Positions 1 to 64,000 of a stretch of DNA of 64,000 nucleotides are shown here, in pieces. This stretch comes from Macrostomum lignano. Lineage: Eukaryota. Each line of letters opens with the position of its first letter. Position 1 is the stretch's first letter. Position numbers and translations under genes: made by a program. The stretch spans positions 118,603 to 182,602 of the forward strand of contig NIVC01002334.1 in the NCBI GenBank assembly GCA_002269645.1, read 5' to 3'. The notes below the pieces were generated by a model. The model was given only the letters and a program-made list of their open reading frames with translations. It was not told where the DNA came from and searched no databases.

Positions 1-2433
1 TTATTGACGCCCCTTGGGAGAGGTGTACGCCTATCAACATTATAAAACTCTCAGTTTTGTAAATGAATATTAATTTTAAAATGAACAATTGACAAGGATG
101 AAAAGCTCGATAAAGTTCCAAATGTGGCTTACTTCTCAACAACACAGCATTTTTTACGTTAGAATTTTTACGTCAAGGGTCCTGAGAATTAACAGAAGTT
201 CAAATTCAAATCTGCTTAAGCGTGGTTTCTTTCAGAACGTATTTAATTATAAATTGCAACAGGGTTTCAAGCCTAAAATGGTAATCTAAAAGCCCGCTTA
301 TTATTCTGGTTGGTTACTATATAATAGTGTACATTGCTCTTTCTCGTCTTAGGTGTTAGGTGTTATTGTTAGGTGTTAATTATTATTTTTTAGCAAACCG
401 GCTAATTGACCCAGCGGAGGGGTCGACACCACCTGAGCTGCACCCCAGCAAAACTTAATTACCTCTATCATACGTGCATCGGAATTATTTTTCCATCGAA
501 TATAGTTTTTTCTCTTGTAAATCCAGTTTAAGTACCAAGTAAATTTCATGAATACCTGCGTCAAGTTTATTTCTAAGAATTAAGAAAGTTTGCTGTATCC
601 GCACTCAAACATAGCTCCACTGCGATTTTGTTCACCTCAGTTGGCTATTTATTCCAGTCTCCACTTACCGGGCTGCGAATTTCCAGATCTATGTGGCCCT
701 CCACCAAATAAATCACCTGGGAGGAGCCAACGGAAATAGAGACCATCAGCGAGTCTGACGAGACAGCTCCCATACACAACTCGATCGCCCTGACAGCTGT
801 CCAGCAGGCGGAGCTCTCCGATTCAAATGAAGCAAGTTAGTGTTTTTTCTGTGCTTGGTAAATATAGAGGGGCAAGGGTAACGGAGAGGTATACCAGCCA
901 GTTCAGTTTAATATTCTAAATAAAGTTTTTACCAGCTGCAGAGACTTGTCTCAAATCTCTAAGAGCGAATGGCCGCATAGAGGTGGGCAGCTGGGTACTA
1001 ACCGCCTTTCTTGCAGCCTTTTTAGTAGACCATTCTTCCTTTAGCACTGACAGCCCCTCGACACCCAGCCCATTACGCTTGCGTTCTGAAACTGCTAGCC
1101 TGGCTTCTCAGTGTAAGTTTTTCTTTGCTTTTTGTTAGTCTGATAGAATTCAGAAATGTTAACGGCACAATAAAAAATCGATCTCGTTCCGGTGTCCATT
1201 AGTCGCCTGATGCCATCTTTTGAAGGTGCCGACGGCGTCGGGTGATGAAGGGATGCTTGAGAGACCAGCTGAGGATGTCCAGCAGTTGAGGTTTGCCCAC
1301 TGTTGAGGCTTGATCAGTGAAACTGAAGAAATTAGCAACGGGGTGTCATCTGACGCCGCCTTGCACACCGGTCTTGTGGCTATTTCTACAGTTGACTGTC
1401 CCAACTGTGGACTGAACTTCAACTGGGCAAGCTGTTCCTGTGGGAGTAGTCTGAGGATTTCAGCCGTTTCAGGACCTTTGTACGTATTTGTCTTTAAAGG
1501 AGTATGTAAGGAAGGCTCTCCTACAATTCTAGCTTAAAAACCATTGCATTTTACATTATAATGGGGTACCTTCATTTTCATAAATAACCATTACATATAC
1601 GAGTAATGTTTTAAATAGCTATTAAAAGTGATGCTTGGGTTGTAAATATCTCACGCTCGTAATGGCAAAAAAGATAAACAGAGGGTTGAGCATGGGTAAA
1701 GCTAGTTGAGTCATACTTACGTTGCGTTTTTATTTTTCCACAAATTTCTAGAGCTGCATATACTATACATACTATACAACTTACTACATAGCTACATACA
1801 TTGCTCCTATTGTACTGCTTGTTCAATTTATGCACAGTGATTGTTGTTGTTGCCACGTAGTTTTCTAAAATATGAGAGGCTAAGTGGTTTTCTAACAATA
1901 ACATTGTTGATTCTTAAACTATTTGAGAAAGCAATTTTACTAAAACTTCATGACGGTTCGATCGAAGATACGGTAAATTCGAGAAAAAATGGGTTGCGGA
2001 AAGGACGAAAATTAATGGATAAATGGGTGAATCGACTAGATAACTTTTGTAGATAAAACATTTTATTTTCCGTCTAACTTTATAGAATCAAGGCTAAAAT
2101 TAGAAAAAACGTTGGCACTAAGCAGAGTTTGGATGATGCAGGAGCATCTTCTGCAGGAAATGTCTAAATTCCATACGCTCTAATGGTCCAGCAGGACTCT
2201 CATGCTTCCGGTAGACAGCAGTCTGACCTTTTTAATTGCCAAAAATTACACCTAAAGTTAAAAGAGAGCAAGCCGCAAAAAATATCCGCCTATGCTCATG
2301 TACCTGCTTTTAACAAATTTCATTGTCAGCTAAACATACCGACTTTCTAGAACATGAAGTGAGAAGCTGACGATTCGGTTCACTAATTGAAACAAAGGCA
2401 CTAAAGCTGAAACAAGTGTAGCTTTAAGCAGCA

Positions 2434-3317
2434 ATGAATCTGCTCCCGGAGCTGAAGAGCGCCGCCATGGACGGCAGAGTCGGCAAGGTGCGGCAGTTTC
2501 TACAGAGCAGCGTCAGTCCGGACGTCGCTGACGACCGGCAGCGGACGGCGCTGCACTGGGCAGCCGAGCGAGGCCAGTCCAGGGTGGCGAGGCTTCTCAT
2601 CGAGGCCGGAGCTCAGCTGGACGCTCAGGACAGCAGCGGGGCGACCGCTCTGCACCTGGCCTCGATGCACGGTCACCGGGATGCGGTCCGGCTGCTGCTC
2701 GAGTCCGAGGCCGACACCAGCCTGGTGACGAAGTCCAGCTCCTCGGCGCTGCACCTCGCCTCGCGGAACGGCCACCTCGAAGTCGTGCAGCTGCTGAGCA
2801 GGCAGGCCGACTGCGATCAGCAGCTCGAAGACGGAGACTCGCCGGTGCACCTGGCTGCTCAGCTCAGGCAGCAGCTCGTGCTCGCTGCTCTGCTGCTGGC
2901 AGCCGCGGATCCGAGCGCCAGGAATGCTTGCGGCCAGACCCCGCTGCACTCCGCGGCTCTCCACGGCCAGCGGGCCGCCATTGAGCTGCTCGTCCGGGCG
3001 GGAGTCGCCGCCGACTCGCTGGCAAGCGATGGGTCGACGCCGCTGCACGCCGCGGCAGCAATGGGGCACGAGGCCACCTCCCAGACTCTGCTGCAGCTCG
3101 GCTGCGGGCTCGTCGACCTCAACAAGGACGGGCTCAGCCCCGCTGCCATCGCCTGTTGCTTCGGGCATCGCGAGGTCTTGCATCTGCTGCTCAAGCAAGT
3201 GACTCACGCCAGAGAGCTCGGAATCCGGCACGAAGAAACCAACGAAAGGCTGCAGCGATTCAAGAATTCGCTTGTTCCTGCAGCTCAGTCTCGCGGAACG
3301 TTTTTGCACGAAGAGCG
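2434..3317 (+). CDS. Exon 1 of ankyrin-cGLR gene: about 7-8 ankyrin repeats
   Basis: Seven ~33-aa repeats with TALH/TPLH-type starts (RTALHWAAERG, ATALHLASMHGH, SSALHLASRNGH, DSPVHLAAQ, QTPLHSAALHGQ, STPLHAAAAMGH, LSPAAIACCFGH) plus a partial N-terminal repeat. The ORF-track stop (TAA 3319) lies inside a consensus donor CG|GTAAGC at 3318 (phase 2). Confidence 0.93.
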
Positions 3318-3996
3318 GTAAGCGTTTGTGATGTCAGTAATGAAACGGTCTAAACGTATGTTACATAAGTACAGAAAAAGGATATTTTGTTGCCAACTGA
3401 TATCTCGACAGCTTGATATGTACCTGATATTCGAAACATCCCTCTTGCTAGTAACACATCTCACAATCATCCGTTAACACTATTAATTATTGTACCTTGC
3501 ATCTGGAATCGTGGCTCTAGGCTACTTGGTGTGACGAAGTTGTAGGCCTACTTTTCTTTTGCTAATGTTGATGAGTTGTGTAGCGGTCTATCAGGATTTA
3601 CAACTTTAACATTTATGAATAAGTAGTAGTACGCTCGTAAACTTGGCGAATTACAGGGAGCTGTCGAAATACTGTTGAACACGAGTATTCAATATATTTA
3701 TCTATTAAGTACGCTCGTATTAGGGCCAGCACAAATCCAAGAGCGACGAGCGACAAAACCAGACCACCAGCTTGGAGGCGAAATTCAAAACGTTTTTATA
3801 GTAATTTGAAATTGGAGTATAAAGATTTAAACAAAAGAGAGTAAACTTAATCTGCTTAACGTGTCAAGCAATACGTGCAGATGTACAATTAAATAGAATA
3901 ATCAAATACCAATAATTACTTTGTAAAGACTTTCACAACGACGGCGGCACACGAAACGATCTACAAAAGCTCAAACCGTCACATATTGGTATATTC

Positions 3997-4089
3997 TTCT
4001 GCAGTCGGGATGCATGATATCGGTATAACACGCGAGCGCCGGTAGGCGCGAGTCGTGTTATTCCAATATCATGCATCCCGACTGCAGAA
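3997..4089. repeat. Long imperfect palindrome/hairpin upstream of the Crypton-like fragment
   Basis: TTCTGCAGTCGGGATGCATGATAT (3997-4020) is the exact reverse complement of 4066-4089. Inner arms ATAACACG/CGTGTTAT and GCGCC/GGCGC surround a 4-nt loop. Confidence 0.85.
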
Positions 4090-4319
4090 AAGTGCATTGA
4101 CTAGTGTTTCCAAATAGGCTAGTTGTTTATGATCGAGAAAGACAACGCAGTCTCAGTAGAATCTGTCTAGTTCAATTTTGTTATGTCATTTATCTCTCTC
4201 CCTCGCTGCCTTCTGATTGGCTCTCAGTTCTCGCCTCTTTCCTCGGTTGCGGACTCCACCCCACCCCCTGTCTTATCTTACACCCACTCCAGTATATTTG
4301 AATAAATATACCCGTTTAG

Positions 4320-4899
4320 GCCCTGCGCTTCGCTATCGTTTTTTTCCGAAGCCTCTCCAAGGCCAATCTTTAAAACCGTACCGTTTCTCCGAGAAGACCG
4401 CTCGAGGATATCGATTCCTTCAAGAATTTATGAAGAAACTTAGTGCGAGGGCCGGTCTAAGCAAGGTCTACACTAATCACTGTATTAGGTAAGTAAATTT
4501 CGTTTTCCGATATGGTATATAAATAGTATATAAATAGTATATTTATAAATAATAGTTTTAACTAGTTCATGTAAAATTACTTTCCTTTGATTCTCCCACA
4601 GAGTCACTAGAGTGTGCGATCTAGACGCCGCTGGCCATTCGCTGCAAGACATAATGCTTATTACCGGTCAGAAATGTGAGAAGACGGTCAAAAGGTATTT
4701 AACCAGGTGCCGGGACCGCAGTCTGTTCAGGAGTTCCAAGGCAGTGAACTGTGCACTAAGCCGGCATATTCCAAGCACAAGCACAATGCCGTCCAATGAG
4801 GCGTCTTTCTCTGCTAATGCGAGCGGCTCTATCAGTTCTACTGTCTGCACGCAAGTGATGACGGATCACCAGTTGCAATGCCACCCCACAATCAATTGA
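4320..4899 (+). mobile_element. Crypton-like (DUF3504-type) tyrosine recombinase fragment with a spliceosomal intron (4489-4601), inside the ankyrin-cGLR intron
   Basis: The spliced product reads FMKKLSARAGLSKVYTNHCIR|VTRVCDLDAAGHSLQDIMLITGQKCEKTVKRYL, giving H-x-x-R, TG[H>Q] and Y catalytic motifs. GTAAGT at 4489 and CCCACAG ending at 4601 join in frame. Confidence 0.72.
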
Positions 4900-5554
4900 C
4901 GAGCCGGTTCCTCGGCCAGTTCATATCGAGGCCTGTACGTCCGACCAAGAATATGCGTGTTTGCATTGACGGCAACAACAATTTTATTAACACTGTGTTT
5001 GAGTAGGGCGTATCTATCAAAAATACTAATTCTTCGAGAGAAACTATGGCTTTAGACATTTCCCCCTCATTTTCATGCTATAAGTAGTTGTTGTTTATAA
5101 TTTACAATTATAAACCGTATAAATAAAAAATTAATCATCTAATAATTAATATTTGGGTCATCTAAAAACTCGTTAAACTAATGTTTTTTTCTATGGACAA
5201 TAGCACGCATCCCGCGTGCGTGTTAATGGGTAGCGAAATGCTTGTCAATGGATTTATTTTTGTTTCACCCTTTCTGAATACTGCATGGTTTGATTTGGCA
5301 GTCTGTGACGTACGCAGTCACGGTAAGCTTTATTACGTACTTCGATTTAAATATATTCAAATCATGCTTGCGTTGACAAAGATTGTATTGCCCTTGAAAC
5401 CATTCATTCAAGCTCCTCTCACGGCCAACTGACGTACATACGGTGGGTCCCGTATGTCTAAGTAGTGATATAAGTGAAGTAGTGATTTAGTATCATTCGT
5501 AATCAATATGACTAAATCACTGCAAATCCCTATATTTAGTCACTTGGTCTGTTA

Positions 5555-6759
5555 CGAGGGGTGATCAAAAAGTTCTGCAAGTGACCTCACAACTCTGTGC
5601 TACAGCAGCCGAGGCGTCTAATCAGTGTCACATTCCCTTAAAGTAGTTTCCACCACTATCTATGCACCGTCGCATCCGTGTGCACCATGTCTGAAAGCAG
5701 TCATGGTACTCCAAAGTTGGTATACCCTGTAGAGCTGAATTTACCGCTTGGGCAAAGTCTTGCATGCGTGAAAACGGCCTCCCAGAAATGACGGATTTGA
5801 TCCTCGGAACAGCCAAAAGTCGGAAGGTGCTAGGTCTAGAGAGTAGGGTGAATGGGGCAGCAGCTGGACCCCCTGCTGCTCCAGGTACGCCATGGTTGAG
5901 GCCGCTCTGTGCGGTGCCGCATTGTCATGGTGCAGCAGGAGTCGAGGTCCATGCTTGGTTCGCGCACGTTCCTGCCGCTCCTGCAGCACGCCTGGCAGAA
6001 CAGTGTCTGTGTAGTACCTGGCAGTCACTGTGGCACCCGCTGGAAGGATGTTCACCGATACAACACCCTGAGAGTTGAAAAAAATGGTGAACATCCGCTT
6101 CCGACTGCGGAATCCGGTCTTCAGCACCTCAGGCCTTGGCTCATCTTCTGCCAGCCAGACCATGTTGGACTGCTTATCCCTCATGGTAAAGAAGGAGATA
6201 CAACATTTGTCTCCTGTGATGACATCTGACAGTTGTCGTGGGCCGTGGGGCTCAAACATTTGCAGCCACAAGCGACAGATGCGCACCCTCTCTGCTTGCT
6301 GCTCCGGAGTGAGAAGATGGGGTACCCACCGAGCGCAGGTCTTTGTGCGGCCTAGTTGCTCATGCATGATGTTATGAGCACTTCCATAGCTGACACCAAG
6401 CTCATAGGCAATGAATCTTAGCAAAAAGCTCCAATCCTCATGAATTATTGCATCGGCATGGGCCACGACATCTTCGGTCACGGATGTCCGGGGTCGGCCA
6501 GACCTTGGTTCATCGTTGAAGCTGTCCCAGCCTTCCAAGAAATGGCGCAGCCAGCAGGCAACTGTGTCAAATGATGGAGCAGAGTCAGCTAAAACATTCA
6601 CAAAACATGGTGTGAATCTCTGTCACTTTGCAACCAAGTTGCATGCACATAAAGATATAGCAAACAGATATAGCCGCATATGTGTAAGTTTTTGGCTTTT
6701 GCTGATTCTATAACTAAAAGCTATAACAAAAGGTTGCAGAACTTTTTGATCACCCCTCG
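5555..6759 (-). mobile_element. Mariner (D,D34D) transposon, full length, with one apparent frameshift near 5810
   Basis: 26-bp TIRs CGAGGGGTGATCAAAAAGTTCTGCAA (5555-5580 and 6734-6759), flanked by TA. Transposase motifs CARWVPHLL, ITGD, HHDNAAPH, YSLDLAPSDFWLF. The C-terminus (PRIKSVISGRPF...GNYF) continues in another frame (ORF 5628-5816). Confidence 0.95.
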
Positions 6760-6858
6760 TACTAATACAGTCCCAAAATTGTATTACTTTCATTATTGAT
6801 AATTAATTGCCAATGATATGAAGCTGACAGAACCACTGTAACTCAACAAAAATTTCAG

Positions 6859-8773
6859 TGAGCAGCCCGACTCAAACAGCCTGCGCGAGGTCCTCATCGA
6901 TATGGATGCTGTGGCAGATGAACCAGACGAGCACAAGAGCGCTCAGCTGCACATAGCCCTGAAGGAGTCCGGGTTTGAGCTGAATCGTGTGAAACTGCAA
7001 TCCGCATGTTCTGATGTCCTGCAGCGCATCACTAGAAACCGCCTCGACGCTCAGGAGTACAATGACTGCGAAGTGTATATCGTCGGGAGCTTCAGTGAAG
7101 GCTGGTCCAACAGTCTGGTTCGGTTGGATGGCCAAACCGACGCAGACTCCGACATCGACGTCTGCTTCGTTGCGAGAGGGATGCTTTTTCATCTCAAAGG
7201 CTGCTGCAGCTGCATCAACTGCAGATTCGATGAAGAACGACATAGGGCAGTTGAATATGAAGACGGGCACATTAAGTGGCCTGGATCGCGGAAGAGGATA
7301 TTGGCTGGAATCTGTGATTTTCATTTTCACTTGTGTACCCTCATTTGCATAATTTTCCTAAAAGCTCACCCACTAACAATTTCGCCCCAAACAGCCTCGA
7401 ATCCGTCGCAGACCTGGGCCGGGTCGGAGGTCAGACCGGCAGTGGATCTTGTGTGGGCGTTCCGCTGCTGTTGCTATCCAAAACTGGAAGTGCTGCAGCC
7501 AGGATACAGTACTCACATTGCGCCATCAGTGCTGCAGAGCCTGAGGCAGGAGATGCTGGAGTCTCCATGTCACCTGGTGGCAGCGGCTCCCCCCAGCAAG
7601 GACGGGCAGCAGCTGAGGATCAGCACCACCTTCCTGGAACGAAGGCTGCTCAGAAGCCTGACAACTGAGCAAGGACACGTGTTCGTGCTTATGAAGTTTA
7701 TCATTAAGAAAGTGATTTCAGCTCGAGTTAATGGACTCAAGACCTACATAGCCAAGAGTCTGATGTTTTACCTGCTGGATGAGACGCCTGCTGGCTACTG
7801 GCAGTCCGAAAACCTAATCCGTCTGGCGAAAGGAGCACTTTCGATTCTGTTGCGGTGTCTGCAGGACGAGGATATTTCAGATGCGGACAAGTGCATGAAG
7901 CACTTCTTCATGAGAGATGCTTGGGTGTATTTAAAGAAGCGCCACAGTGGAAAGAAGCTCATTTCAGATGTTGTGAATGACATAATCGAAAAGCTGTCAG
8001 AAGTTGTGTCATGTTTTTACGAAACGCTGCGACCACTGGAGGATGCGAAAAACTTTAGCTTTCATCCGTTCCTGGTGCTGCCAGTTTTGATTCCGAGGCC
8101 AGTTCCGATGGCATCAAACCTGCAGTTCCACGATGTGTATGACGCGATCCGGTCCATTCTGCTGAACTTGGCTCATGAAGAGTGCCGCGAAGAAGACAAA
8201 AAGGTCATGATGAAGCTGGCTCGCAGAGTTCCCAACTACGCTGCATGTCCGAAGCACTGCCTCTTCGCGCTGATCTACTTGAAATTCGAAATGCGCTACG
8301 CAGCGCGAAGGGTCTTGCGCTCGTTCCGCTATCACCAGGTCAGCCGAGGACTGTCACGCTGGAAGGTGCGCGCCACTGACGCAGAGTCTGAGTTGGCGGT
8401 GTGGCAGCACCTGGAAAGATCCAGTTCGGTTTGGAAGCTCCTGATTCAAGCCGACAAGCCGCCCGTTCTGTCATTTCTGCCAGCCAAATTCAGGCAGCAT
8501 TTCTCACTGAGCTGTGGCCAGTTCGACTGGTACTACGTGAACTTTGACGCGCTGCTGAAAGCTCTCAGCCTCTATCTGGATCACGATGTGGAACTTGAAC
8601 TGTGGTTTGAAGAAACTCTCCGCTGTGCGAGTCCAGACGTTCAGGAGCTGCTTGTAACTCTTGAGCTTTGTGGGGATAGCGACCTGCTTGCCCAACTGGT
8701 TCAGAGACACAGGCGAGCCATTTGCGACCACCAGGGCACGAGAGAGAAGGTCGAGCAGCTGATGCAGGAGTCG
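6859..8773 (+). CDS. Exon 2 (possibly split by a short in-frame intron ~7314-7394): cGAS-like receptor / Mab-21 nucleotidyltransferase domain plus helical C-terminal region
   Basis: NTase signature VYIVGSFSEG...DADSDIDV, third acidic residue in RPAVDLV, and Mab-21 helical motifs (LRISTTFLERRLL, VFVLMKFIIKK, LKTYIAKSLMFYLLDE, WQSENL, MKHFF). Acceptor TTTCAG ends at 6858 and is phase-compatible with the ankyrin donor. Donor TCG|GTAAGT at 8774 (phase 0). A T-rich stretch ending CAG at 7394 may be an intron. Confidence 0.88.
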
Positions 8774-8880
8774 GTAAGTCAGCCTGGTCATTGCAATACC
8801 TTTACAACAATTATTAAAAAAGAAAAAAGCTAGAGGCCACATCAATTATTGCTCATGAGTGATTTCCGATTCTCTTGCAG

Positions 8881-9408
8881 CAGTCCCTGGCTGAAAGGAG
8901 CTTCCGAAGGACAGCGCGAGCGTTGCCTGGTCCAGAAAGCACTGATGAGGACCAGCTGTTTCTAGGCCGGGGAAGAGACCGACCCGTAAGGTTCATCCTT
9001 GTTAAGCTATTCATCTGCCTTTGCAGCCTGTCGCCCCTGGTCTTCTTAGCGCAGAAGTCCCGGCGCTACGGATTTTCCATTGGCAAGGAGTGCCTGGTGG
9101 CAGCCGTTCGCAAGCATCTCGCTCGCCGCGTCAGAGGAAGCGTTCTGGGCCGGTACTCGTCTGCTAGAAACATTATGATTGGCAATTGCGTCTTGTTTGT
9201 CTTCCTTGGAACCTATGTGCTCATCTGTTCAATTAGCTACTCCCATCACAAAACCTGGCTGTCGACTTTAATTTTTTTGATTTTTATTACTGCATGCTTA
9301 ATAATTCTCATTTGTACCTGCGGAATTTCCTGTATAACGCACCGGGCTGCGTCAAATATGGTTAACCACACAGTTGCAAGTGCTGAAGTGACTCATGCAG
9401 AGACGTAA
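8881..9408 (+). CDS. Probable last exon(s) of ankyrin-cGLR gene, with two hydrophobic (putative transmembrane) segments
   Basis: Acceptor CTCTTGCAG ends at 8880, in frame with donor 8774. Encodes IMIGNCVLFVFLGTYVLICSISY and WLSTLIFLIFITACLIILICTCGISCI. A further possible intron starts at GTAAGG 8986: AG 9054 keeps the frame, AG 9049 would not. Confidence 0.6.
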   Translation, partial: QSLAERSFRRTARALPGPESTDEDQLFLGRGRDRPVRFILVKLFICLCSLSPLVFLAQKSRRYGFSIGKECLVAAVRKHLARRVRGSVLGRYSSARNIMIGNCVLFVFLGTYVLICSISYSHHKTWLSTLIFLIFITACLIILICTCGISCITHRAASNMVNHTVASAEVTHAET

Positions 9409-10136
9409 GCTCTTACGAACTTGAGTTAAAAACTGACGCTTCTAGCGTTCTTAAATGCGTTCGATTAAACTTCCACAGACATGTAACCTCCTGACTTGCC
9501 CCGCCAACGGAATTTTTACTGCGCTAAATTTTTATTTTAATTAACATATGTTTCTGTCTGAAGTTTTTTCACTTAGGTTCTGGGATTTGTTTGCTCATAA
9601 CTTTGTCTGTGTTTCATTTTATCTATTGTTATAATCGCAGATGTTATCTGTGTTTAATTTCTGTTATAATCGCTGTTGTTCCAAGTATCAATTCAAACAG
9701 TTAATTTGGTTATTAGTTATCTGTAGGAATGCGAGCTGGTCAGTCAGCCACTGCTAATTATCCAGCCCCATATTGATCATTTGCCCGCTTTGCCCTCCCC
9801 GCCCGCTCAGCCTCGTGAATCCGCCGTCCCCTCACAGGCCCGCAGCTGTTCAGTTGTTGCTGAGGTCACAAGTTCGAGTCCCTTCACCGCCGTCCCAGCT
9901 GGACAAATTTGAGTCCAGTATATGACTGTACTGCGACTAATGATAAAAACAATGGCTAATAAACTACGTGCTCGTAGTAGACTACTAAACTGTCAATAAT
10001 ATTTAGAGGCACTTGTTATTATGCGTGACAATCAAGCAGTTCACTTATAGCGTCTTGCAGTAAAACTGAATAATGTATTTAGAGCTTTCAAAGTTAATTT
10101 ATTTTCGAAATTCGAGTTTACCGCACTGTTTTAATA

Positions 10137-10540
10137 TTACTGCCTTTGGGGCAGAAATTTTCCGAACGCCTCTAGCTCACAGATGGTCAGATATCCCAGG
10201 CTACTTTTCACCATGATCTCCTGTCCAACACCCTCGCATGGTAGCGCCTTGGAGCTGAACTCTTCGCCATTGCTATACCGACTGCACTCGCTTTTCTCGT
10301 CAATATAGATGGCAAAGTTGGTTAATCCGGATCGTCGATTGAGTCGGTTGTAAATTTTGACCATCATGAATTGCACCTGATAATCGGTGGCCGCCCTCCA
10401 CCAGCCGGCTCTTGCACTGTCCACAAAAGCGCAGGTCTGCAGGTGAGTAGACGGATCTTCCAGGCGGTCATCAATAGCTTTTTCGCACGTGTGGGTGTAG
10501 TATGATGAGCTCTGTTTGCAGCGCGTCAGAGGCAGCTTGT
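10137..10540 (-). CDS. F-type lectin-like domain exon 14 of 14 (terminal; carries the stop codon)
   Basis: Acceptor CTCAG|AC AAG (phase 1). KLPLTRCKQSS...TCAFVDSARAGWW...VKIYNRLNRRSGL...CELEAFG, then TAA. No phase-1 GT donor found. Confidence 0.82.
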
Positions 10541-11004
10541 CTGAGGGTTCCCGAATTAAAAATTCCTTTTAAATTATAAGCATAAAAGCATCAATTGCAT
10601 TCCTGAGTTGACAGAATTAACCAACACTGAATCAATTCGGATCGGAGAATTTTCGGACACTTCTCAATATACTTGTCGAAAACAGCTTATCACATAGAAT
10701 TATTACAATTTCCGTGATTTTTTTATTAGAGGCAGGGGGGCTGTGTGCACCCTGGCGCACTTTAAGCGACATAGGCACACAACCGGCGAGAGGCATTGCT
10801 GCCCATTCCGCCGACTCCCCTGAGCAGGGCATACAAGCGCGCGGATACGTACGCAGGCACACACTCACACAGGAGTGTACAGCGGCCCTAACTTTATATT
10901 ATCGTTAGGCATGTACACTTCACTGCGCCTTCGGGGTTGGCTCTCAAGGCTGTAAATTGCACGAGCAGAGCCAAGCCGAGATTCCAATTCAGCCCCAAAT
11001 TAAT

Positions 11005-11079
11005 GTGACTGCACTTGGAATCGAGCCTGGGTCGCTGGCACACCAGAGCCTGCGCTAGACCGCTGGGCTACGGCCCTCC
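11005..11079 (-). ncRNA. tRNA-derived (SINE-head-like) pseudo-tRNA
   Basis: The minus strand has A-box-like TAGCCCAGCGG and B-box-like GGCTCGATTCC at tRNA-like spacing. No convincing anticodon arm. Confidence 0.35.
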
Positions 11080-11171
11080 TTAATTTCCGTGATAATACGT
11101 AAACATTAATTTTGAATTTTAGATTAATTAGGTTTCAAAGACGCGTTTGCACTAAACTGATTTGTTCTTAC

Positions 11172-11570
11172 CTTCGGCAGGCAAAGACTCTCCGTAGGCT
11201 TCAAACTCGCAGAGTGTCAAGTATGGAATATTGCTTTTCACCATGATCTCCTGTCCATATCCATCGCATCTCAGAGTTTTCGACAAAAAGTATTCCGAAT
11301 CTGTGTACCGATTGCACACTTTCTTCTCGTCAATGATCACTTCTAAGTTTGTCCGTCTAGACTGACGTTCCTTTGTCAATCGGTTGTAGATTTTGACGTA
11401 GATAAACCGTACGGGCTTTTCAGTTTGAGCCCTCCACCAGGAGTTGTCTGCATTGGTCAGCGCGCAGTGGTCCAGCGTGTCGCCTAATTTATTATCGTAA
11501 GCTCTATCGCAGAGAGAAGTCGAACTGAACTTATCCGAGCCCTGGCTGCAGTTGGTCAGCTTGAGCTTCT
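11172..11570 (-). CDS. F-type lectin-like domain exon 13 of 14
   Basis: CAG|AG AAG acceptor, GAA G|GTAAGA donor, 399 nt, phase 1-1. HCALTNADNSWW...IYNRL...CEFEAYG. Confidence 0.88.
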
Positions 11571-11814
11571 CTGCTGAATGGTTTTTGTTGGAGTGGAGTA
11601 GATTTTATTGAAGACGAACGGATATTTCTATCAGTTATTAAGAATACCCTATGACTCATAATAGTAAAAACTGTACTTACACATTTGAGTTTCTAAATAA
11701 TATTAAATAATTGCTTCCACATGCTAACACACGAGTTTTGTCCAAATAGGAAGTTAAAGGTGTAATCGATTATAATAAATCCTTGTGCTCTTAATCAATA
11801 TCGTACGTACTCAC

Positions 11815-12219
11815 TTTCCATCGGAAGAGTTTCTCCAAACGCCTCAATCTCGCAGATCGCCAGCTGCTTGGGCAGGTGACTTCTCACCATGATCTCCTGT
11901 CCGGATGCGTCGCATCGTAGAGTCTTGGAGGCGAATTGTGTCGAATCTTTGTACCGATTGCACACGTTCGTTTCGTCTATTACAACTTCGAAGTCGGTCA
12001 GTGTGTCTCGATGCGTGAGCCGATTGTAGATTTTGATGTACATGAAGCGCACAGGATGCTCAGTTTTCGCCTTCCACCAGGTGTTATCATTATTGGTGAT
12101 GGCGCAGTTCTGAATGGGATTATCTGGATCGTCTAGCTTATCATCGTAAGCTTTGTCGCAAGAGTGCTTGATGCCGTCTAAGCTCGAGCCTTGGCTACAG
12201 TTGACCAACTTGAGTTTTT
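11815..12219 (-). CDS. F-type lectin-like domain exon 12 of 14
   Basis: GACAG|AA AAA acceptor, GAA A|GTGAGT donor, 405 nt, phase 1-1. NCAITNNDNTWW...IYNRLTHRDTL...CEIEAFG. Confidence 0.9.
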
Positions 12220-12705
12220 CTGTCAAGATAAAAAAGGAATAAGTAAACTGTTTGCTTTATTACAAGGTTTAGGTTTTTTGTTTGTGATTTTATAGTCATC
12301 CAAGTTCATTTTTGTCGCGATTTTTCAGTTAAAGGCAGAACGGGCAGATGTAGACGAGCTTTGATTGGTAACCTAGCCATCAAATCATTCTCATGATTGC
12401 ATTTTCTAACCGACTGTATTATTTCTTAGGTCACGAACTCAGGCCTTAAACCTGTCAATTTAAAAAGACATGAGAGTTTTGTCGCTCTTGTTTGCATCAT
12501 AGACTAATAAAAAACCTTAGCTGTCTCGATAAATTGTACATGTACCAATAAAAAAACTATGCAATAGAACACAATTCAAAATTATTCGCACCGTAGAAGG
12601 GTGTAATGCTCTGCGTTTGAAGAGGACATTACGCTTGTACATTTCAATTTCTTTGCTAGTATACCTGAGTTTTAGAAGCATTGTAGAAGAAATGCAAGGG
12701 AGCAC

Positions 12706-13639
<934 letters not shown>

Positions 13640-13775
13640 ATAGACCCGAAATGCGAGGCTTGAGTTCCGACTAGAGGGGTCGCTTGAAATTATTGTAGAT
13701 TTACCATGGACGAAAAGGTCAGGTAATTACTGAACTAGGAACCAAAGCAGAGTTATTAACGGATCTTGTCCTCAC

Positions 13776-14177
13776 CATGACGTATTGATTTTTGTCCGTA
13801 AGCCTCGAACTCGCAGATCGTCAGCTGAGGCATGTGACTTCTCACCATGATCTCATGTCCGTATCCGTCGCATCGCAGAGTCTTGGAGGCGAATTGTGTC
13901 GAATTTTTGTACCGGTTGCACACGTTCCTCTCGTCTATTACAACTTCGAAGTCGGTCAGTGTGTCTCGATGCGTGAGCCGATTGTAGATTTTGACGTACA
14001 CGAACCGCACGGGATATTCAGTCTTCGCCTTCCACCAGGTGTTGTCAATATTGGTGATGGCGCAGTTCTGAATGGGGTTATCTGGATCGTCCAGCTTATC
14101 ATCGTAAGCCTTATCGCACAAGTTTTCCGTGCTGTTCAAGTTCGAGCCCTGTCTGCAGCCGATAAGCTGGATTTTAT
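13776..14177 (-). CDS. F-type lectin-like domain exon 11 of 14
   Basis: GCCAG|AT AAA acceptor, CAT G|GTGAGG donor, 402 nt, phase 1-1. Close paralog of exon 11815-12219. Confidence 0.9.
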
Positions 14178-14527
14178 CTGGCAATTTGTGAGAAGTATAT
14201 TATTCATGTACTTTACATTCAGTTCATCTTGTACTTTTGCTTGTCTGTGACCTTAATTAATTCAGATCGAATAAGTGATGTGATCAATGAGTACAAACCA
14301 ATTCTGAAAACGGATGCCTACAGTGTAAAAGGTTTGGCTTAAGATGTCGATTAAAGATGCCGAGCTCCCACACCCCCTACCTAGTCAGCGCCCCTTTGTA
14401 CTGACTCAATCGATGGCAATCCAGAAATCGCGCCCCGATAAAAATCTGGATTTACTATTGCAGATTGATAGCTTTGCTAGACTAAAAAACATTAATACGA
14501 GCCATTTTGATGGCAATAGGAATAATA

Positions 14528-15288
14528 TAGCTTTTGGCAGCCTATTTGGGCTTACGCGCATTTAATTTAATCCAAGATACGCTTGCCAATGTAATGGAGC
14601 TTTTTTGTCTATGGTAGCAAGGCTGCCGCAGCGGCATTCAATTTGGTCCAACAAGCATCAATTTGGTCCAAATGCTCGTGAGCCAGTGGCAAACTCTTGC
14701 CTTCTCGCAACCGTCTAAGGGTTGTTGCGCACCGCTGGAATGTCAGCGTCTGTACCAGCAGTTTCCAGTCGCTTTTCCAGAGCTCTGCTGATAGTCCAAA
14801 TCTGATAACCAACTAAAACTGTAACTTCAACTGCTGCTGCATTTTCTGCAACGTCAAGAAAGGGTTCGTCTCAATTGCATTAAGTAGCAGTTGGACCTGA
14901 GTCTCTAGCAACTTGCCGAGGCGATTGCCACCTTTCCACAGGCGACCTATGCCAGAAGTGGTTTCAACACGCTGATGGATGCTGTAAACCATTTTTCTTC
15001 TATATTCAGCAGCCTTGCAATGTCCTTTGGGTGTTCACCTCTGTTGAGTGCTTTGATCGCAAGCCAGTGGCATACGTTCGACAACCTAGCATGGTTCACA
15101 ATTCTGGGGCTGGTGTTGCTCCTCCGCAACAGTTGAAAATAAAGCTATGGACCAAATTGATGCTTGTTGGACCAAATTAAGTGGCGCTGTGGCAGTCTTT
15201 CTACCATAGACAAAAGCTCCGTTGCATTGACAAACGTATCTTGGATTAAATTAAATGCGCGTAAGCCCAAATAGGCTGCCAAAAGCTA
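14528..15288. mobile_element. Non-autonomous TIR element (TAGC...GCTA termini), family copy 1
   Basis: ~140-bp imperfect TIRs beginning TAGCTTTTGGCAGCCTATTTGGGCTTACGCGCATTTAATTTAATCCAAGATACG, flanked by TA. Internal degenerate HTH-like peptide LAIKALNRGEHPKDIARLLNIEEK. Confidence 0.82.
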
Positions 15289-15405
15289 TAATTAATTAGT
15301 CAGACCACCGATAACACAACTATGGCAAAAAGCGATTAAAAAGCATGTACAAGTTGCGTTGTCACACAGTTGTCGTCTTTCAGCAGAGTATCATATGCTA
15401 CTCAC

Positions 15406-15810
15406 CCTCAGTAGGTACCGTTTCCCCGAAAGCCTCGAACTCGCAGATCGTCAGCTTCGGCAGGCGACTTTTCACCATGATCTCCTGGCCATATCCGTCG
15501 CATCGCATGGTTTTATAGGCAAAGAAAAATATACTCTGGTACCGATTGCACACGTTCTTCTCGTCAATGATCACATCGAAGTTGGTCAGTCTATACCTCA
15601 GAGTCGCGCGGTTGTAGATTACAACGTACTTAAACCGCACGGGACGCTCGGTTTTCGCTTTCCACCAGGTGTTTTCTTTGCCCGTGTGAGCGCAGTTTAT
15701 AACAGAACCCGGCTCACTTGTATCCAGCTTATCATCGTAAGCCTTGTTGCACAAGTGATTTGTGCCATCCCAGTTCGAGCCCTGGCTGCAGTTGACGAAC
15801 TTTAACTTTT
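15406..15810 (-). CDS. F-type lectin-like domain exon 10 of 14
   Basis: TTTTCAG|AA AAG acceptor, GAG G|GTGAGT donor, 405 nt, phase 1-1. NCAHTGKENTWW...IYNRATLRYRL retains H/R/R. Confidence 0.9.
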
Positions 15811-16053
15811 CTGAAAAAAAATATTTGTATTTTAAACAAGGGGTGCTTTTAGTTCGTAATATGATATAAGGCACTATTTTTCGTTGGTACTCGTATACTT
15901 TTCCTTGTGTAGTCAATTTGTGTTGAAACTTTTTCCGCTACTTTTGCTAAACGCATAGCGTTTTCATTGCTTTAAAAAAACCTATAAACTGGCCCAGAAA
16001 CAGCTCAAGTTGCATGTCTATCGCTTTATCAGAAGAAATCAGCTTCGACTCAC

Positions 16054-16458
16054 CGTCTGTAGGCACGGTCAGTCCATAAGCCTCGAACTCACAGACGGTC
16101 AGCTGTCCAGCAGCGGTGCTTATCTTGAGTTCCTGTCCGTATCCGTCGCATCGCAGAATTTTAGAAGCAAATCTATCCGTAGGTTTGTATCGAGTGCACA
16201 CTTTTTTCCCGTCGATAAGAACATCAAAGTCAGTCTGCTTGTTTTTAAAGTCGAGCCGGTCGTAAAGTTTGACGTACGTGAACCGCACAGGGTGCTCAGT
16301 TCGCGCCCACCAATAGGTATTCGAATGGTTGCGACTGGTGATTGCGCAGTGGTCTCCCAATTCTTTTCCATACTCTAACCGATTATCGATAGCTTTATCG
16401 CAGGTAGTACTATTATCCCGATCTGTATTCTGTTCGCAGCTGACAAGCTTCAGTTTTT
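16054..16458 (-). CDS. F-type lectin-like domain exon 9 of 14
   Basis: AACAG|AA AAA acceptor, GAC G|GTGAGT donor, 405 nt, phase 1-1. HCAITSRNHSNTYWW...LYDRL...CEFEAYG. Confidence 0.88.
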
Positions 16459-17682
16459 CTGTTGAGTTGTGTCAACAATAATTGAATGGTTAACTTGCGC
16501 CATAACTTGAAATATTTTTCAGTGTTTGAAAAGTGAATACTATATGCATTTTCACATGTGCATCCTGTGTGCACCCCTCTCCCTGCACTCTGTGCCTTAG
16601 ATCTACCTTTTTTCAGTCGCAAACGTACTAGTATATTTGGTTATTTCTTAGCTGCAAATCCCCTATAAATAGCTACAGTTAGTTATTTCTCCTTTTTATG
16701 GTTTTCTTCAGCATTTCTCTATGTCAAGCCCCTTCATGTTATCTTCTTTACAACTTTGTTTGTTTCTGTTTCTATTCTTTTCTTAACCCTCCTTTGCTTT
16801 TATTACTCTTATGTTTTAATGCCTTTGCTTACAGAACGTATTGAATGCATTCATTAAATATTTAAATAAACTATCGCGCACGCCTTTCTCTTATTATGTC
16901 GCTAAGTGTTTAAACATTTCTTTCTAAATTTCTTATTGAATCCCTCCAGAATTGTCTTATTTTTTTTCGATATGTATCTCTTGGAGGGGGTGGGTCATTT
17001 ACATGCAACATCTTCCTATTAAACTATCTAGATACATACAAGTTTTGTAGTATAAAAATTGGCAGTCACTGTAAAGTTATATGCCCTCAAAAAACGTACT
17101 ATAATATTGTGCACTATCACAAGATCAAAAGCAGGAAATATGGCCAGCTCTTCGGGCCGGATTAGACAGCAAAATATCGGTTAACTGGCCCGGATTTCTC
17201 GGCGCAGAATAATTCTGCGTGAATCGCCCGTAAATATTCGGGTATAAATGCGGGTGCATGCACGGGTGCATCGCCCGAAAAGCGAACTTTTCGTAACGAT
17301 TCCGGGCCAGTAGCCCGGCAATTTTTACACCCGCAAAGTGCTGACGATTTTGGGTGAAGAGAAGGGTGAAAATTCGGGCCAATTTTCATAGGGATACTAT
17401 GCAAATTTTGGGGAGAGTTTTTCTTGATATCTAAATGATACGGAGGAAAGACGCATATGTACTTCTAATATGTAAGTTGCTGATTACTGAAAAATGCCAG
17501 TCACTAGCGATCTCCTGAATCGGAAGATGCGGCAGTCCTATTATTGGTAAACCCACAGTGGTTAATCAAAGGACATGCCGACGCCATACTGGTGCATCAA
17601 GCCTAGGATGTAATTTATTTTAGCTACCCTTGTCACCTTGTCACAACTCTCGTCAATCTTAAACAGGTCAATCTATACTCAC

Positions 17683-18081
17683 TCTCCGAAGGTACAGTCT
17701 CTCCGTAAGCCTCGAACTCGCAGATCGTCAAATTGGGCCGGTTACTTCTCACCATGATCTTCTGACCGTACGCGTCGCATTTTAGAATCTTTGAAGCAAA
17801 TCCCGTCGAATTTTTGTACCGATTGCACACTGTCTTATCGTCGATGATCACTTCGAAGTCGGTCAGCCCTTCTCGTTGTTTGAGCTGGTTGTAGATTTTG
17901 ACATAGTTGAACCGCACGGGTTGCTGAGTTTTTGCCATCCACCAAGTTTTGCGATCGCCGGTTCGTGCACAGTTCAATAGAGAGCCATCTTCATTTGTCT
18001 TACCGTCGTAGGCCTTATAACACATGTTCTTTCCGCCAGGCAAGCTTGAGCCCTGGCGACAACCATGAAGCTTCAGTTTTT
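17683..18081 (-). CDS. F-type lectin-like domain exon 8 of 14
   Basis: GCCAG|AA AAA acceptor, GAG A|GTGAGT donor, 399 nt, phase 1-1. NCARTGDRKTWW...IYNQLKQREGL. Confidence 0.9.
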
Positions 18082-20737
18082 CTGGCAATTAAGTTTATGA
18101 GAGTGTGGCAACGTTATTTCTACGTAATAATCTCCAAGTTCTGAGCTTATTACATGTAGCTTAGAGCAGTAAACCCAACGCTAACATGATGAGCGTTGGG
18201 ACATTGTTCAATCAAGAGTAAATCTCGTATATTTTTTATCACAGAGTGATCTGCTTACTACTATGCCATTTAGACTCGTTTACACAATAAAAGCGTGCTT
18301 CCTACAGAACAGCTTGTGCTTTTATACAACATAAGTGGTAACATTGCTGTACGCAGAGAGAGTGCTAGGACTGTAATCGCCCTCTCCCCCCCCCAGGAAG
18401 CGCGTCCACCAAAAACCGAATGAAGGTGTGGTAACCAAGCTTGATAAATATCAGGAGGTCAATTTTTGCCACGTCTTGGACGTCGCATCCACCGAACGGC
18501 CGATGAAACAGACTTGGACCATCAAGAGACAGAGGCACCTGAGACACGGGACACCAAATATTGGCGCCCATTAGGGTTGCGACCCCTCCAATATGGTTGA
18601 CGCCGATATTTAATGTTGGCGTTCAGAAAGTAAGGGCCGTATATACAGTAGTTTTTCCAGATTACCTCAGATTAGCCCAGATTGATAAAATTTACATGCC
18701 TAGACAAAATTAATACAAATGCGTGACTTGCGCACTTTTGTCATAGACGGCTGCATCTGATAGGTTCCAGCTCAGCCACTATGAAATGCAAGGAGAGCTT
18801 GTAAAAGTGTAAAAGTATAAACAATAAGCATGCACTTCTATCGTATCGTCGCTTTGCTCTTCAGAATGCGACACTGACTTGCCCTAACGTGGAAATTTCG
18901 GTAGAACAAATACAAAGAACCAGATAGGCAAGTTGTATAGTACCTTGTCCTACTATTTGGCATAACTTCGGTCTGATTCAACGAATTTTTATTGTCGATT
19001 TTGATAAAATCTGTTTTTTTCACACGTCAAATGTCCTGTTTTGAAGCAAAACTCACCGTAGGTCTCTGTTTTATAGGTTTTTTGACGAGTAAAACAAGGT
19101 TTTTTGCACCGCAACTTTTCTAGGAAGTTTGTACTTTCAAAGCTCTCGTGAGGCTACTGCAAAACTACCGAAGCGAATATGCAGGATTGCTTGTGTCAAG
19201 CCAACTAGAAAAGTGGGAAACGCCTTAATTCATGCAGAAAAATCTTGAAAGCCTATTATGAAGTAATTTCTATTATGTGTCTATGTCTTTGTGCATTTCT
19301 TATGGCTTTAAATGCATTCGCGAACTTGAAAAGTGTTGTTTCGGAAAATGGAAACACTTGCAGACAGAGAATCGAAGGGAGCGGACTGCCTTCCTATAAA
19401 GTCAGATTCAAAGGAGATGCAATTCAAGTACCGTTAACGCGTAAAGTTATTACAACTGTAGAGTTATTAAAACCATACCGTAATGTGCTACCTAAAGTAA
19501 TACTCTAAGAAAAGTCTATTTAAATCTGCAACCTATAGAGCCAGGCGCAAATAGAATGAATCAGAACCCTACGTAGGACCAACGTTTGTTTGATCAAGGA
19601 ACCGGTTTTCACCAGCTGTATTTGCTTTACTCCATGTATGGTAGTGCTCAAACATGCATGACCGCCTAATCAAACATAAATGATCTAAGTTAATATCCGA
19701 TCTCGAACCGGTTTTTACCCAAAGTTTTGCTATAAATATAAGTGAAAATCTGCGTAAAAAATTCAGACTCGGAGCGGTCTCTAAAAAGACTTCGAAGAAC
19801 AAAGAATACCAATCTCTGAGGGACGATACGAGCTACTTCTCCAATTGGTAAGCGTTTAACGGATTTAGTTCTTTGTTGCTAGCGTTAATAAGTAGATTAA
19901 TTAAGTTTTTTGAGAGCCGTTTATTGTCGAAACATTTTAGAAAGGCCTCCTTATTTTCTAAGATATTCCTAAAGGATTAATTGATTGATTTGAGCTATCT
20001 GTTACATTTCGGACGTGACGAAGAAGACGCCCTTCATGAGGACCTATTACAGGTACTCAAAGAATTCAATTGTTCATTAGAGCGCACGTTCTATTGTTAA
20101 TTCCGAGCTCGAGAACCGTCAAGATTTCTGATTCGCTCTCGCTTTTGGTTGACCCACAGATAAAGTCAAGGACTCCCGGAGGTATCGATTCACCCAAGCC
20201 AAGCAAAGACGTCTACAAGCTACTAAAGGAGCCGCTCCTAAGTAAGAGTTATCTGATTTTGCACTTGCACTTGCTCCACAGTGTCTAGAAGTGGAAGTGG
20301 GACTGATCAACACTCCTATACTCTACACAACACGTGACACAAAATGATACAGTAGTACATGGTTAACAGTATGCAAGAACGCTAAACGAAACAGGTACGC
20401 TTATAGTCACGGCTCGTATATATATGCCACGTGGGCACGTACGAGCTCGTAGATATCTATAACTGGCAACTGAGGCGCTTGACATATCTCTCAGCTCTAT
20501 ATACTGCTGTAGCTGAAGTCGAAGGCTACAAGCATGAGCTAACGTGCACCCATAGATACAGTACATATTAGAAATGAATAGGCCTTTCATGTTATTTTCT
20601 GCATGAATTGAAGCGTTTCCCGTTCCCTTTTCGTCCCTGGTCAAGCCTTGATTCCTCTTAAGAGCCAACTTTGCTACCGATTCTTAGTGGTCCGTTTAGC
20701 CACACTAAACTAACACGTAAACTTCATTCGCACTTAC

Positions 20738-21106
20738 GCAGCACTTTTCCGTAAGCCTCGAACTCGCAGATCGCCAGCTTGGGCAGGTGACTCCTCACCA
20801 TGATCTCATGTCCGTATCCGCCGCAAGGCAGTATTTTTGTATCGAATTCTGTTGAATCTTTGTACCGATTGCAAACATTTTCGTCGATTAGAACTTCAAA
20901 GTTGGTCAGACTGTCCCGTTGTTTAGCACGGCTGAAGATTTTGACGAACATGAACCACACAGGTTGTGAAGTTTGTGCCTTCCACCAGGTGTTGTCACTA
21001 TTGGTGATTGCACACTGGGCTAGAGAACTATCGAAAGCTTCATGGCAAAGGTGTTTAGCGTCATCAGCGTTCGAGCCCTGACTGCAGCCGTCAAACTTGA
21101 GTTTAG
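20738..21106 (-). CDS. F-type lectin-like domain exon 7 of 14 (shortest; loop deletion)
   Basis: ACCAG|CT AAA acceptor, CTG C|GTAAGT donor, 369 nt, phase 1-1. QCAITNSDNTWW...IFSRAKQRDSL. Confidence 0.88.
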
Positions 21107-21252
21107 CTGGTGAAATGGTTGAAAGTATGGTGGGTTCAAAAAGTTCCAACTGAAAACTTTTTATTAAAACTTTTTGCGGGTTACTAAATCAAAATTACAC
21201 AAAATATTCCAAAACACAGACTGAACAGTAAATTGGAAAAAGATATGAAAAA

Positions 21253-22002
21253 TAGCTTTTGCAGCCCATTTGGGCTTTACGCGCATTAAACTTAATCCAA
21301 AAGATATGTTTGCCAATGTAACGGAGCTTTTGTCTATGGTAGCAAGGCTGGCACTGAGGCACTTAATTTGATCCAAACGCTCCTGAGCCATTCGACAAAC
21401 TCTTTCCCCCTCCCAACCGTCTGCGGGTAGTTGCGTACCGCTGGAATATCAGCGTGTCTACCAACAATTTTCAGTCGCTTTTCCAGAGCTCTGCTCATAG
21501 TCTAAATCTGAAAAACCAACTGGGACTGTTCCTTTAACTTCTGCTGCATTTCTGAACCGTCAACAAAGTGCTCGTCTCAACTGCATCGAGTAGCAGTTGG
21601 ATTATGAGGGTCTCGAGCAACTTGCTTTGGCAATTGCCAGCCCTTTAAAGGCGATCTCTGCCGCCACTGGTTTTAACGCGCTGATTGATGCTGTAAACCA
21701 TCTTTTCTTCTACATTCAGCAACCTTGCAATGTCCTTGGGGCGTTCACCTCTGTCCAGTGCTTCGATCGCAAGCCAATGGCATTCGTTCGACAGCCTAGC
21801 ATCAGGTCCACTTATCTGGGGCTGATCTTGCTCCTCCGAAGCCGTTGCTAATGTAGCTATGGACCAAATTGATGCTTGATGGACCAAATTAAATGCCGCT
21901 GTGACAGCCTTGCTACCATAGACAAAAGCTCCGTTACATTGGAAAAAGTATCTTGGATTACATTCAATACTGGTGAGCCCCCAAATGGACTGCAAAAAGC
22001 TA
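21253..22002. mobile_element. Non-autonomous TIR element (TAGC...GCTA termini), family copy 2
   Basis: Colinear and similar to 14528-15288 over its whole length, with the same imperfect TIRs and HTH-like remnant LAIEALDRGERPKDIARLLNVEEK. Confidence 0.78.
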
Positions 22003-22198
22003 TTTTTGTTTCTGTCTATCGCACTGCATCAATCTCTGCCGGTTCTCTCTGTATTTATTCGCTTGTCAATTAATCTAGTTTGTGGTTCATTCAAGGACCA
22101 CTGTAAATAACAATGTATACTTTATATAACATTATAAAATTATATACAGTGGTCCTTGGGTTCATTCATGTAGTGAATACCCTTAAACACGGTGTATA

Positions 22199-25100
22199 TA
22201 GCATTTTGTAAGCTAGTAAAGACTACGAGCAAGCAATTTAATCCAAGATAGCAAAAACACATGCATTTTGAGCCTCACTGCTAGTTGTCTATGGTAAAAA
22301 GTGTGTCTATGCCATTCCACTCTCAGTTTTTACTACATGTCAGACGAATGTGACCAAGCCAGCACCATTTTTGAAGACATCGACAGAATCGCTGCCGAAG
22401 ATGCCGGAGCGCCACCTGTGCAATATGCTAAGATTAGCGACAAAAAGCATAGATTGATAATCGACGGTATCGACAGAGGCGATAACAACAGAAGCATTGC
22501 CAGCTTAGCACGCAGGCAAGAATTCGCACAGGCTGCATCGCTGGGGAGGTGATTATGTAACTTACTGAAGTCTAAACGTACATGTAAAAACTTTTCTGTC
22601 GTGTGTTTCTTTATATGCAGGTTTCGTTAAGTGAACTTTTTTGCTGAACCTTGTTCTACGTCGTAACTTTTTCATATGGAGCTTCCTGGTTGGTTTCGTT
22701 GGAGGCATGCATGAAATAAATGGAAAGGCCGAGCAAGAAGTGCTTAAATCATGGACTTCTATACTTAGCATCTGGACTGGAAGCGAAAAAATTCTCGCAA
22801 AAAAAGTTACTACATGAGGCCAATTGTTTCCATAGATATGCATTTATCAAAAACTGCTGCGGCTTATATCGAATACAACTAAACTCACTTTCTTCATTTG
22901 ACTCTGCATAATGAAAGAATATCCTTCGTTATGGTGAATAAGTGTTCGGCATTCGGCTGCAGGAGTGGCTTCGCTAATAGTTCGACACCAAACAGGACTG
23001 TGACGTTTCATTGTTATCCACTTAACAAGCCGAGTCTACTGAAAAATGGAACAAGGCGAATCCGAGGAAGGACTTTGAACCCACCAAGTACTCTCGCATC
23101 TGCTCACTGCATTTCACATCTGAGGACTTCGTTGAGTCAACACAAGACAACAATTTCACTCGCAAAGCGAAGAAAGGCCAGCTGGCTAAGCGTTATCTGA
23201 GACAAGATGCGGTGCCAACTATTTTTCCAAACGCACCATCATATCTTTCCTCTGTCCGCCCAGCAGCTCGGATCACATGCACTGCGACATCATCTGCGCG
23301 TATGGAGGCGGAAAACAGGCGCCTGGATGATCAGATTTCCGACTTCTTTGCCACTGATTCAATTATCGATTGCTCGCCACGAAAAATTCAAGAACTGCTA
23401 GATTCTGAGGGGACGAGGCCAGATGGGTTTCAAACTGCAATTTGCAACGAGTTCCTGTGCATCTTCATGCTGGAGCAGAAGCATGTCTGCCAGGTAGCGT
23501 GCTCCATCTGCATTGCACCGAATCACAAGGTCTCCATTGGTCTGAATGGCTCAGCGCTGTCGCAAGGCAAGGTCGTAGAATTGGTTGGCACGGATGGAAA
23601 TGTTTCTTCCATTAGTGAAGTCTTGAATTTCAGTGAAAAGTCTTGAATTTCTTCACACATTAGTGTCAAGAATTTGAAAGAAGATCTTGAACGCGTTGAG
23701 CAGGAGCAGTTGTCGGATGTTAATGACAAGCATTTTTCTCACTTCGTGGACATGGCCCAAAACAATCTGACAAGTGCTCTAGAGCAGAAGGAAGACAGGT
23801 CGATTACCTTTATCCGAGAACAGCTGCAGTTGAGCAGTAAACCAAAGGGCTCAAGGAGATATTCTCAACATTTGATAGTATTGTGCTACATGATTTATTC
23901 ACTAAGTGCTGCAGCCTATGGACTTCTACGTGATCAAGGGATTCTCTGCCTGCCATCAGAGCGAACTCTGAGGTCAGTTACTCGAAAAGTTGGAAAAGCT
24001 GGATTGGATTCTCAAAGTTACCTTCGGAGGCGAGCGTCCAAGCTGACCCAGATTGAGCGAGTTGTGGTGCTAATCATTGATGAAATCTATGTGGCCAATC
24101 GAGTTGAGTACTGTGCTGCAGGTCAAGTGAGTGGAGTGGACAATGACGGAGTGGTTGCTTCCACCTACTATTGCTTTTTGATAAAGGCAATTGCCGGCAA
24201 GTACAAGGACATGGTGGCTATGTTTCCTGTAGCAAAGCTGACAGCACAGAAGCTCAGTCACTGGTTTCAAGATGTCATGAAGTTGCTGCGCAGCCTGCAA
24301 CTCTCCGTCATCGCAATATCTGTTGACAATGCACCAGTGAACCGAAAATTCGTCATCGATTTTCTGTGCGACGGAGAGTTAAAAGAGTCATTTTTTGACA
24401 AGGTCACAGGTCAGCCCATCTTTGTTGTGATCGATCCTGTGCACACCATCAAGAATGTCTACAACAACTGGCAGTCGCGGAAATTATTCCGCTGCCCAGC
24501 ATTTCCACCTGTTTTGACAGAAGCCTGAGACGCCGACTTTGGTCATATCGCTGAACTGTTCCATTCTGAGGTCAACAAGCCGTTGAGACTTGCACACAAG
24601 CTCAACCCTGCGGTGCTGAAGCCTAAGAACATAGAGAAATCATCAGTGAAGCTGGCTGTGGCAGTATTCTGTGAGTCAACACGAGACGCACTGTGTTACT
24701 ATACTGCACATGAGAACAGGAACTGGGGTGGCACTGCAAGATTTGTCAGTGCGGTTCTGAAGCTCTGGAAAGTTCTCAACGTCAAGACAGCATCCAAGGG
24801 ACTTCGTAAGCGTGACATTGCGCAGGATCCAGTGCGCTCCTCACTTGACTGGAAGCTGCAATCTCTTGACGAGTTCAGCAGTTTTTTTGAGGTAAGTCTT
24901 TAAAATGCGTTTAATTATTTTTTAACTATCGGTCCTAATTCCTATGCACCAACTAATTTCAGTTATGGCAGTCTTCTGGAGTGTGCGGCTTGACGAAGGA
25001 GACTTTTCTAGCATGCCGCATTACCTGCCGTTCCATCGCTGCCTGTGCGAGACATCTGCTGGATCACGAAGGATTCTCCTATGTTCTTCTAGGCTCACTT

Positions 25101-26316
25101 CAATCTGACAGCATTGAACGCCGATTTGGTTGGCTCCGTCAGATGTCAGGAGCGAACTACTTCATTTCCGCAAGACAGCGAACTGAAAACAGTCGCAAAA
25201 TTGCTGCCATCAGTCTGCTGAAGTTTTCTCAGCTGTCACTGACCGATATAGACAATGCTATAGAGTCAATCTGCGCCAAGGATCAGCACATAATGGAACT
25301 GGCGTTAGAGTTTGCAAGCAAGATGGAGATGAACATCCAGCCATTGAGATCGGACTGCACCGTTGTCTACTATGTAAGTGGAGCAGTTGCTAAGAAATTT
25401 GTGCAAAGGAAGCGAGGATGCGCGTCTTGCAGCGAACTTCTGCTCGACTCTGACAACCTACAGCCCCTTGAGAGTGATGAAGAAATCCAGACCACGGCAA
25501 TCGCCTTCTAGGAGGAGATCAATCGGGGTGGCCTGTCCAAGCCGTCGATGGTCGCCTTTAGGCTGGCCACACACTGCTGGCAGGTGTTCGAAGAGATTCG
25601 GCAGAGCAATGAACTGCGCAGAAGGCTGCTGACCGCGCCCAACCAGATGCTGTCAGATGATGTGCACGGCTGGCCATGATGTAAAAGAGGGAATTATTTG
25701 CGCATTTTTCAACTGCATGATGAAAAATTTGATCAAAGATATTTCGGTTGGTGGAGCTGGAGCCAAAAGTAAGCGAAAGTCGACTAAACTTTCCAGTGGC
25801 AGTTCATACTAACAACTTTGATTTGTGTCGATGATGCTTTTCAATCTGTCTGACACGCCACTGACCTGCTTTCGTGTCACATCTAAGCTGTTCAGACCTT
25901 TGTTAATACTGCCTACTCTCGTTTCTTACCGATTTGTTCAAGTACATATGCACACATGCATCTTTTTCTCTGCACACTGCTAATATATATAACAACATGT
26001 ATATAATTCGTTCCCAATCACAAGTAGTCCTGCCTAAGTATAAAATGAATCAGTTTGAATTTGCGTCGTTGCCTCGCGATAAAAAAATAAATACATTTCT
26101 GATGGCCTCATGTGGTAACGCGAATTTTTTCGCTTCCAGTCCAGATGCTGAGTATAGAAGTCCATGGCTTAAATGAGTGCTCCAAGGATTAAATTGCCTG
26201 CCGTTTTGACACACTTTTTACCATAGACAACTAGCAGTGAGACTCAAAATGCATGTGTTTTTGCTATTTTGGATTAAATTGCTTGCTCGTAGGCTCTACT
26301 AGCTTGCAAAATGCTA
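22199..26316 (+). mobile_element. THAP-domain P-element/THAP9-type transposon with ~110-bp TIRs; transposase disrupted
   Basis: The TIR TAGCATTTTG(T/C)AAGCTAGTA...TTGTCTATGGTAAAAAGTGTGTC is present at both ends, flanked by TA. THAP zinc finger MVNKCSAFGC...FHCYP...RICSLHF...AVPTIF starts at 22931 (frameshift ~23045). Catalytic-core motifs VLIIDEIYV, SVDNAPVNRK, DPVHTIKNVYNNW, LQSDSIERRFGWLRQMSG. Intron 24892-24962. In-frame stops at 23644, 24526 and 25509. Confidence 0.88.
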
Positions 26317-26506
26317 TATTAAAATTTAACAACGAAAGCATTGTTATGTCAAAGTTTAACAAAGCAATGATACTAATTAGCACTAACCCGTGCTTTTGGT
26401 TCAAGTATATGCAAAATAATGTACGTATGTCTGTCAAGCATGAACTATATTGGCTATGCCTATGCTTTTATCTGTATAAAAACAGGAGAAACAAAGTCAA
26501 ACTCAC

Positions 26507-26902
26507 GCAGTGCTTTTCCGTAAGCCTCGAACTCGCAGATTGTCAGCTGAGGCAGGCGACTTTTTACCATGATCTCCTGGCCGTATCCGTCGCATCGCAG
26601 AATCTTAGTGGCAAATCGACTCCAACTTTTGTTGTACCGATTGCACACGTTCTTATCGTCGATAATCACGTCGAAGTTGGTCAGTCTCTCCTTCAGAATC
26701 TCGCGGTTGTAGATTTTGACGCAAATGAACCGCACAGGAAACTCGGTTTTCGCCTTCCACCAGGTGTTTTCTTTTCCCGTGTGAGCGCAGTTTAATAGAC
26801 CCAATTTACCTGTATCCAGTTTGCCATCATAAGCCTTGTCGCACAAGTAATTTTTTTCATCCTGGTTCGAGCCTTGGCTGCAGCTGACGAGTTTGAGTTT
26901 TG
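26507..26902 (-). CDS. F-type lectin-like domain exon 6 of 14
   Basis: CGCAG|CA AAA acceptor, CTG C|GTGAGT donor, 396 nt, phase 1-1. NCAHTGKENTWW...IYNREILKERL. Confidence 0.9.
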
Positions 26903-27047
26903 CTGCGTTGAATGAAGAGTGGCAGTTGAAATTTCAGATGCACACAGAAACACAAATATGTTTTGGAATCTGTTTTCAACTAACCAATAAAATAACTCTT
27001 GCAAGAGTATGTGTGTCTATATGCAAAACATTATGTGCACTGCTTGC

Positions 27048-27049
<2 letters not shown>

Positions 27050-27088
<39 letters not shown>

Positions 27089-27455
27089 CAGCTGCTTTAA
27101 TCGTTTCCGGTGATCTTGTGTGCGTGCTTTCAGCTTGATTGGCTGCGGCAAGCAAGCTCGAAAGAGCTCGCTTCGCTCGCTCTTTCTCGCTATCTACTAT
27201 CTATAGCCAGGACCTACACCGGAGCGGTTACGAAAATTAGATTTCTCGGTAGTTGCACGTACTCTTTTGCACTACTTGAGTAGTCTGATTTTCGTTCGGC
27301 ATGGCTGGTTCCAGCAGGTAGTTCCTCTGGATAAAAGCGCTTACCGCGCCCATTGGCTTTCCAGCTGCCTTAATCGTTTCCGGTGATCTTGTGTGCGTGC
27401 TTTCAGCTTGATTGGCTGCACTCTTTCTCGCTATCTACTATCTATCTATCTATCT
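27050..27455. repeat. (TATC)n microsatellites and a short direct duplication
   Basis: TATC runs at ~27050-27085 and ~27440-27455. CTTTCCAGCTGC...GCTTGATTGGCTGC occurs twice (~27085-27146 and ~27357-27419). Confidence 0.7.
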
Positions 27456-27867
27456 AATTGAGGGTGTGTGGCGACCCTCAGTTCTTGGACTGAACTGCCG
27501 TACGCAGCCTTCAGATGGCGCTGAGCAATAGCTGCGGCAGAGGTGTCGGTTGCACATCTGGCCGTTACTCGTAGGGCAGGTGTAGTCAATCGATATTCGC
27601 ATAATATTATTATATTGTTTTTACTTTTAACACCATTTTCCCTTAAAGATTAACAATAGTGACTGCACAAAGCAGAAACGTACGTATACTTATTCAAAAT
27701 ATGTAAACTGTCAGACAAAAGGCGCAGATTGCTAGTGTAACTAAAATTTTAACAAACAACGGATTTTCCACTATCCCCTTCCCGTGTCTTTCACTAAACT
27801 TACTGCATTATTTAATATATCGGTTATGCTTTTTTCTCTATAATAGTTACGAAAAAGTCCAACTCAC

Positions 27868-28260
27868 GCATTGGTTCTCCGAAAGCCTCGAACTCGCAGA
27901 TTGTCAGCTTTGGCAGGTAACTTTTCACCATGATCTCATGTCCGTATCCTTCGCATCGCAGCAACTTGGTGGCGAATAGTTTTGGATTTTTGTACCGATT
28001 GCACACGTTCTTATCGTCGATGATCACTTCGAAGTCGGTCAGTCTCTCCCTCAGAATGTCGCGGTTGTAAATTTTGACGTACACGAAGTGCATGGGATTA
28101 TCAGTCTTCGCCTTCCACCAGGGGTTTTGGTTGTCCGTGTGAGCGCAGTTGTATATACCATATGTACCTCTATCCAGTTTGCCATCATAAGCCTTGAAGC
28201 ACACGTGCTTCAAGCCATCCCAGTACGAGCCTTGGCTGCAGGTGACGAACTCGAATTTTT
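27868..28260 (-). CDS. F-type lectin-like domain exon 5 of 14
   Basis: ATGCAG|AA AAA acceptor, ATG C|GTGAGT donor, 393 nt, phase 1-1. NCAHTDNQNPWW...IYNRDILRERL. Confidence 0.9.
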
Positions 28261-28384
28261 CTGCATTTCATTTATTGCAGTAGTTGGAATTTCAGGTGCA
28301 CACAGCGAAACAAAAAAATTCATGAATATCTTTTGGACTCGGCAATAAAAAACTCAGAAACGGAAACGGGCGAGTGGGAGATTT

Positions 28385-28960
28385 GTGAGGCCTAACCGCC
28401 CAGAAATAAGAGCTCCGCCACGACTCCTCCGAGGTGAACCCGGCCAGGGGCAAAAAACCACGAAAATTGCAGCAAAAGGACGCGAAAAGACCCGTATCCC
28501 GCCCGGAACACTATCCGCTCAGGCCCGACTCAGCGCGCGAAGCAGCTGCTGGACACCGTCAAAGTTCAAAACTGCAGCAACCAGCCCAGTGTCACCACTG
28601 CTTCTCTATCGGACAACAGGGCTGAGAATCCGGACACTGCCCCAGTGGCGACCTCGCCCTTGACCGAGGAAACCATCAGGAAAGGAGTCTATGGAAGAGG
28701 CAGCAGTGAACATCCTGCAGACTAACCTGCTTCACTGCATCGAGGCCAACCTGATGAAGGTAACGGACTTAGCAAAACCGATAGTTATTCTGCTTGAGGA
28801 GACCTGGACGACGAAAGGTAAGATTCCGGACATTCTTGTTGGTTCTGACATTTTTTAGGACCCTCAGAACCCTAGAGCAGCCTATTCGAGACTACCCTTC
28901 TCAAAGCTTGGCACAGATTGGACCTCTCTGACAGAGACCTCTGTGTCATTCATTCAATCC
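28385..28960 (+). mobile_element. Degenerate LINE fragment (start of the apurinic-like endonuclease)
   Basis: From 28691, MEEAAVNILQTNLLHCIEANL...IVILLEETW resembles the LQxNLxH...ILxQEPW N-terminus of LINE APE domains. Confidence 0.5.
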
Positions 28961-29637
28961 AATCATATTATCACCAACCCCTACGACCATCATTGTTTCG
29001 ATTTATATCCCTGACAATGACTTTTGCGGTTCCGCCTAACCTCACCTCACGTCCCAATGTTCTTGTTATATCTATTGCAATGTTGGGCTGCTCTAACAGC
29101 GATACAAGTTGGATCTACCCATGGAGGAAAGAATAGAATCTATATAACTAAATCTGAAAAGTTTCTTCTTATATATATCTATCTTCTTTTAATCTTCTAT
29201 CTATATGTATATAAATCTATCTTCTAAATATACTAAATCTCTAAGGTTTGTATGTTTGTCCATAATCTAAATATACTAAATATTCGAAAAACAAGTTTAT
29301 CTAAATGCTTTTAATGGAAGGCCAAGCAGCGTTGAATTCTTGACTGGCTGAATTCCAATTCTAAATGATTGCGCCACAACTGCGTACTGCATATTCTCGC
29401 TATAAACTGACTCTGAGCTTTTCAGCAGGAGGCAGTGTGCCAAGCATTGCGCAGGCACTCTGGAGGGAGAAAGAAATCAGCCAGTGCATTTTAAAAGTAT
29501 TGAAATTGAGAGATTTACTTAACTGTGCAATGGCTCTGCCAGCACCAAAACTGTGCACACTGAGCAGGCTATCACTGCTATGTATTTGACTGCAGTGCCG
29601 AAGCATATGTCTGATTTTTGCGCCCTTCCATCAGTAG

Positions 29638-29718
29638 GCGGAATAGCCGCAGTGTAGGCACTAGGACTAGGTTTAGGCTAGGCGTAAGGTCCAAGGTTCG
29701 AGTCCGCCTCCCCGGTGG
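29638..29718 (+). ncRNA. tRNA-derived SINE-head-like sequence
   Basis: A-box-like TAGCCGCAGTGTAGG and B-box GGTTCGAGTCC (~29695-29705). No canonical cloverleaf. Confidence 0.3.
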
Positions 29719-30916
29719 ATAATTAAAATAAGTAAATTCATTTATTTGTAGCTTGTGACTTGACTAAATATAACTTTTTTTTTAATTTAAATTGCAACAT
29801 TTTTTATTAATTAGCAAATAATTTTTGCTACTTGGCACAAGCCGCTTATCAAATTTGATTTTAAAAAACTGCTTCGTGTATTACTGATCCCATCAACGAG
29901 TACTCCCTCGCACCATGAAGTATGAAATTGCTATTAAACTGCAGACCATGCTGTTAAAACTGCTTAAAGGTATTGCTAAATTTTGAGCTTTTTAAGAATG
30001 CCGATATGTACTTAAAATTGTTTAGTGAGCCGTAAAATGCTGAGCACATTTTTAGATTATCGGAAGATTGGAAGATTATTGGAAAGGAGAACAGAAGATG
30101 CTGAGGGGAACTGCAGATTGTCAAAGGGATCATTCATGCAGACTGCAAAGGGAAAAATGGAACAAACTGCTGAGGTAGTTCCTCCACACTTATGAGCGCA
30201 TAGCAGCAAACTGTTAAGGGGATAACTATCTAGAGAGTTTAAAGTGGATAATAGCTGTGAAGAATTAAGTGCAAGTTGTTGAGTGGATAACTGCGGACTG
30301 CTGAGTGAAGTATTGTAGTTTGCTGATGTTAATGAAAGTTGTAGACGGCACAGTGGATATCTGCAGGCTGCTAAGAGTATGACTGCAGTCTGTTTGTGGG
30401 ATTAGAAGTGATAGCTAATTTCAGGATGTTGTGGAGATAACTGCCGATTTCTGGGGGGGGGTTAACTTCAAACTGCCGAAGTTACTAAACTTCTTGAATT
30501 TAGTTTGAATCTTGAATCTTGAATTAGAAGTTTTAGTAACTGCCGAAGTTACTAAACTTCTTGAATAGTATAAGGCTTTTAGCAGAAGGTCGGCAGTTCG
30601 AGTCTGTATTGAAGCAGCGAATTTATCTTTGTGACAATAATCATTGTTTCCTATGAGGATTCATGCAAATTTTTAGCATTTTCATTTTGTACCTACTTTT
30701 GCTGGGGCTACGCTAAGCTTTAAGAGCAGCGCTAATCGGGGAGAGCAGTGCTAATCTGATGTATAAAATAAAATAATAAATATGTAAGGGAATTACAAAT
30801 CAATTAATTACAAAACCTGCAAGTTGACAAAGCATTTCATATGGTTTCGATTATCCAGAAGCAATATGGCAATAAGCAAAGATTAGTGGCCATCTGCTCA
30901 CTGATTGTGCAAAAAA

Positions 30917-31455
30917 GTGCTGGTGAATCATTGCTAAACTGCTGGTGAAGCATTGTTAAACTGCTGGTGAAGCATTGCTAAACTGCTGGTGAACCATTGC
31001 TGAAATGCTGGTGAACCATTGCTAAACTGCTGGTGAAGCATTGTTAAACTACTGGTGAAGCATTGCTGAAATGCTGGTGAACCATAGCTAATGAAAACTG
31101 ATGGTGAAGCATCGCTAAACTGCTGGTGAACCATTGCTAAACTACTGGTGAACCATTGTTGAAATGCTGGTGAACTATTGCTAAACTGCTGGTGAAGCAT
31201 TGCTCAACTGCTGGTGAACCATTTCTGAAATGCTGGTGAACCATAGCTAATGCAAACTGCTGGTAAAGCGTTGCTGAATGCTGGTGAACCATTGCTGAAT
31301 GCTGGTGAAGCATTGCTAAACTGCTGGTGAACCATTGTTGAAATTCTGGTAAAGCATTGCTGAATGCTGGTGAACCATTGCTGAAATGCTGGTAAAGCAT
31401 TGCTGAATGCTGGTGAACCATTGCTGAAATGCTGGTGAAGCATTGCTAAACTGCA
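30917..31455. repeat. ~21-22-bp minisatellite (TGCTGGTGAA[G/C]CATTGCTAAAC); shorter copy at ~34012-34138
   Basis: More than 20 head-to-tail degenerate units with no unique spacers. Confidence 0.92.
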
Positions 31456-32334
31456 GAAAGCTATGGTAAAATATTGTAATTTTTTAAATAAAAACTTTCA
31501 AAGAGAAGAAAACGCAACGCAAGAAAAAGCGAACAAGAATCATCATATCAATCATAAATGAAGCGCCCTGTCGAACGTAAAAGTCTCATCGGGAATTGCT
31601 TAGACTGTTAAGACTGCTAAGACTATTGCTACGAGCATAATGCTGGTATGGGAAATCGCTGTGATATCAAGACTCACGGTAGAATTTATAAGATCTCAAG
31701 GCTCAGGGGGAATTGCTATAGTTATGTCATTCTGGGGAGAATTGCTTTGATTTCAAGTTTCATTTGTGAAATTGCTGAAATTAATTGTTGAAATGCAAGT
31801 GCCAGGATATCAAAAGGTTAGTCACTCAATTTTCAGGCTCATGGGGAAATTGCTAACATTTCCAAAGCTCATTGGGGAATTGCTGAAATTCTAAGATTAA
31901 AGATTAATTAAGATTAGATTCTAAGTTGCTAAGATTAAATTCTCTTGGGGGAAAACTTAAATGATTTGGCTCTACTACGGGGAATTGCTGACAGGTCAAG
32001 GCTTTCGGTGAAATTCAGATTACAAAGCTTATTTATGAGGAAGTTACTTTAATTCTGAGGCTCAAGGCTTATGATGGAAATTTCCAACACGCCAAGACTC
32101 ACTTATGGGTTAGGGTGACCATTAATTAAAGACTTGTTTAGATATAATCAAAGTTCATTGTGGAATCGCTCTGTTGACAAAGCTCATAAAGAAATTGCTG
32201 AGTTATCAAGGCTTATAAGGGTATTGCTGAATTCTTGGGAAAAGGGAGTTGGGTTGTTGGTATGTCAAGGCTTACTGCGCTGGGTGAATTGCGTGATGTC
32301 AAGGCTCGAGTTTACTCTTACTTACTCTAACTGG

Positions 32335-32635
32335 GGGATTGCTGAGATGTCAAGGCTTACTGGGGGAAATTGCTGAGATGTCAAGGCTTACTGGGGGAAA
32401 TTGCTGAGATGTCAAGGCTTACTGGGGGAATTGCTGAGGTGTCAAGCCTTACTAGGGGAATTGCTGAGATCTAAAGGCTTACTTGAATCTCAAGGCTTAC
32501 TGGGGAAATGCTGAGATCTAAAGGCTTACTTGAATCTCAAGGCTTACTGGGGAAATGCTGAGATCTAAAGGCTTACTGGGGGAAATGCTGAGGTGTCAAG
32601 GCTTACTGGGGGAATTGCTGAGGTGTCAAGGCCCA
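32335..32635. repeat. 30-bp minisatellite (GGGGGAATTGCTGAGATGTCAAGGCTTACT)
   Basis: Tandem units. The same array continues at 34140-34234, 40973-41350 and 41525-41650. Confidence 0.92.
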
Positions 32636-34234
32636 TGGACGATGGCTGAATTGTTGGGGGGGGGGGGGGGTGTTAGATTGTTAGGCGATTGTCAGATAGT
32701 CAGGTAGTACGGCTCAAGTAGCTCATGTAATTCAGATAATGAAAAAGTACACACAAGTGATGCTGATTTCTGCTAATAGGAAATACCAGCGCATTCATTA
32801 AAGGTTTGATCCTTTGATTTAGGCTAATATAGAGAGAGGGTCTAAGGGCGTCAGGGATTTGCATATTGAGCTCCTGCTGCGGATCAGAATATGCCCCGGC
32901 CAGTGACGATATCCATCAAGAGTTTGTGCTTGAAAGGATAAGCACTATTTGCTGATTTAGAAAGGGTTTTGGGCTGATGAAGGAAACCTTTTGGCTAATG
33001 AAAGTTTGGATTAATGGCAATTTATTTCTGCCAAAATGAGAAAAGGTAATTTTTGATTAATGGAAATCAATTTTTTGGACGATTATAGTAAGGTTACTCT
33101 TATGCAAAAATAAAAACCAATTGGTGTCATTTTCAAGGCTCCCCAGCGGGGGGGCTAAATGGCTAGTCTTCTTCTTCTTCTAAATATACTAAATCTCTAA
33201 TATTTGTATGCTTGCTTGCTTGTCCATAACGCTCTAGAGATTGCAATTCTTCACCAGTGCTAATTAGTGAGCCGTACAATGCTGAGCGAATTTCTAGATT
33301 GATAAAAAGATCATTTGCAGTTTGCTGAGGATACTGAGGGGCCAGCCGAGAGAATGACTGCAGACTGCTGAGGTTATAAATGAGAGTTATTAAGGAAACT
33401 CTTGCTGACTGCAAATGGATTGACTGTAGACTTCTGAGGGGAACTGCAGATTGTCAAAGAGATCGTTAATTAATAATATAGATCTTCCAGACTTAAGAGC
33501 ATATAGCTGCAAACTATTGAGTGGATAATTATCTGCAGAGTTTTGAGTGGATTGTTGAGTTGATTCCTGCGGACTGCTAAGTTTGCTGAGAAGACAACTC
33601 TAGGCCACTGAGTGGATAATTGTTTAATCTGCAGGCTGCTAAGAGTTTGACTGCAGTTTGTTTGCGGGATTAGAAGGGATAGCTTTTCAGATTGTTGTAG
33701 CGATAACTACCAATTTCTGGGGGAAGGGTTAACTTCAAACTGCTGAAGTTACTAAACTTATTGAATAGTATAAGGCTTTTAGTAGAAGGTCGGCAGTTCG
33801 AGCGGCATTGCTAATCTGCTGTAAGTGTTCATTTGCAGAGGGTACATGTATTAGTAATCTGAGAGAGCAGTGCTAATCTGACGCATACAATAAAGTATTA
33901 AAAATTTAGGAGGATTGCAAATCAAATTTAAACTGCAAGTTGTATACATTTCAAATGGTTTCGATTATTGCGATGCATATGGCGATTAGTGGCCCTGATT
34001 GTGCAAAACAGTGCTGGTGAGCCATTGCTAAACTGGTGGTGAGCCATTGCTAAACTGGTGGTGAACCATTGCTAACTGCTGGTGAACAAATTGCTAAACT
34101 GCTGGTGACGATGCATTGCTAAACTGCTGGTGAAGCATCTGAGATGTCAAGGCATACTGGTGGGGGGGGGGGAATTGCTGAGATGTCAAGGCTCACTGGG
34201 GGGGAATTTCTGAGTTGTCAAGGCTTACTGGGGG

Positions 34235-37200
34235 TGTTTGGGAGGTAGATTAGTAGCATTGATTTTCTTTCCAATTCCACTGCGTGATTTAATGTACGTA
34301 CGTGTTTATTATTCAATTTTCTATGTACGCTGATTTAGCCCAGGCCCATCTCACCCACCCCCCTCCACGCTGGCTGATTCTGACTGACTGCAATATATAT
34401 ATATCATCGAGAGAGCTTTTTAGCCCTGTGTACGGTTTACGCTTTTCGTTTTGTTAGCGTCTCGCTTGAGCCTCAGCTCCAAAATAGTTTGGCGGACCAT
34501 CGGTCTTTTCATTTCTACAGTACATTTTGGTAGCAGAGCGTGGTTGGACAAGCCTAAATTACCACTGACGTGGCAAGCAATAGAATCCTACTGTGAAACG
34601 AAGGACCAAGATGGACAGTGACGACGCCAATGAACAACAACAGGAAGCCCAAGACGATGCCGGCGCGCTGCGTTTAGAGAAGCTGCGCTTCGAGAAATCC
34701 CGAAAAAAAGCAGCGTTCACTCGTTGCAAAAACAAGCTGTCTTGGCTGCTAAAGACGCGCGCCTCTGATGACGAAGTGCAAGCTACCTGCGATGCTCTAT
34801 CCGACCTGCAGGACCTGGTCAGCGCCATCCAGGAAGAACTGCATCAAGGCTACGCCGACGCCAAGGACAACGAGAGGCGACAGCGCCTACTAGAAGAGAT
34901 GGAGGAGACTGAGCGCGACTACCAAGCTGCCATTCAGCGCGTCGAAAGTTCCAGAAACCGGGGATTGCAGCGAGCCCAAGAAGCCCCTCCTGCCGCGAGT
35001 TCAAGCGGTGAGAACGCTGCGGGTGACCAAGAAGAAGCAGCTGGTGAGTTAGACAAACTTTCTGGCAGTGCTGCGTCCAGCAAAGGATCCAACCCGAAGG
35101 AGCTTTCAAAAGATTTGTGGAAGATGCTGAAGCGTGTTGAAATCCCAACGTTTAGTGGAGAAAAGCAGAAGTATGAAAACTGGAAGGCAGCCTTTGTTGC
35201 GTGCATCGACAGCGCCCCTGCAACACCAGAATTCAAGTTGCTGCAGCTTAGGCAGTACCTCAGCGGTGAAGCTTTGAAGGTTATAGAACATCTAGGACAC
35301 TCCGCTGCTGCATATGAGGCTGCAAAAGAGAGACTAGAGAGAGAATTTGGTGGACAGCGTAGGCAACTTGCTCTGCACTTGGAAGAGCTGGACAGCTTCC
35401 CGATCGTGCGAAAAGGAAGCGCCAAGGATCTGAAAAGCTTTGCTAATCTACTGGATGTGGCTGTCGTTAACCTTGAGGATGCGGGTAAAGAGGCAGAGCT
35501 TCAAGATGGGATGTTGTATGTGAGGCTGCAGAAAAAGTTGCCTGAGCAGATGGTTGCCAGCTACCGGAGGTGGATCTTTGAGCAGCGGAAGCCGGAGAGT
35601 GTTAGAAATCTGAGAATTTGGGTGCTGCAAGAAGCAGAGTTTCAGACTGAAGCGTCAGAGATTGTGCAGGGCGTTGCCACCATGCAGCAGGAGCGTCAAA
35701 AGCGAGAGCAGCGACCAAAGACTTTCGTTACTACGGACAGTGACAAGAAGGTACAGCGAAAGATTTGCATTGTTTGTCAAGGTGATCACGAGCTGTGGTC
35801 CTGCAGTGAGTTCAAGGAGCTTCCGGTGGAAAAACGCTGGGACGCGGCGCAGAGCGCGAAGTGTTGTTTCCGGTGCTTGGGCCAAGGACATCTTGGCAGC
35901 CAATGTCGGCGCGGTCGTCGGTGCGGCATCAACAGCTGCATAAAGTTCCACCATCGCTTGCTTCATGCAGAAAAAGCGTTGGCCAAGTCTGGTGAAGCGA
36001 AGCAGACTGCATCCAAGGACGCTAAATCCGCTTCTAGTTCAGGAAAGACTGGACCGGTGACGCTTCTGTCGGCTGGTGAAACGGCAATCTCGTTACGAAC
36101 GGTGCCTGTAGTCTTACGGAACGGGTCCCGGAAGCTGAAGGTGAACGCCTTGCTCGACGATGCCAGTACCAGGAGCTACGTCAACATCGGGATAGCAGAA
36201 GCGCTTGGAGTGCATGGAGCGCTCGAAAAGGTGAAAGTCGGAGTCATCAATGGCCAAACAGAGACCTTCATGACAGCCCCAGTCTGCTTTAGCTTGGAAA
36301 GTCTGGATGGTCAGACCAGCTCAATGATCGTCGCCTTCACCGCTGATCACGTGACTGGGTCCCTCAAAGGCGTCGACTGGCACGAAGAAGCGCAGCAGTG
36401 GCCTCATCTGAGAAATGTGCCGTTTCCGAAGCTGTGTGAGCCTGCAGTAGTGGACTTGCTGATTGGTGCTGATCACCCGAATCTTCACGTGTCTCTCAAA
36501 GAAATCGTCGGACAGCCGCTGGAGCCAAAGGCGCGCCTGACTCCCCTGGGTTGGACGTGCATCGGTCGCACAGAGCAGGACAATTCTGAGATGCAGAACG
36601 CCCATTTCGCTGCCACTTTCTTCAGCTGCGATTCCGAATCTGGTCAGGTGGCTAAGATCCTGCGGCAGTTTTGGGAGATCGAGAACGTCTCAGAAGGTGC
36701 CAATCGAAGTCCGCTGACCGCCGATGAGGAGAGAGCCGTCCAGCAAGCCAAGTCGTCGCTAAAGTACACGAAGGGCCGTTACCAGATCGGGATTCCATGG
36801 AAAAAGGATCGGCTGGCTCCAGCAGGCACTTTCTCAATGGCCTTGAAGCGACTAAAGAACACCGAACAGCGGCTGATTAAGGAAATGGACGTCTGCAAGC
36901 AGTATCAGGAGATCCTTGAAAAGTATGAACAGCAAGGTTATATCCGAAAAGTGTCGCAAGCTGAGACTGAAGGCCGCTGTTTCCTGCCGCACTTCCCAGT
37001 TCTGCGGCCAGACAAGGCTACAACAAAAGTGCGGATAGTCTTTGATGCATCGGCTGCCAGATTGAACGACCAGATCCTCCAGGGCCCCAAACTGCAGAGG
37101 GATTTGGTTGACGTGCTGCTTCGGTTCCGCCGACACCCGATTGCGATCGCATGCGACGTAGCGGAAATGTATCTCCAGATCGAAATGGACCCGAAGGACA

Positions 37201-40200
37201 GGCCGCTGCACAGTTTCCTTTGGCGGGACGCCGATCCTTCAAAGCAACCGGATGTCTACGAGTTCAACAGAGTGGTGTTCGGCGTCACCAGCTCTCCTTT
37301 CTTGGCACAGTTCGTTACCCGCTGCCATGCTGAAAAGTTAAAAGGTGAGCTTCCAGAGGCGGCCGAGACAGTACTGCACTCTACCTATATGGATGACAGC
37401 CTGGACTCTGCGCCCACCGAGGCAGCCGCCTGCAGGCTGTACGATCAACTCAGTGAGCTCTGGAGGCGCGCCGGCATGCACGCGCGCAAGTGGGTCTCGA
37501 ACTCGAGAGCTGTGCTCGATAGAATCCCACCTGAAGACCGTGCAGCCGAAGTTACCTTGGACAGCAAAGAACTACCAAGCACCAAGACACTGGGTGTCAC
37601 GTGGCAGAGTGAGCAGGACGAATTTACCTTTAAAGATGAAAACGAGTCGCGTCAGGTGACCACAAAAAGAGGTCTGCTGAAGAAGCTAGCGAGCGTCTTT
37701 GATCCACTTGGACTGATCTCTCCATTTGTCGTGCAGGCGAAGATTCTGATGCAGGAGCTTTGGCAGACAGGTCTTGATTGGGATGAACCGCTGAATGCAG
37801 AACTTAGTGCGAAAGTGAGCGCCTGGTGCATTGACCTGAAGCATTTAAGTGAGATTCGGCTTTCCAGGGCGCTTGAAGGAGAAAATTCCCTGTCGGGTAG
37901 TCTGCACGTGTTCGTTGACGCATCCGAGAAAGCTTACGGAGCTGTATGCTACTGGAGAAGTGAAACGGCAACTGACAGTGAACGTTCCGTTCGACTTATC
38001 ATCTCGAAGACTCGAGTAGCTCCAATCACAACCATGAGTACACCGAGGTTGGAGCTGATGGCAGCAGTTCTGGGAGTCCAACTCGCAAGCAAAGTCGCGC
38101 AGTCATTGCAAGTGCCGCTTCGTGACGCAGTTTTTTGGTCTGACAGCTTAAACGTGTTGTACTGGATTCGTGGCCGAGGAAAAATGTTCAAGCCGTTTGT
38201 CTCCTCTCGAGTGGGCGAGATCCAAGCTTCAACGGAGCCGAACCAGTGGAGATATGTTTCGACGGAAAAGAATCCAGCAGATCTGCTCTCTCGAGGACTA
38301 TCGATCAAGGCAGTGGCGGCTAGCCAGTTGTGGTGGCATGGACCTCAGTTTCTCTTAGAAGAGGCAGAGAATTGGCCAAAGAACAAAGTGCAGGTTCCTG
38401 AGCAGGTGGAAGAGAGACGCAGATGCGAGGATCAGTCGCCGGCCGGTGAGAGCCAGAGAACGTATGTCACCGACGTGCTAGAGCGCAATCATCGACTGGA
38501 GCCAGAGCGCTTCTCCAGCTGGATCAGAGCTGTCCGTGTTCACGCTTGGGTGGCCAGGTTCGCTAACAACTGCCGTTTGATGAAGGAGCACCGAGATACT
38601 GGCGAGCTATCACCAGCAGAGATTGAAGCAGCTGAATCGAAGATCATCCAGAGAGCCCAGCAAGAAACGTTTGCGGAAGAGATCGCTTGTCTGCGAGCAG
38701 GAAAGCAGTTGCCGGGACGCAGTGTGATTTCTAACTTGAACCCGAAGCTCGACGTCAACGACCTGCTTCGCGCTGATGGGAGACTAAAGTTCGCCGATGT
38801 GCTACCGTTTAGCACTCGATTTCCTATCATTCTGCCACGATCACACCGCGTGACGGAGCTCATCGTGAAGCATCACCACGAAAGTGTCCAACATCTAGGC
38901 ACAAACCAAACTCTGGTGGCACTGTCAAACCGATTTTGGATCGTCTCGGCCAGAGAAGCCATTAAGTCTTGGGAAGCAAAGTGCGCCGAATGTCGCCGAC
39001 GGAAAGCCAGACCAGCCAGCCAGATTATGGCCCCCTTGCCCGCTTGCCGATTCAAGGAGCCGCTTCGTGCCTTCGCTCGGGTCGCTGTCGATTTTGCCGG
39101 TCCATTCATCACCAAGCAGGGCCGTGGCAAGGCTCGGCAGAAAAGGTACCTGGCATTGTTCACCTGCTTGGCAACGCGAGCTGTACATCTGGAAGTGGCA
39201 TTCGGCATGGATACCGATTCCTTCCTACGGACTCTACAGCGGATGATCAGTCGACGAGGCCAACCGATCGAGCTGTTCTCGGACAACGGCACGAACTTCG
39301 TCGGTGCGGCGCGCGAGCTTCGAGAACTAGTCGACGTCTTGGATACCCAGAAGCTTCAACAGCGAACGGCTTCTCAGCAGTTGCGATGGCATTTCAACCC
39401 GCCCGCTGCGCCGCACTTCGGTGGGGTGCACGAAATCATGATCAAAGCAGCGAAGAAGGCAATCTGGGCAATACTGAAGGAGGCGGACGTCACGGATGAG
39501 GAGCTGCTAAGCGCGTTTGCTGGAGCGGAGGCACTTCTGAATTCAAGGCCGTTGACGTACCAGACGGCGCATCCGAGTGATGATGTGCCGCTGACGCCGA
39601 ATCACTTCCTCATCGGGCAAGTCGGCGGGAAGTTTGCACCGGAGGTCGACGCTGCCATCGCCCGCAGTCCTTCAAGAAGATGGCGTCACGTCCAGCAGCT
39701 GGTGTCGCAGATCTGGCGCCGGTGGTTGCGCGAGGGGCTGCCGGGACTCGCACCGCGGAGCAAGTGGCGCCGCGAGCTGCCTGACCTACAACCTGGAGAC
39801 GTGGCGCTGCTGGTGAGCCCCGACTCGCCTCGGGGTCACTGGCCGCTGGCTCGCGTGCTGGAGGTCATGCGCGGTCCTGAGGGTCACGTGAGAGTCGCCT
39901 CAATCAGAGTCGGTGATCGCACAATGACGAGACCAATAACAAAGTTGTGTCCAATATCTGCAGGTTAGTTTGCGAACCTTTGCTAGAGAATTAGACTTTG
40001 TCAGGTTTTGCAATTTTTCTGATGAGTTGTTCAATTTTCCTGTTTGTTGCATTGTTCGTGTTGTCTTCTTTCCCTTTCATGCTAATAGGAATCACCCTGT
40101 TTTTGCCGTCTTAACCCAATTTTCGTTTTCAGTGTTCAACGCGATTAACTTTCATTATTTAGCTATTTATGTTCTTGCGTGAATTTTGCTGAACAGCAGT

Positions 40201-40972
40201 CGTTACGGTTTAGTGAATTTGTCGGCAAGTTTGTCTTTTGCGTTTTTCGAGTTTTTTACGAGCGATATTTGCATTCTTTGAGCTCTACTTAACATTGCTT
40301 GATTTTGTTCGCTTAGAAGTACCATAGTTTCTGCGCTAGTTACGACCTTTTGATAGCCCAATGCTTATAATTTTTTGCTTCAGTTTTTATTTCAGTTGCG
40401 GTTGGTGGTGGCGGTAATTTGCGTTAGTATTTAATTTTGAAATTTTACTTGACAGCTGACGTACTCTTGCAAAATTTTCGATTGTCATCTACGATCTGCG
40501 TACTTATTGTCATCTAATTTTCTACCCGTCACAATGTCGCATTCATGCAACGTTGCTTTTTTGCTTTTTGAGTTTGATTTTGCATCACGCATCGTTTTCG
40601 AATATTTTCCTAATACCGTATTCGTTTTCTTTGTTTCATCCCTCGAATAGTTTTTGTCATTGTCATGCCAAGGTGGGGGGTATGTTTGGGAGGTAGATTA
40701 GTAGCATTGATTTTCTTTCCAATTCCACTGCGTGATTTAATGTACGTACGTGTTTATTATTCAATTTTCTATGTACGCTGATTTAGCCCAGGCCCATCTC
40801 ACCCACCCCCCTCCACGCTGGCTGATTCTGACTGACTGCAATATATATATATCATCGAGAGAGCTTTTTAGCCCTGTGTACGGTTTACGCTTTTCGTTTT
40901 GTTAGCGTCTCGCTTGAGCCTCAGCTCCAAAATAGTTTGGCGGACCATCGGTCTTTTCATTTCTACAGTACA
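34235..40972 (+). mobile_element. Intact BEL/Pao LTR retrotransposon
   Basis: 290-bp TG...CA LTRs (34235-34524 and 40683-40972) with no mismatch seen by eye. 5-bp TSD GGGGG. PBS TGGTAGCAGAGCGTGGTT resembles the complement of initiator-Met tRNA. PPT GGTGGGGGTA lies before the 3' LTR. Confidence 0.97.
34593..39968 (+). CDS. BEL/Pao Gag-Pol polyprotein (1791 aa)
   Basis: Single ORF in BEL order: Gag (IPTFSG, CCHC knuckles), protease (ALLDDASTRSY), RT (YMDD), RNase H (FVDASEKAYG...RLELMAA...SDS), integrase (HH-CC, VDFAGPF, SDNGTNF, GGVHE), C-terminal WPLARVLEV. Confidence 0.96.
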   Translation: MKRRTKMDSDDANEQQQEAQDDAGALRLEKLRFEKSRKKAAFTRCKNKLSWLLKTRASDDEVQATCDALSDLQDLVSAIQEELHQGYADAKDNERRQRLLEEMEETERDYQAAIQRVESSRNRGLQRAQEAPPAASSSGENAAGDQEEAAGELDKLSGSAASSKGSNPKELSKDLWKMLKRVEIPTFSGEKQKYENWKAAFVACIDSAPATPEFKLLQLRQYLSGEALKVIEHLGHSAAAYEAAKERLEREFGGQRRQLALHLEELDSFPIVRKGSAKDLKSFANLLDVAVVNLEDAGKEAELQDGMLYVRLQKKLPEQMVASYRRWIFEQRKPESVRNLRIWVLQEAEFQTEASEIVQGVATMQQERQKREQRPKTFVTTDSDKKVQRKICIVCQGDHELWSCSEFKELPVEKRWDAAQSAKCCFRCLGQGHLGSQCRRGRRCGINSCIKFHHRLLHAEKALAKSGEAKQTASKDAKSASSSGKTGPVTLLSAGETAISLRTVPVVLRNGSRKLKVNALLDDASTRSYVNIGIAEALGVHGALEKVKVGVINGQTETFMTAPVCFSLESLDGQTSSMIVAFTADHVTGSLKGVDWHEEAQQWPHLRNVPFPKLCEPAVVDLLIGADHPNLHVSLKEIVGQPLEPKARLTPLGWTCIGRTEQDNSEMQNAHFAATFFSCDSESGQVAKILRQFWEIENVSEGANRSPLTADEERAVQQAKSSLKYTKGRYQIGIPWKKDRLAPAGTFSMALKRLKNTEQRLIKEMDVCKQYQEILEKYEQQGYIRKVSQAETEGRCFLPHFPVLRPDKATTKVRIVFDASAARLNDQILQGPKLQRDLVDVLLRFRRHPIAIACDVAEMYLQIEMDPKDRPLHSFLWRDADPSKQPDVYEFNRVVFGVTSSPFLAQFVTRCHAEKLKGELPEAAETVLHSTYMDDSLDSAPTEAAACRLYDQLSELWRRAGMHARKWVSNSRAVLDRIPPEDRAAEVTLDSKELPSTKTLGVTWQSEQDEFTFKDENESRQVTTKRGLLKKLASVFDPLGLISPFVVQAKILMQELWQTGLDWDEPLNAELSAKVSAWCIDLKHLSEIRLSRALEGENSLSGSLHVFVDASEKAYGAVCYWRSETATDSERSVRLIISKTRVAPITTMSTPRLELMAAVLGVQLASKVAQSLQVPLRDAVFWSDSLNVLYWIRGRGKMFKPFVSSRVGEIQASTEPNQWRYVSTEKNPADLLSRGLSIKAVAASQLWWHGPQFLLEEAENWPKNKVQVPEQVEERRRCEDQSPAGESQRTYVTDVLERNHRLEPERFSSWIRAVRVHAWVARFANNCRLMKEHRDTGELSPAEIEAAESKIIQRAQQETFAEEIACLRAGKQLPGRSVISNLNPKLDVNDLLRADGRLKFADVLPFSTRFPIILPRSHRVTELIVKHHHESVQHLGTNQTLVALSNRFWIVSAREAIKSWEAKCAECRRRKARPASQIMAPLPACRFKEPLRAFARVAVDFAGPFITKQGRGKARQKRYLALFTCLATRAVHLEVAFGMDTDSFLRTLQRMISRRGQPIELFSDNGTNFVGAARELRELVDVLDTQKLQQRTASQQLRWHFNPPAAPHFGGVHEIMIKAAKKAIWAILKEADVTDEELLSAFAGAEALLNSRPLTYQTAHPSDDVPLTPNHFLIGQVGGKFAPEVDAAIARSPSRRWRHVQQLVSQIWRRWLREGLPGLAPRSKWRRELPDLQPGDVALLVSPDSPRGHWPLARVLEVMRGPEGHVRVASIRVGDRTMTRPITKLCPISAG

Positions 40973-41740
40973 GGGGGAATTGCTGAGATTTCAAGGCTTA
41001 CTAAGGGAATTTCTGAGATTTCAAGGCTTACTAAGGGAATTTCTGAGATGTCAAGTCCTACTAAAAGAATTTTTGAGATGTCAAGGCCCACTGGGGGAAT
41101 TGCTGAGATGTCAAAGCTTACTGGAGGAGTTGCTGAGATGTCAAGGCCTACTAAGGGAATTTCTGAGATGTCAAAGCTTACTGGAGGAGTTGCTGAGATG
41201 TCAAGGCCTACTAAGGGAATTTCTGAGATGTCAAAGCCTACTGGGGGAATTGGTGAGATGTCAAGGCTTACTAAAGGAATTTCTGAGATATCAAGGCTTA
41301 CTGGGGGAATTGATGAGATGTCAAGCCTTACTGGGGAAATTGATGAGATGTCATCAAGGCTTATGGCATATTGAGCTCCTGCTGCGGACCAGAATATGCC
41401 CAGGCCAATGACGATATGCACTAAGAGTTTGTGCTTGAAAGGATAAGTACTATTTGCTGAATGAGAAAGGCTTTTGGGCTGATGAAGGAAACTTTGGCTG
41501 GTGAAGGTTTTTATTCATGGCAACTGGGGGAATTGCTGAGATGACAAGGCTTACTGTGGGTATCGCTGAGATGTCAAGGCTTATTTGGGGGAATTGCTGG
41601 GATGTCAAGGCTTACTGGGGAAATCACTGAGATGTCAAGGCTTACTGGGGGTAAGATTATTACTCATAGGCCAAAACTAGCAATTTAAGCCCCCCGTTGG
41701 GGGACGCAATAATGACGCCAAATGGTTTTTATTTGCTATG

Positions 41741-41877
41741 GCTCCTAAGCATCAGCTTAAGAATTGAAGTTTAGTCTATGCCCATAGACGTATTGAGCTC
41801 TCACTGCAAGAAAAATACACTAATTAGATAGGGAGAATATCTTAAATTCTTAAATTCTTAAGCTGATGCTTAGGAGC
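41741..41877. repeat. Short inverted-repeat (MITE-like) element
   Basis: 25-bp perfect inverted repeat GCTCCTAAGCATCAGCTTAAGAATT (41741-41765 and 41853-41877). Confidence 0.7.
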
Positions 41878-42419
41878 ATCGCATGGGTCTATTCTTTAAT
41901 ATATTAGCAATATTTTCATTTTCCTTTTTGCACTCCCCGAATTATCGTGACTGCCATAGACAAAGTATTTTTCGTCTCCTTTTCCTTTTTCGCTCCCCTC
42001 TGAAAGGAATTTCCCAGAATAGTACGAGCTCGCATCAAAATATGCTTTTAGCCAATAGGAAGGAACGGGGAGGAAAGGGATGTTAAAAGCGAAAATCGAG
42101 CGAGACAAAAATAACTGGCTCAGATTAGCACTCCATTCTATTCTTTCCTCCATGGATCTACCTCATATATATTTTCTCGCCCTGTCTCAAAGCATGAGGC
42201 CTTAGGCTGGGGCCATAGATATACACACGGTATGTCTTTATCTACACCAGTTCTAACCACAGATACTATATACGTGAATATATTACTATATTACTATATA
42301 CTATATAAGTTATATAGTATCCGTGGTTCTAAACGTAGGTCTACGCTACACGTTCACATAGGGCGAAATTAACGCCCACCACACTCACTGAGGCAGTATT
42401 GCTTTTGCCAGCCTAACTG

Positions 42420-42760
42420 AGAATAAAGCCATCCAAAGTGAGAATCCTGCCTACGCTGACTGCGAAGGGCCTGGCTGCGTGCAGCCTTAGTCTATGGGCC
42501 ATAGACAATAAAGGACAAGCAAAGTGATAAAAAGCCATCCAATGTGAGAATCGATTGGTCTATGCGTCGTATTCTTTTATTTTTTTACCTTCTGAGCTTC
42601 TGAGCCATATGACTAGCCAATCCTAGCTTATCCTTTATAGTCTATGGCTCATAGACTAGGCTGGACGCAGCTAGGCCCTTCGTATTCAGCGTAGGCAGGA
42701 TTCTCACATTGGATGGCTTTTTATCACTTTTCTTGTCCTTTATTGTCTATGTCTATGGTT
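42420..42760. mobile_element. Cluster of CATAGAC-ended MITE-like inverted repeats
   Basis: CATAGACAATAAAGGACAAG..AAAGTGATAAAAAGCCATCCAATGTGAGAATC (42500-~42553) is inverted at ~42699-42751, with nested related arms. Confidence 0.55.
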
Positions 42761-43184
42761 AGAATAAACTGCATCATTGTGAGGGAAGCGGCAACGATCA
42801 GATCATCAGAAAGGAGACGAACAAACTTCCAGGGACACCGGCGATCGCCAAGCCCCATGAGTTCAACGATTTTTGATAATCACAACTGTCTACTACTCAC
42901 ACGGAATTCGTTATTATTTACTTTATAGAACGGCTGTAAGGCGTGCAACGCGCTATCTGCCCCATACTGTTTACGACACCCCTCACATAAAAACGTACTT
43001 ATTTTTAACCAAGTCTCGACCAATCAAGCATCATTTCACACCCCCACCCCAATGACAAATATATTGAGCAGACAAGGAAAAGCAGCGGCCACCATTTCCC
43101 GCGCGCAAACGTAGAATTCGTATGAATACTTTATATTGTTTACTATATTGGCCATGCTAACAGGTAAAACAAAGTCGCACTCAC

Positions 43185-43576
43185 GCAGCGCTTTTCCGTA
43201 AGCCTCGAACTCGCAGATCGCCAGTCGAGGCAGGCGACTTTTCACCATGATCTCCTGTCCGATTCCGTCGCATTGCAGAATCTTGGTGGCGAATTGTTTC
43301 GAATCTTTGTACCGATTGCACACGTTGTTATCGTCGATGATCACTTCGAAGTCGGTCAGTCTCTCCCTCAGAGTCGCGCGGTTGTAGATTTTGACGTACA
43401 TGAAGCGCACATGCACTTCGGTTTTCGCCTTCCACCAGGTGTTTTGCTTGTCAGTTTGAGCGCAGTTTAATATACCTGATGTACCTGTATCCAGTTTGCC
43501 ATCATAAGCCTTGTTGCACAAGTGCTTTGTGCCATCCCAGTTTGAGCCTTGGCTGCAGCTGACAAACTTGATTTTT
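43185..43576 (-). CDS. F-type lectin-like domain exon 4 of 14; one nucleotide short at its 5' A-run (frameshifted cassette or assembly error)
   Basis: ATGCAG|A AAA ATC has 5 A where phase 1 needs 6. Length 392 nt. Donor CTG C|GTGAGT is normal. The domain is otherwise intact (NCAQTDKQNTWW...IYNRATLRERL). Confidence 0.8.
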
Positions 43577-44552
43577 CTGCATGGGTTGAGAGTGGCAGTT
43601 AAAAGTTAAAAAATTACTTCTGACAACATGCAGTTTTTCGCACCTTCTAAACATTCGTTACAGTTACGTTCACAATTCGATGAAACAGGATTTTTATGAA
43701 ATGCCACCTGAGACCGGCAAACAAGCAAATTTTATTTCAACTTTTTGTTTTCCTGTTTCTTTTGTGAAATATTTTCTAGCAGGATTTTTGTGGGTTTTTT
43801 GGTCTTTGTTAAAGCCTAAATTAGTGCTGCTGTTGTGCCGGCATGTACTTGCACTGTTGAGCGATCTATTCAGCCCTCAGTGAGGGGTGCGGCCGTCATT
43901 GCACTTTTCCTCATATGCCCACGACCCGCCGCTTTGTCTGGCGTCCCTAATCGCTGAATACTACGATGTGTTACGCACCAGCCCTGCGACCGCCCCACCT
44001 CCCTTTCTGTGTGATTGGCTGAATTACTGCCCACCGACGCTTCCCCGTGCTTCAGTTATGATTCAATTCATTGTGTACGCGCTTGTGCCGACCAATCAGG
44101 GGCTGAAAAAAGGAAGTGGGTCCTCATCCCAAACCCCTAGAGGTTTGAGGAAGGATTTGTTTGTGAAAAATAGAAATACGTATTGGAGTTGAGCAAGGGG
44201 GAGCGCGCCTTTTGAACTTTTCTCCTCGAAGCAATTTACAACGTTTACAACGCTCAGCTATTGCAGGCATTCCGGTCAGTGAACTGAAGCAATCCCCAGG
44301 ATCGTGGGCTGAAAGAGTCTGTTGGAACTCTAGATCCGGCCAAGTCACTACACTATGTTGAAATGCTCGATCAAGCACACACATCACCCCCACTCGCACT
44401 GTCAACTGACCAAATATATTGAGTAGACAAGGCAAAACAGTGGCCACCATTTTCCGCGCGCAAGCGTAGACTTTACATAAATAGTCATAAATATTTGTTA
44501 CTACATCGACTATTCTTTTTTTCTATAATAGCTAAAACAAAGTCGAACTCAC

Positions 44553-44945
44553 GCAAAGGTTTTCCGTAAGCCTCGAACTCGCAGATCGTCAGCTGAGGCA
44601 GGTAACTTTTCACCATGATCTCCTGGCCGTATCCGTCGCATTTCAGAGTCTTATAGGCGAATTGTGTCGAATCTTTGTACCGATTGCACACATTCTGATC
44701 GTCGATGATCACTTCGAAGTCTGTCAGTCTCTCCCTCAGCATGTCGCGGTTGTAGATTTTGACGTACATGAAAAGCATGGGATTATCAGTCTTCGCCTTC
44801 CACCAGGTGTTTTGTTTGCCCGTGTGAGCGCAGTTTAATAGATACCCTATATCTGAATCCAGTTTGCCATCATAAGCCTTGTTGCACATGTAATTTGTGT
44901 CATCCTGGTTCGAGCCCTGGCTGCAGCTGACGAATTTGAATTTTG
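44553..44945 (-). CDS. F-type lectin-like domain exon 3 of 14
   Basis: ATGCAG|CA AAA acceptor, TTG C|GTGAGT donor, 393 nt, phase 1-1. NCAHTGKQNTWW...IYNRDMLRERL. Confidence 0.9.
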
Positions 44946-45184
44946 CTGCATTGAATGGAGAGTGGCAGTTGAAATTTCAGATGTACACCGAAACACAAAT
45001 ATATTTACGGTATGAATAGCTGTTCGACGGACCAATCAGAAACTTTGTATGGGTGTGTATGTCTACTCGTATATGCTAAAATAGCACGTTTACTGCGAAT
45101 GGATAGTCACTGCTGCTAGTAAACACTATTAACAAGTTGAGCGGTTTTTTGGCAGTTAATCTCTAGTAAAACTGCATTTTTCAG

Positions 45185-45721
45185 GGGGGTCTTTCTCGAA
45201 AGCAACTTACAATCGACCATAGACGTAAGTTGGGTAAGCTACACTTACGGGTTGCTCGAAGGGCTCGCAAGTTAGCTATGCGTAAGATTGATCGCAACTT
45301 TACGAGTTCGTAACTTTGCGCAAAAGACTGTTTCTCGAAGCGTTCGTATGTCTATGGTCTTTCGTAAGGTTGATCTTGATTCTTAACCCTACGACAGCTC
45401 GGTATCAGTCGTAAGACGCACTTAAGCACTAATCGCATAGTACGTGGTGAAGCTTTAGTCAAGCCAAGTCAAGTTAAACTTTATCGAAGGTGAGTCTTTC
45501 TCGAAAGCAACTTACGATAGACTAAAGTAAAGATATTTGCAGATTTATGACCATAGACATGCAACTTTTCGTTTCAGATACGACTTACGAACAGCGTAAG
45601 CCACGCAAAGTCTAAGTGAGTTTTGAGAAAGCGTCTTACGAGCAAACTTACGCTACACGTAAATTTCTTTCTTACGATCTAACTTACCATAGAACTTACG
45701 TGAGTTTCGAGAAACACCCCC
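45185..45721. mobile_element. PIF/Harbinger-like MITE (duplicate at 52266-52802)
   Basis: TIR GGGGGT(C/G)TTTCTCGAAA at both ends, apparent 3-bp TSD CAG, and internal CTTACG/CGTAAG repeats. Confidence 0.65.
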
Positions 45722-46205
45722 CAGACCGAAATTTTTATGAAATGCTACCTAAGACTGGCAAGCAAGCAAAGTTCTTACGAAATTTCTGCCGCTCTAGTCT
45801 CCCTGGCTTATTTTTTCTGGAATGATTTTTGTGGAATTTTCTGGTCATTGTTAAAACCCTAATTTATCGCTATGCAGAAATGCATTATACAGAAATCCAT
45901 TTAAAAGAAACGACTGTCTTTGTCGGGGGTCGGTGCTGGTTTGAGGTGGTAGGCCTCACCCACCCACTGTGTTCTAAGGGCTACCTTGTGAACCGCTGGT
46001 GCCTATTTCGCTGCGGTTGATTAAATTCTTAATAATATATAATTTATAAAATAATAATATAATGTAACGATATATACAGATTTTTTTCGGCAGCTAATTG
46101 CTGCCGTTAAAGAATCTGTCTATGTCGTTATTGTGCTTTTTTGAATGAAACTGATTATTAACGATAGATTTTATACCTTTCGGTAGTATATTCAGCGATG
46201 CAGGA

Positions 46206-47100
46206 TGTTATTACAACTCTGGGATACATGTATTGTTATGTCTTCAGGTTACTTAAAGTCTTCAATATACTTAAGGCATTAATTATTAGTGCTGATATCC
46301 TAGCAGACGTTTCCGCGGCTCCAAGGTTCTTAGTCTTGCTCTTATTTCTCTTTATTCCACATTCTCACAGCGGGATTTTAACCCAAGCCTGTTTTGCAGC
46401 TTCATTTAGTCCATAGATAAAACAAAACGCGTCAAACTGCATATGCAATTAAAATAATATCAATATTATAGTCGCGTCATATCATCCCTCTTTCCTTCAA
46501 GATGATTGGTACCTGTCCAATGCTCTCCGGATCCGCACTGGGTACCTGGACTCCGAAGGTTGAATTGAACTTGGTTCTTCATCGTCCTGGATAGGCTTGT
46601 GGGTTTCAGCCTCGGCTCTGTCTCTGACATGGTTCCGGTGCACCACCAGATCTCGTCCTCTATGGTCCTGTACTCGTCTCAGCTGTTCTCCAACCGCTTC
46701 TTGAAGTACTCCCTCCCTCCACTCCTTGTTGAAGGGATCTTGGACCCAAACAGGACTGTGAATTTGATCTGTTTTCTTGTGCTGGAACGACCGACGATGT
46801 AGCAGTGACAGTCTAGTATTAAACTGGCGCCCAAACATTTCTCGACACGGAGCGACACCGTTGGCTCTTGGGCAGACTCGAATGGCGTACAAAGTTTGTT
46901 GCATTCGAACTTCCGGGTCTGGATCGTTTAGCTGTTTTAGCTTGGTCTTCAGCCTTTTCACTGCTACCTCGACTACTCCATTCGAAGCGGGAAGGTATCT
47001 GGGTGACTTGAGGTGTAGCACTCCCATTCGCTTCAACCAGGCTTCTGTTGAAGCTTGGAAACAGAAGCATTCAGTGTGATGTCATTCTCTTGCAGCCTTT
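46206..47100 (-). mobile_element. Truncated Gypsy-type LTR retrotransposon (integrase C-terminus, PPT, 3' LTR); duplicate at ~53287-54181
   Basis: ORF 46497-47036 has SPRYLPASNGVVEVAVKRLK...REMFGRQFNTRL. On the minus strand the PPT GAAGGAAAGAGGGA abuts a TG...CA LTR (46206-46484). Confidence 0.75.
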
Positions 47101-47468
47101 TAAGTATTTTTTGCGTCTTGTCGGTGTAGTGTGAGCATCTTTTGCGTGTATTTTGTTAGTTAATTGATTGTATCAGTTTATATATTGTTAATTATTATTT
47201 TGCTTCAATTTAGTCACGCGGTCTAATGTACTTTTTTTCTTGTTAGTTAAAATCTAAATTTGTAAACCAGTTAGAAGTCAGACGCCATTTCGTGACTCAG
47301 CGGAGGGTTGAGTTTTTCTGCGAACCCCAGCTTTGCGCGGCCAGCCAATCAGAACCGGCCTGGACTCTGGCACCCGGCAAAATCCAAGTCTACCCGGCGC
47401 CGCGGGCACAGTGCAAATCGGCTTAGCGAGCGGCCGGCCAGACGACCACCACCCAGCTTGAGGGGGGT

Positions 47469-48578
47469 TGTGAGGGTTTGACTCTGACTATATATGAAAG
47501 TGTGTTTGGCAATCAGATCTCACTTCTGTTTTTCCGTCCCCGGTTTTGATTTTTGTCCCGGCTTTCCGGCCGCTTGCCATTGTTTTGGTTCGCGCTTTGA
47601 GGCGCTTGAGTTCATCACCCCCGGTCCATATTTTTGTCCCCTGCCCGACCGCTTCAGTCTTGTAGCGTAACGTATACGGCAGATTCCTGTCTGAAGTCGT
47701 CGCTATCAAGCGCGGTTAGATAGAGACTGTCGGATTTGACCAAGTACGTGGCCTCGACCCAGAGGGCCTCGATCAGTGTCACACTGAAGGGCAGTGCTGA
47801 TAGAATTTAGTCAGTGCTCCGTTGAACGGTCAATTCGGCAGGGCTCTCGTTTGAGTGTAGGTTCTGGTTTAGGCCAGGGGTTAGGAGTCTTCTCCGTTGG
47901 TCGTGTTCGGTTTTTCTTCTTCAAGCTGAGATCTGCTTGCCATTGCGTAACTAAGTTATTATTAATCGTTTGTCTCGATATCATTTTCCGCTATTATCAG
48001 TTCGAAATTATCTGCGCCGCGAATTGCATTGAAGCTTGTAACTTGAAGTAATCAAATTAAATCGTCTAGCCAATTATCAGTCTGTATCATATAGGATTAT
48101 CACTCTCTAAATCTATTCGGCTCGTGTTCATCTGCATTCTTCCTTTTCTTGTACCGTACTGTGACTATTGGAGAAAGACTGGTAGGACTCGCCGACCGGC
48201 GATAGGCGATTAGCTATAAAATCTCCGAACGCTCCAAGTAGGTTTGTCTAGGGCCTAAATAATTGCTTATCGTGCATGCAATATATATTCATATTGTATT
48301 CATCACATCGGCTAAATTTTCCCGGGTTTTTTTCACAGACTAGAATGTCGTCATTCTTACAGCATACTAAAACATACTACGCACTACACCTTTTTCCATT
48401 CTATTTTGGCAAACATCTAGAACATCAACATCTAGAACATACTACGCGCTAAAGTCTCTGTTTTCGTGCGGCCATTCAGCGGCAAATGGAATCCCCGTCC
48501 GTCGATCGCCAGGTAAACATCATTAGCGGAGAATCATTCAAGCGTTGTAATGGAGCTCTTGTCGGAACTCATTTGTGA
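47469..48578 (+). mobile_element. Probable LTR of a second retroelement (copy at 54192 truncated at 54895)
   Basis: Purine tract AGGGGGGT immediately precedes TGTGAGGG at 47469 in both copies. The 3' end is uncertain (TGTGACA ~48578). Confidence 0.4.
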
Positions 48579-49025
48579 CACAAGGACAACTTAAGTAGTT
48601 ACGTTATATATAGGACGCGACTGTAACGGTTACGTAATTTCCATTATCAACTATTCCAAATGTATGTAATTTATTTATTAACTGTTTTCTTCTGTTTATA
48701 AATCAAAGTTAAAATGCATAGATTTTGTTTTATCGGAGTCTTCTTGGAACAAATTTAAATGCTGTTATCTATTAAGTTATACCTTGGTGAGACGTAGGTG
48801 TGATGTGTGGCTAAGTTGTTGTCGTCCAATTCCTAATATACTGGTGCAATCGTTAAATATACTAATCATCGGATATTTCGTTACAATAAGTTTCTATTTC
48901 TCCTCCATCAAATCGAAATTCGGCAACACTGTTTTATCATTCTAATATATGACTCTGAGCTCCGCTAGCCAACAATAGCAGCCCAGCTCGTCTACGCGAA
49001 CTCGCTCCGTCAGAACGCCACACGA

Positions 49026-51402
49026 CACTCAGCTTTCGTGGAAATTTTTTTGGAGGCCCGTAAGCCGTATAAAGTTCTACGTACATAAGCCTAGGATTCG
49101 ACCGCTACATAGAGCACAGGACTGTGTGTGTTGTAATAAACCATTCAGGTTTTCATTAATTCTTACTAAACTTGATAAGCTGACTTCACCTACTAATTAA
49201 AATAATTATAACACGTTCCTTTAATGGCCAATAACAATATGCATTTTTTAATTTGGATTTGTGAAATAGCTACTGGTTTTCTTGTTTTCTTTTTTGCTGA
49301 CAAACATGGTTTCTTTATATCACAATTGTCAACAAGAGACCATGTTTACAAAGCAATTTTTTATAGTTATTATAGCTCTAGGTTGCAAATACCATTGCAT
49401 CTAAAATTAAATTTTGTTTTCTGAAAAATAACATATAGAACATCATATTTGATATGAAAAAATGGTCTAGGAATCTTCCATCATGAAAGCTTGGCTTGTT
49501 TATAGTTGACTGGGTGTGTTCTCCTATTATATTCTAATACAAGTCAAGAAAATAGTGCCAATTTTTCTCAAGTCACTTTTTTGCCTTTTTGGGTTTCTCA
49601 AATTTTTACACTCTAGAAATTGACATTAAAATGGAAGCTTTTTTTCTATGTATTTCTATGTATTTCTATGTCATGTCTGTTAGGCCCATTGTAGTTGAAA
49701 CTGAAATATTTCTATTAGTAAAAACCTTATTTATGTTAATGACTACCCCTAGTAGTTAGAAAGTTTTAAAGCCATGTATTTCATTAAATAGCTTGTTTAT
49801 TAACTAACACTAGGAATTAATTTGAAACTTGTAATGTGCTAAATAGTATAAACACTAATAGGCCTACAGCTATTATAAGTAAAACCTATAAGAAATCTTT
49901 GACCAATAACATTTCATTTATATAGGTTATTAAGTGATAAACAAGGTTCATAAACATATAAATGTGCAATTTAAAATACTTTTTTACTTTATATCATTCG
50001 AGAATGTCACCAAACACATGGGAATATGCAAAAAGCATTGGCCAAAGGATGCAAGGCTTACAAAAATCAAGCGATATTTTCAACCTATTGACCCACCATC
50101 TGTCTTTATGTGCCCACCTAGCTCACTCTATGCGGCAAACATTTGCAGGTACATTTTTGCCAAAGTTCTTTAAATAATGCTTTCAATATAAGTCAGCGCT
50201 GTCACTCAATTGCATTATTTCAGTGTCATCTAGAAATGTGACTGAACGTTGTATTCTGGCGTCACATTGTCAACAAATGCCTGATGAACTACAGGACTTT
50301 AATACAAAGGATAGAATTGGAGGCTGGGAGAACTTTGCATCCGCTGTGGTAGACAAGCCAGCCTGGATGTCAAGTTGGTTGGTCCAACGCGAGGAGGGTT
50401 GCTTCGGAAACCCGCGAGCAGCTTGTTGCGATGGTGAGCTGTCGGACGACGAACTTGCACATCTCAATGATCTAGTTTCGACTTCGAAAGACAGCGCTGA
50501 ATCCTCCATACCCACTGATGAAGAACAGTTGGCACTGTACTATGTATGCGGATATGTAGCTCGCAAGGAGCAGATCCCAGTTTCAGAAGACAGTGGCCAA
50601 GCTGATTCAAATTCTCCAATTCAGTTGCCCGCTGATTGTGAGTTCACGCGTTTACTATCGAGAGGCAAGCTGCGCAAGCCTCCAGAGTGGCTCCTGGTTT
50701 TTGCCGCACTGTGCTACCGACTGTTCTCATCACTGCGACCGTGTTGCTCAACTCGATTGGCTCGGATGTTTGTGTTTGTTTTTGAATCAGCCATCACTTA
50801 AATTTTGACTAAACCTGTGGATTTTTGGAACAGTTTTGCTGCTCAGGGCTGCTCAGTTTTAGTGTTGAAAAAAAGCCAAATCTAGGTCAGGATCCAGATC
50901 CAGGTCCTGGTCCTTCGGGTAAATTTCTGCTTCGTCGCAGATGCTTTGTCGAGTTTGTTTTCCGTTTTGTCTCACTCTAACGCAGGCCACAAATTTATTA
51001 ACTTTTTTGATACTCGTAATAAATAAACCAATGGCATTTGACAGTGATATTTTCTATAATACATAAACTGTTTTATTTTACACTTGCTTAATGAGATTAT
51101 TAGTTTACAAACTAAAAACTCGTTTTCGCTATTGAGTATTGACTAGGAATTGTGACAGACTGACAAATTTCTAAAGAAAATTTGGCGTATTTTACACAAA
51201 ATTGCACGAAATTGGGTTGTTTTCACTGTACTTAACTGTACGCTGCTTATAAATGTAGTCTACTATTTTATCACTGACATTTTAACGAAAAAAAAATTTC
51301 TGGACCTAACACCGAAAGAATCAGCTTTCTACGTGCAACTAGTCGAAAATTACATGTATGTTAAGACCAGGCCTCCAATAAAAATTACACGATACGCGAG
51401 TA
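49026..51402 (+). mobile_element. Internally deleted THAP/P-type transposon
   Basis: Imperfect TIRs CACTC...TGGAGGCC. TSD-like GGACGCGA (48613-20) and GGACGCAA (51403-10). THAP tail MGICKKHWP...PIDPPSVF and transposase C-terminus LYYVCGYVARK...LSRGKLRKP. Confidence 0.72.
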
Positions 51403-51633
51403 GGACGCAACACTCGCGTATCGTGTAATTTTCGATCCGGCCAAGTCACGATCAAGCACACACATCACCCCCACTTGCACTGTCAACTGACCAAATATAT
51501 TGAGTAGACAAGGCAAAACAGTGGCCACCATTTTCCGCGCGCAAGCGTAGACTTTACATAAATAGTCATAAATATTTGTTACTACATCGACTATTCCTTT
51601 TTTCTATAATAGCTAAAACAAAGTCGAACTCAC

Positions 51634-52026
51634 GCAAAGGTTTTCCGTAAGCCTCGAACTCGCAGATCGTCAGCTGAGGCAGGTAACTTTTCACCATGAT
51701 CTCATGTCCGTATCCGTCGCATTTCAGAGTCTTATAGGCGAATTGTGTCGAATCTTTGTACCGATTGCACACATTCTTATCGTCGATGATCACTTCGAAG
51801 TCTGTCAGTCTCTCCCTCAGCATGTCGCGGTTGTAGATTTTGACGTACATGAAGAGCATGGGATTATCAGTCTTCGCCTTCCACCAGGTGTTTTGTTTGC
51901 CCGTGTGAGCGCAGTTTAATAGATACCCTATATCTGAATCCAGTTTGCCATCATAAGCCTTGTTGCACATGTAATTTGTGTCATCCTGGTTCGAGCCCTG
52001 GCTGCAGCTGACGAATTTGAATTTTG
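51634..52026 (-). CDS. F-type lectin-like domain exon 2 of 14 (recent duplicate of 44553-44945)
   Basis: Same splice sites, 393 nt, phase 1-1. Differs from its twin at DDKN/DDQN and YGHE/YGQE. Confidence 0.88.
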
Positions 52027-54895
52027 CTGCATTGAATGGAGAGTGGTAGTTGAAATTTCAGATGTACACCGAAACACAAATATATTTACGGTATGAATAG
52101 CTGTTCGACGGACCAATCAGAAACTTTGTATGGGTGTGTATGTCTACTCGTATATGCTAAAATAGCACGTTTACTGCGAATGGATAGTCACTGCTGCTAG
52201 TAAACACTATTAACAAGTTGAGCGGTTTTTTGGCAGTTAATCTCTAGTAAAACTGCATTTTTCAGGGGGGTCTTTCTCGAAAGCAACTTACAATCGACCA
52301 TAGACGTAAGTTGGGTAAGCTACACTTACGGGTTGCTCGAAGGGCTCGCAAGTTAGCTATGCGTAAGATTGATCGCAACTTTACGAGTTCGTAACTTTGC
52401 GCAAAAGACTGTTTCTCGAAGCGTTCGTATGTCTATGGTCTTTCGTAAGGTTGATCTTGATTCTTAACCCTACGACAGCTCGGTATCAGTCGTAAGACGC
52501 ACTTAAGCACTAATCGCATAGTACGTGGTGAAGCTTTAGTCAAGCCAAGTCAAGTTAAACTTTATCGAAGGTGAGTCTTTCTCGAAAGCAACTTACGATA
52601 GACTAAAGTAAAGATATTTGCAGATTTATGACCATAGACATGCAACTTTTCGTTTCAGATACGACTTACGAACAGCGTAAGCCACGCAAAGTCTAAGTGA
52701 GTTTTGAGAAAGCGTCTTACGAGCAAACTTACGCTACACGTAAATTTCTTTCTTACGATCTAACTTACCATAGAACTTACGTGAGTTTCGAGAAACACCC
52801 CCCAGACCGAAATTTTTATGAAATGCTACCTAAGACTGGCAAGCAAGCAAAGTTCTTACGAAATTTCTGCCGCTCTAGTCTCCCTGGCTTATTTTTTCTG
52901 GAATGATTTTTGTGGAATTTTCTGGTCATTGTTAAAACCCTAATTTATCGCTATGCAGAAATGCATTATACAGAAATCCATTTAAAAGAAACGACTGTCT
53001 TTGTCGGGGGTCGGTGCTGGTTTGAGGTGGTAGGCCTCACCCACCCACTGTGTTCTAAGGGCTACCTTGTGAACCGCTGGTGCCTATTTCGCTGCGGTTG
53101 ATTAAATTCTTAATAATATATAATTTATAAAATAATAATATAATGTAACGATATATACAGATTTTTTTCGGCAGCTAATTGCTGCCGTTAAAGAATCTGT
53201 CTATGTCGTTATTGTGCTTTTTTGAATGAAACTGATTATTAACGATAGATTTTATACCTTTCGGTAGTATATTCAGCGATGCAGGATGTTATTACAACTC
53301 TGGGATACATGTATTGTTATGTCTTCAGGTTACTTAAAGTCTTCAATATACTTAAGGCATTAATTATTAGTGCTGATATCCTAGCAGACGTTTCCGCGGC
53401 TCCAAGGTTCTTAGTCTTGCTCTTATTTCTCTTTATTCCACATTCTCACAGCGGGATTTTAACCCAAGCCTGTTTTGCAGCTTCATTTAGTCCATAGATA
53501 AAACAAAACGCGTCAAACTGCATATGCAATTAAAATAATATCAATATTATAGTCGCGTCATATCATCCCTCTTTCCTTCAAGATGATTGGTACCTGTCCA
53601 ATGCTCTCCGGATCCGCACTGGGTACCTGGACTCCGAAGGTTGAATTGAACTTGGTTCTTCATCGTCCTGGATAGGCTTGTGGGTTTCAGCCTCGGCTCT
53701 GTCTCTGACATGGTTCCGGTGCACCACCAGATCTCGTCCTCTATGGTCCTGTACTCGTCTCAGCTGTTCTCCAACCGCTTCTTGAAGTACTCCCTCCCTC
53801 CACTCCTTGTTGAAGGGATCTTGGACCCAAACAGGACTGTGAATTTGATCTGTTTTCTTGTGCTGGAACGACCGACGATGTAGCAGTGACAGTCTAGTAT
53901 TAAACTGGCGCCCAAACATTTCTCGACACGGAGCGACACCGTTGGCTCTTGGGCAGACTCGAATGGCGTACAAAGTTTGTTGCATTCGAACTTCCGGGTC
54001 TGGATCGTTTAGCTGTTTTAGCTTGGTCTTCAGCCTTTTCACTGCTACCTCGACTACTCCATTCGAAGCGGGAAGGTATCTGGGTGACTTGAGGTGTAGC
54101 ACTCCCATTCGCTTCAACCAGGCTTCTGTTGAAGCTTGGAAACAGAAGCATTCAGTGTGATGTCATTCTCTTGCAGCCTTTCTTACAGAGGGGGGTTGTG
54201 AGGGTTTGACTCTGACTATATATGAAAGTGTGTTTGGCAATCAGATCTCACTTCTGTTTTTCCGTCCCCGGTTTTGATTTTTGTCCCGGCTTTCCGGCCG
54301 CTTGCCATTGTTTTGGTTCGCGCTTTGAGGCGCTTGAGTTCATCACCCCCGGTCCATATTTTTGTCCCCTGCCCGACTGCTTCAGTCTTGTAGCGTAACG
54401 TATGCGGCAGATTCCTGTCTGAAGTCGTCGCTATCAAGCGCGGTTAGATAGAGACTGTCGGATTTGACCAAGTACGTGGCCTCGACCCAGAGGGCCTCGA
54501 TCAGTGTCACACTGAAGGGCAGTGCTGATAGAATTTAGTCAGTGCTCCGTTGAACGGTCAATTCGGCAGGGCTCTCGTTTGAGTGTAGGTTCTGGTTTAG
54601 GCCAGGGGTTAGGAGTCTTCTCCGTTGGTCGTGTTCGGTTTTTCTTCTTCAAGCTGAGATCTGCTTGCCATTGCGTAACTAAGTTATTATTAATCGTTTG
54701 TCTCGATATCATTTTCCGCTATTATCAGTTCGAAATTATCTGCGCCGCGAATTGCATTGAAGCTTGTAACTTGAAGTAATCAAATTAAATCGTCTAGCCA
54801 ATTATCAGTCTGTATCATATAGGATTATCACTCTCTAAATCTATTCGGTTCGTGTTCATCTGCATTCTTCCTTTTCTTGTACCGTACTGTGACTA

Positions 54896-55895
54896 CACTC
54901 GCGTATCGTGTAATTTTTATTGGAGGCCTGGTCTTCACATACATGTAATTCTCGACTAGTTGCACGTAGAAAGCTAATTCTTTCGGCGTTAGGTCCAGAA
55001 TTTTGTTTTTCGTTAAAATGTCAGTTATAAAATAGTAGACTACATTTATAAGCAGCGTACAGTTAAGTACAGTGAAAACAACCCAATTTCGTGCAATTTT
55101 GTGTAAAATACGCCAAATTTTCTTTAGAAATTTGTCAGTCTGTCACAATTCCTAGTCAATACTCAATAGCGAAAACGAGTTTTTAGTTAATTGTAAACTA
55201 ATAATCTCATTAAGCAAGTGTAAAATAAAACAGTTTATGTATTATAGAAAATATCTCTGTCAAATGCCAAATCACTGTCGGCTTCTATTTTAATGTCAAT
55301 TTCTAGAGTGTAAAATTTGAGAAACCCAAAAAGGCAAAAAAGTGACTTGAGAAAAATTGGCACTATTTTCTTGACTTATATTAGAATATAATAGGAGAAC
55401 ACACCCAGTCAACTATAAACAAGCCAAGCTTTCATGATGGAAGTTTCCTAGACCATTTTTTCATATCAAATATGATGTTCTATATGTTATTTTTCAGAAA
55501 TTAAAATTTAATTTTAGATGCAATGGTATTTGCAACCTAGAGCTATAATAACTATAAAAAAATTGCTTTGTAAACATGGTCTCTTGTTGACAATTGTGAT
55601 ATAAAGAAACCATGTTTGTCAGCAAAAAAGAAAACAAGAAAACCAGTAGCTATTTCACAAATCCAAATTAAAAAATGCATATTGTTATTGGCCATTAAGG
55701 GAACGTGATATAATTATTTTAATTAATAGGTGAAGTCAGCTTATCAAGTTTAGTAAGAAATGAAAACCTGAATGGTTTATTACAACACACACAGTCCTGT
55801 GCTCTAGCTATTTGTAGCGGTCGAATCCTTGGCTTATGTACGTAGAACTTTATACGGCTTACGGGCCTCCAAAAAATTTCCACGAAAGCTGAGTG
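54896..55895 (-). mobile_element. Inverted, further deleted copy of the 49026-51402 P-type element
   Basis: 54896-~55270 is the reverse complement of ~51040-51401, and ~55270-55895 is the reverse complement of ~49026-49625. It is followed by the reverse complement of the 48583-48620 flank. Confidence 0.85.
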
Positions 55896-57679
55896 TCGCG
55901 TCCTATATATAACGTAACTTCAGTTGTCCTTGTTGTAACAGAGAAAAAAACTACTGCTTAGTAGTTTTTGTTGTTTTGTGTCGTTGTCATGTTTTGATTT
56001 TTTTATAGCCAAATTCCTTTGTTAATTTTCCAGCAACAATCTAAAACAGCCAGCAAACAATTGAAATGTTTCCGACAGGCTTACAGCCGAAAATCGTAGA
56101 CAAAATGGTACAATTATTCTTATTATTGCTGAACACCGCTAACTCAGACAAATGTAGCTCTGACGGATGTGCTTCGCACCGTAAATGCGCTACGTGAGAA
56201 ACTACTAGTACTTGAATTTCAGCGCAAGTGAACAAAGCAGAACTTCTTTAGCGTCTGATAGCGTATTTTAAAAGAGTCGCTCCTGGTATTGGACTCGATT
56301 TGTAGCTTGTCAGCCATGTCTCAGCTTCCCGAGGTAGCAAGTCGACAGGATATTGACAGAAAACTGGCAAATCACTCTGATTGCAGAAATAAAAGCTGGA
56401 GACGACAGAATCAGAAGCTACCATCAAAAAGGAAAGAACACCCAACTGATCCTCAGCCTTTGCGGCGACATCAGGTAGCAGGCAAACCTGTGCTCAGATA
56501 ATGCGGATGCTGTGCTGCAAGAGCCCACTGTAGAGGTCGGCAAAGTGCAACGAATCTGCGGATTGCATCAAATAGCCGAAGCAGCAATTCGCAGGAGTTA
56601 CCCAGTCAGGTGACATTAAGCAGAGTTGAAAATGAATGAGGTTGCTGTTGATTCGCTAGCGTGTGGAGACTGGATCTATGCGATTGTTATGTTTCTTCTG
56701 AAGTTGCTAGATGACGAAAGTCTAATAAGGAGTGGTCCAGATGTCCTGTTAGATGTCTCGGAGCTGCCTTACCACCTGCGCTACACAGTGCGGTGCGCAT
56801 TGGCGAGCTGTTTGACCTCCGGTTCGACAGAGCTCGTGTCAAGAGGTTTGATCATGAGCGCAGATCTGATCGAAGACGGGTTGCCACGCACTTGATGGCG
56901 CAGATGCAACGGCCGGTCTCTCCAAAGTGCTGACGCAGAGGGATAAAAGTGCAGAGGCTAGCCGGTCACTGCTTTGACTAAGTGCGGAATCTGTTTTAAA
57001 TTCCCCATTCTTATTTAAAAATTTGCGGCTGTATTTAGGCATACCGGTAGATGCTTTGGAGCTCGTTGACTTCACGCCTGCGAGAAAGAAGTTCATTCTG
57101 GATGACTTTGCTGAAGGTTTTCGCATAACGTTCAGTCGGCTTTGCTGAGGGCAGTTGAGGTCAGCAGCTACCAGCCGGCTTAAATGAACTATGACGTGGT
57201 TGAGTTGCATATTTTAAAAGAAATTTAACTGGATTGCGGCCGGACGCACGGAAGGACGGAGTGACGGAGTGACGGACGGTTGGCGGCCGCGGATGATCTG
57301 CGCTCGTGGAGACTTGCCACGAACGAGGACGGTCGTGTGCGCCCGATCCATGACTGTAGTTGCATTTAATCGATTGCGCATGGGTGAATTCAAGATTGGA
57401 GAGCAAGGAGAATCTGCGGTTCTCGTGTGTCGAAAAATGTCGTGTCGTACGTGTGTCGTGTGTCGAAAGCTGACAAAAGGCTGCTTCGAGACCAAGGTTG
57501 ACCTGAGCTAAGCATACGGCTCTTGTGGCGTGCATCCTGATTACTTTGTCAACACTGGCTGAAGTTCAAGTTTTGTGGTTCATTTAACGTGATAATTAAA
57601 TTCCCTATGGTGCGGCGGCTTCAGTCACTTGCTTTTATAATGCTGACTCATCTAATTTTGGCACGGATGTCATCTCTAG

Positions 57680-57975
57680 GCATTGAGTTCGACATTGTGC
57701 AAGGAATCAAAGAGCTGCCCGGGGACAAAGCGAGGAAGCTAATTCAGCTGATTTTGGAGAAGCCGGTCAAGGTCAGTTTGAGTCAGTGGGTGCTCAAGCA
57801 GCTCATTGGTAAGCTTGAATGGGCGTTGCAAGTCATCACCTGCTGCAAAACCTTTCCTCATGAAGTAATTGAGCGATACGACACCTTACACAATCGAATC
57901 TCAACAAAGCTCCCCGTGAGTTTTGAAATCTCAGCAGCTCTCACCGTGAGTCATAACAATTCCGCGTCAGAATGA
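57680..57975 (+). mobile_element. DIRS/Ngaro-type retrotransposon RT fragment (degenerate; remnant may extend from ~56250)
   Basis: LGIEFDIVQGIKELPGDKARKL...LKQLIGKLEWALQVI...F matches the GIEIDT..LP.DK...LQSLIGKL.FA pattern of DIRS/Ngaro RT. Confidence 0.6.
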
Positions 57976-58543
57976 AATGTTTGTGACGGAATTGTACTCG
58001 TATGCCAGCTGGTTCTACATTGAAATTTAGCGCAATTAGCGGCTAGTTTTGAAATGCGCTAACTAATTAATATATTTATTATAAACTGCCGTTTCACACG
58101 GATTTATGTGTTTTTGCACATTTTTGACTCACAAGTTTTAAATAAATAAGCTAATAATGCTATTGCTAATAATTTGTTTTTATTAGCAATCCATTGTCAC
58201 AGACATCAGTGTCAAACTGAGACTTGACAAGGCAAGTGCAAGTTGATAAATGAAATTAAAGTAATTAACAACTTTTTGGCAATGAACTAGAAGAAGTAAA
58301 AAAACCTTAAAAGTAGTGACAAAAAACAGGATTAATTGCTGATTACGAAAAGCGAAAAATGATATTAAAATTTCGTTTCACATTTCTAAGAAAATCTGAA
58401 ACATTTACGTAATCGTTAACCTATTACTCAAACTAGGTTCTCATTTTCAGCCTTTGAACACAACTTTGTTATTTACCATATTTATATTTACTATTTGCAT
58501 GACTTCACCTCTTTAACAAAAAGTGAAACAAAGACGGACTCAC

Positions 58544-58939
58544 GTATCGGTTTTCCGAAAGCCTCGACCTCGCAGATCGTCAGCTGAGGCAGGCGACTTT
58601 TCACCATGATCTCCTGTCCGTATCCGACGCATGGCAGAGTCTTGTAGGCGAATTGCTCCGAATTCTTGTACCGATTGCACACCTTATTCTCATCGATGAT
58701 AATCACTTCGAAGTCGGTCAGTCTCTCCCTCAGAGTCGCGCGGTTGAAGATGCGGACGCGCTGAAACCGGACGAAATGCTCGGATTTCGCCTTCCACCAG
58801 GTGTTTTCGTTGCCCGTGTGAGCGCAGTTTAATAGACCCCCTGTATCTGTATCCAGTTTGCCATTATAAGCCTTGTTGCACAAGTGATTTGTGCCATCCC
58901 AGTTCGAGCCCTGGCTGCAGCTGACGAACTTGAGTTTTT
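58544..58939 (-). CDS. F-type lectin-like domain exon 1 of 14
   Basis: ATGCAG|AA AAA acceptor, ATA C|GTGAGT donor, 396 nt, phase 1-1. NCAHTGNENTWW...IFNRATLRERL. Confidence 0.9.
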
Positions 58940-59624
58940 CTGCATGGGTTGAGAGTGGCAGTTGAAATTTCAGATATTTTTTCTAGCGGCCGTTTTTTTC
59001 AGAAAAAAATTTCAGCAAATAATTTGACTCTTCCAGTTTGTTAGTTAAGATTCCCCAATATCGCAGCTTCTTAATAACTTTTTAATTCCAGGTGAAGCAA
59101 GTATGTCTTTTGTAAGTGCGTTCTTACGTTCGGTAAATTGTTTTTTTTCATGAAATACTACCTGATACCGGTGAGGATGCTAAGTTTTGGCAAAATTTCT
59201 GCTGCTTTTGCCTGTTTTGTGTACGCTCGCATTTCCAAGAAGAACTATTGTGGATTTCTCCGGTGACGGGAAGTCTTTGAGTGATTTTTAAGACTATTTG
59301 GTTCACCCGTAGAAGCCATCCTGCGCCTGTCACTCTGATTACAGTAGCGAACGGGATCACTCCTATAGCTTGAGGTAGCAATCTCGGACATGGTACTTCA
59401 ATACGCGTAGAATTCAAAAGTCAAGAATGTGATTTATTGTAAAGTTAGTGCTAAAGCATTAAAAACTGCCTAAGCCAGTTATGCATTTGCACCAAAAACC
59501 GGCCTCTAGTAGGCCTGGCACGATTTGCAACTTTGGCGTCCACCGTTTACTGTAGTTTTTTATGATGAGACTATGCATAGGAGTAAGCGAGCAGAAATCA
59601 ACAAATAGTAGGATGATATGATCT

Positions 59625-59825
59625 AAACCGCAACAACAACAAAAGCAACAACAACAACGACAACAACGGCAACAATAACAGCAGTAACAGCAACAGCAGC
59701 AACAACAACAATAACAGCAACGGCAGCAACAGCGACAACAGCAACAACAACAACAACAACAACAGCAACAATAACAACAATATCGGCAACGGCTACAACA
59801 ACGACAACAACGGCAACTACAACTT
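59625..59825. repeat. (CAA/CAG)n trinucleotide tract
   Basis: Degenerate CAA/CAG/CGA repeats. These explain the poly-C and poly-L pseudo-ORFs. Confidence 0.9.
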
Positions 59826-59899
59826 CCCGCAGCTTTTCCCGCAGCGAGGTTTCTCCGCTGAAGGTTTTCCCGCCGAGCTTTTCTCGCGGCCGCCGCCTG

Positions 59900-60925
59900 G
59901 ATGTCCAGGTTGCCGAACTCCAAGTTTCAAGAAATCAATCGTGCCCAAAGAGAAGCACTCCGTCTCATCTCTGCTCTCCCAAAGTTGGAGGTGGTTTATC
60001 GCGAGTCTCTATGTATACCAGCAGTCAGCGTCGAAGCCAAGCGGAAAGCCCTCATCGCGGTGGAGAAGGCCCTTAGAAAGCCAACTGGCGACCCATGGAG
60101 AGAGCTCTGCTAGCGCTGATCGGTACCGCAGCTCAAAGCCAACAAGGGCCCCCGAGAGCAAGCCCGCTCCGTGCTCAACCAACTCCTACCGATGCGACGC
60201 CTACAAAATGCCTAGGTCCGTCCCTCTCCGTGGGAGTTCCTGACTAACTCAGATTGCTTGCACCTCTTCCCGGAGCTTCTCCGATGCTACCTGAAAGAAG
60301 CGGCTGCGAGTGACCTGCTACTTCGCTACTTTAATGACATCGAGCAAGTTGTGGTTTTCTCTGGTATGACGGCAGCAGAAAGGTGGTGCAGCTCATTTGA
60401 GACTGAGCTCCGGGCTCTCAGCCTTGCTCTCGAGGACATCATCAACACGTGCCCACCCACCGCTGCCACTATCACTGACAGTCAGTCTGCTATTCGAGCA
60501 CTCCAGGCTGACCGACCCACGACCAAATTTCTCCTCGAGCAACTCAGGGACCTCGTTCGGCTCGTGGATAGGGAAGCCAAGAAAGACGCCGACCTGCCGC
60601 AACAACACGTTGCCGTTGACTGCCAGGAGATTTCTCCAGCGCTCCATAGCCTACAGGCCGCACCTCAAGGACGTCTATGCCAGTCCGATCACCTTCACCG
60701 GCGACACACGCCACCAGCAGGTTCTTATCGCCCCCCTATGCCTACTACAAGAAGCGCATCGGCCTTTCGGACTCTGAAATCTGCCGTCGCTGCGGAGGCG
60801 AGGTTCTATCTGGTAGTGCTGGTGGTGCGACTCCTCGGTGCCCTTAACTGGGTCTCAGCCTAAGGAGTCGCCATCCGAAGTCAACAACGGCAACCACAAC
60901 AACATTGACAACAACAACAACAATA
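59900..60925 (+). mobile_element. Degenerate LINE 3' part (RT C-terminus, RNase H, (CAA)n tail)
   Basis: QREALRLIS...EKALRKP (post-RT region) and FETELRALSLAL...TITDSQSAIRALQ (RNase H). CAA-rich tail at ~60885-60922. Confidence 0.68.
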
Positions 60926-61240
60926 AAGCCACGAGCGGCGCCACAGAGGGGAAGGTATCAGAGCGCAAGCCTTTGGGCCGCACTACTTAAAATTTCAGCT
61001 CCCAAGTCAGAGTCAGAACGGGGGCTTTTGCATTTCTGCGCGTCGTTCGCCCTTGGCTTCTCATTCAACCGACTAAAGACTTTTAAAGTCAAATTCAAGT
61101 AAAGGAAGCTTTACTTTTTTACTTATCGATATTTCTATTTCAGCTTAGCTTTACAACCTTTACTAATAAAAGAAAAGAGAGCATTGTGACTGACGTACTC
61201 TTGAAACGTAGCTGAGGTAATTCTATATTAAGATACTCAC

Positions 61241-61313
61241 CAGCATAAGTTCGTTCATTACCGTAGACCGCAAGGGCCACAGCAACGAGAAGCGACCCAA
61301 GCAATTTCGTCAT
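61241..61313 (-). CDS. First coding exon (signal peptide) of the tandem F-type lectin gene
   Basis: ATG at 61313 gives MTKLLGSLLVAVALAVYGNERTYA, then G|GTGAGT. This is a basic N-terminus, hydrophobic core and phase-1 donor matching all downstream cassettes. Too short to appear in the ORF track. Confidence 0.78.
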
Positions 61314-62579
61314 TCGATTTACTAATTTAGAATAAGGAGTGGCTTCGAGATTTCTTCTTCTGAGTCAAAAAGCTTTTCCTAAAGATTTTGAAAAAACAAA
61401 GTTTCTAGAATTTTTTTTTAACTTTTTAGAAACGGAATTTTTATAGATACAGAGAAATTTAAGCAAGCATTTTGATCGAATATTTTCTAGTCAAATCGCT
61501 TAATAAAGTGACTTCTTGCTTCTTTCTTTCATTTTTTACTTCTCTTGAAATTCCTTTAAAAATTGCTGCGCAAATAATGATCCCGAATGCTCTCGATGCA
61601 AGGCTTTTCTTAGGCTGCTTCAATGAAAATATGTTGCAGAAGTTATTTTTCAATAATTTTGCTTAGCGTCCTCATCAGCGACTTTCGTTTAATGGCAAGG
61701 TATTGTCAAGACTTTCCACATATCTTTTTCTGACGGTTGCATCACAGTTTTTTCTTGATTTTTTTTCTGCTAGTGATTAAAAATGTTTGTAGAGGACGCG
61801 AACATTGGCCGACGATAATTGACAATTGAGAAATTTTTCTGCTTGATCATCTTAGTCATGCACTTACGTCTGTCCGACGTTACCGACCTCTATTGACGTC
61901 GATGACTAAAGTGTACTTTTACGTTACATCGACGGATAACGACGTTAGTCGTCGTCTTAACATCGGTGTAATGTAAAAGTACATATTTGTCATCGACGTT
62001 GGATTGCTGCACGGACGACAAGCAGATCATTGCAGAAAGATTCAAATGTCGATATTTTAGCGTGGCTTCTACGAATAATAATTCCCACCTCGAAAGCTTC
62101 TTTTAAAAATTGAAACGACAGATTCGGTCGAGTTTTTTAATTTCTAAGTTTTTAGAAGTTGGAAATGTAAACTCTTTTACTGGTACTATTAAGATTACTT
62201 TCAGACCGGTTGACCATGTCTAATGTAGTAAGCGACTGGATTATCTTTTAGGTGTCTACTCTAGTCAGCAGCCTCTCATGCCCTCGTTCTTGCCATGTCG
62301 CCTGCCGCTGGGCCTTTTCTGCCTGTCTGCCCGTCTGCCCTGCGTGGTGCTTGTATGCAGCCCCTGCCCGCCTCCCTTGCACTGCGCTGTCTGCCTCCTA
62401 CCTGCCTCACGGGCTCTTTGTTCTCTGCTTGCAGCCACTTTTGGTTCACCCTGTCTATCCGTCGCTGGCGGTTTTACTAGCGACTCATCCCTTGTCAACA
62501 ATTGACAAGTTGCTGTCAAAAAGCGCGCGCAAGCGCAGATTTGCGTAGAGCAGCGAGACCGCGAGTGTCAGAAATCTCA

Positions 62580-63080
62580 GCTTCTCTTAGAAGCAGGTCG
62601 AAAAAACGCTGACTTCTCGCTGAACCAAGCCGCCGCGGCACTTAAAGGGATAGCAGCAGTACATCCTGCAGCGGCTCAGAGCATGCAGTACTGCTCTGCT
62701 CGGATGACGTGGCCAACAAGCTGTAGGCGCCGGATGCGCAGCAGCTGGCTGCATGGGTCGGCAGAGCTGGGCCCGACGGAATAGCTCGTCATTGCTGGTG
62801 TTGGTGGTGGCGGTCGGCAATTAGTGGACACCGAAAGTGGCTCGCAGAAGTGCAGCCTGAGCGGCGTTGAGTTGCCGCGCTCCTGCGGGCCGGTCAGTGT
62901 CCACAATTCAGCATTGAAAAGAAGGACGCGGTTTCTATGACTGCCTGGAAAAGCCGCCCTCTCAGCCGATACGGCAGCCTGGGGCACTGCAGGACAGTCC
63001 GCACGGTGTGGAAGGCGCCCTAGGCAAGCGCCCTGCGCTGTGTCATGTCGTCTGTGATGCTTGGCCCTTGACAATTTGAT
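62580..63080 (-). mobile_element. RTE-clade LINE 3' fragment
   Basis: VLLFNAELWTLT and SQLLRIRRLQLVGHVIRAEQYC are typical RTE RT C-terminal motifs. Confidence 0.68.
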
Positions 63081-64000
63081 CTAGTCTGCAGTGCTGTAAA
63101 CATGTTGGCCCGTCGTGTTTATGGCAGAGCTCGCGTGCTTCTGCGCCTTTGCCTTTTTATGACAAGTAATTGACGTCAGTTGCTAGAAATAGGGACAATA
63201 GTCTATAAATACGGATCCCATTAGCATTGTTACTAGAGTCTGCTTTTAGGCTAACACCGTCCTCCCAACCACCCCCGCTGAGCCCGGCAGAATCTGCTGA
63301 CTAGGTCGTTGGGGTCACAAATCGTCACAGCGTGCAGAGTTCGCTCGTCTTGTTTATTTCTTCGTTCCAACGGGTCCCTCACTTCACCGAAGACTGAGGC
63401 CTGAAGGAGCTGGTGGCAGCACAACTATCGTACGCTACTATCGAAGGCTTTAGATTAAAGCCAACTCACCCAGCGGATGCAAGTTAGCTAGCGGACGACC
63501 AGAGGAACAACACTAAAGGTCCTCATAAAAGGACAATCACAGAGAGACAACCTGTGGAAAAATTTGGCTAACCATTTCCCAGTTCACTCATTTTATCTCC
63601 TAATCAATCGGCCTTCGGTTCTGGTGGCACGCGTGTATACTCAGCAACATCGAAAAGTTGCCATCAAAGAAGATTCTGCCTGTGGTCGTCACTTTTCAGA
63701 GTGCAGGGAAAGTCTCTCAATCTTTTATGGTCTTGCCGTTGATACTAATGCGCTAGGAAAGAGAAGAGATTTATGGAACGAATAAAATATTTTTTTAATT
63801 CACTTAATTAGTAAGGCTTGACTTGTTTTTTTCCCAACAAAGTGGTAGGGGAATTGCTGTAGCTAAAATTCACACCATGATGACCACGTACTCTCAAGGC
63901 AACAGAGAGTGCACCTTGTGTGATCCTTGTACTACATGTATATATGTAAATGTACTCATGTGCTTGCTATTGTATTTGGGTGCGGATGCTTGCTATCTTG

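Follow-up and report, generated by a model that had tools for sequence, protein, structure and literature searches.

In a six-frame listing of a 64,000-nucleotide stretch of DNA from the flatworm Macrostomum lignano (contig NIVC01002334.1; the whole stretch is called the window here), 14 domains each appear as a separate small open reading frame. This raises the question of whether they constitute independent genes or parts of a single one and, in the latter case, what kind of protein is encoded and where it might act. In our assessment, the region 10137-61313 (minus strand) is very probably a single protein-coding gene, transcribed in the prostate, for a secreted 14-domain F-type lectin with a putative seminal-fluid role.

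The gene spans 51 kb on the minus strand and comprises 15 exons—a signal-peptide exon of 73 nt, followed by 14 domain exons, each uninterrupted. All internal domain exons except exon 5, i.e., twelve, are of phase 1-1 and divisible by three (369-405 nt). The features are listed below in the direction of transcription; “triad” denotes the His/Arg/Arg (H/R/R) fucose triad.

61438-61445, minus strand: candidate TATA-like box TATAAAAA, ~130 nt 5' of the ATG, suggested by its letters
61241-61313, minus strand: exon 1, ATG and signal peptide MTKLLGSLLVAVALAVYGNERTYA, 73 nt, phase-1 GTGAGT donor
58544-58939, minus strand: exon 2 (396 nt, phase 1-1) for F-type lectin domain 1, which keeps the triad
51634-52026, minus strand: exon 3 (393 nt, phase 1-1) for F-type lectin domain 2, which keeps the triad
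44553-44945, minus strand: exon 4 (393 nt, phase 1-1) for F-type lectin domain 3, which keeps the triad
43185-43576, minus strand: exon 5 (392 nt, out of frame here) for F-type lectin domain 4, with Gln in place of His
27868-28260, minus strand: exon 6 (393 nt, phase 1-1) for F-type lectin domain 5, which keeps the triad
26507-26902, minus strand: exon 7 (396 nt, phase 1-1) for F-type lectin domain 6, which keeps the triad
20738-21106, minus strand: exon 8 (369 nt, phase 1-1, donor GTAAGT) for F-type lectin domain 7, which has lost the triad (I/R/S)
17683-18081, minus strand: exon 9 (399 nt, phase 1-1) for F-type lectin domain 8, which has lost the triad (R/Q/G)
16054-16458, minus strand: exon 10 (405 nt, phase 1-1) for F-type lectin domain 9, which has lost the triad (I/R/K) and, among the internal domains, diverges most
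15406-15810, minus strand: exon 11 (405 nt, phase 1-1, preceded by a 243-nt intron) for F-type lectin domain 10, which keeps the triad
13776-14177, minus strand: exon 12 (402 nt, phase 1-1, donor GTGAGG) for F-type lectin domain 11, which has lost the triad (I/R/T)
11815-12219, minus strand: exon 13 (405 nt, phase 1-1) for F-type lectin domain 12, which has lost the triad (I/R/T)
11172-11573, minus strand: exon 14 (phase 1-1) for F-type lectin domain 13, CAGCAG tandem acceptor (upstream AG: 402 nt, ...METEKLKL..., as in the transcript-based model; downstream AG at 11570: 399 nt), GTAAGA donor, His lost (L/R/R)
10137-10540, minus strand: exon 15 (acceptor in phase 1, no donor, TAA at 10137-10139) for F-type lectin domain 14, which has lost the triad (F/R/G)
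10098-10103, minus strand: AATAAA polyadenylation signal, 34 nt past the stop

Searches with three domain queries (tblastn) returned exactly 14 domain copies, all on the minus strand, each covered by one HSP of ~122-132 codons without stops (E = 1e-30 to 1e-91). Upon splice-site inspection, an AG acceptor was found 1-2 nt ahead of the K-(L/F/I)-K codon in every domain exon, and a donor directly after the domain in 13 of the 14 (GTGAG in eleven, GTAAG in two). The longest intron measures 14.9 kb and the shortest ones 243 nt (15811-16053) and 244 nt (11571-11814); the latter is 241 nt long in the transcript-based annotation, which uses the upstream AG of the tandem acceptor. Between the preceding stop and the acceptor, no ATG lies in frame with any of the 14 domain exons, and within the window exon 1 is the sole leader-like sequence. 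The first-pass annotation had taken the 14 reading frames for exons of one gene behind a single signal-peptide exon; the splice sites, phases, lone leader, closing exon and two short introns that it described were all recovered, and transcript-derived coding sequences point the same way.

The GenBank coding sequences of this assembly were built from StringTie, TACO and de novo transcripts with TransDecoder (PMC5730564). On the window DNA, they include PAA58779.1, a partial model of 1084 aa that is encoded by exons 7-15 at 100% identity and starts at an internal Met in exon 7. The full 15-exon model, PAA57549.1 (1875 aa), derives from a colinear locus (L001, NIVC01002473.1) with exons 97-100% identical to those of the window, and matches the 15-exon splice product at every junction. 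Together with a further entry, PAA55666.1, and the UniProt names given to these proteins (FTP/fucolectin domain proteins, “FTP domain-containing protein”), they show that the gene family is already annotated, contrary to the earlier description of the system as previously unannotated. Further RNA-level support for the domain-exon junctions comes from an in situ hybridization (ISH) probe made from the de novo transcript RNA815_14112: its forward primer lies in exon 2, its reverse primer crosses the exon 3|4 junction, the pair has no mismatch on the spliced model and one on genomic DNA, and the predicted amplicon over exons 2, 3 and 4 (521 nt) equals the published probe length exactly. The RNA evidence supports one spliced mRNA, with the provisos that transcripts and probe are not assignable to one of the three loci of the assembly, as these are 97-99.9% identical, and that StringTie models over near-identical exons (3 and 4, 99% identical) may misstate the true isoform content.

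The exon 1 product is identical to the N-terminus of PAA57549.1 and constitutes the sole strongly hydrophobic stretch of the protein; beyond it, the Kyte-Doolittle 19-residue mean reaches at most 0.96, with no transmembrane segment found. The product is thus predicted to be secreted and non-membrane, as had been proposed. In the intact copy, it would be a protein of ~214 kDa with 14 lectin domains joined by linkers of 1-6 residues.

By profile and predicted fold, the domains are divergent F-type lectin (FTP) domains, which agrees with the family named at first pass. A profile of all 14 matched only F-type lectins in the PDB (best 3CQO, MsaFBP32, 6.9e-13; further 4GWI, 2J1R, 3LE0, 2J22 and 1K12), and the whole protein is above the Pfam thresholds for PF22633 and PF00754, while single domains are below the domain thresholds. 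An AlphaFold2 (AF2) model (pLDDT 77.9, pTM 0.75) has its best Foldseek matches in 2J1R, 1K12, 4GWJ and 3LE0 (TM 0.65-0.68). The predicted jelly-roll is common to the Anguilla anguilla agglutinin (1K12), streptococcal SpX-1 (2J1R) and lectinolysin (3LE0/4GWI), in which Cys50-Cys146 and Cys108-Cys124 disulfides correspond to the invariant flatworm pairs C38/C122 and C87/C103. However, those lectins are single domains or attached to toxins or enzymes, show 17-23% sequence identity to the flatworm domains, and possess the Cys82-Cys83 pair that the latter lack, whereas an N-terminal C7/C20 pair is extra in the flatworm.

Fucose binding, named at first pass as known for the family, is not assured: the triad is kept in 6 of the 14 domains only, and there with an altered spacing. 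It is possible, and we hold this tentatively, that the F-type fold here serves a non-fucose function, be it as a structural or adhesive matrix component of prostate secretion or with another ligand class. The strict H-X24-R-X-D-X4-R/K motif occurs in none of the 14 domains, the spacing being H-X25-R-X5-R with neither the Asp at R+2 nor the Cys-Cys pair, and His is missing in eight; the same fold binds phospholipid in the factor V C2 domain and other sugars in CBM32 (PMC5712786), and CBM32 structures are also among the Foldseek matches. Against this, the six triad-bearing domains keep all three basic positions and, in the region of the Ca2+ site, the conserved Asp and Glu, and the nearest relatives by sequence and structure are fucose binders throughout.

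Exon 5 needs separate consideration. Its domain is stop-free, but its acceptor reads CAG|AAAAATCAAG compared with CAG|AAAAATTCAAG and CAG|CAAAATTCAGG in the two near-identical loci, i.e., it is one base short (A5T1 versus A5T2 in L002). Since exon 5 is therefore 392 nt long, full inclusion is frameshifted in this copy; the ~1870 aa anticipated for it hold at L001 (1875 aa) and not here, where skipping of exon 5 yields a 1743-aa ORF with 13 domains and a single terminal stop. The shortfall reflects either an assembly error, obligatory exon 5 skipping or a decaying copy. We consider it doubtful that the window copy is a duplicate without function, on its way to a unitary pseudogene, with the intact L001 supplying the protein. 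Apart from the frameshift, this would fit two insertions carried by this copy alone, a young 6.7-kb BEL/Pao element in intron 5 and a P-element-like one in intron 7, and a GenBank model at this locus that is merely a 1084-aa fragment. Redundancy is also expected from the extra large chromosomes of the DV1 line and its 180 Mb of blocks at least 95% identical (PMC5730564), and the Mlig_3_7 assembly does hold three near-identical copies of the gene, introns included. Yet all splice sites are intact, the 14 domain exons are otherwise without stops, and the defect amounts to one base of length in an A5T1/A5T2 run of a PacBio/Canu assembly polished with Pilon, which performs poorly in multi-copy regions. 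A protein from the ML2 assembly with the same intron read-through keeps the exon in frame (QKIKF), and skipping of the symmetrically flanked exon 5 restores an open frame.

The gene probably grew through successive tandem duplications of a domain exon that is symmetric (1-1), together with short intron flanks. The latest event would be the ~7.1-kb tandem duplication whose two copies carry exons 3 and 4 (98% aa identical). Old domain pairs have a dN/dS of 0.2-0.4, and the young 5' domains a higher one of 0.5-1.0. The latter values could also be cited for an unlikely scenario, in which the 13 internal symmetric exons are cassettes whose alternative inclusion generates a lectin repertoire varying in domain number and specificity rather than one 14-domain protein. 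All internal exons but exon 5 being phase 1-1, any subset of them stays in frame, and the sperm bindin of the oyster Crassostrea gigas, a male reproductive F-type lectin, comes with 1 to 5 domains by alternative splicing and recombination, its isoforms showing a comparable mix of kept and lost triads (PMC5712786). The sole full-length transcript-derived model, however, contains all 14 domain exons, exons 2, 3 and 4 are consecutive in the de novo transcript behind the ISH probe, and phase 1-1 symmetry, which duplicated exons for extracellular modules show as a general rule, is on its own no sign of alternative splicing. The reading as 14 independent single-domain lectin genes in tandem, with a separate promoter and start for each, is effectively refuted, for although the domains are listed as separate reading frames and some introns are roomy enough for promoters, there is one leader only, upstream in-frame ATGs are missing, 13 exons have consensus donors in the same phase instead of a stop, two introns measure merely 241-244 nt, and the junctions are crossed by coding sequences and the ISH primer.

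The locus is thus a real multi-domain F-type lectin gene, ordinary in kind; what had been observed at first pass is confirmed, its interpretation in part. The statement that such lectins usually have fewer tandem domains is true of characterised members, with at most five (PMC5712786), but not of predicted proteins from Xenopus tropicalis and the gastropod Gigantopelta with 12 detected domains. Of these, X. tropicalis LOC100491211 (1911-2055 aa) is comparable in multiplicity to the flatworm's 14. Like the flatworm protein, MsaFBP32 of striped bass (3CQO) and the Xenopus fucolectins are secreted and composed of tandem F-type lectin domains only. In contrast, the canonical HX24RXDX4R motif and the Cys-Cys pair, both absent from the flatworm, are present in the vertebrate domains, an intron splits each domain of MsaFBP32 (PMC5712786) where the flatworm has one exon per domain, and the vertebrate proteins are serum/liver immune lectins, whereas the ISH record available for the flatworm gene indicates expression in a reproductive gland.

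Oyster bindin is akin in being an invertebrate male-reproductive F-type lectin with tandem domains in one gene, with the triad kept in some repeats and lost in others, and with retroelements and microsatellites in its introns (PMC5712786). Its 1-5 repeats are each split by a recombining mid-domain intron, unlike the 14 single-exon repeats described here, and it is an acrosomal sperm protein for which alternative splicing and positive selection are documented, whereas the flatworm gene is, by the secondary record, expressed in the prostate gland.

The RNA815_14112 probe was scored “prostate” by Lengerer et al. 2018, as cited in Brand 2020 Table S11, and in that table it bears no Mlig-pro name. 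On this record, the gene would be transcribed in prostate gland cells of the male copulatory apparatus. Prostate ISH together with a signal peptide was used by Weber et al. 2018 to define putative seminal fluid proteins (PMC5977470), and the flatworm lectin shares both with the prostate-limited transcripts Mlig-pro1-76 of M. lignano (PMC5977470). The product is, hence, probably a seminal-fluid protein, judging from one ISH annotation in a secondary table. Exon 1 supplies the signal peptide and each of the 14 further exons one complete FTP domain, joined in phase 1. With the triad kept in six domains and replaced in eight, the chain probably mixes specificities or has non-binding spacer domains. 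Its most likely role would be to act in the seminal fluid as a multivalent glycan-binding protein that is passed to the partner's antrum along with the sperm, where it could cross-link or anchor glycoconjugates of sperm, epithelium or microbes.

The lectin gene occupies positions 10137-61313 on the minus strand of the window, where tblastn with three domain queries retrieves a domain of ~130 residues exactly 14 times, each copy on the minus strand and as a single stop-free alignment (E 1e-30 to 1e-91). An AG acceptor precedes the K-(L/F/I)-K codon by 1-2 nt in all 14 copies, while 13 are followed, 1, 7 or 16 nt past the domain, by a donor (GTGAG in 11, GTAAG in two). Of the 13 internal exons, twelve are phase 1-1, with lengths of 369-405 nt, and the introns range from 243 nt to 14.9 kb. 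The ends of the coding region are marked as follows.

Ends of the lectin coding region
61241-61313, minus strand: leader exon of 73 nt, beginning with ATG, encoding MTKLLGSLLVAVALAVYGNERTYA and ending in a phase-1 GTGAGT donor
10137-10139, minus strand: stop codon TAA of the 3'-most exon, with AATAAA 34 nt further downstream

The exon description of the first-pass annotation (acceptors, donors, phases, sole leader and the 243-nt intron) was re-read from the sequence and is accurate. At exon 14, the acceptor is a CAGCAG tandem, of which transcript-based models take the upstream AG (…METEKLKL…), so that the intron measures 241 nt instead of 244 nt. The contig underlying the partial GenBank model PAA58779.1 (BOX15_Mlig031901g1, 1084 aa), i.e., NIVC01002334.1 of the Macrostomum lignano assembly GCA_002269645.1, agrees with the window exon for exon, and the protein is encoded in the window at 100% identity. 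Upstream of the start codon, a TATAAAAA motif is located at 61438-61445 (minus strand, ~130 nt away), and the AG that lies 8 nt ahead of the ATG could be a candidate acceptor for spliced-leader trans-splicing. Neither Rfam nor a tRNA scan gave any hit in the window.

An alternative to one long gene, namely that each domain is transcribed from its own start with its own leader, had been named at the outset as one of the findings that would overturn the model. For all 14 domain exons, the stretch from the preceding stop to the acceptor is free of in-frame ATGs, and a search of the whole window for extra leaders or separate starts returned a single leader-like sequence, that at 61241-61313.

Two independent lines support the joining of the exons in one mRNA. 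The first is provided by the GenBank coding sequences of the assembly, which are transcript-derived (transcripts from StringTie, TACO and de novo assembly were split according to trans-splicing and poly(A) evidence, and TransDecoder called the open reading frames; PMC5730564). PAA57549.1 (1875 aa), from the colinear locus L001 on contig NIVC01002473.1, whose exons are 97-100% identical to those of the window, has the same leader and, at every junction, matches the 15-exon splice product; PAA58779.1 spans exons 7-15 of the window gene. The second line is an in-situ hybridization probe for the de novo transcript RNA815_14112, made with primers TACAAGAATTCGGAGCAATTCG and GGCAAAGGTTTTCCGTAAGC and 521 nt in length (Table S11, Brand et al. 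2020). Its forward primer sits in exon 2 of the spliced model and its reverse primer straddles the exon 3|4 junction and fits the spliced sequence perfectly but genomic DNA with one mismatch; the product on the spliced model is exactly 521 nt, the genomic distance of the exons being 6.5 kb. Because the three loci (the window, L001 and L002, the latter on NIVC01002722.1) are 97-99.9% identical in introns as well as exons, this RNA evidence applies to the set of copies and is not attributable to the window copy specifically. A second probe entry, RNA815_471.4 (306 nt), was set aside, since its reverse primer fits exon 6 only with three edits while its forward primer fits exons 3/4; a chimeric short contig or an origin in another copy is the probable explanation.

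Full inclusion of all exons had been expected to yield a product of ~1870 aa, which fails at this particular copy. Exon 5 (43185-43576) is 392 nt long and begins at CAG|AAAAATCAAG, compared with CAG|AAAAATTCAAG and CAG|CAAAATTCAGG at the two near-identical loci; the difference comes down to AAAAATC versus AAAAATTC, the latter with an extra T. Including the exon breaks the frame after domain 3, and skipping it leaves an open reading frame of 1743 aa with one terminal stop. GCA_002269645.1 was assembled from PacBio reads with Canu, polished with Pilon, and has 180 Mb in duplicated blocks with an identity of 95% or more (PMC5730564); in a protein of the older ML2 assembly, which shares the same intron read-through, exon 5 is in frame. 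Accordingly, the defect may be either an assembly indel or a real lesion.

With regard to domain identity, a profile built from the 14 domains matched F-type lectins as the sole hits among all PDB sequences, comprising MsaFBP32 (3CQO, 6.9e-13), lectinolysin (4GWI, 1.6e-5; 3LE0), SpX (2J1R, 2.1e-5; 2J22) and eel agglutinin (1K12, 0.22). The HMM search that the first-pass annotation had proposed as a check gave a divided answer: the whole protein lies above the Pfam thresholds for PF22633 (76.8 bits, cut-off 27.8) and PF00754, while on single domains all F5/8-type-C matches fall below threshold. Significant similarity to established F-type lectin domains, by which the family is delimited, is thereby present in the profile and the whole-protein Pfam results. 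Structure prediction, likewise proposed, bore out the fold. The AlphaFold2 model of domain 1 (input, the 14-sequence alignment) is all-beta, with a pLDDT of 77.9 and a pTM of 0.75, and has the jelly-roll beta-barrel of F-type lectins. In a Foldseek comparison with the PDB, F-type lectin domains make up the top nine and 11 of the 17 top matches (2J1R, 1K12, 4GWJ, 3LE0 and 3CQO, TM 0.61-0.68), the first four of these being the best (TM 0.65-0.68); CBM32 modules enter at rank 10, and both they and discoidin domains stand behind these four. Six cysteines are invariant across the domains: C38/C122 and C87/C103 are positioned as the eel agglutinin disulfides Cys50-Cys146 and Cys108-Cys124, C7/C20 form an additional pair, and the Cys-Cys pair of canonical F-type domains is absent. 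On the basis of sequence and predicted structure, the domains are filed as divergent F-type lectin domains, and we hold the gene model together with this assignment with high confidence.

The divergence extends to the binding site. The published fucose motif, H-X24-R-X-D-X4-(R/K) (PMC5712786), occurs in its strict form in none of the 14 domains. The His/Arg/Arg triad of the site is found at homologous columns in six (exons 2, 3, 4, 6, 7 and 11), as H-X25-R-X5-R and without Asp at R+2, and in the remaining eight the His is replaced (by Q, I, R, I, I, I, L and F). Deviant F-type domains are admitted in the family, such as those of Drosophila CG9095 and of some oyster bindin repeats (PMC5712786). 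The segment homologous to the cation motif h2DGx reads A-Y-D-G-K in six domains, A-Y-N-G-K in one and A-(Y/I/F)-D-(D/N/S)-x in seven; its Asp is nearly invariant, and x is Lys or Arg instead of a small polar residue. Fucose binding by the six triad-bearing domains is plausible.

Pairwise identity among the 14 domains runs from 41% to 98%. The younger, triad-bearing group consists of the 5' exons 2-7 together with exon 11, and exons 12 and 13 form a pair 80% identical. Among older duplicates, likeness reaches only ~30-100 nt into the flanking introns, as would be expected if symmetric domain exons underwent unequal crossing-over. The most recent event is a tandem duplication seen in all three loci. 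Transposons account for the long introns; they and the other repeats are listed below.

Duplications and repeats within the lectin gene
44368-48167 versus 51449-54895: tandem duplication of ~7.1 kb, 99.6-99.7% identical, with exons 4 and 3 inside
34230-40972, antisense to the lectin gene, intron 5: young BEL/Pao LTR retrotransposon with LTRs at 34230-34524 and 40678-40972 (295 nt, 99% identical)
34593-39968, plus strand: its intact gag-pol reading frame of 1791 aa (Peptidase_A17, RVT_1, integrase)
22898-25511, plus strand, intron 7: string of P-element-like reading frames
13010-13413: (CTGT)101
12702-12966: 16/31-nt repeats
30914-31454: 22/66-nt satellite
32330-32632 and 40975-41353: 30-nt satellite, interrupted by the LTR element
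59459-59923, intron 1: TGT/TGC-rich triplet tract

The BEL/Pao element was inserted in the 30-nt satellite; L002 lacks it at the homologous position. In intron 7, the reading frame 23674-24528 matches the TNP-like RNase H domain of P-element/THAP9-like transposases; the segment 22308-26142 aligns to neither L001 nor L002 and is thus probably an insertion private to the window copy. Both copies of the tandem duplication also carry a 179-aa open reading frame without a Pfam match (46497-47036 and 53578-54117).

Nei-Gojobori dN/dS values of 0.2-0.4 indicate purifying selection on the old domain pairs; within the young group, values of 0.5-1.0 may be a sign of either relaxed or diversifying selection. 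Placed on the predicted structure, the variable fraction of the young domains was 0.54 for loops against 0.47 for strands, with no clear clustering in loops. A comparison of the three loci was uninformative on selection, with introns as alike as exons.

The region is colinear in the three copies, including a flanking ankyrin gene, with flotillin present in L001 and L002, and these near-identical copies match the redundancy already known for the DV1 assembly, with its additional large chromosomes. Flanking the lectin gene, an ankyrin-repeat reading frame (2434-3321, plus strand) is probably the counterpart of the 1073-aa Ank gene that L002 has at the corresponding place. The minus strand at 5741-6601 holds the remains of a mariner-type transposase (Transposase_1, HTH_32). 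Just downstream of the lectin gene, an intronless 643-aa reading frame (6902-8833, plus strand) resembles the Mab-21 C-terminal domain below threshold (22.6 bits against a cut-off of 24.1) and may encode a Mab-21/cGAS-like nucleotidyltransferase-fold protein.

The probe whose primers fit exons 2-4 was scored 'prostate', according to a secondary listing (Table S11, Brand et al. 2020). Gene identifiers of the lectin are absent from the supplements of Grudniewska 2018 and of the 2026 aneuploidy paper, as is the probe identifier RNA815_14112 from those of Weber 2018. Candidate seminal-fluid proteins of M. lignano are recognized by prostate-limited expression and a secretion signal (PMC5977470); set against this definition of Weber et al. 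2018, the prostate score and a predicted hydrophobic leader are observed. The leader is the sole hydrophobic segment (the 19-residue Kyte-Doolittle maximum past it is 0.96), and the mature protein at an intact locus is ~214 kDa. Prostate gland cells would secrete the lectin, which would be passed on together with the sperm, and multivalent glycan binding might cross-link or anchor glycoconjugates of sperm or antrum, or agglutinate microbes. We lean slightly towards this putative role as a seminal-fluid lectin.

Among characterized proteins, fish and frog tandem F-type lectins and the oyster sperm bindin are the nearest relatives. These have at most five domains, compared with 14 in the M. lignano gene, and introns in mid-domain, while none lies inside the M. 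lignano domains; motif fidelity and tissue also set them apart. Bindin resembles the M. lignano lectin in mixing repeats with and without the triad and in its male reproductive expression (in M. lignano, by the prostate-scored probe). It could be argued that the lectin is a flatworm seminal-fluid counterpart of bindin, with three loci of 13 symmetric exons each and combinatorial inclusion; it would then deliver to the mate a diverse, sexually selected multivalent repertoire of triad-bearing and triad-less domains. The recombining mid-domain intron that characterizes bindin has no equivalent in the single uninterrupted domain exons of M. lignano, and all transcript models found (PAA57549.1 and the RNA815_14112 probe) show full inclusion. 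We regard this extension of the seminal-fluid reading as improbable.

An exhaustive profile search puts the wider family at 594 representative proteins; a word-indexed protein search had yielded only two clusters. The view that F-type lectins usually have fewer tandem domains is right for the characterized members; however, 12 domains were detected in the Xenopus tropicalis 'fucolectin LOC100491211' (1911-2055 aa) and in a Gigantopelta protein (2619 aa), and high multiplicity is, thus, not unique to the M. lignano gene. Paralogues at other M. lignano loci (P0010, P0011, P0015, P0016 and P0025), by their UniProt names, fuse the F-type domain to Kringle, WSC or Apple domains, which suggests a lineage-specific expansion of this divergent domain. 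Nor is the gene previously unannotated, as had been supposed: it is in GenBank and carries the UniProt name of an FTP/fucolectin domain protein. New here are the corrected full model of the locus, the exon 5 frameshift, the link between the lectin and a prostate marker, and the triad state of each domain. The gene is not a new kind of system; it is an uncharacterized F-type lectin, of interest mainly for flatworm reproduction and lectin evolution.

For lectin evolution, it is a textbook example of how domain exons are amplified: each domain has a single exon, in phase 1-1 (exon 5 of the window copy excepted), the duplication history is readable, and three recent genomic copies are set apart by young transposon insertions. 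For flatworm reproduction, a published, unnamed prostate in-situ marker of M. lignano is tied to a defined 14-domain F-type lectin, by which the field of seminal fluid and sexual conflict gains a concrete glycan-binding candidate; given that RNAi, transgenesis and mating assays exist for this species, the role of a multivalent reproductive lectin is directly testable.
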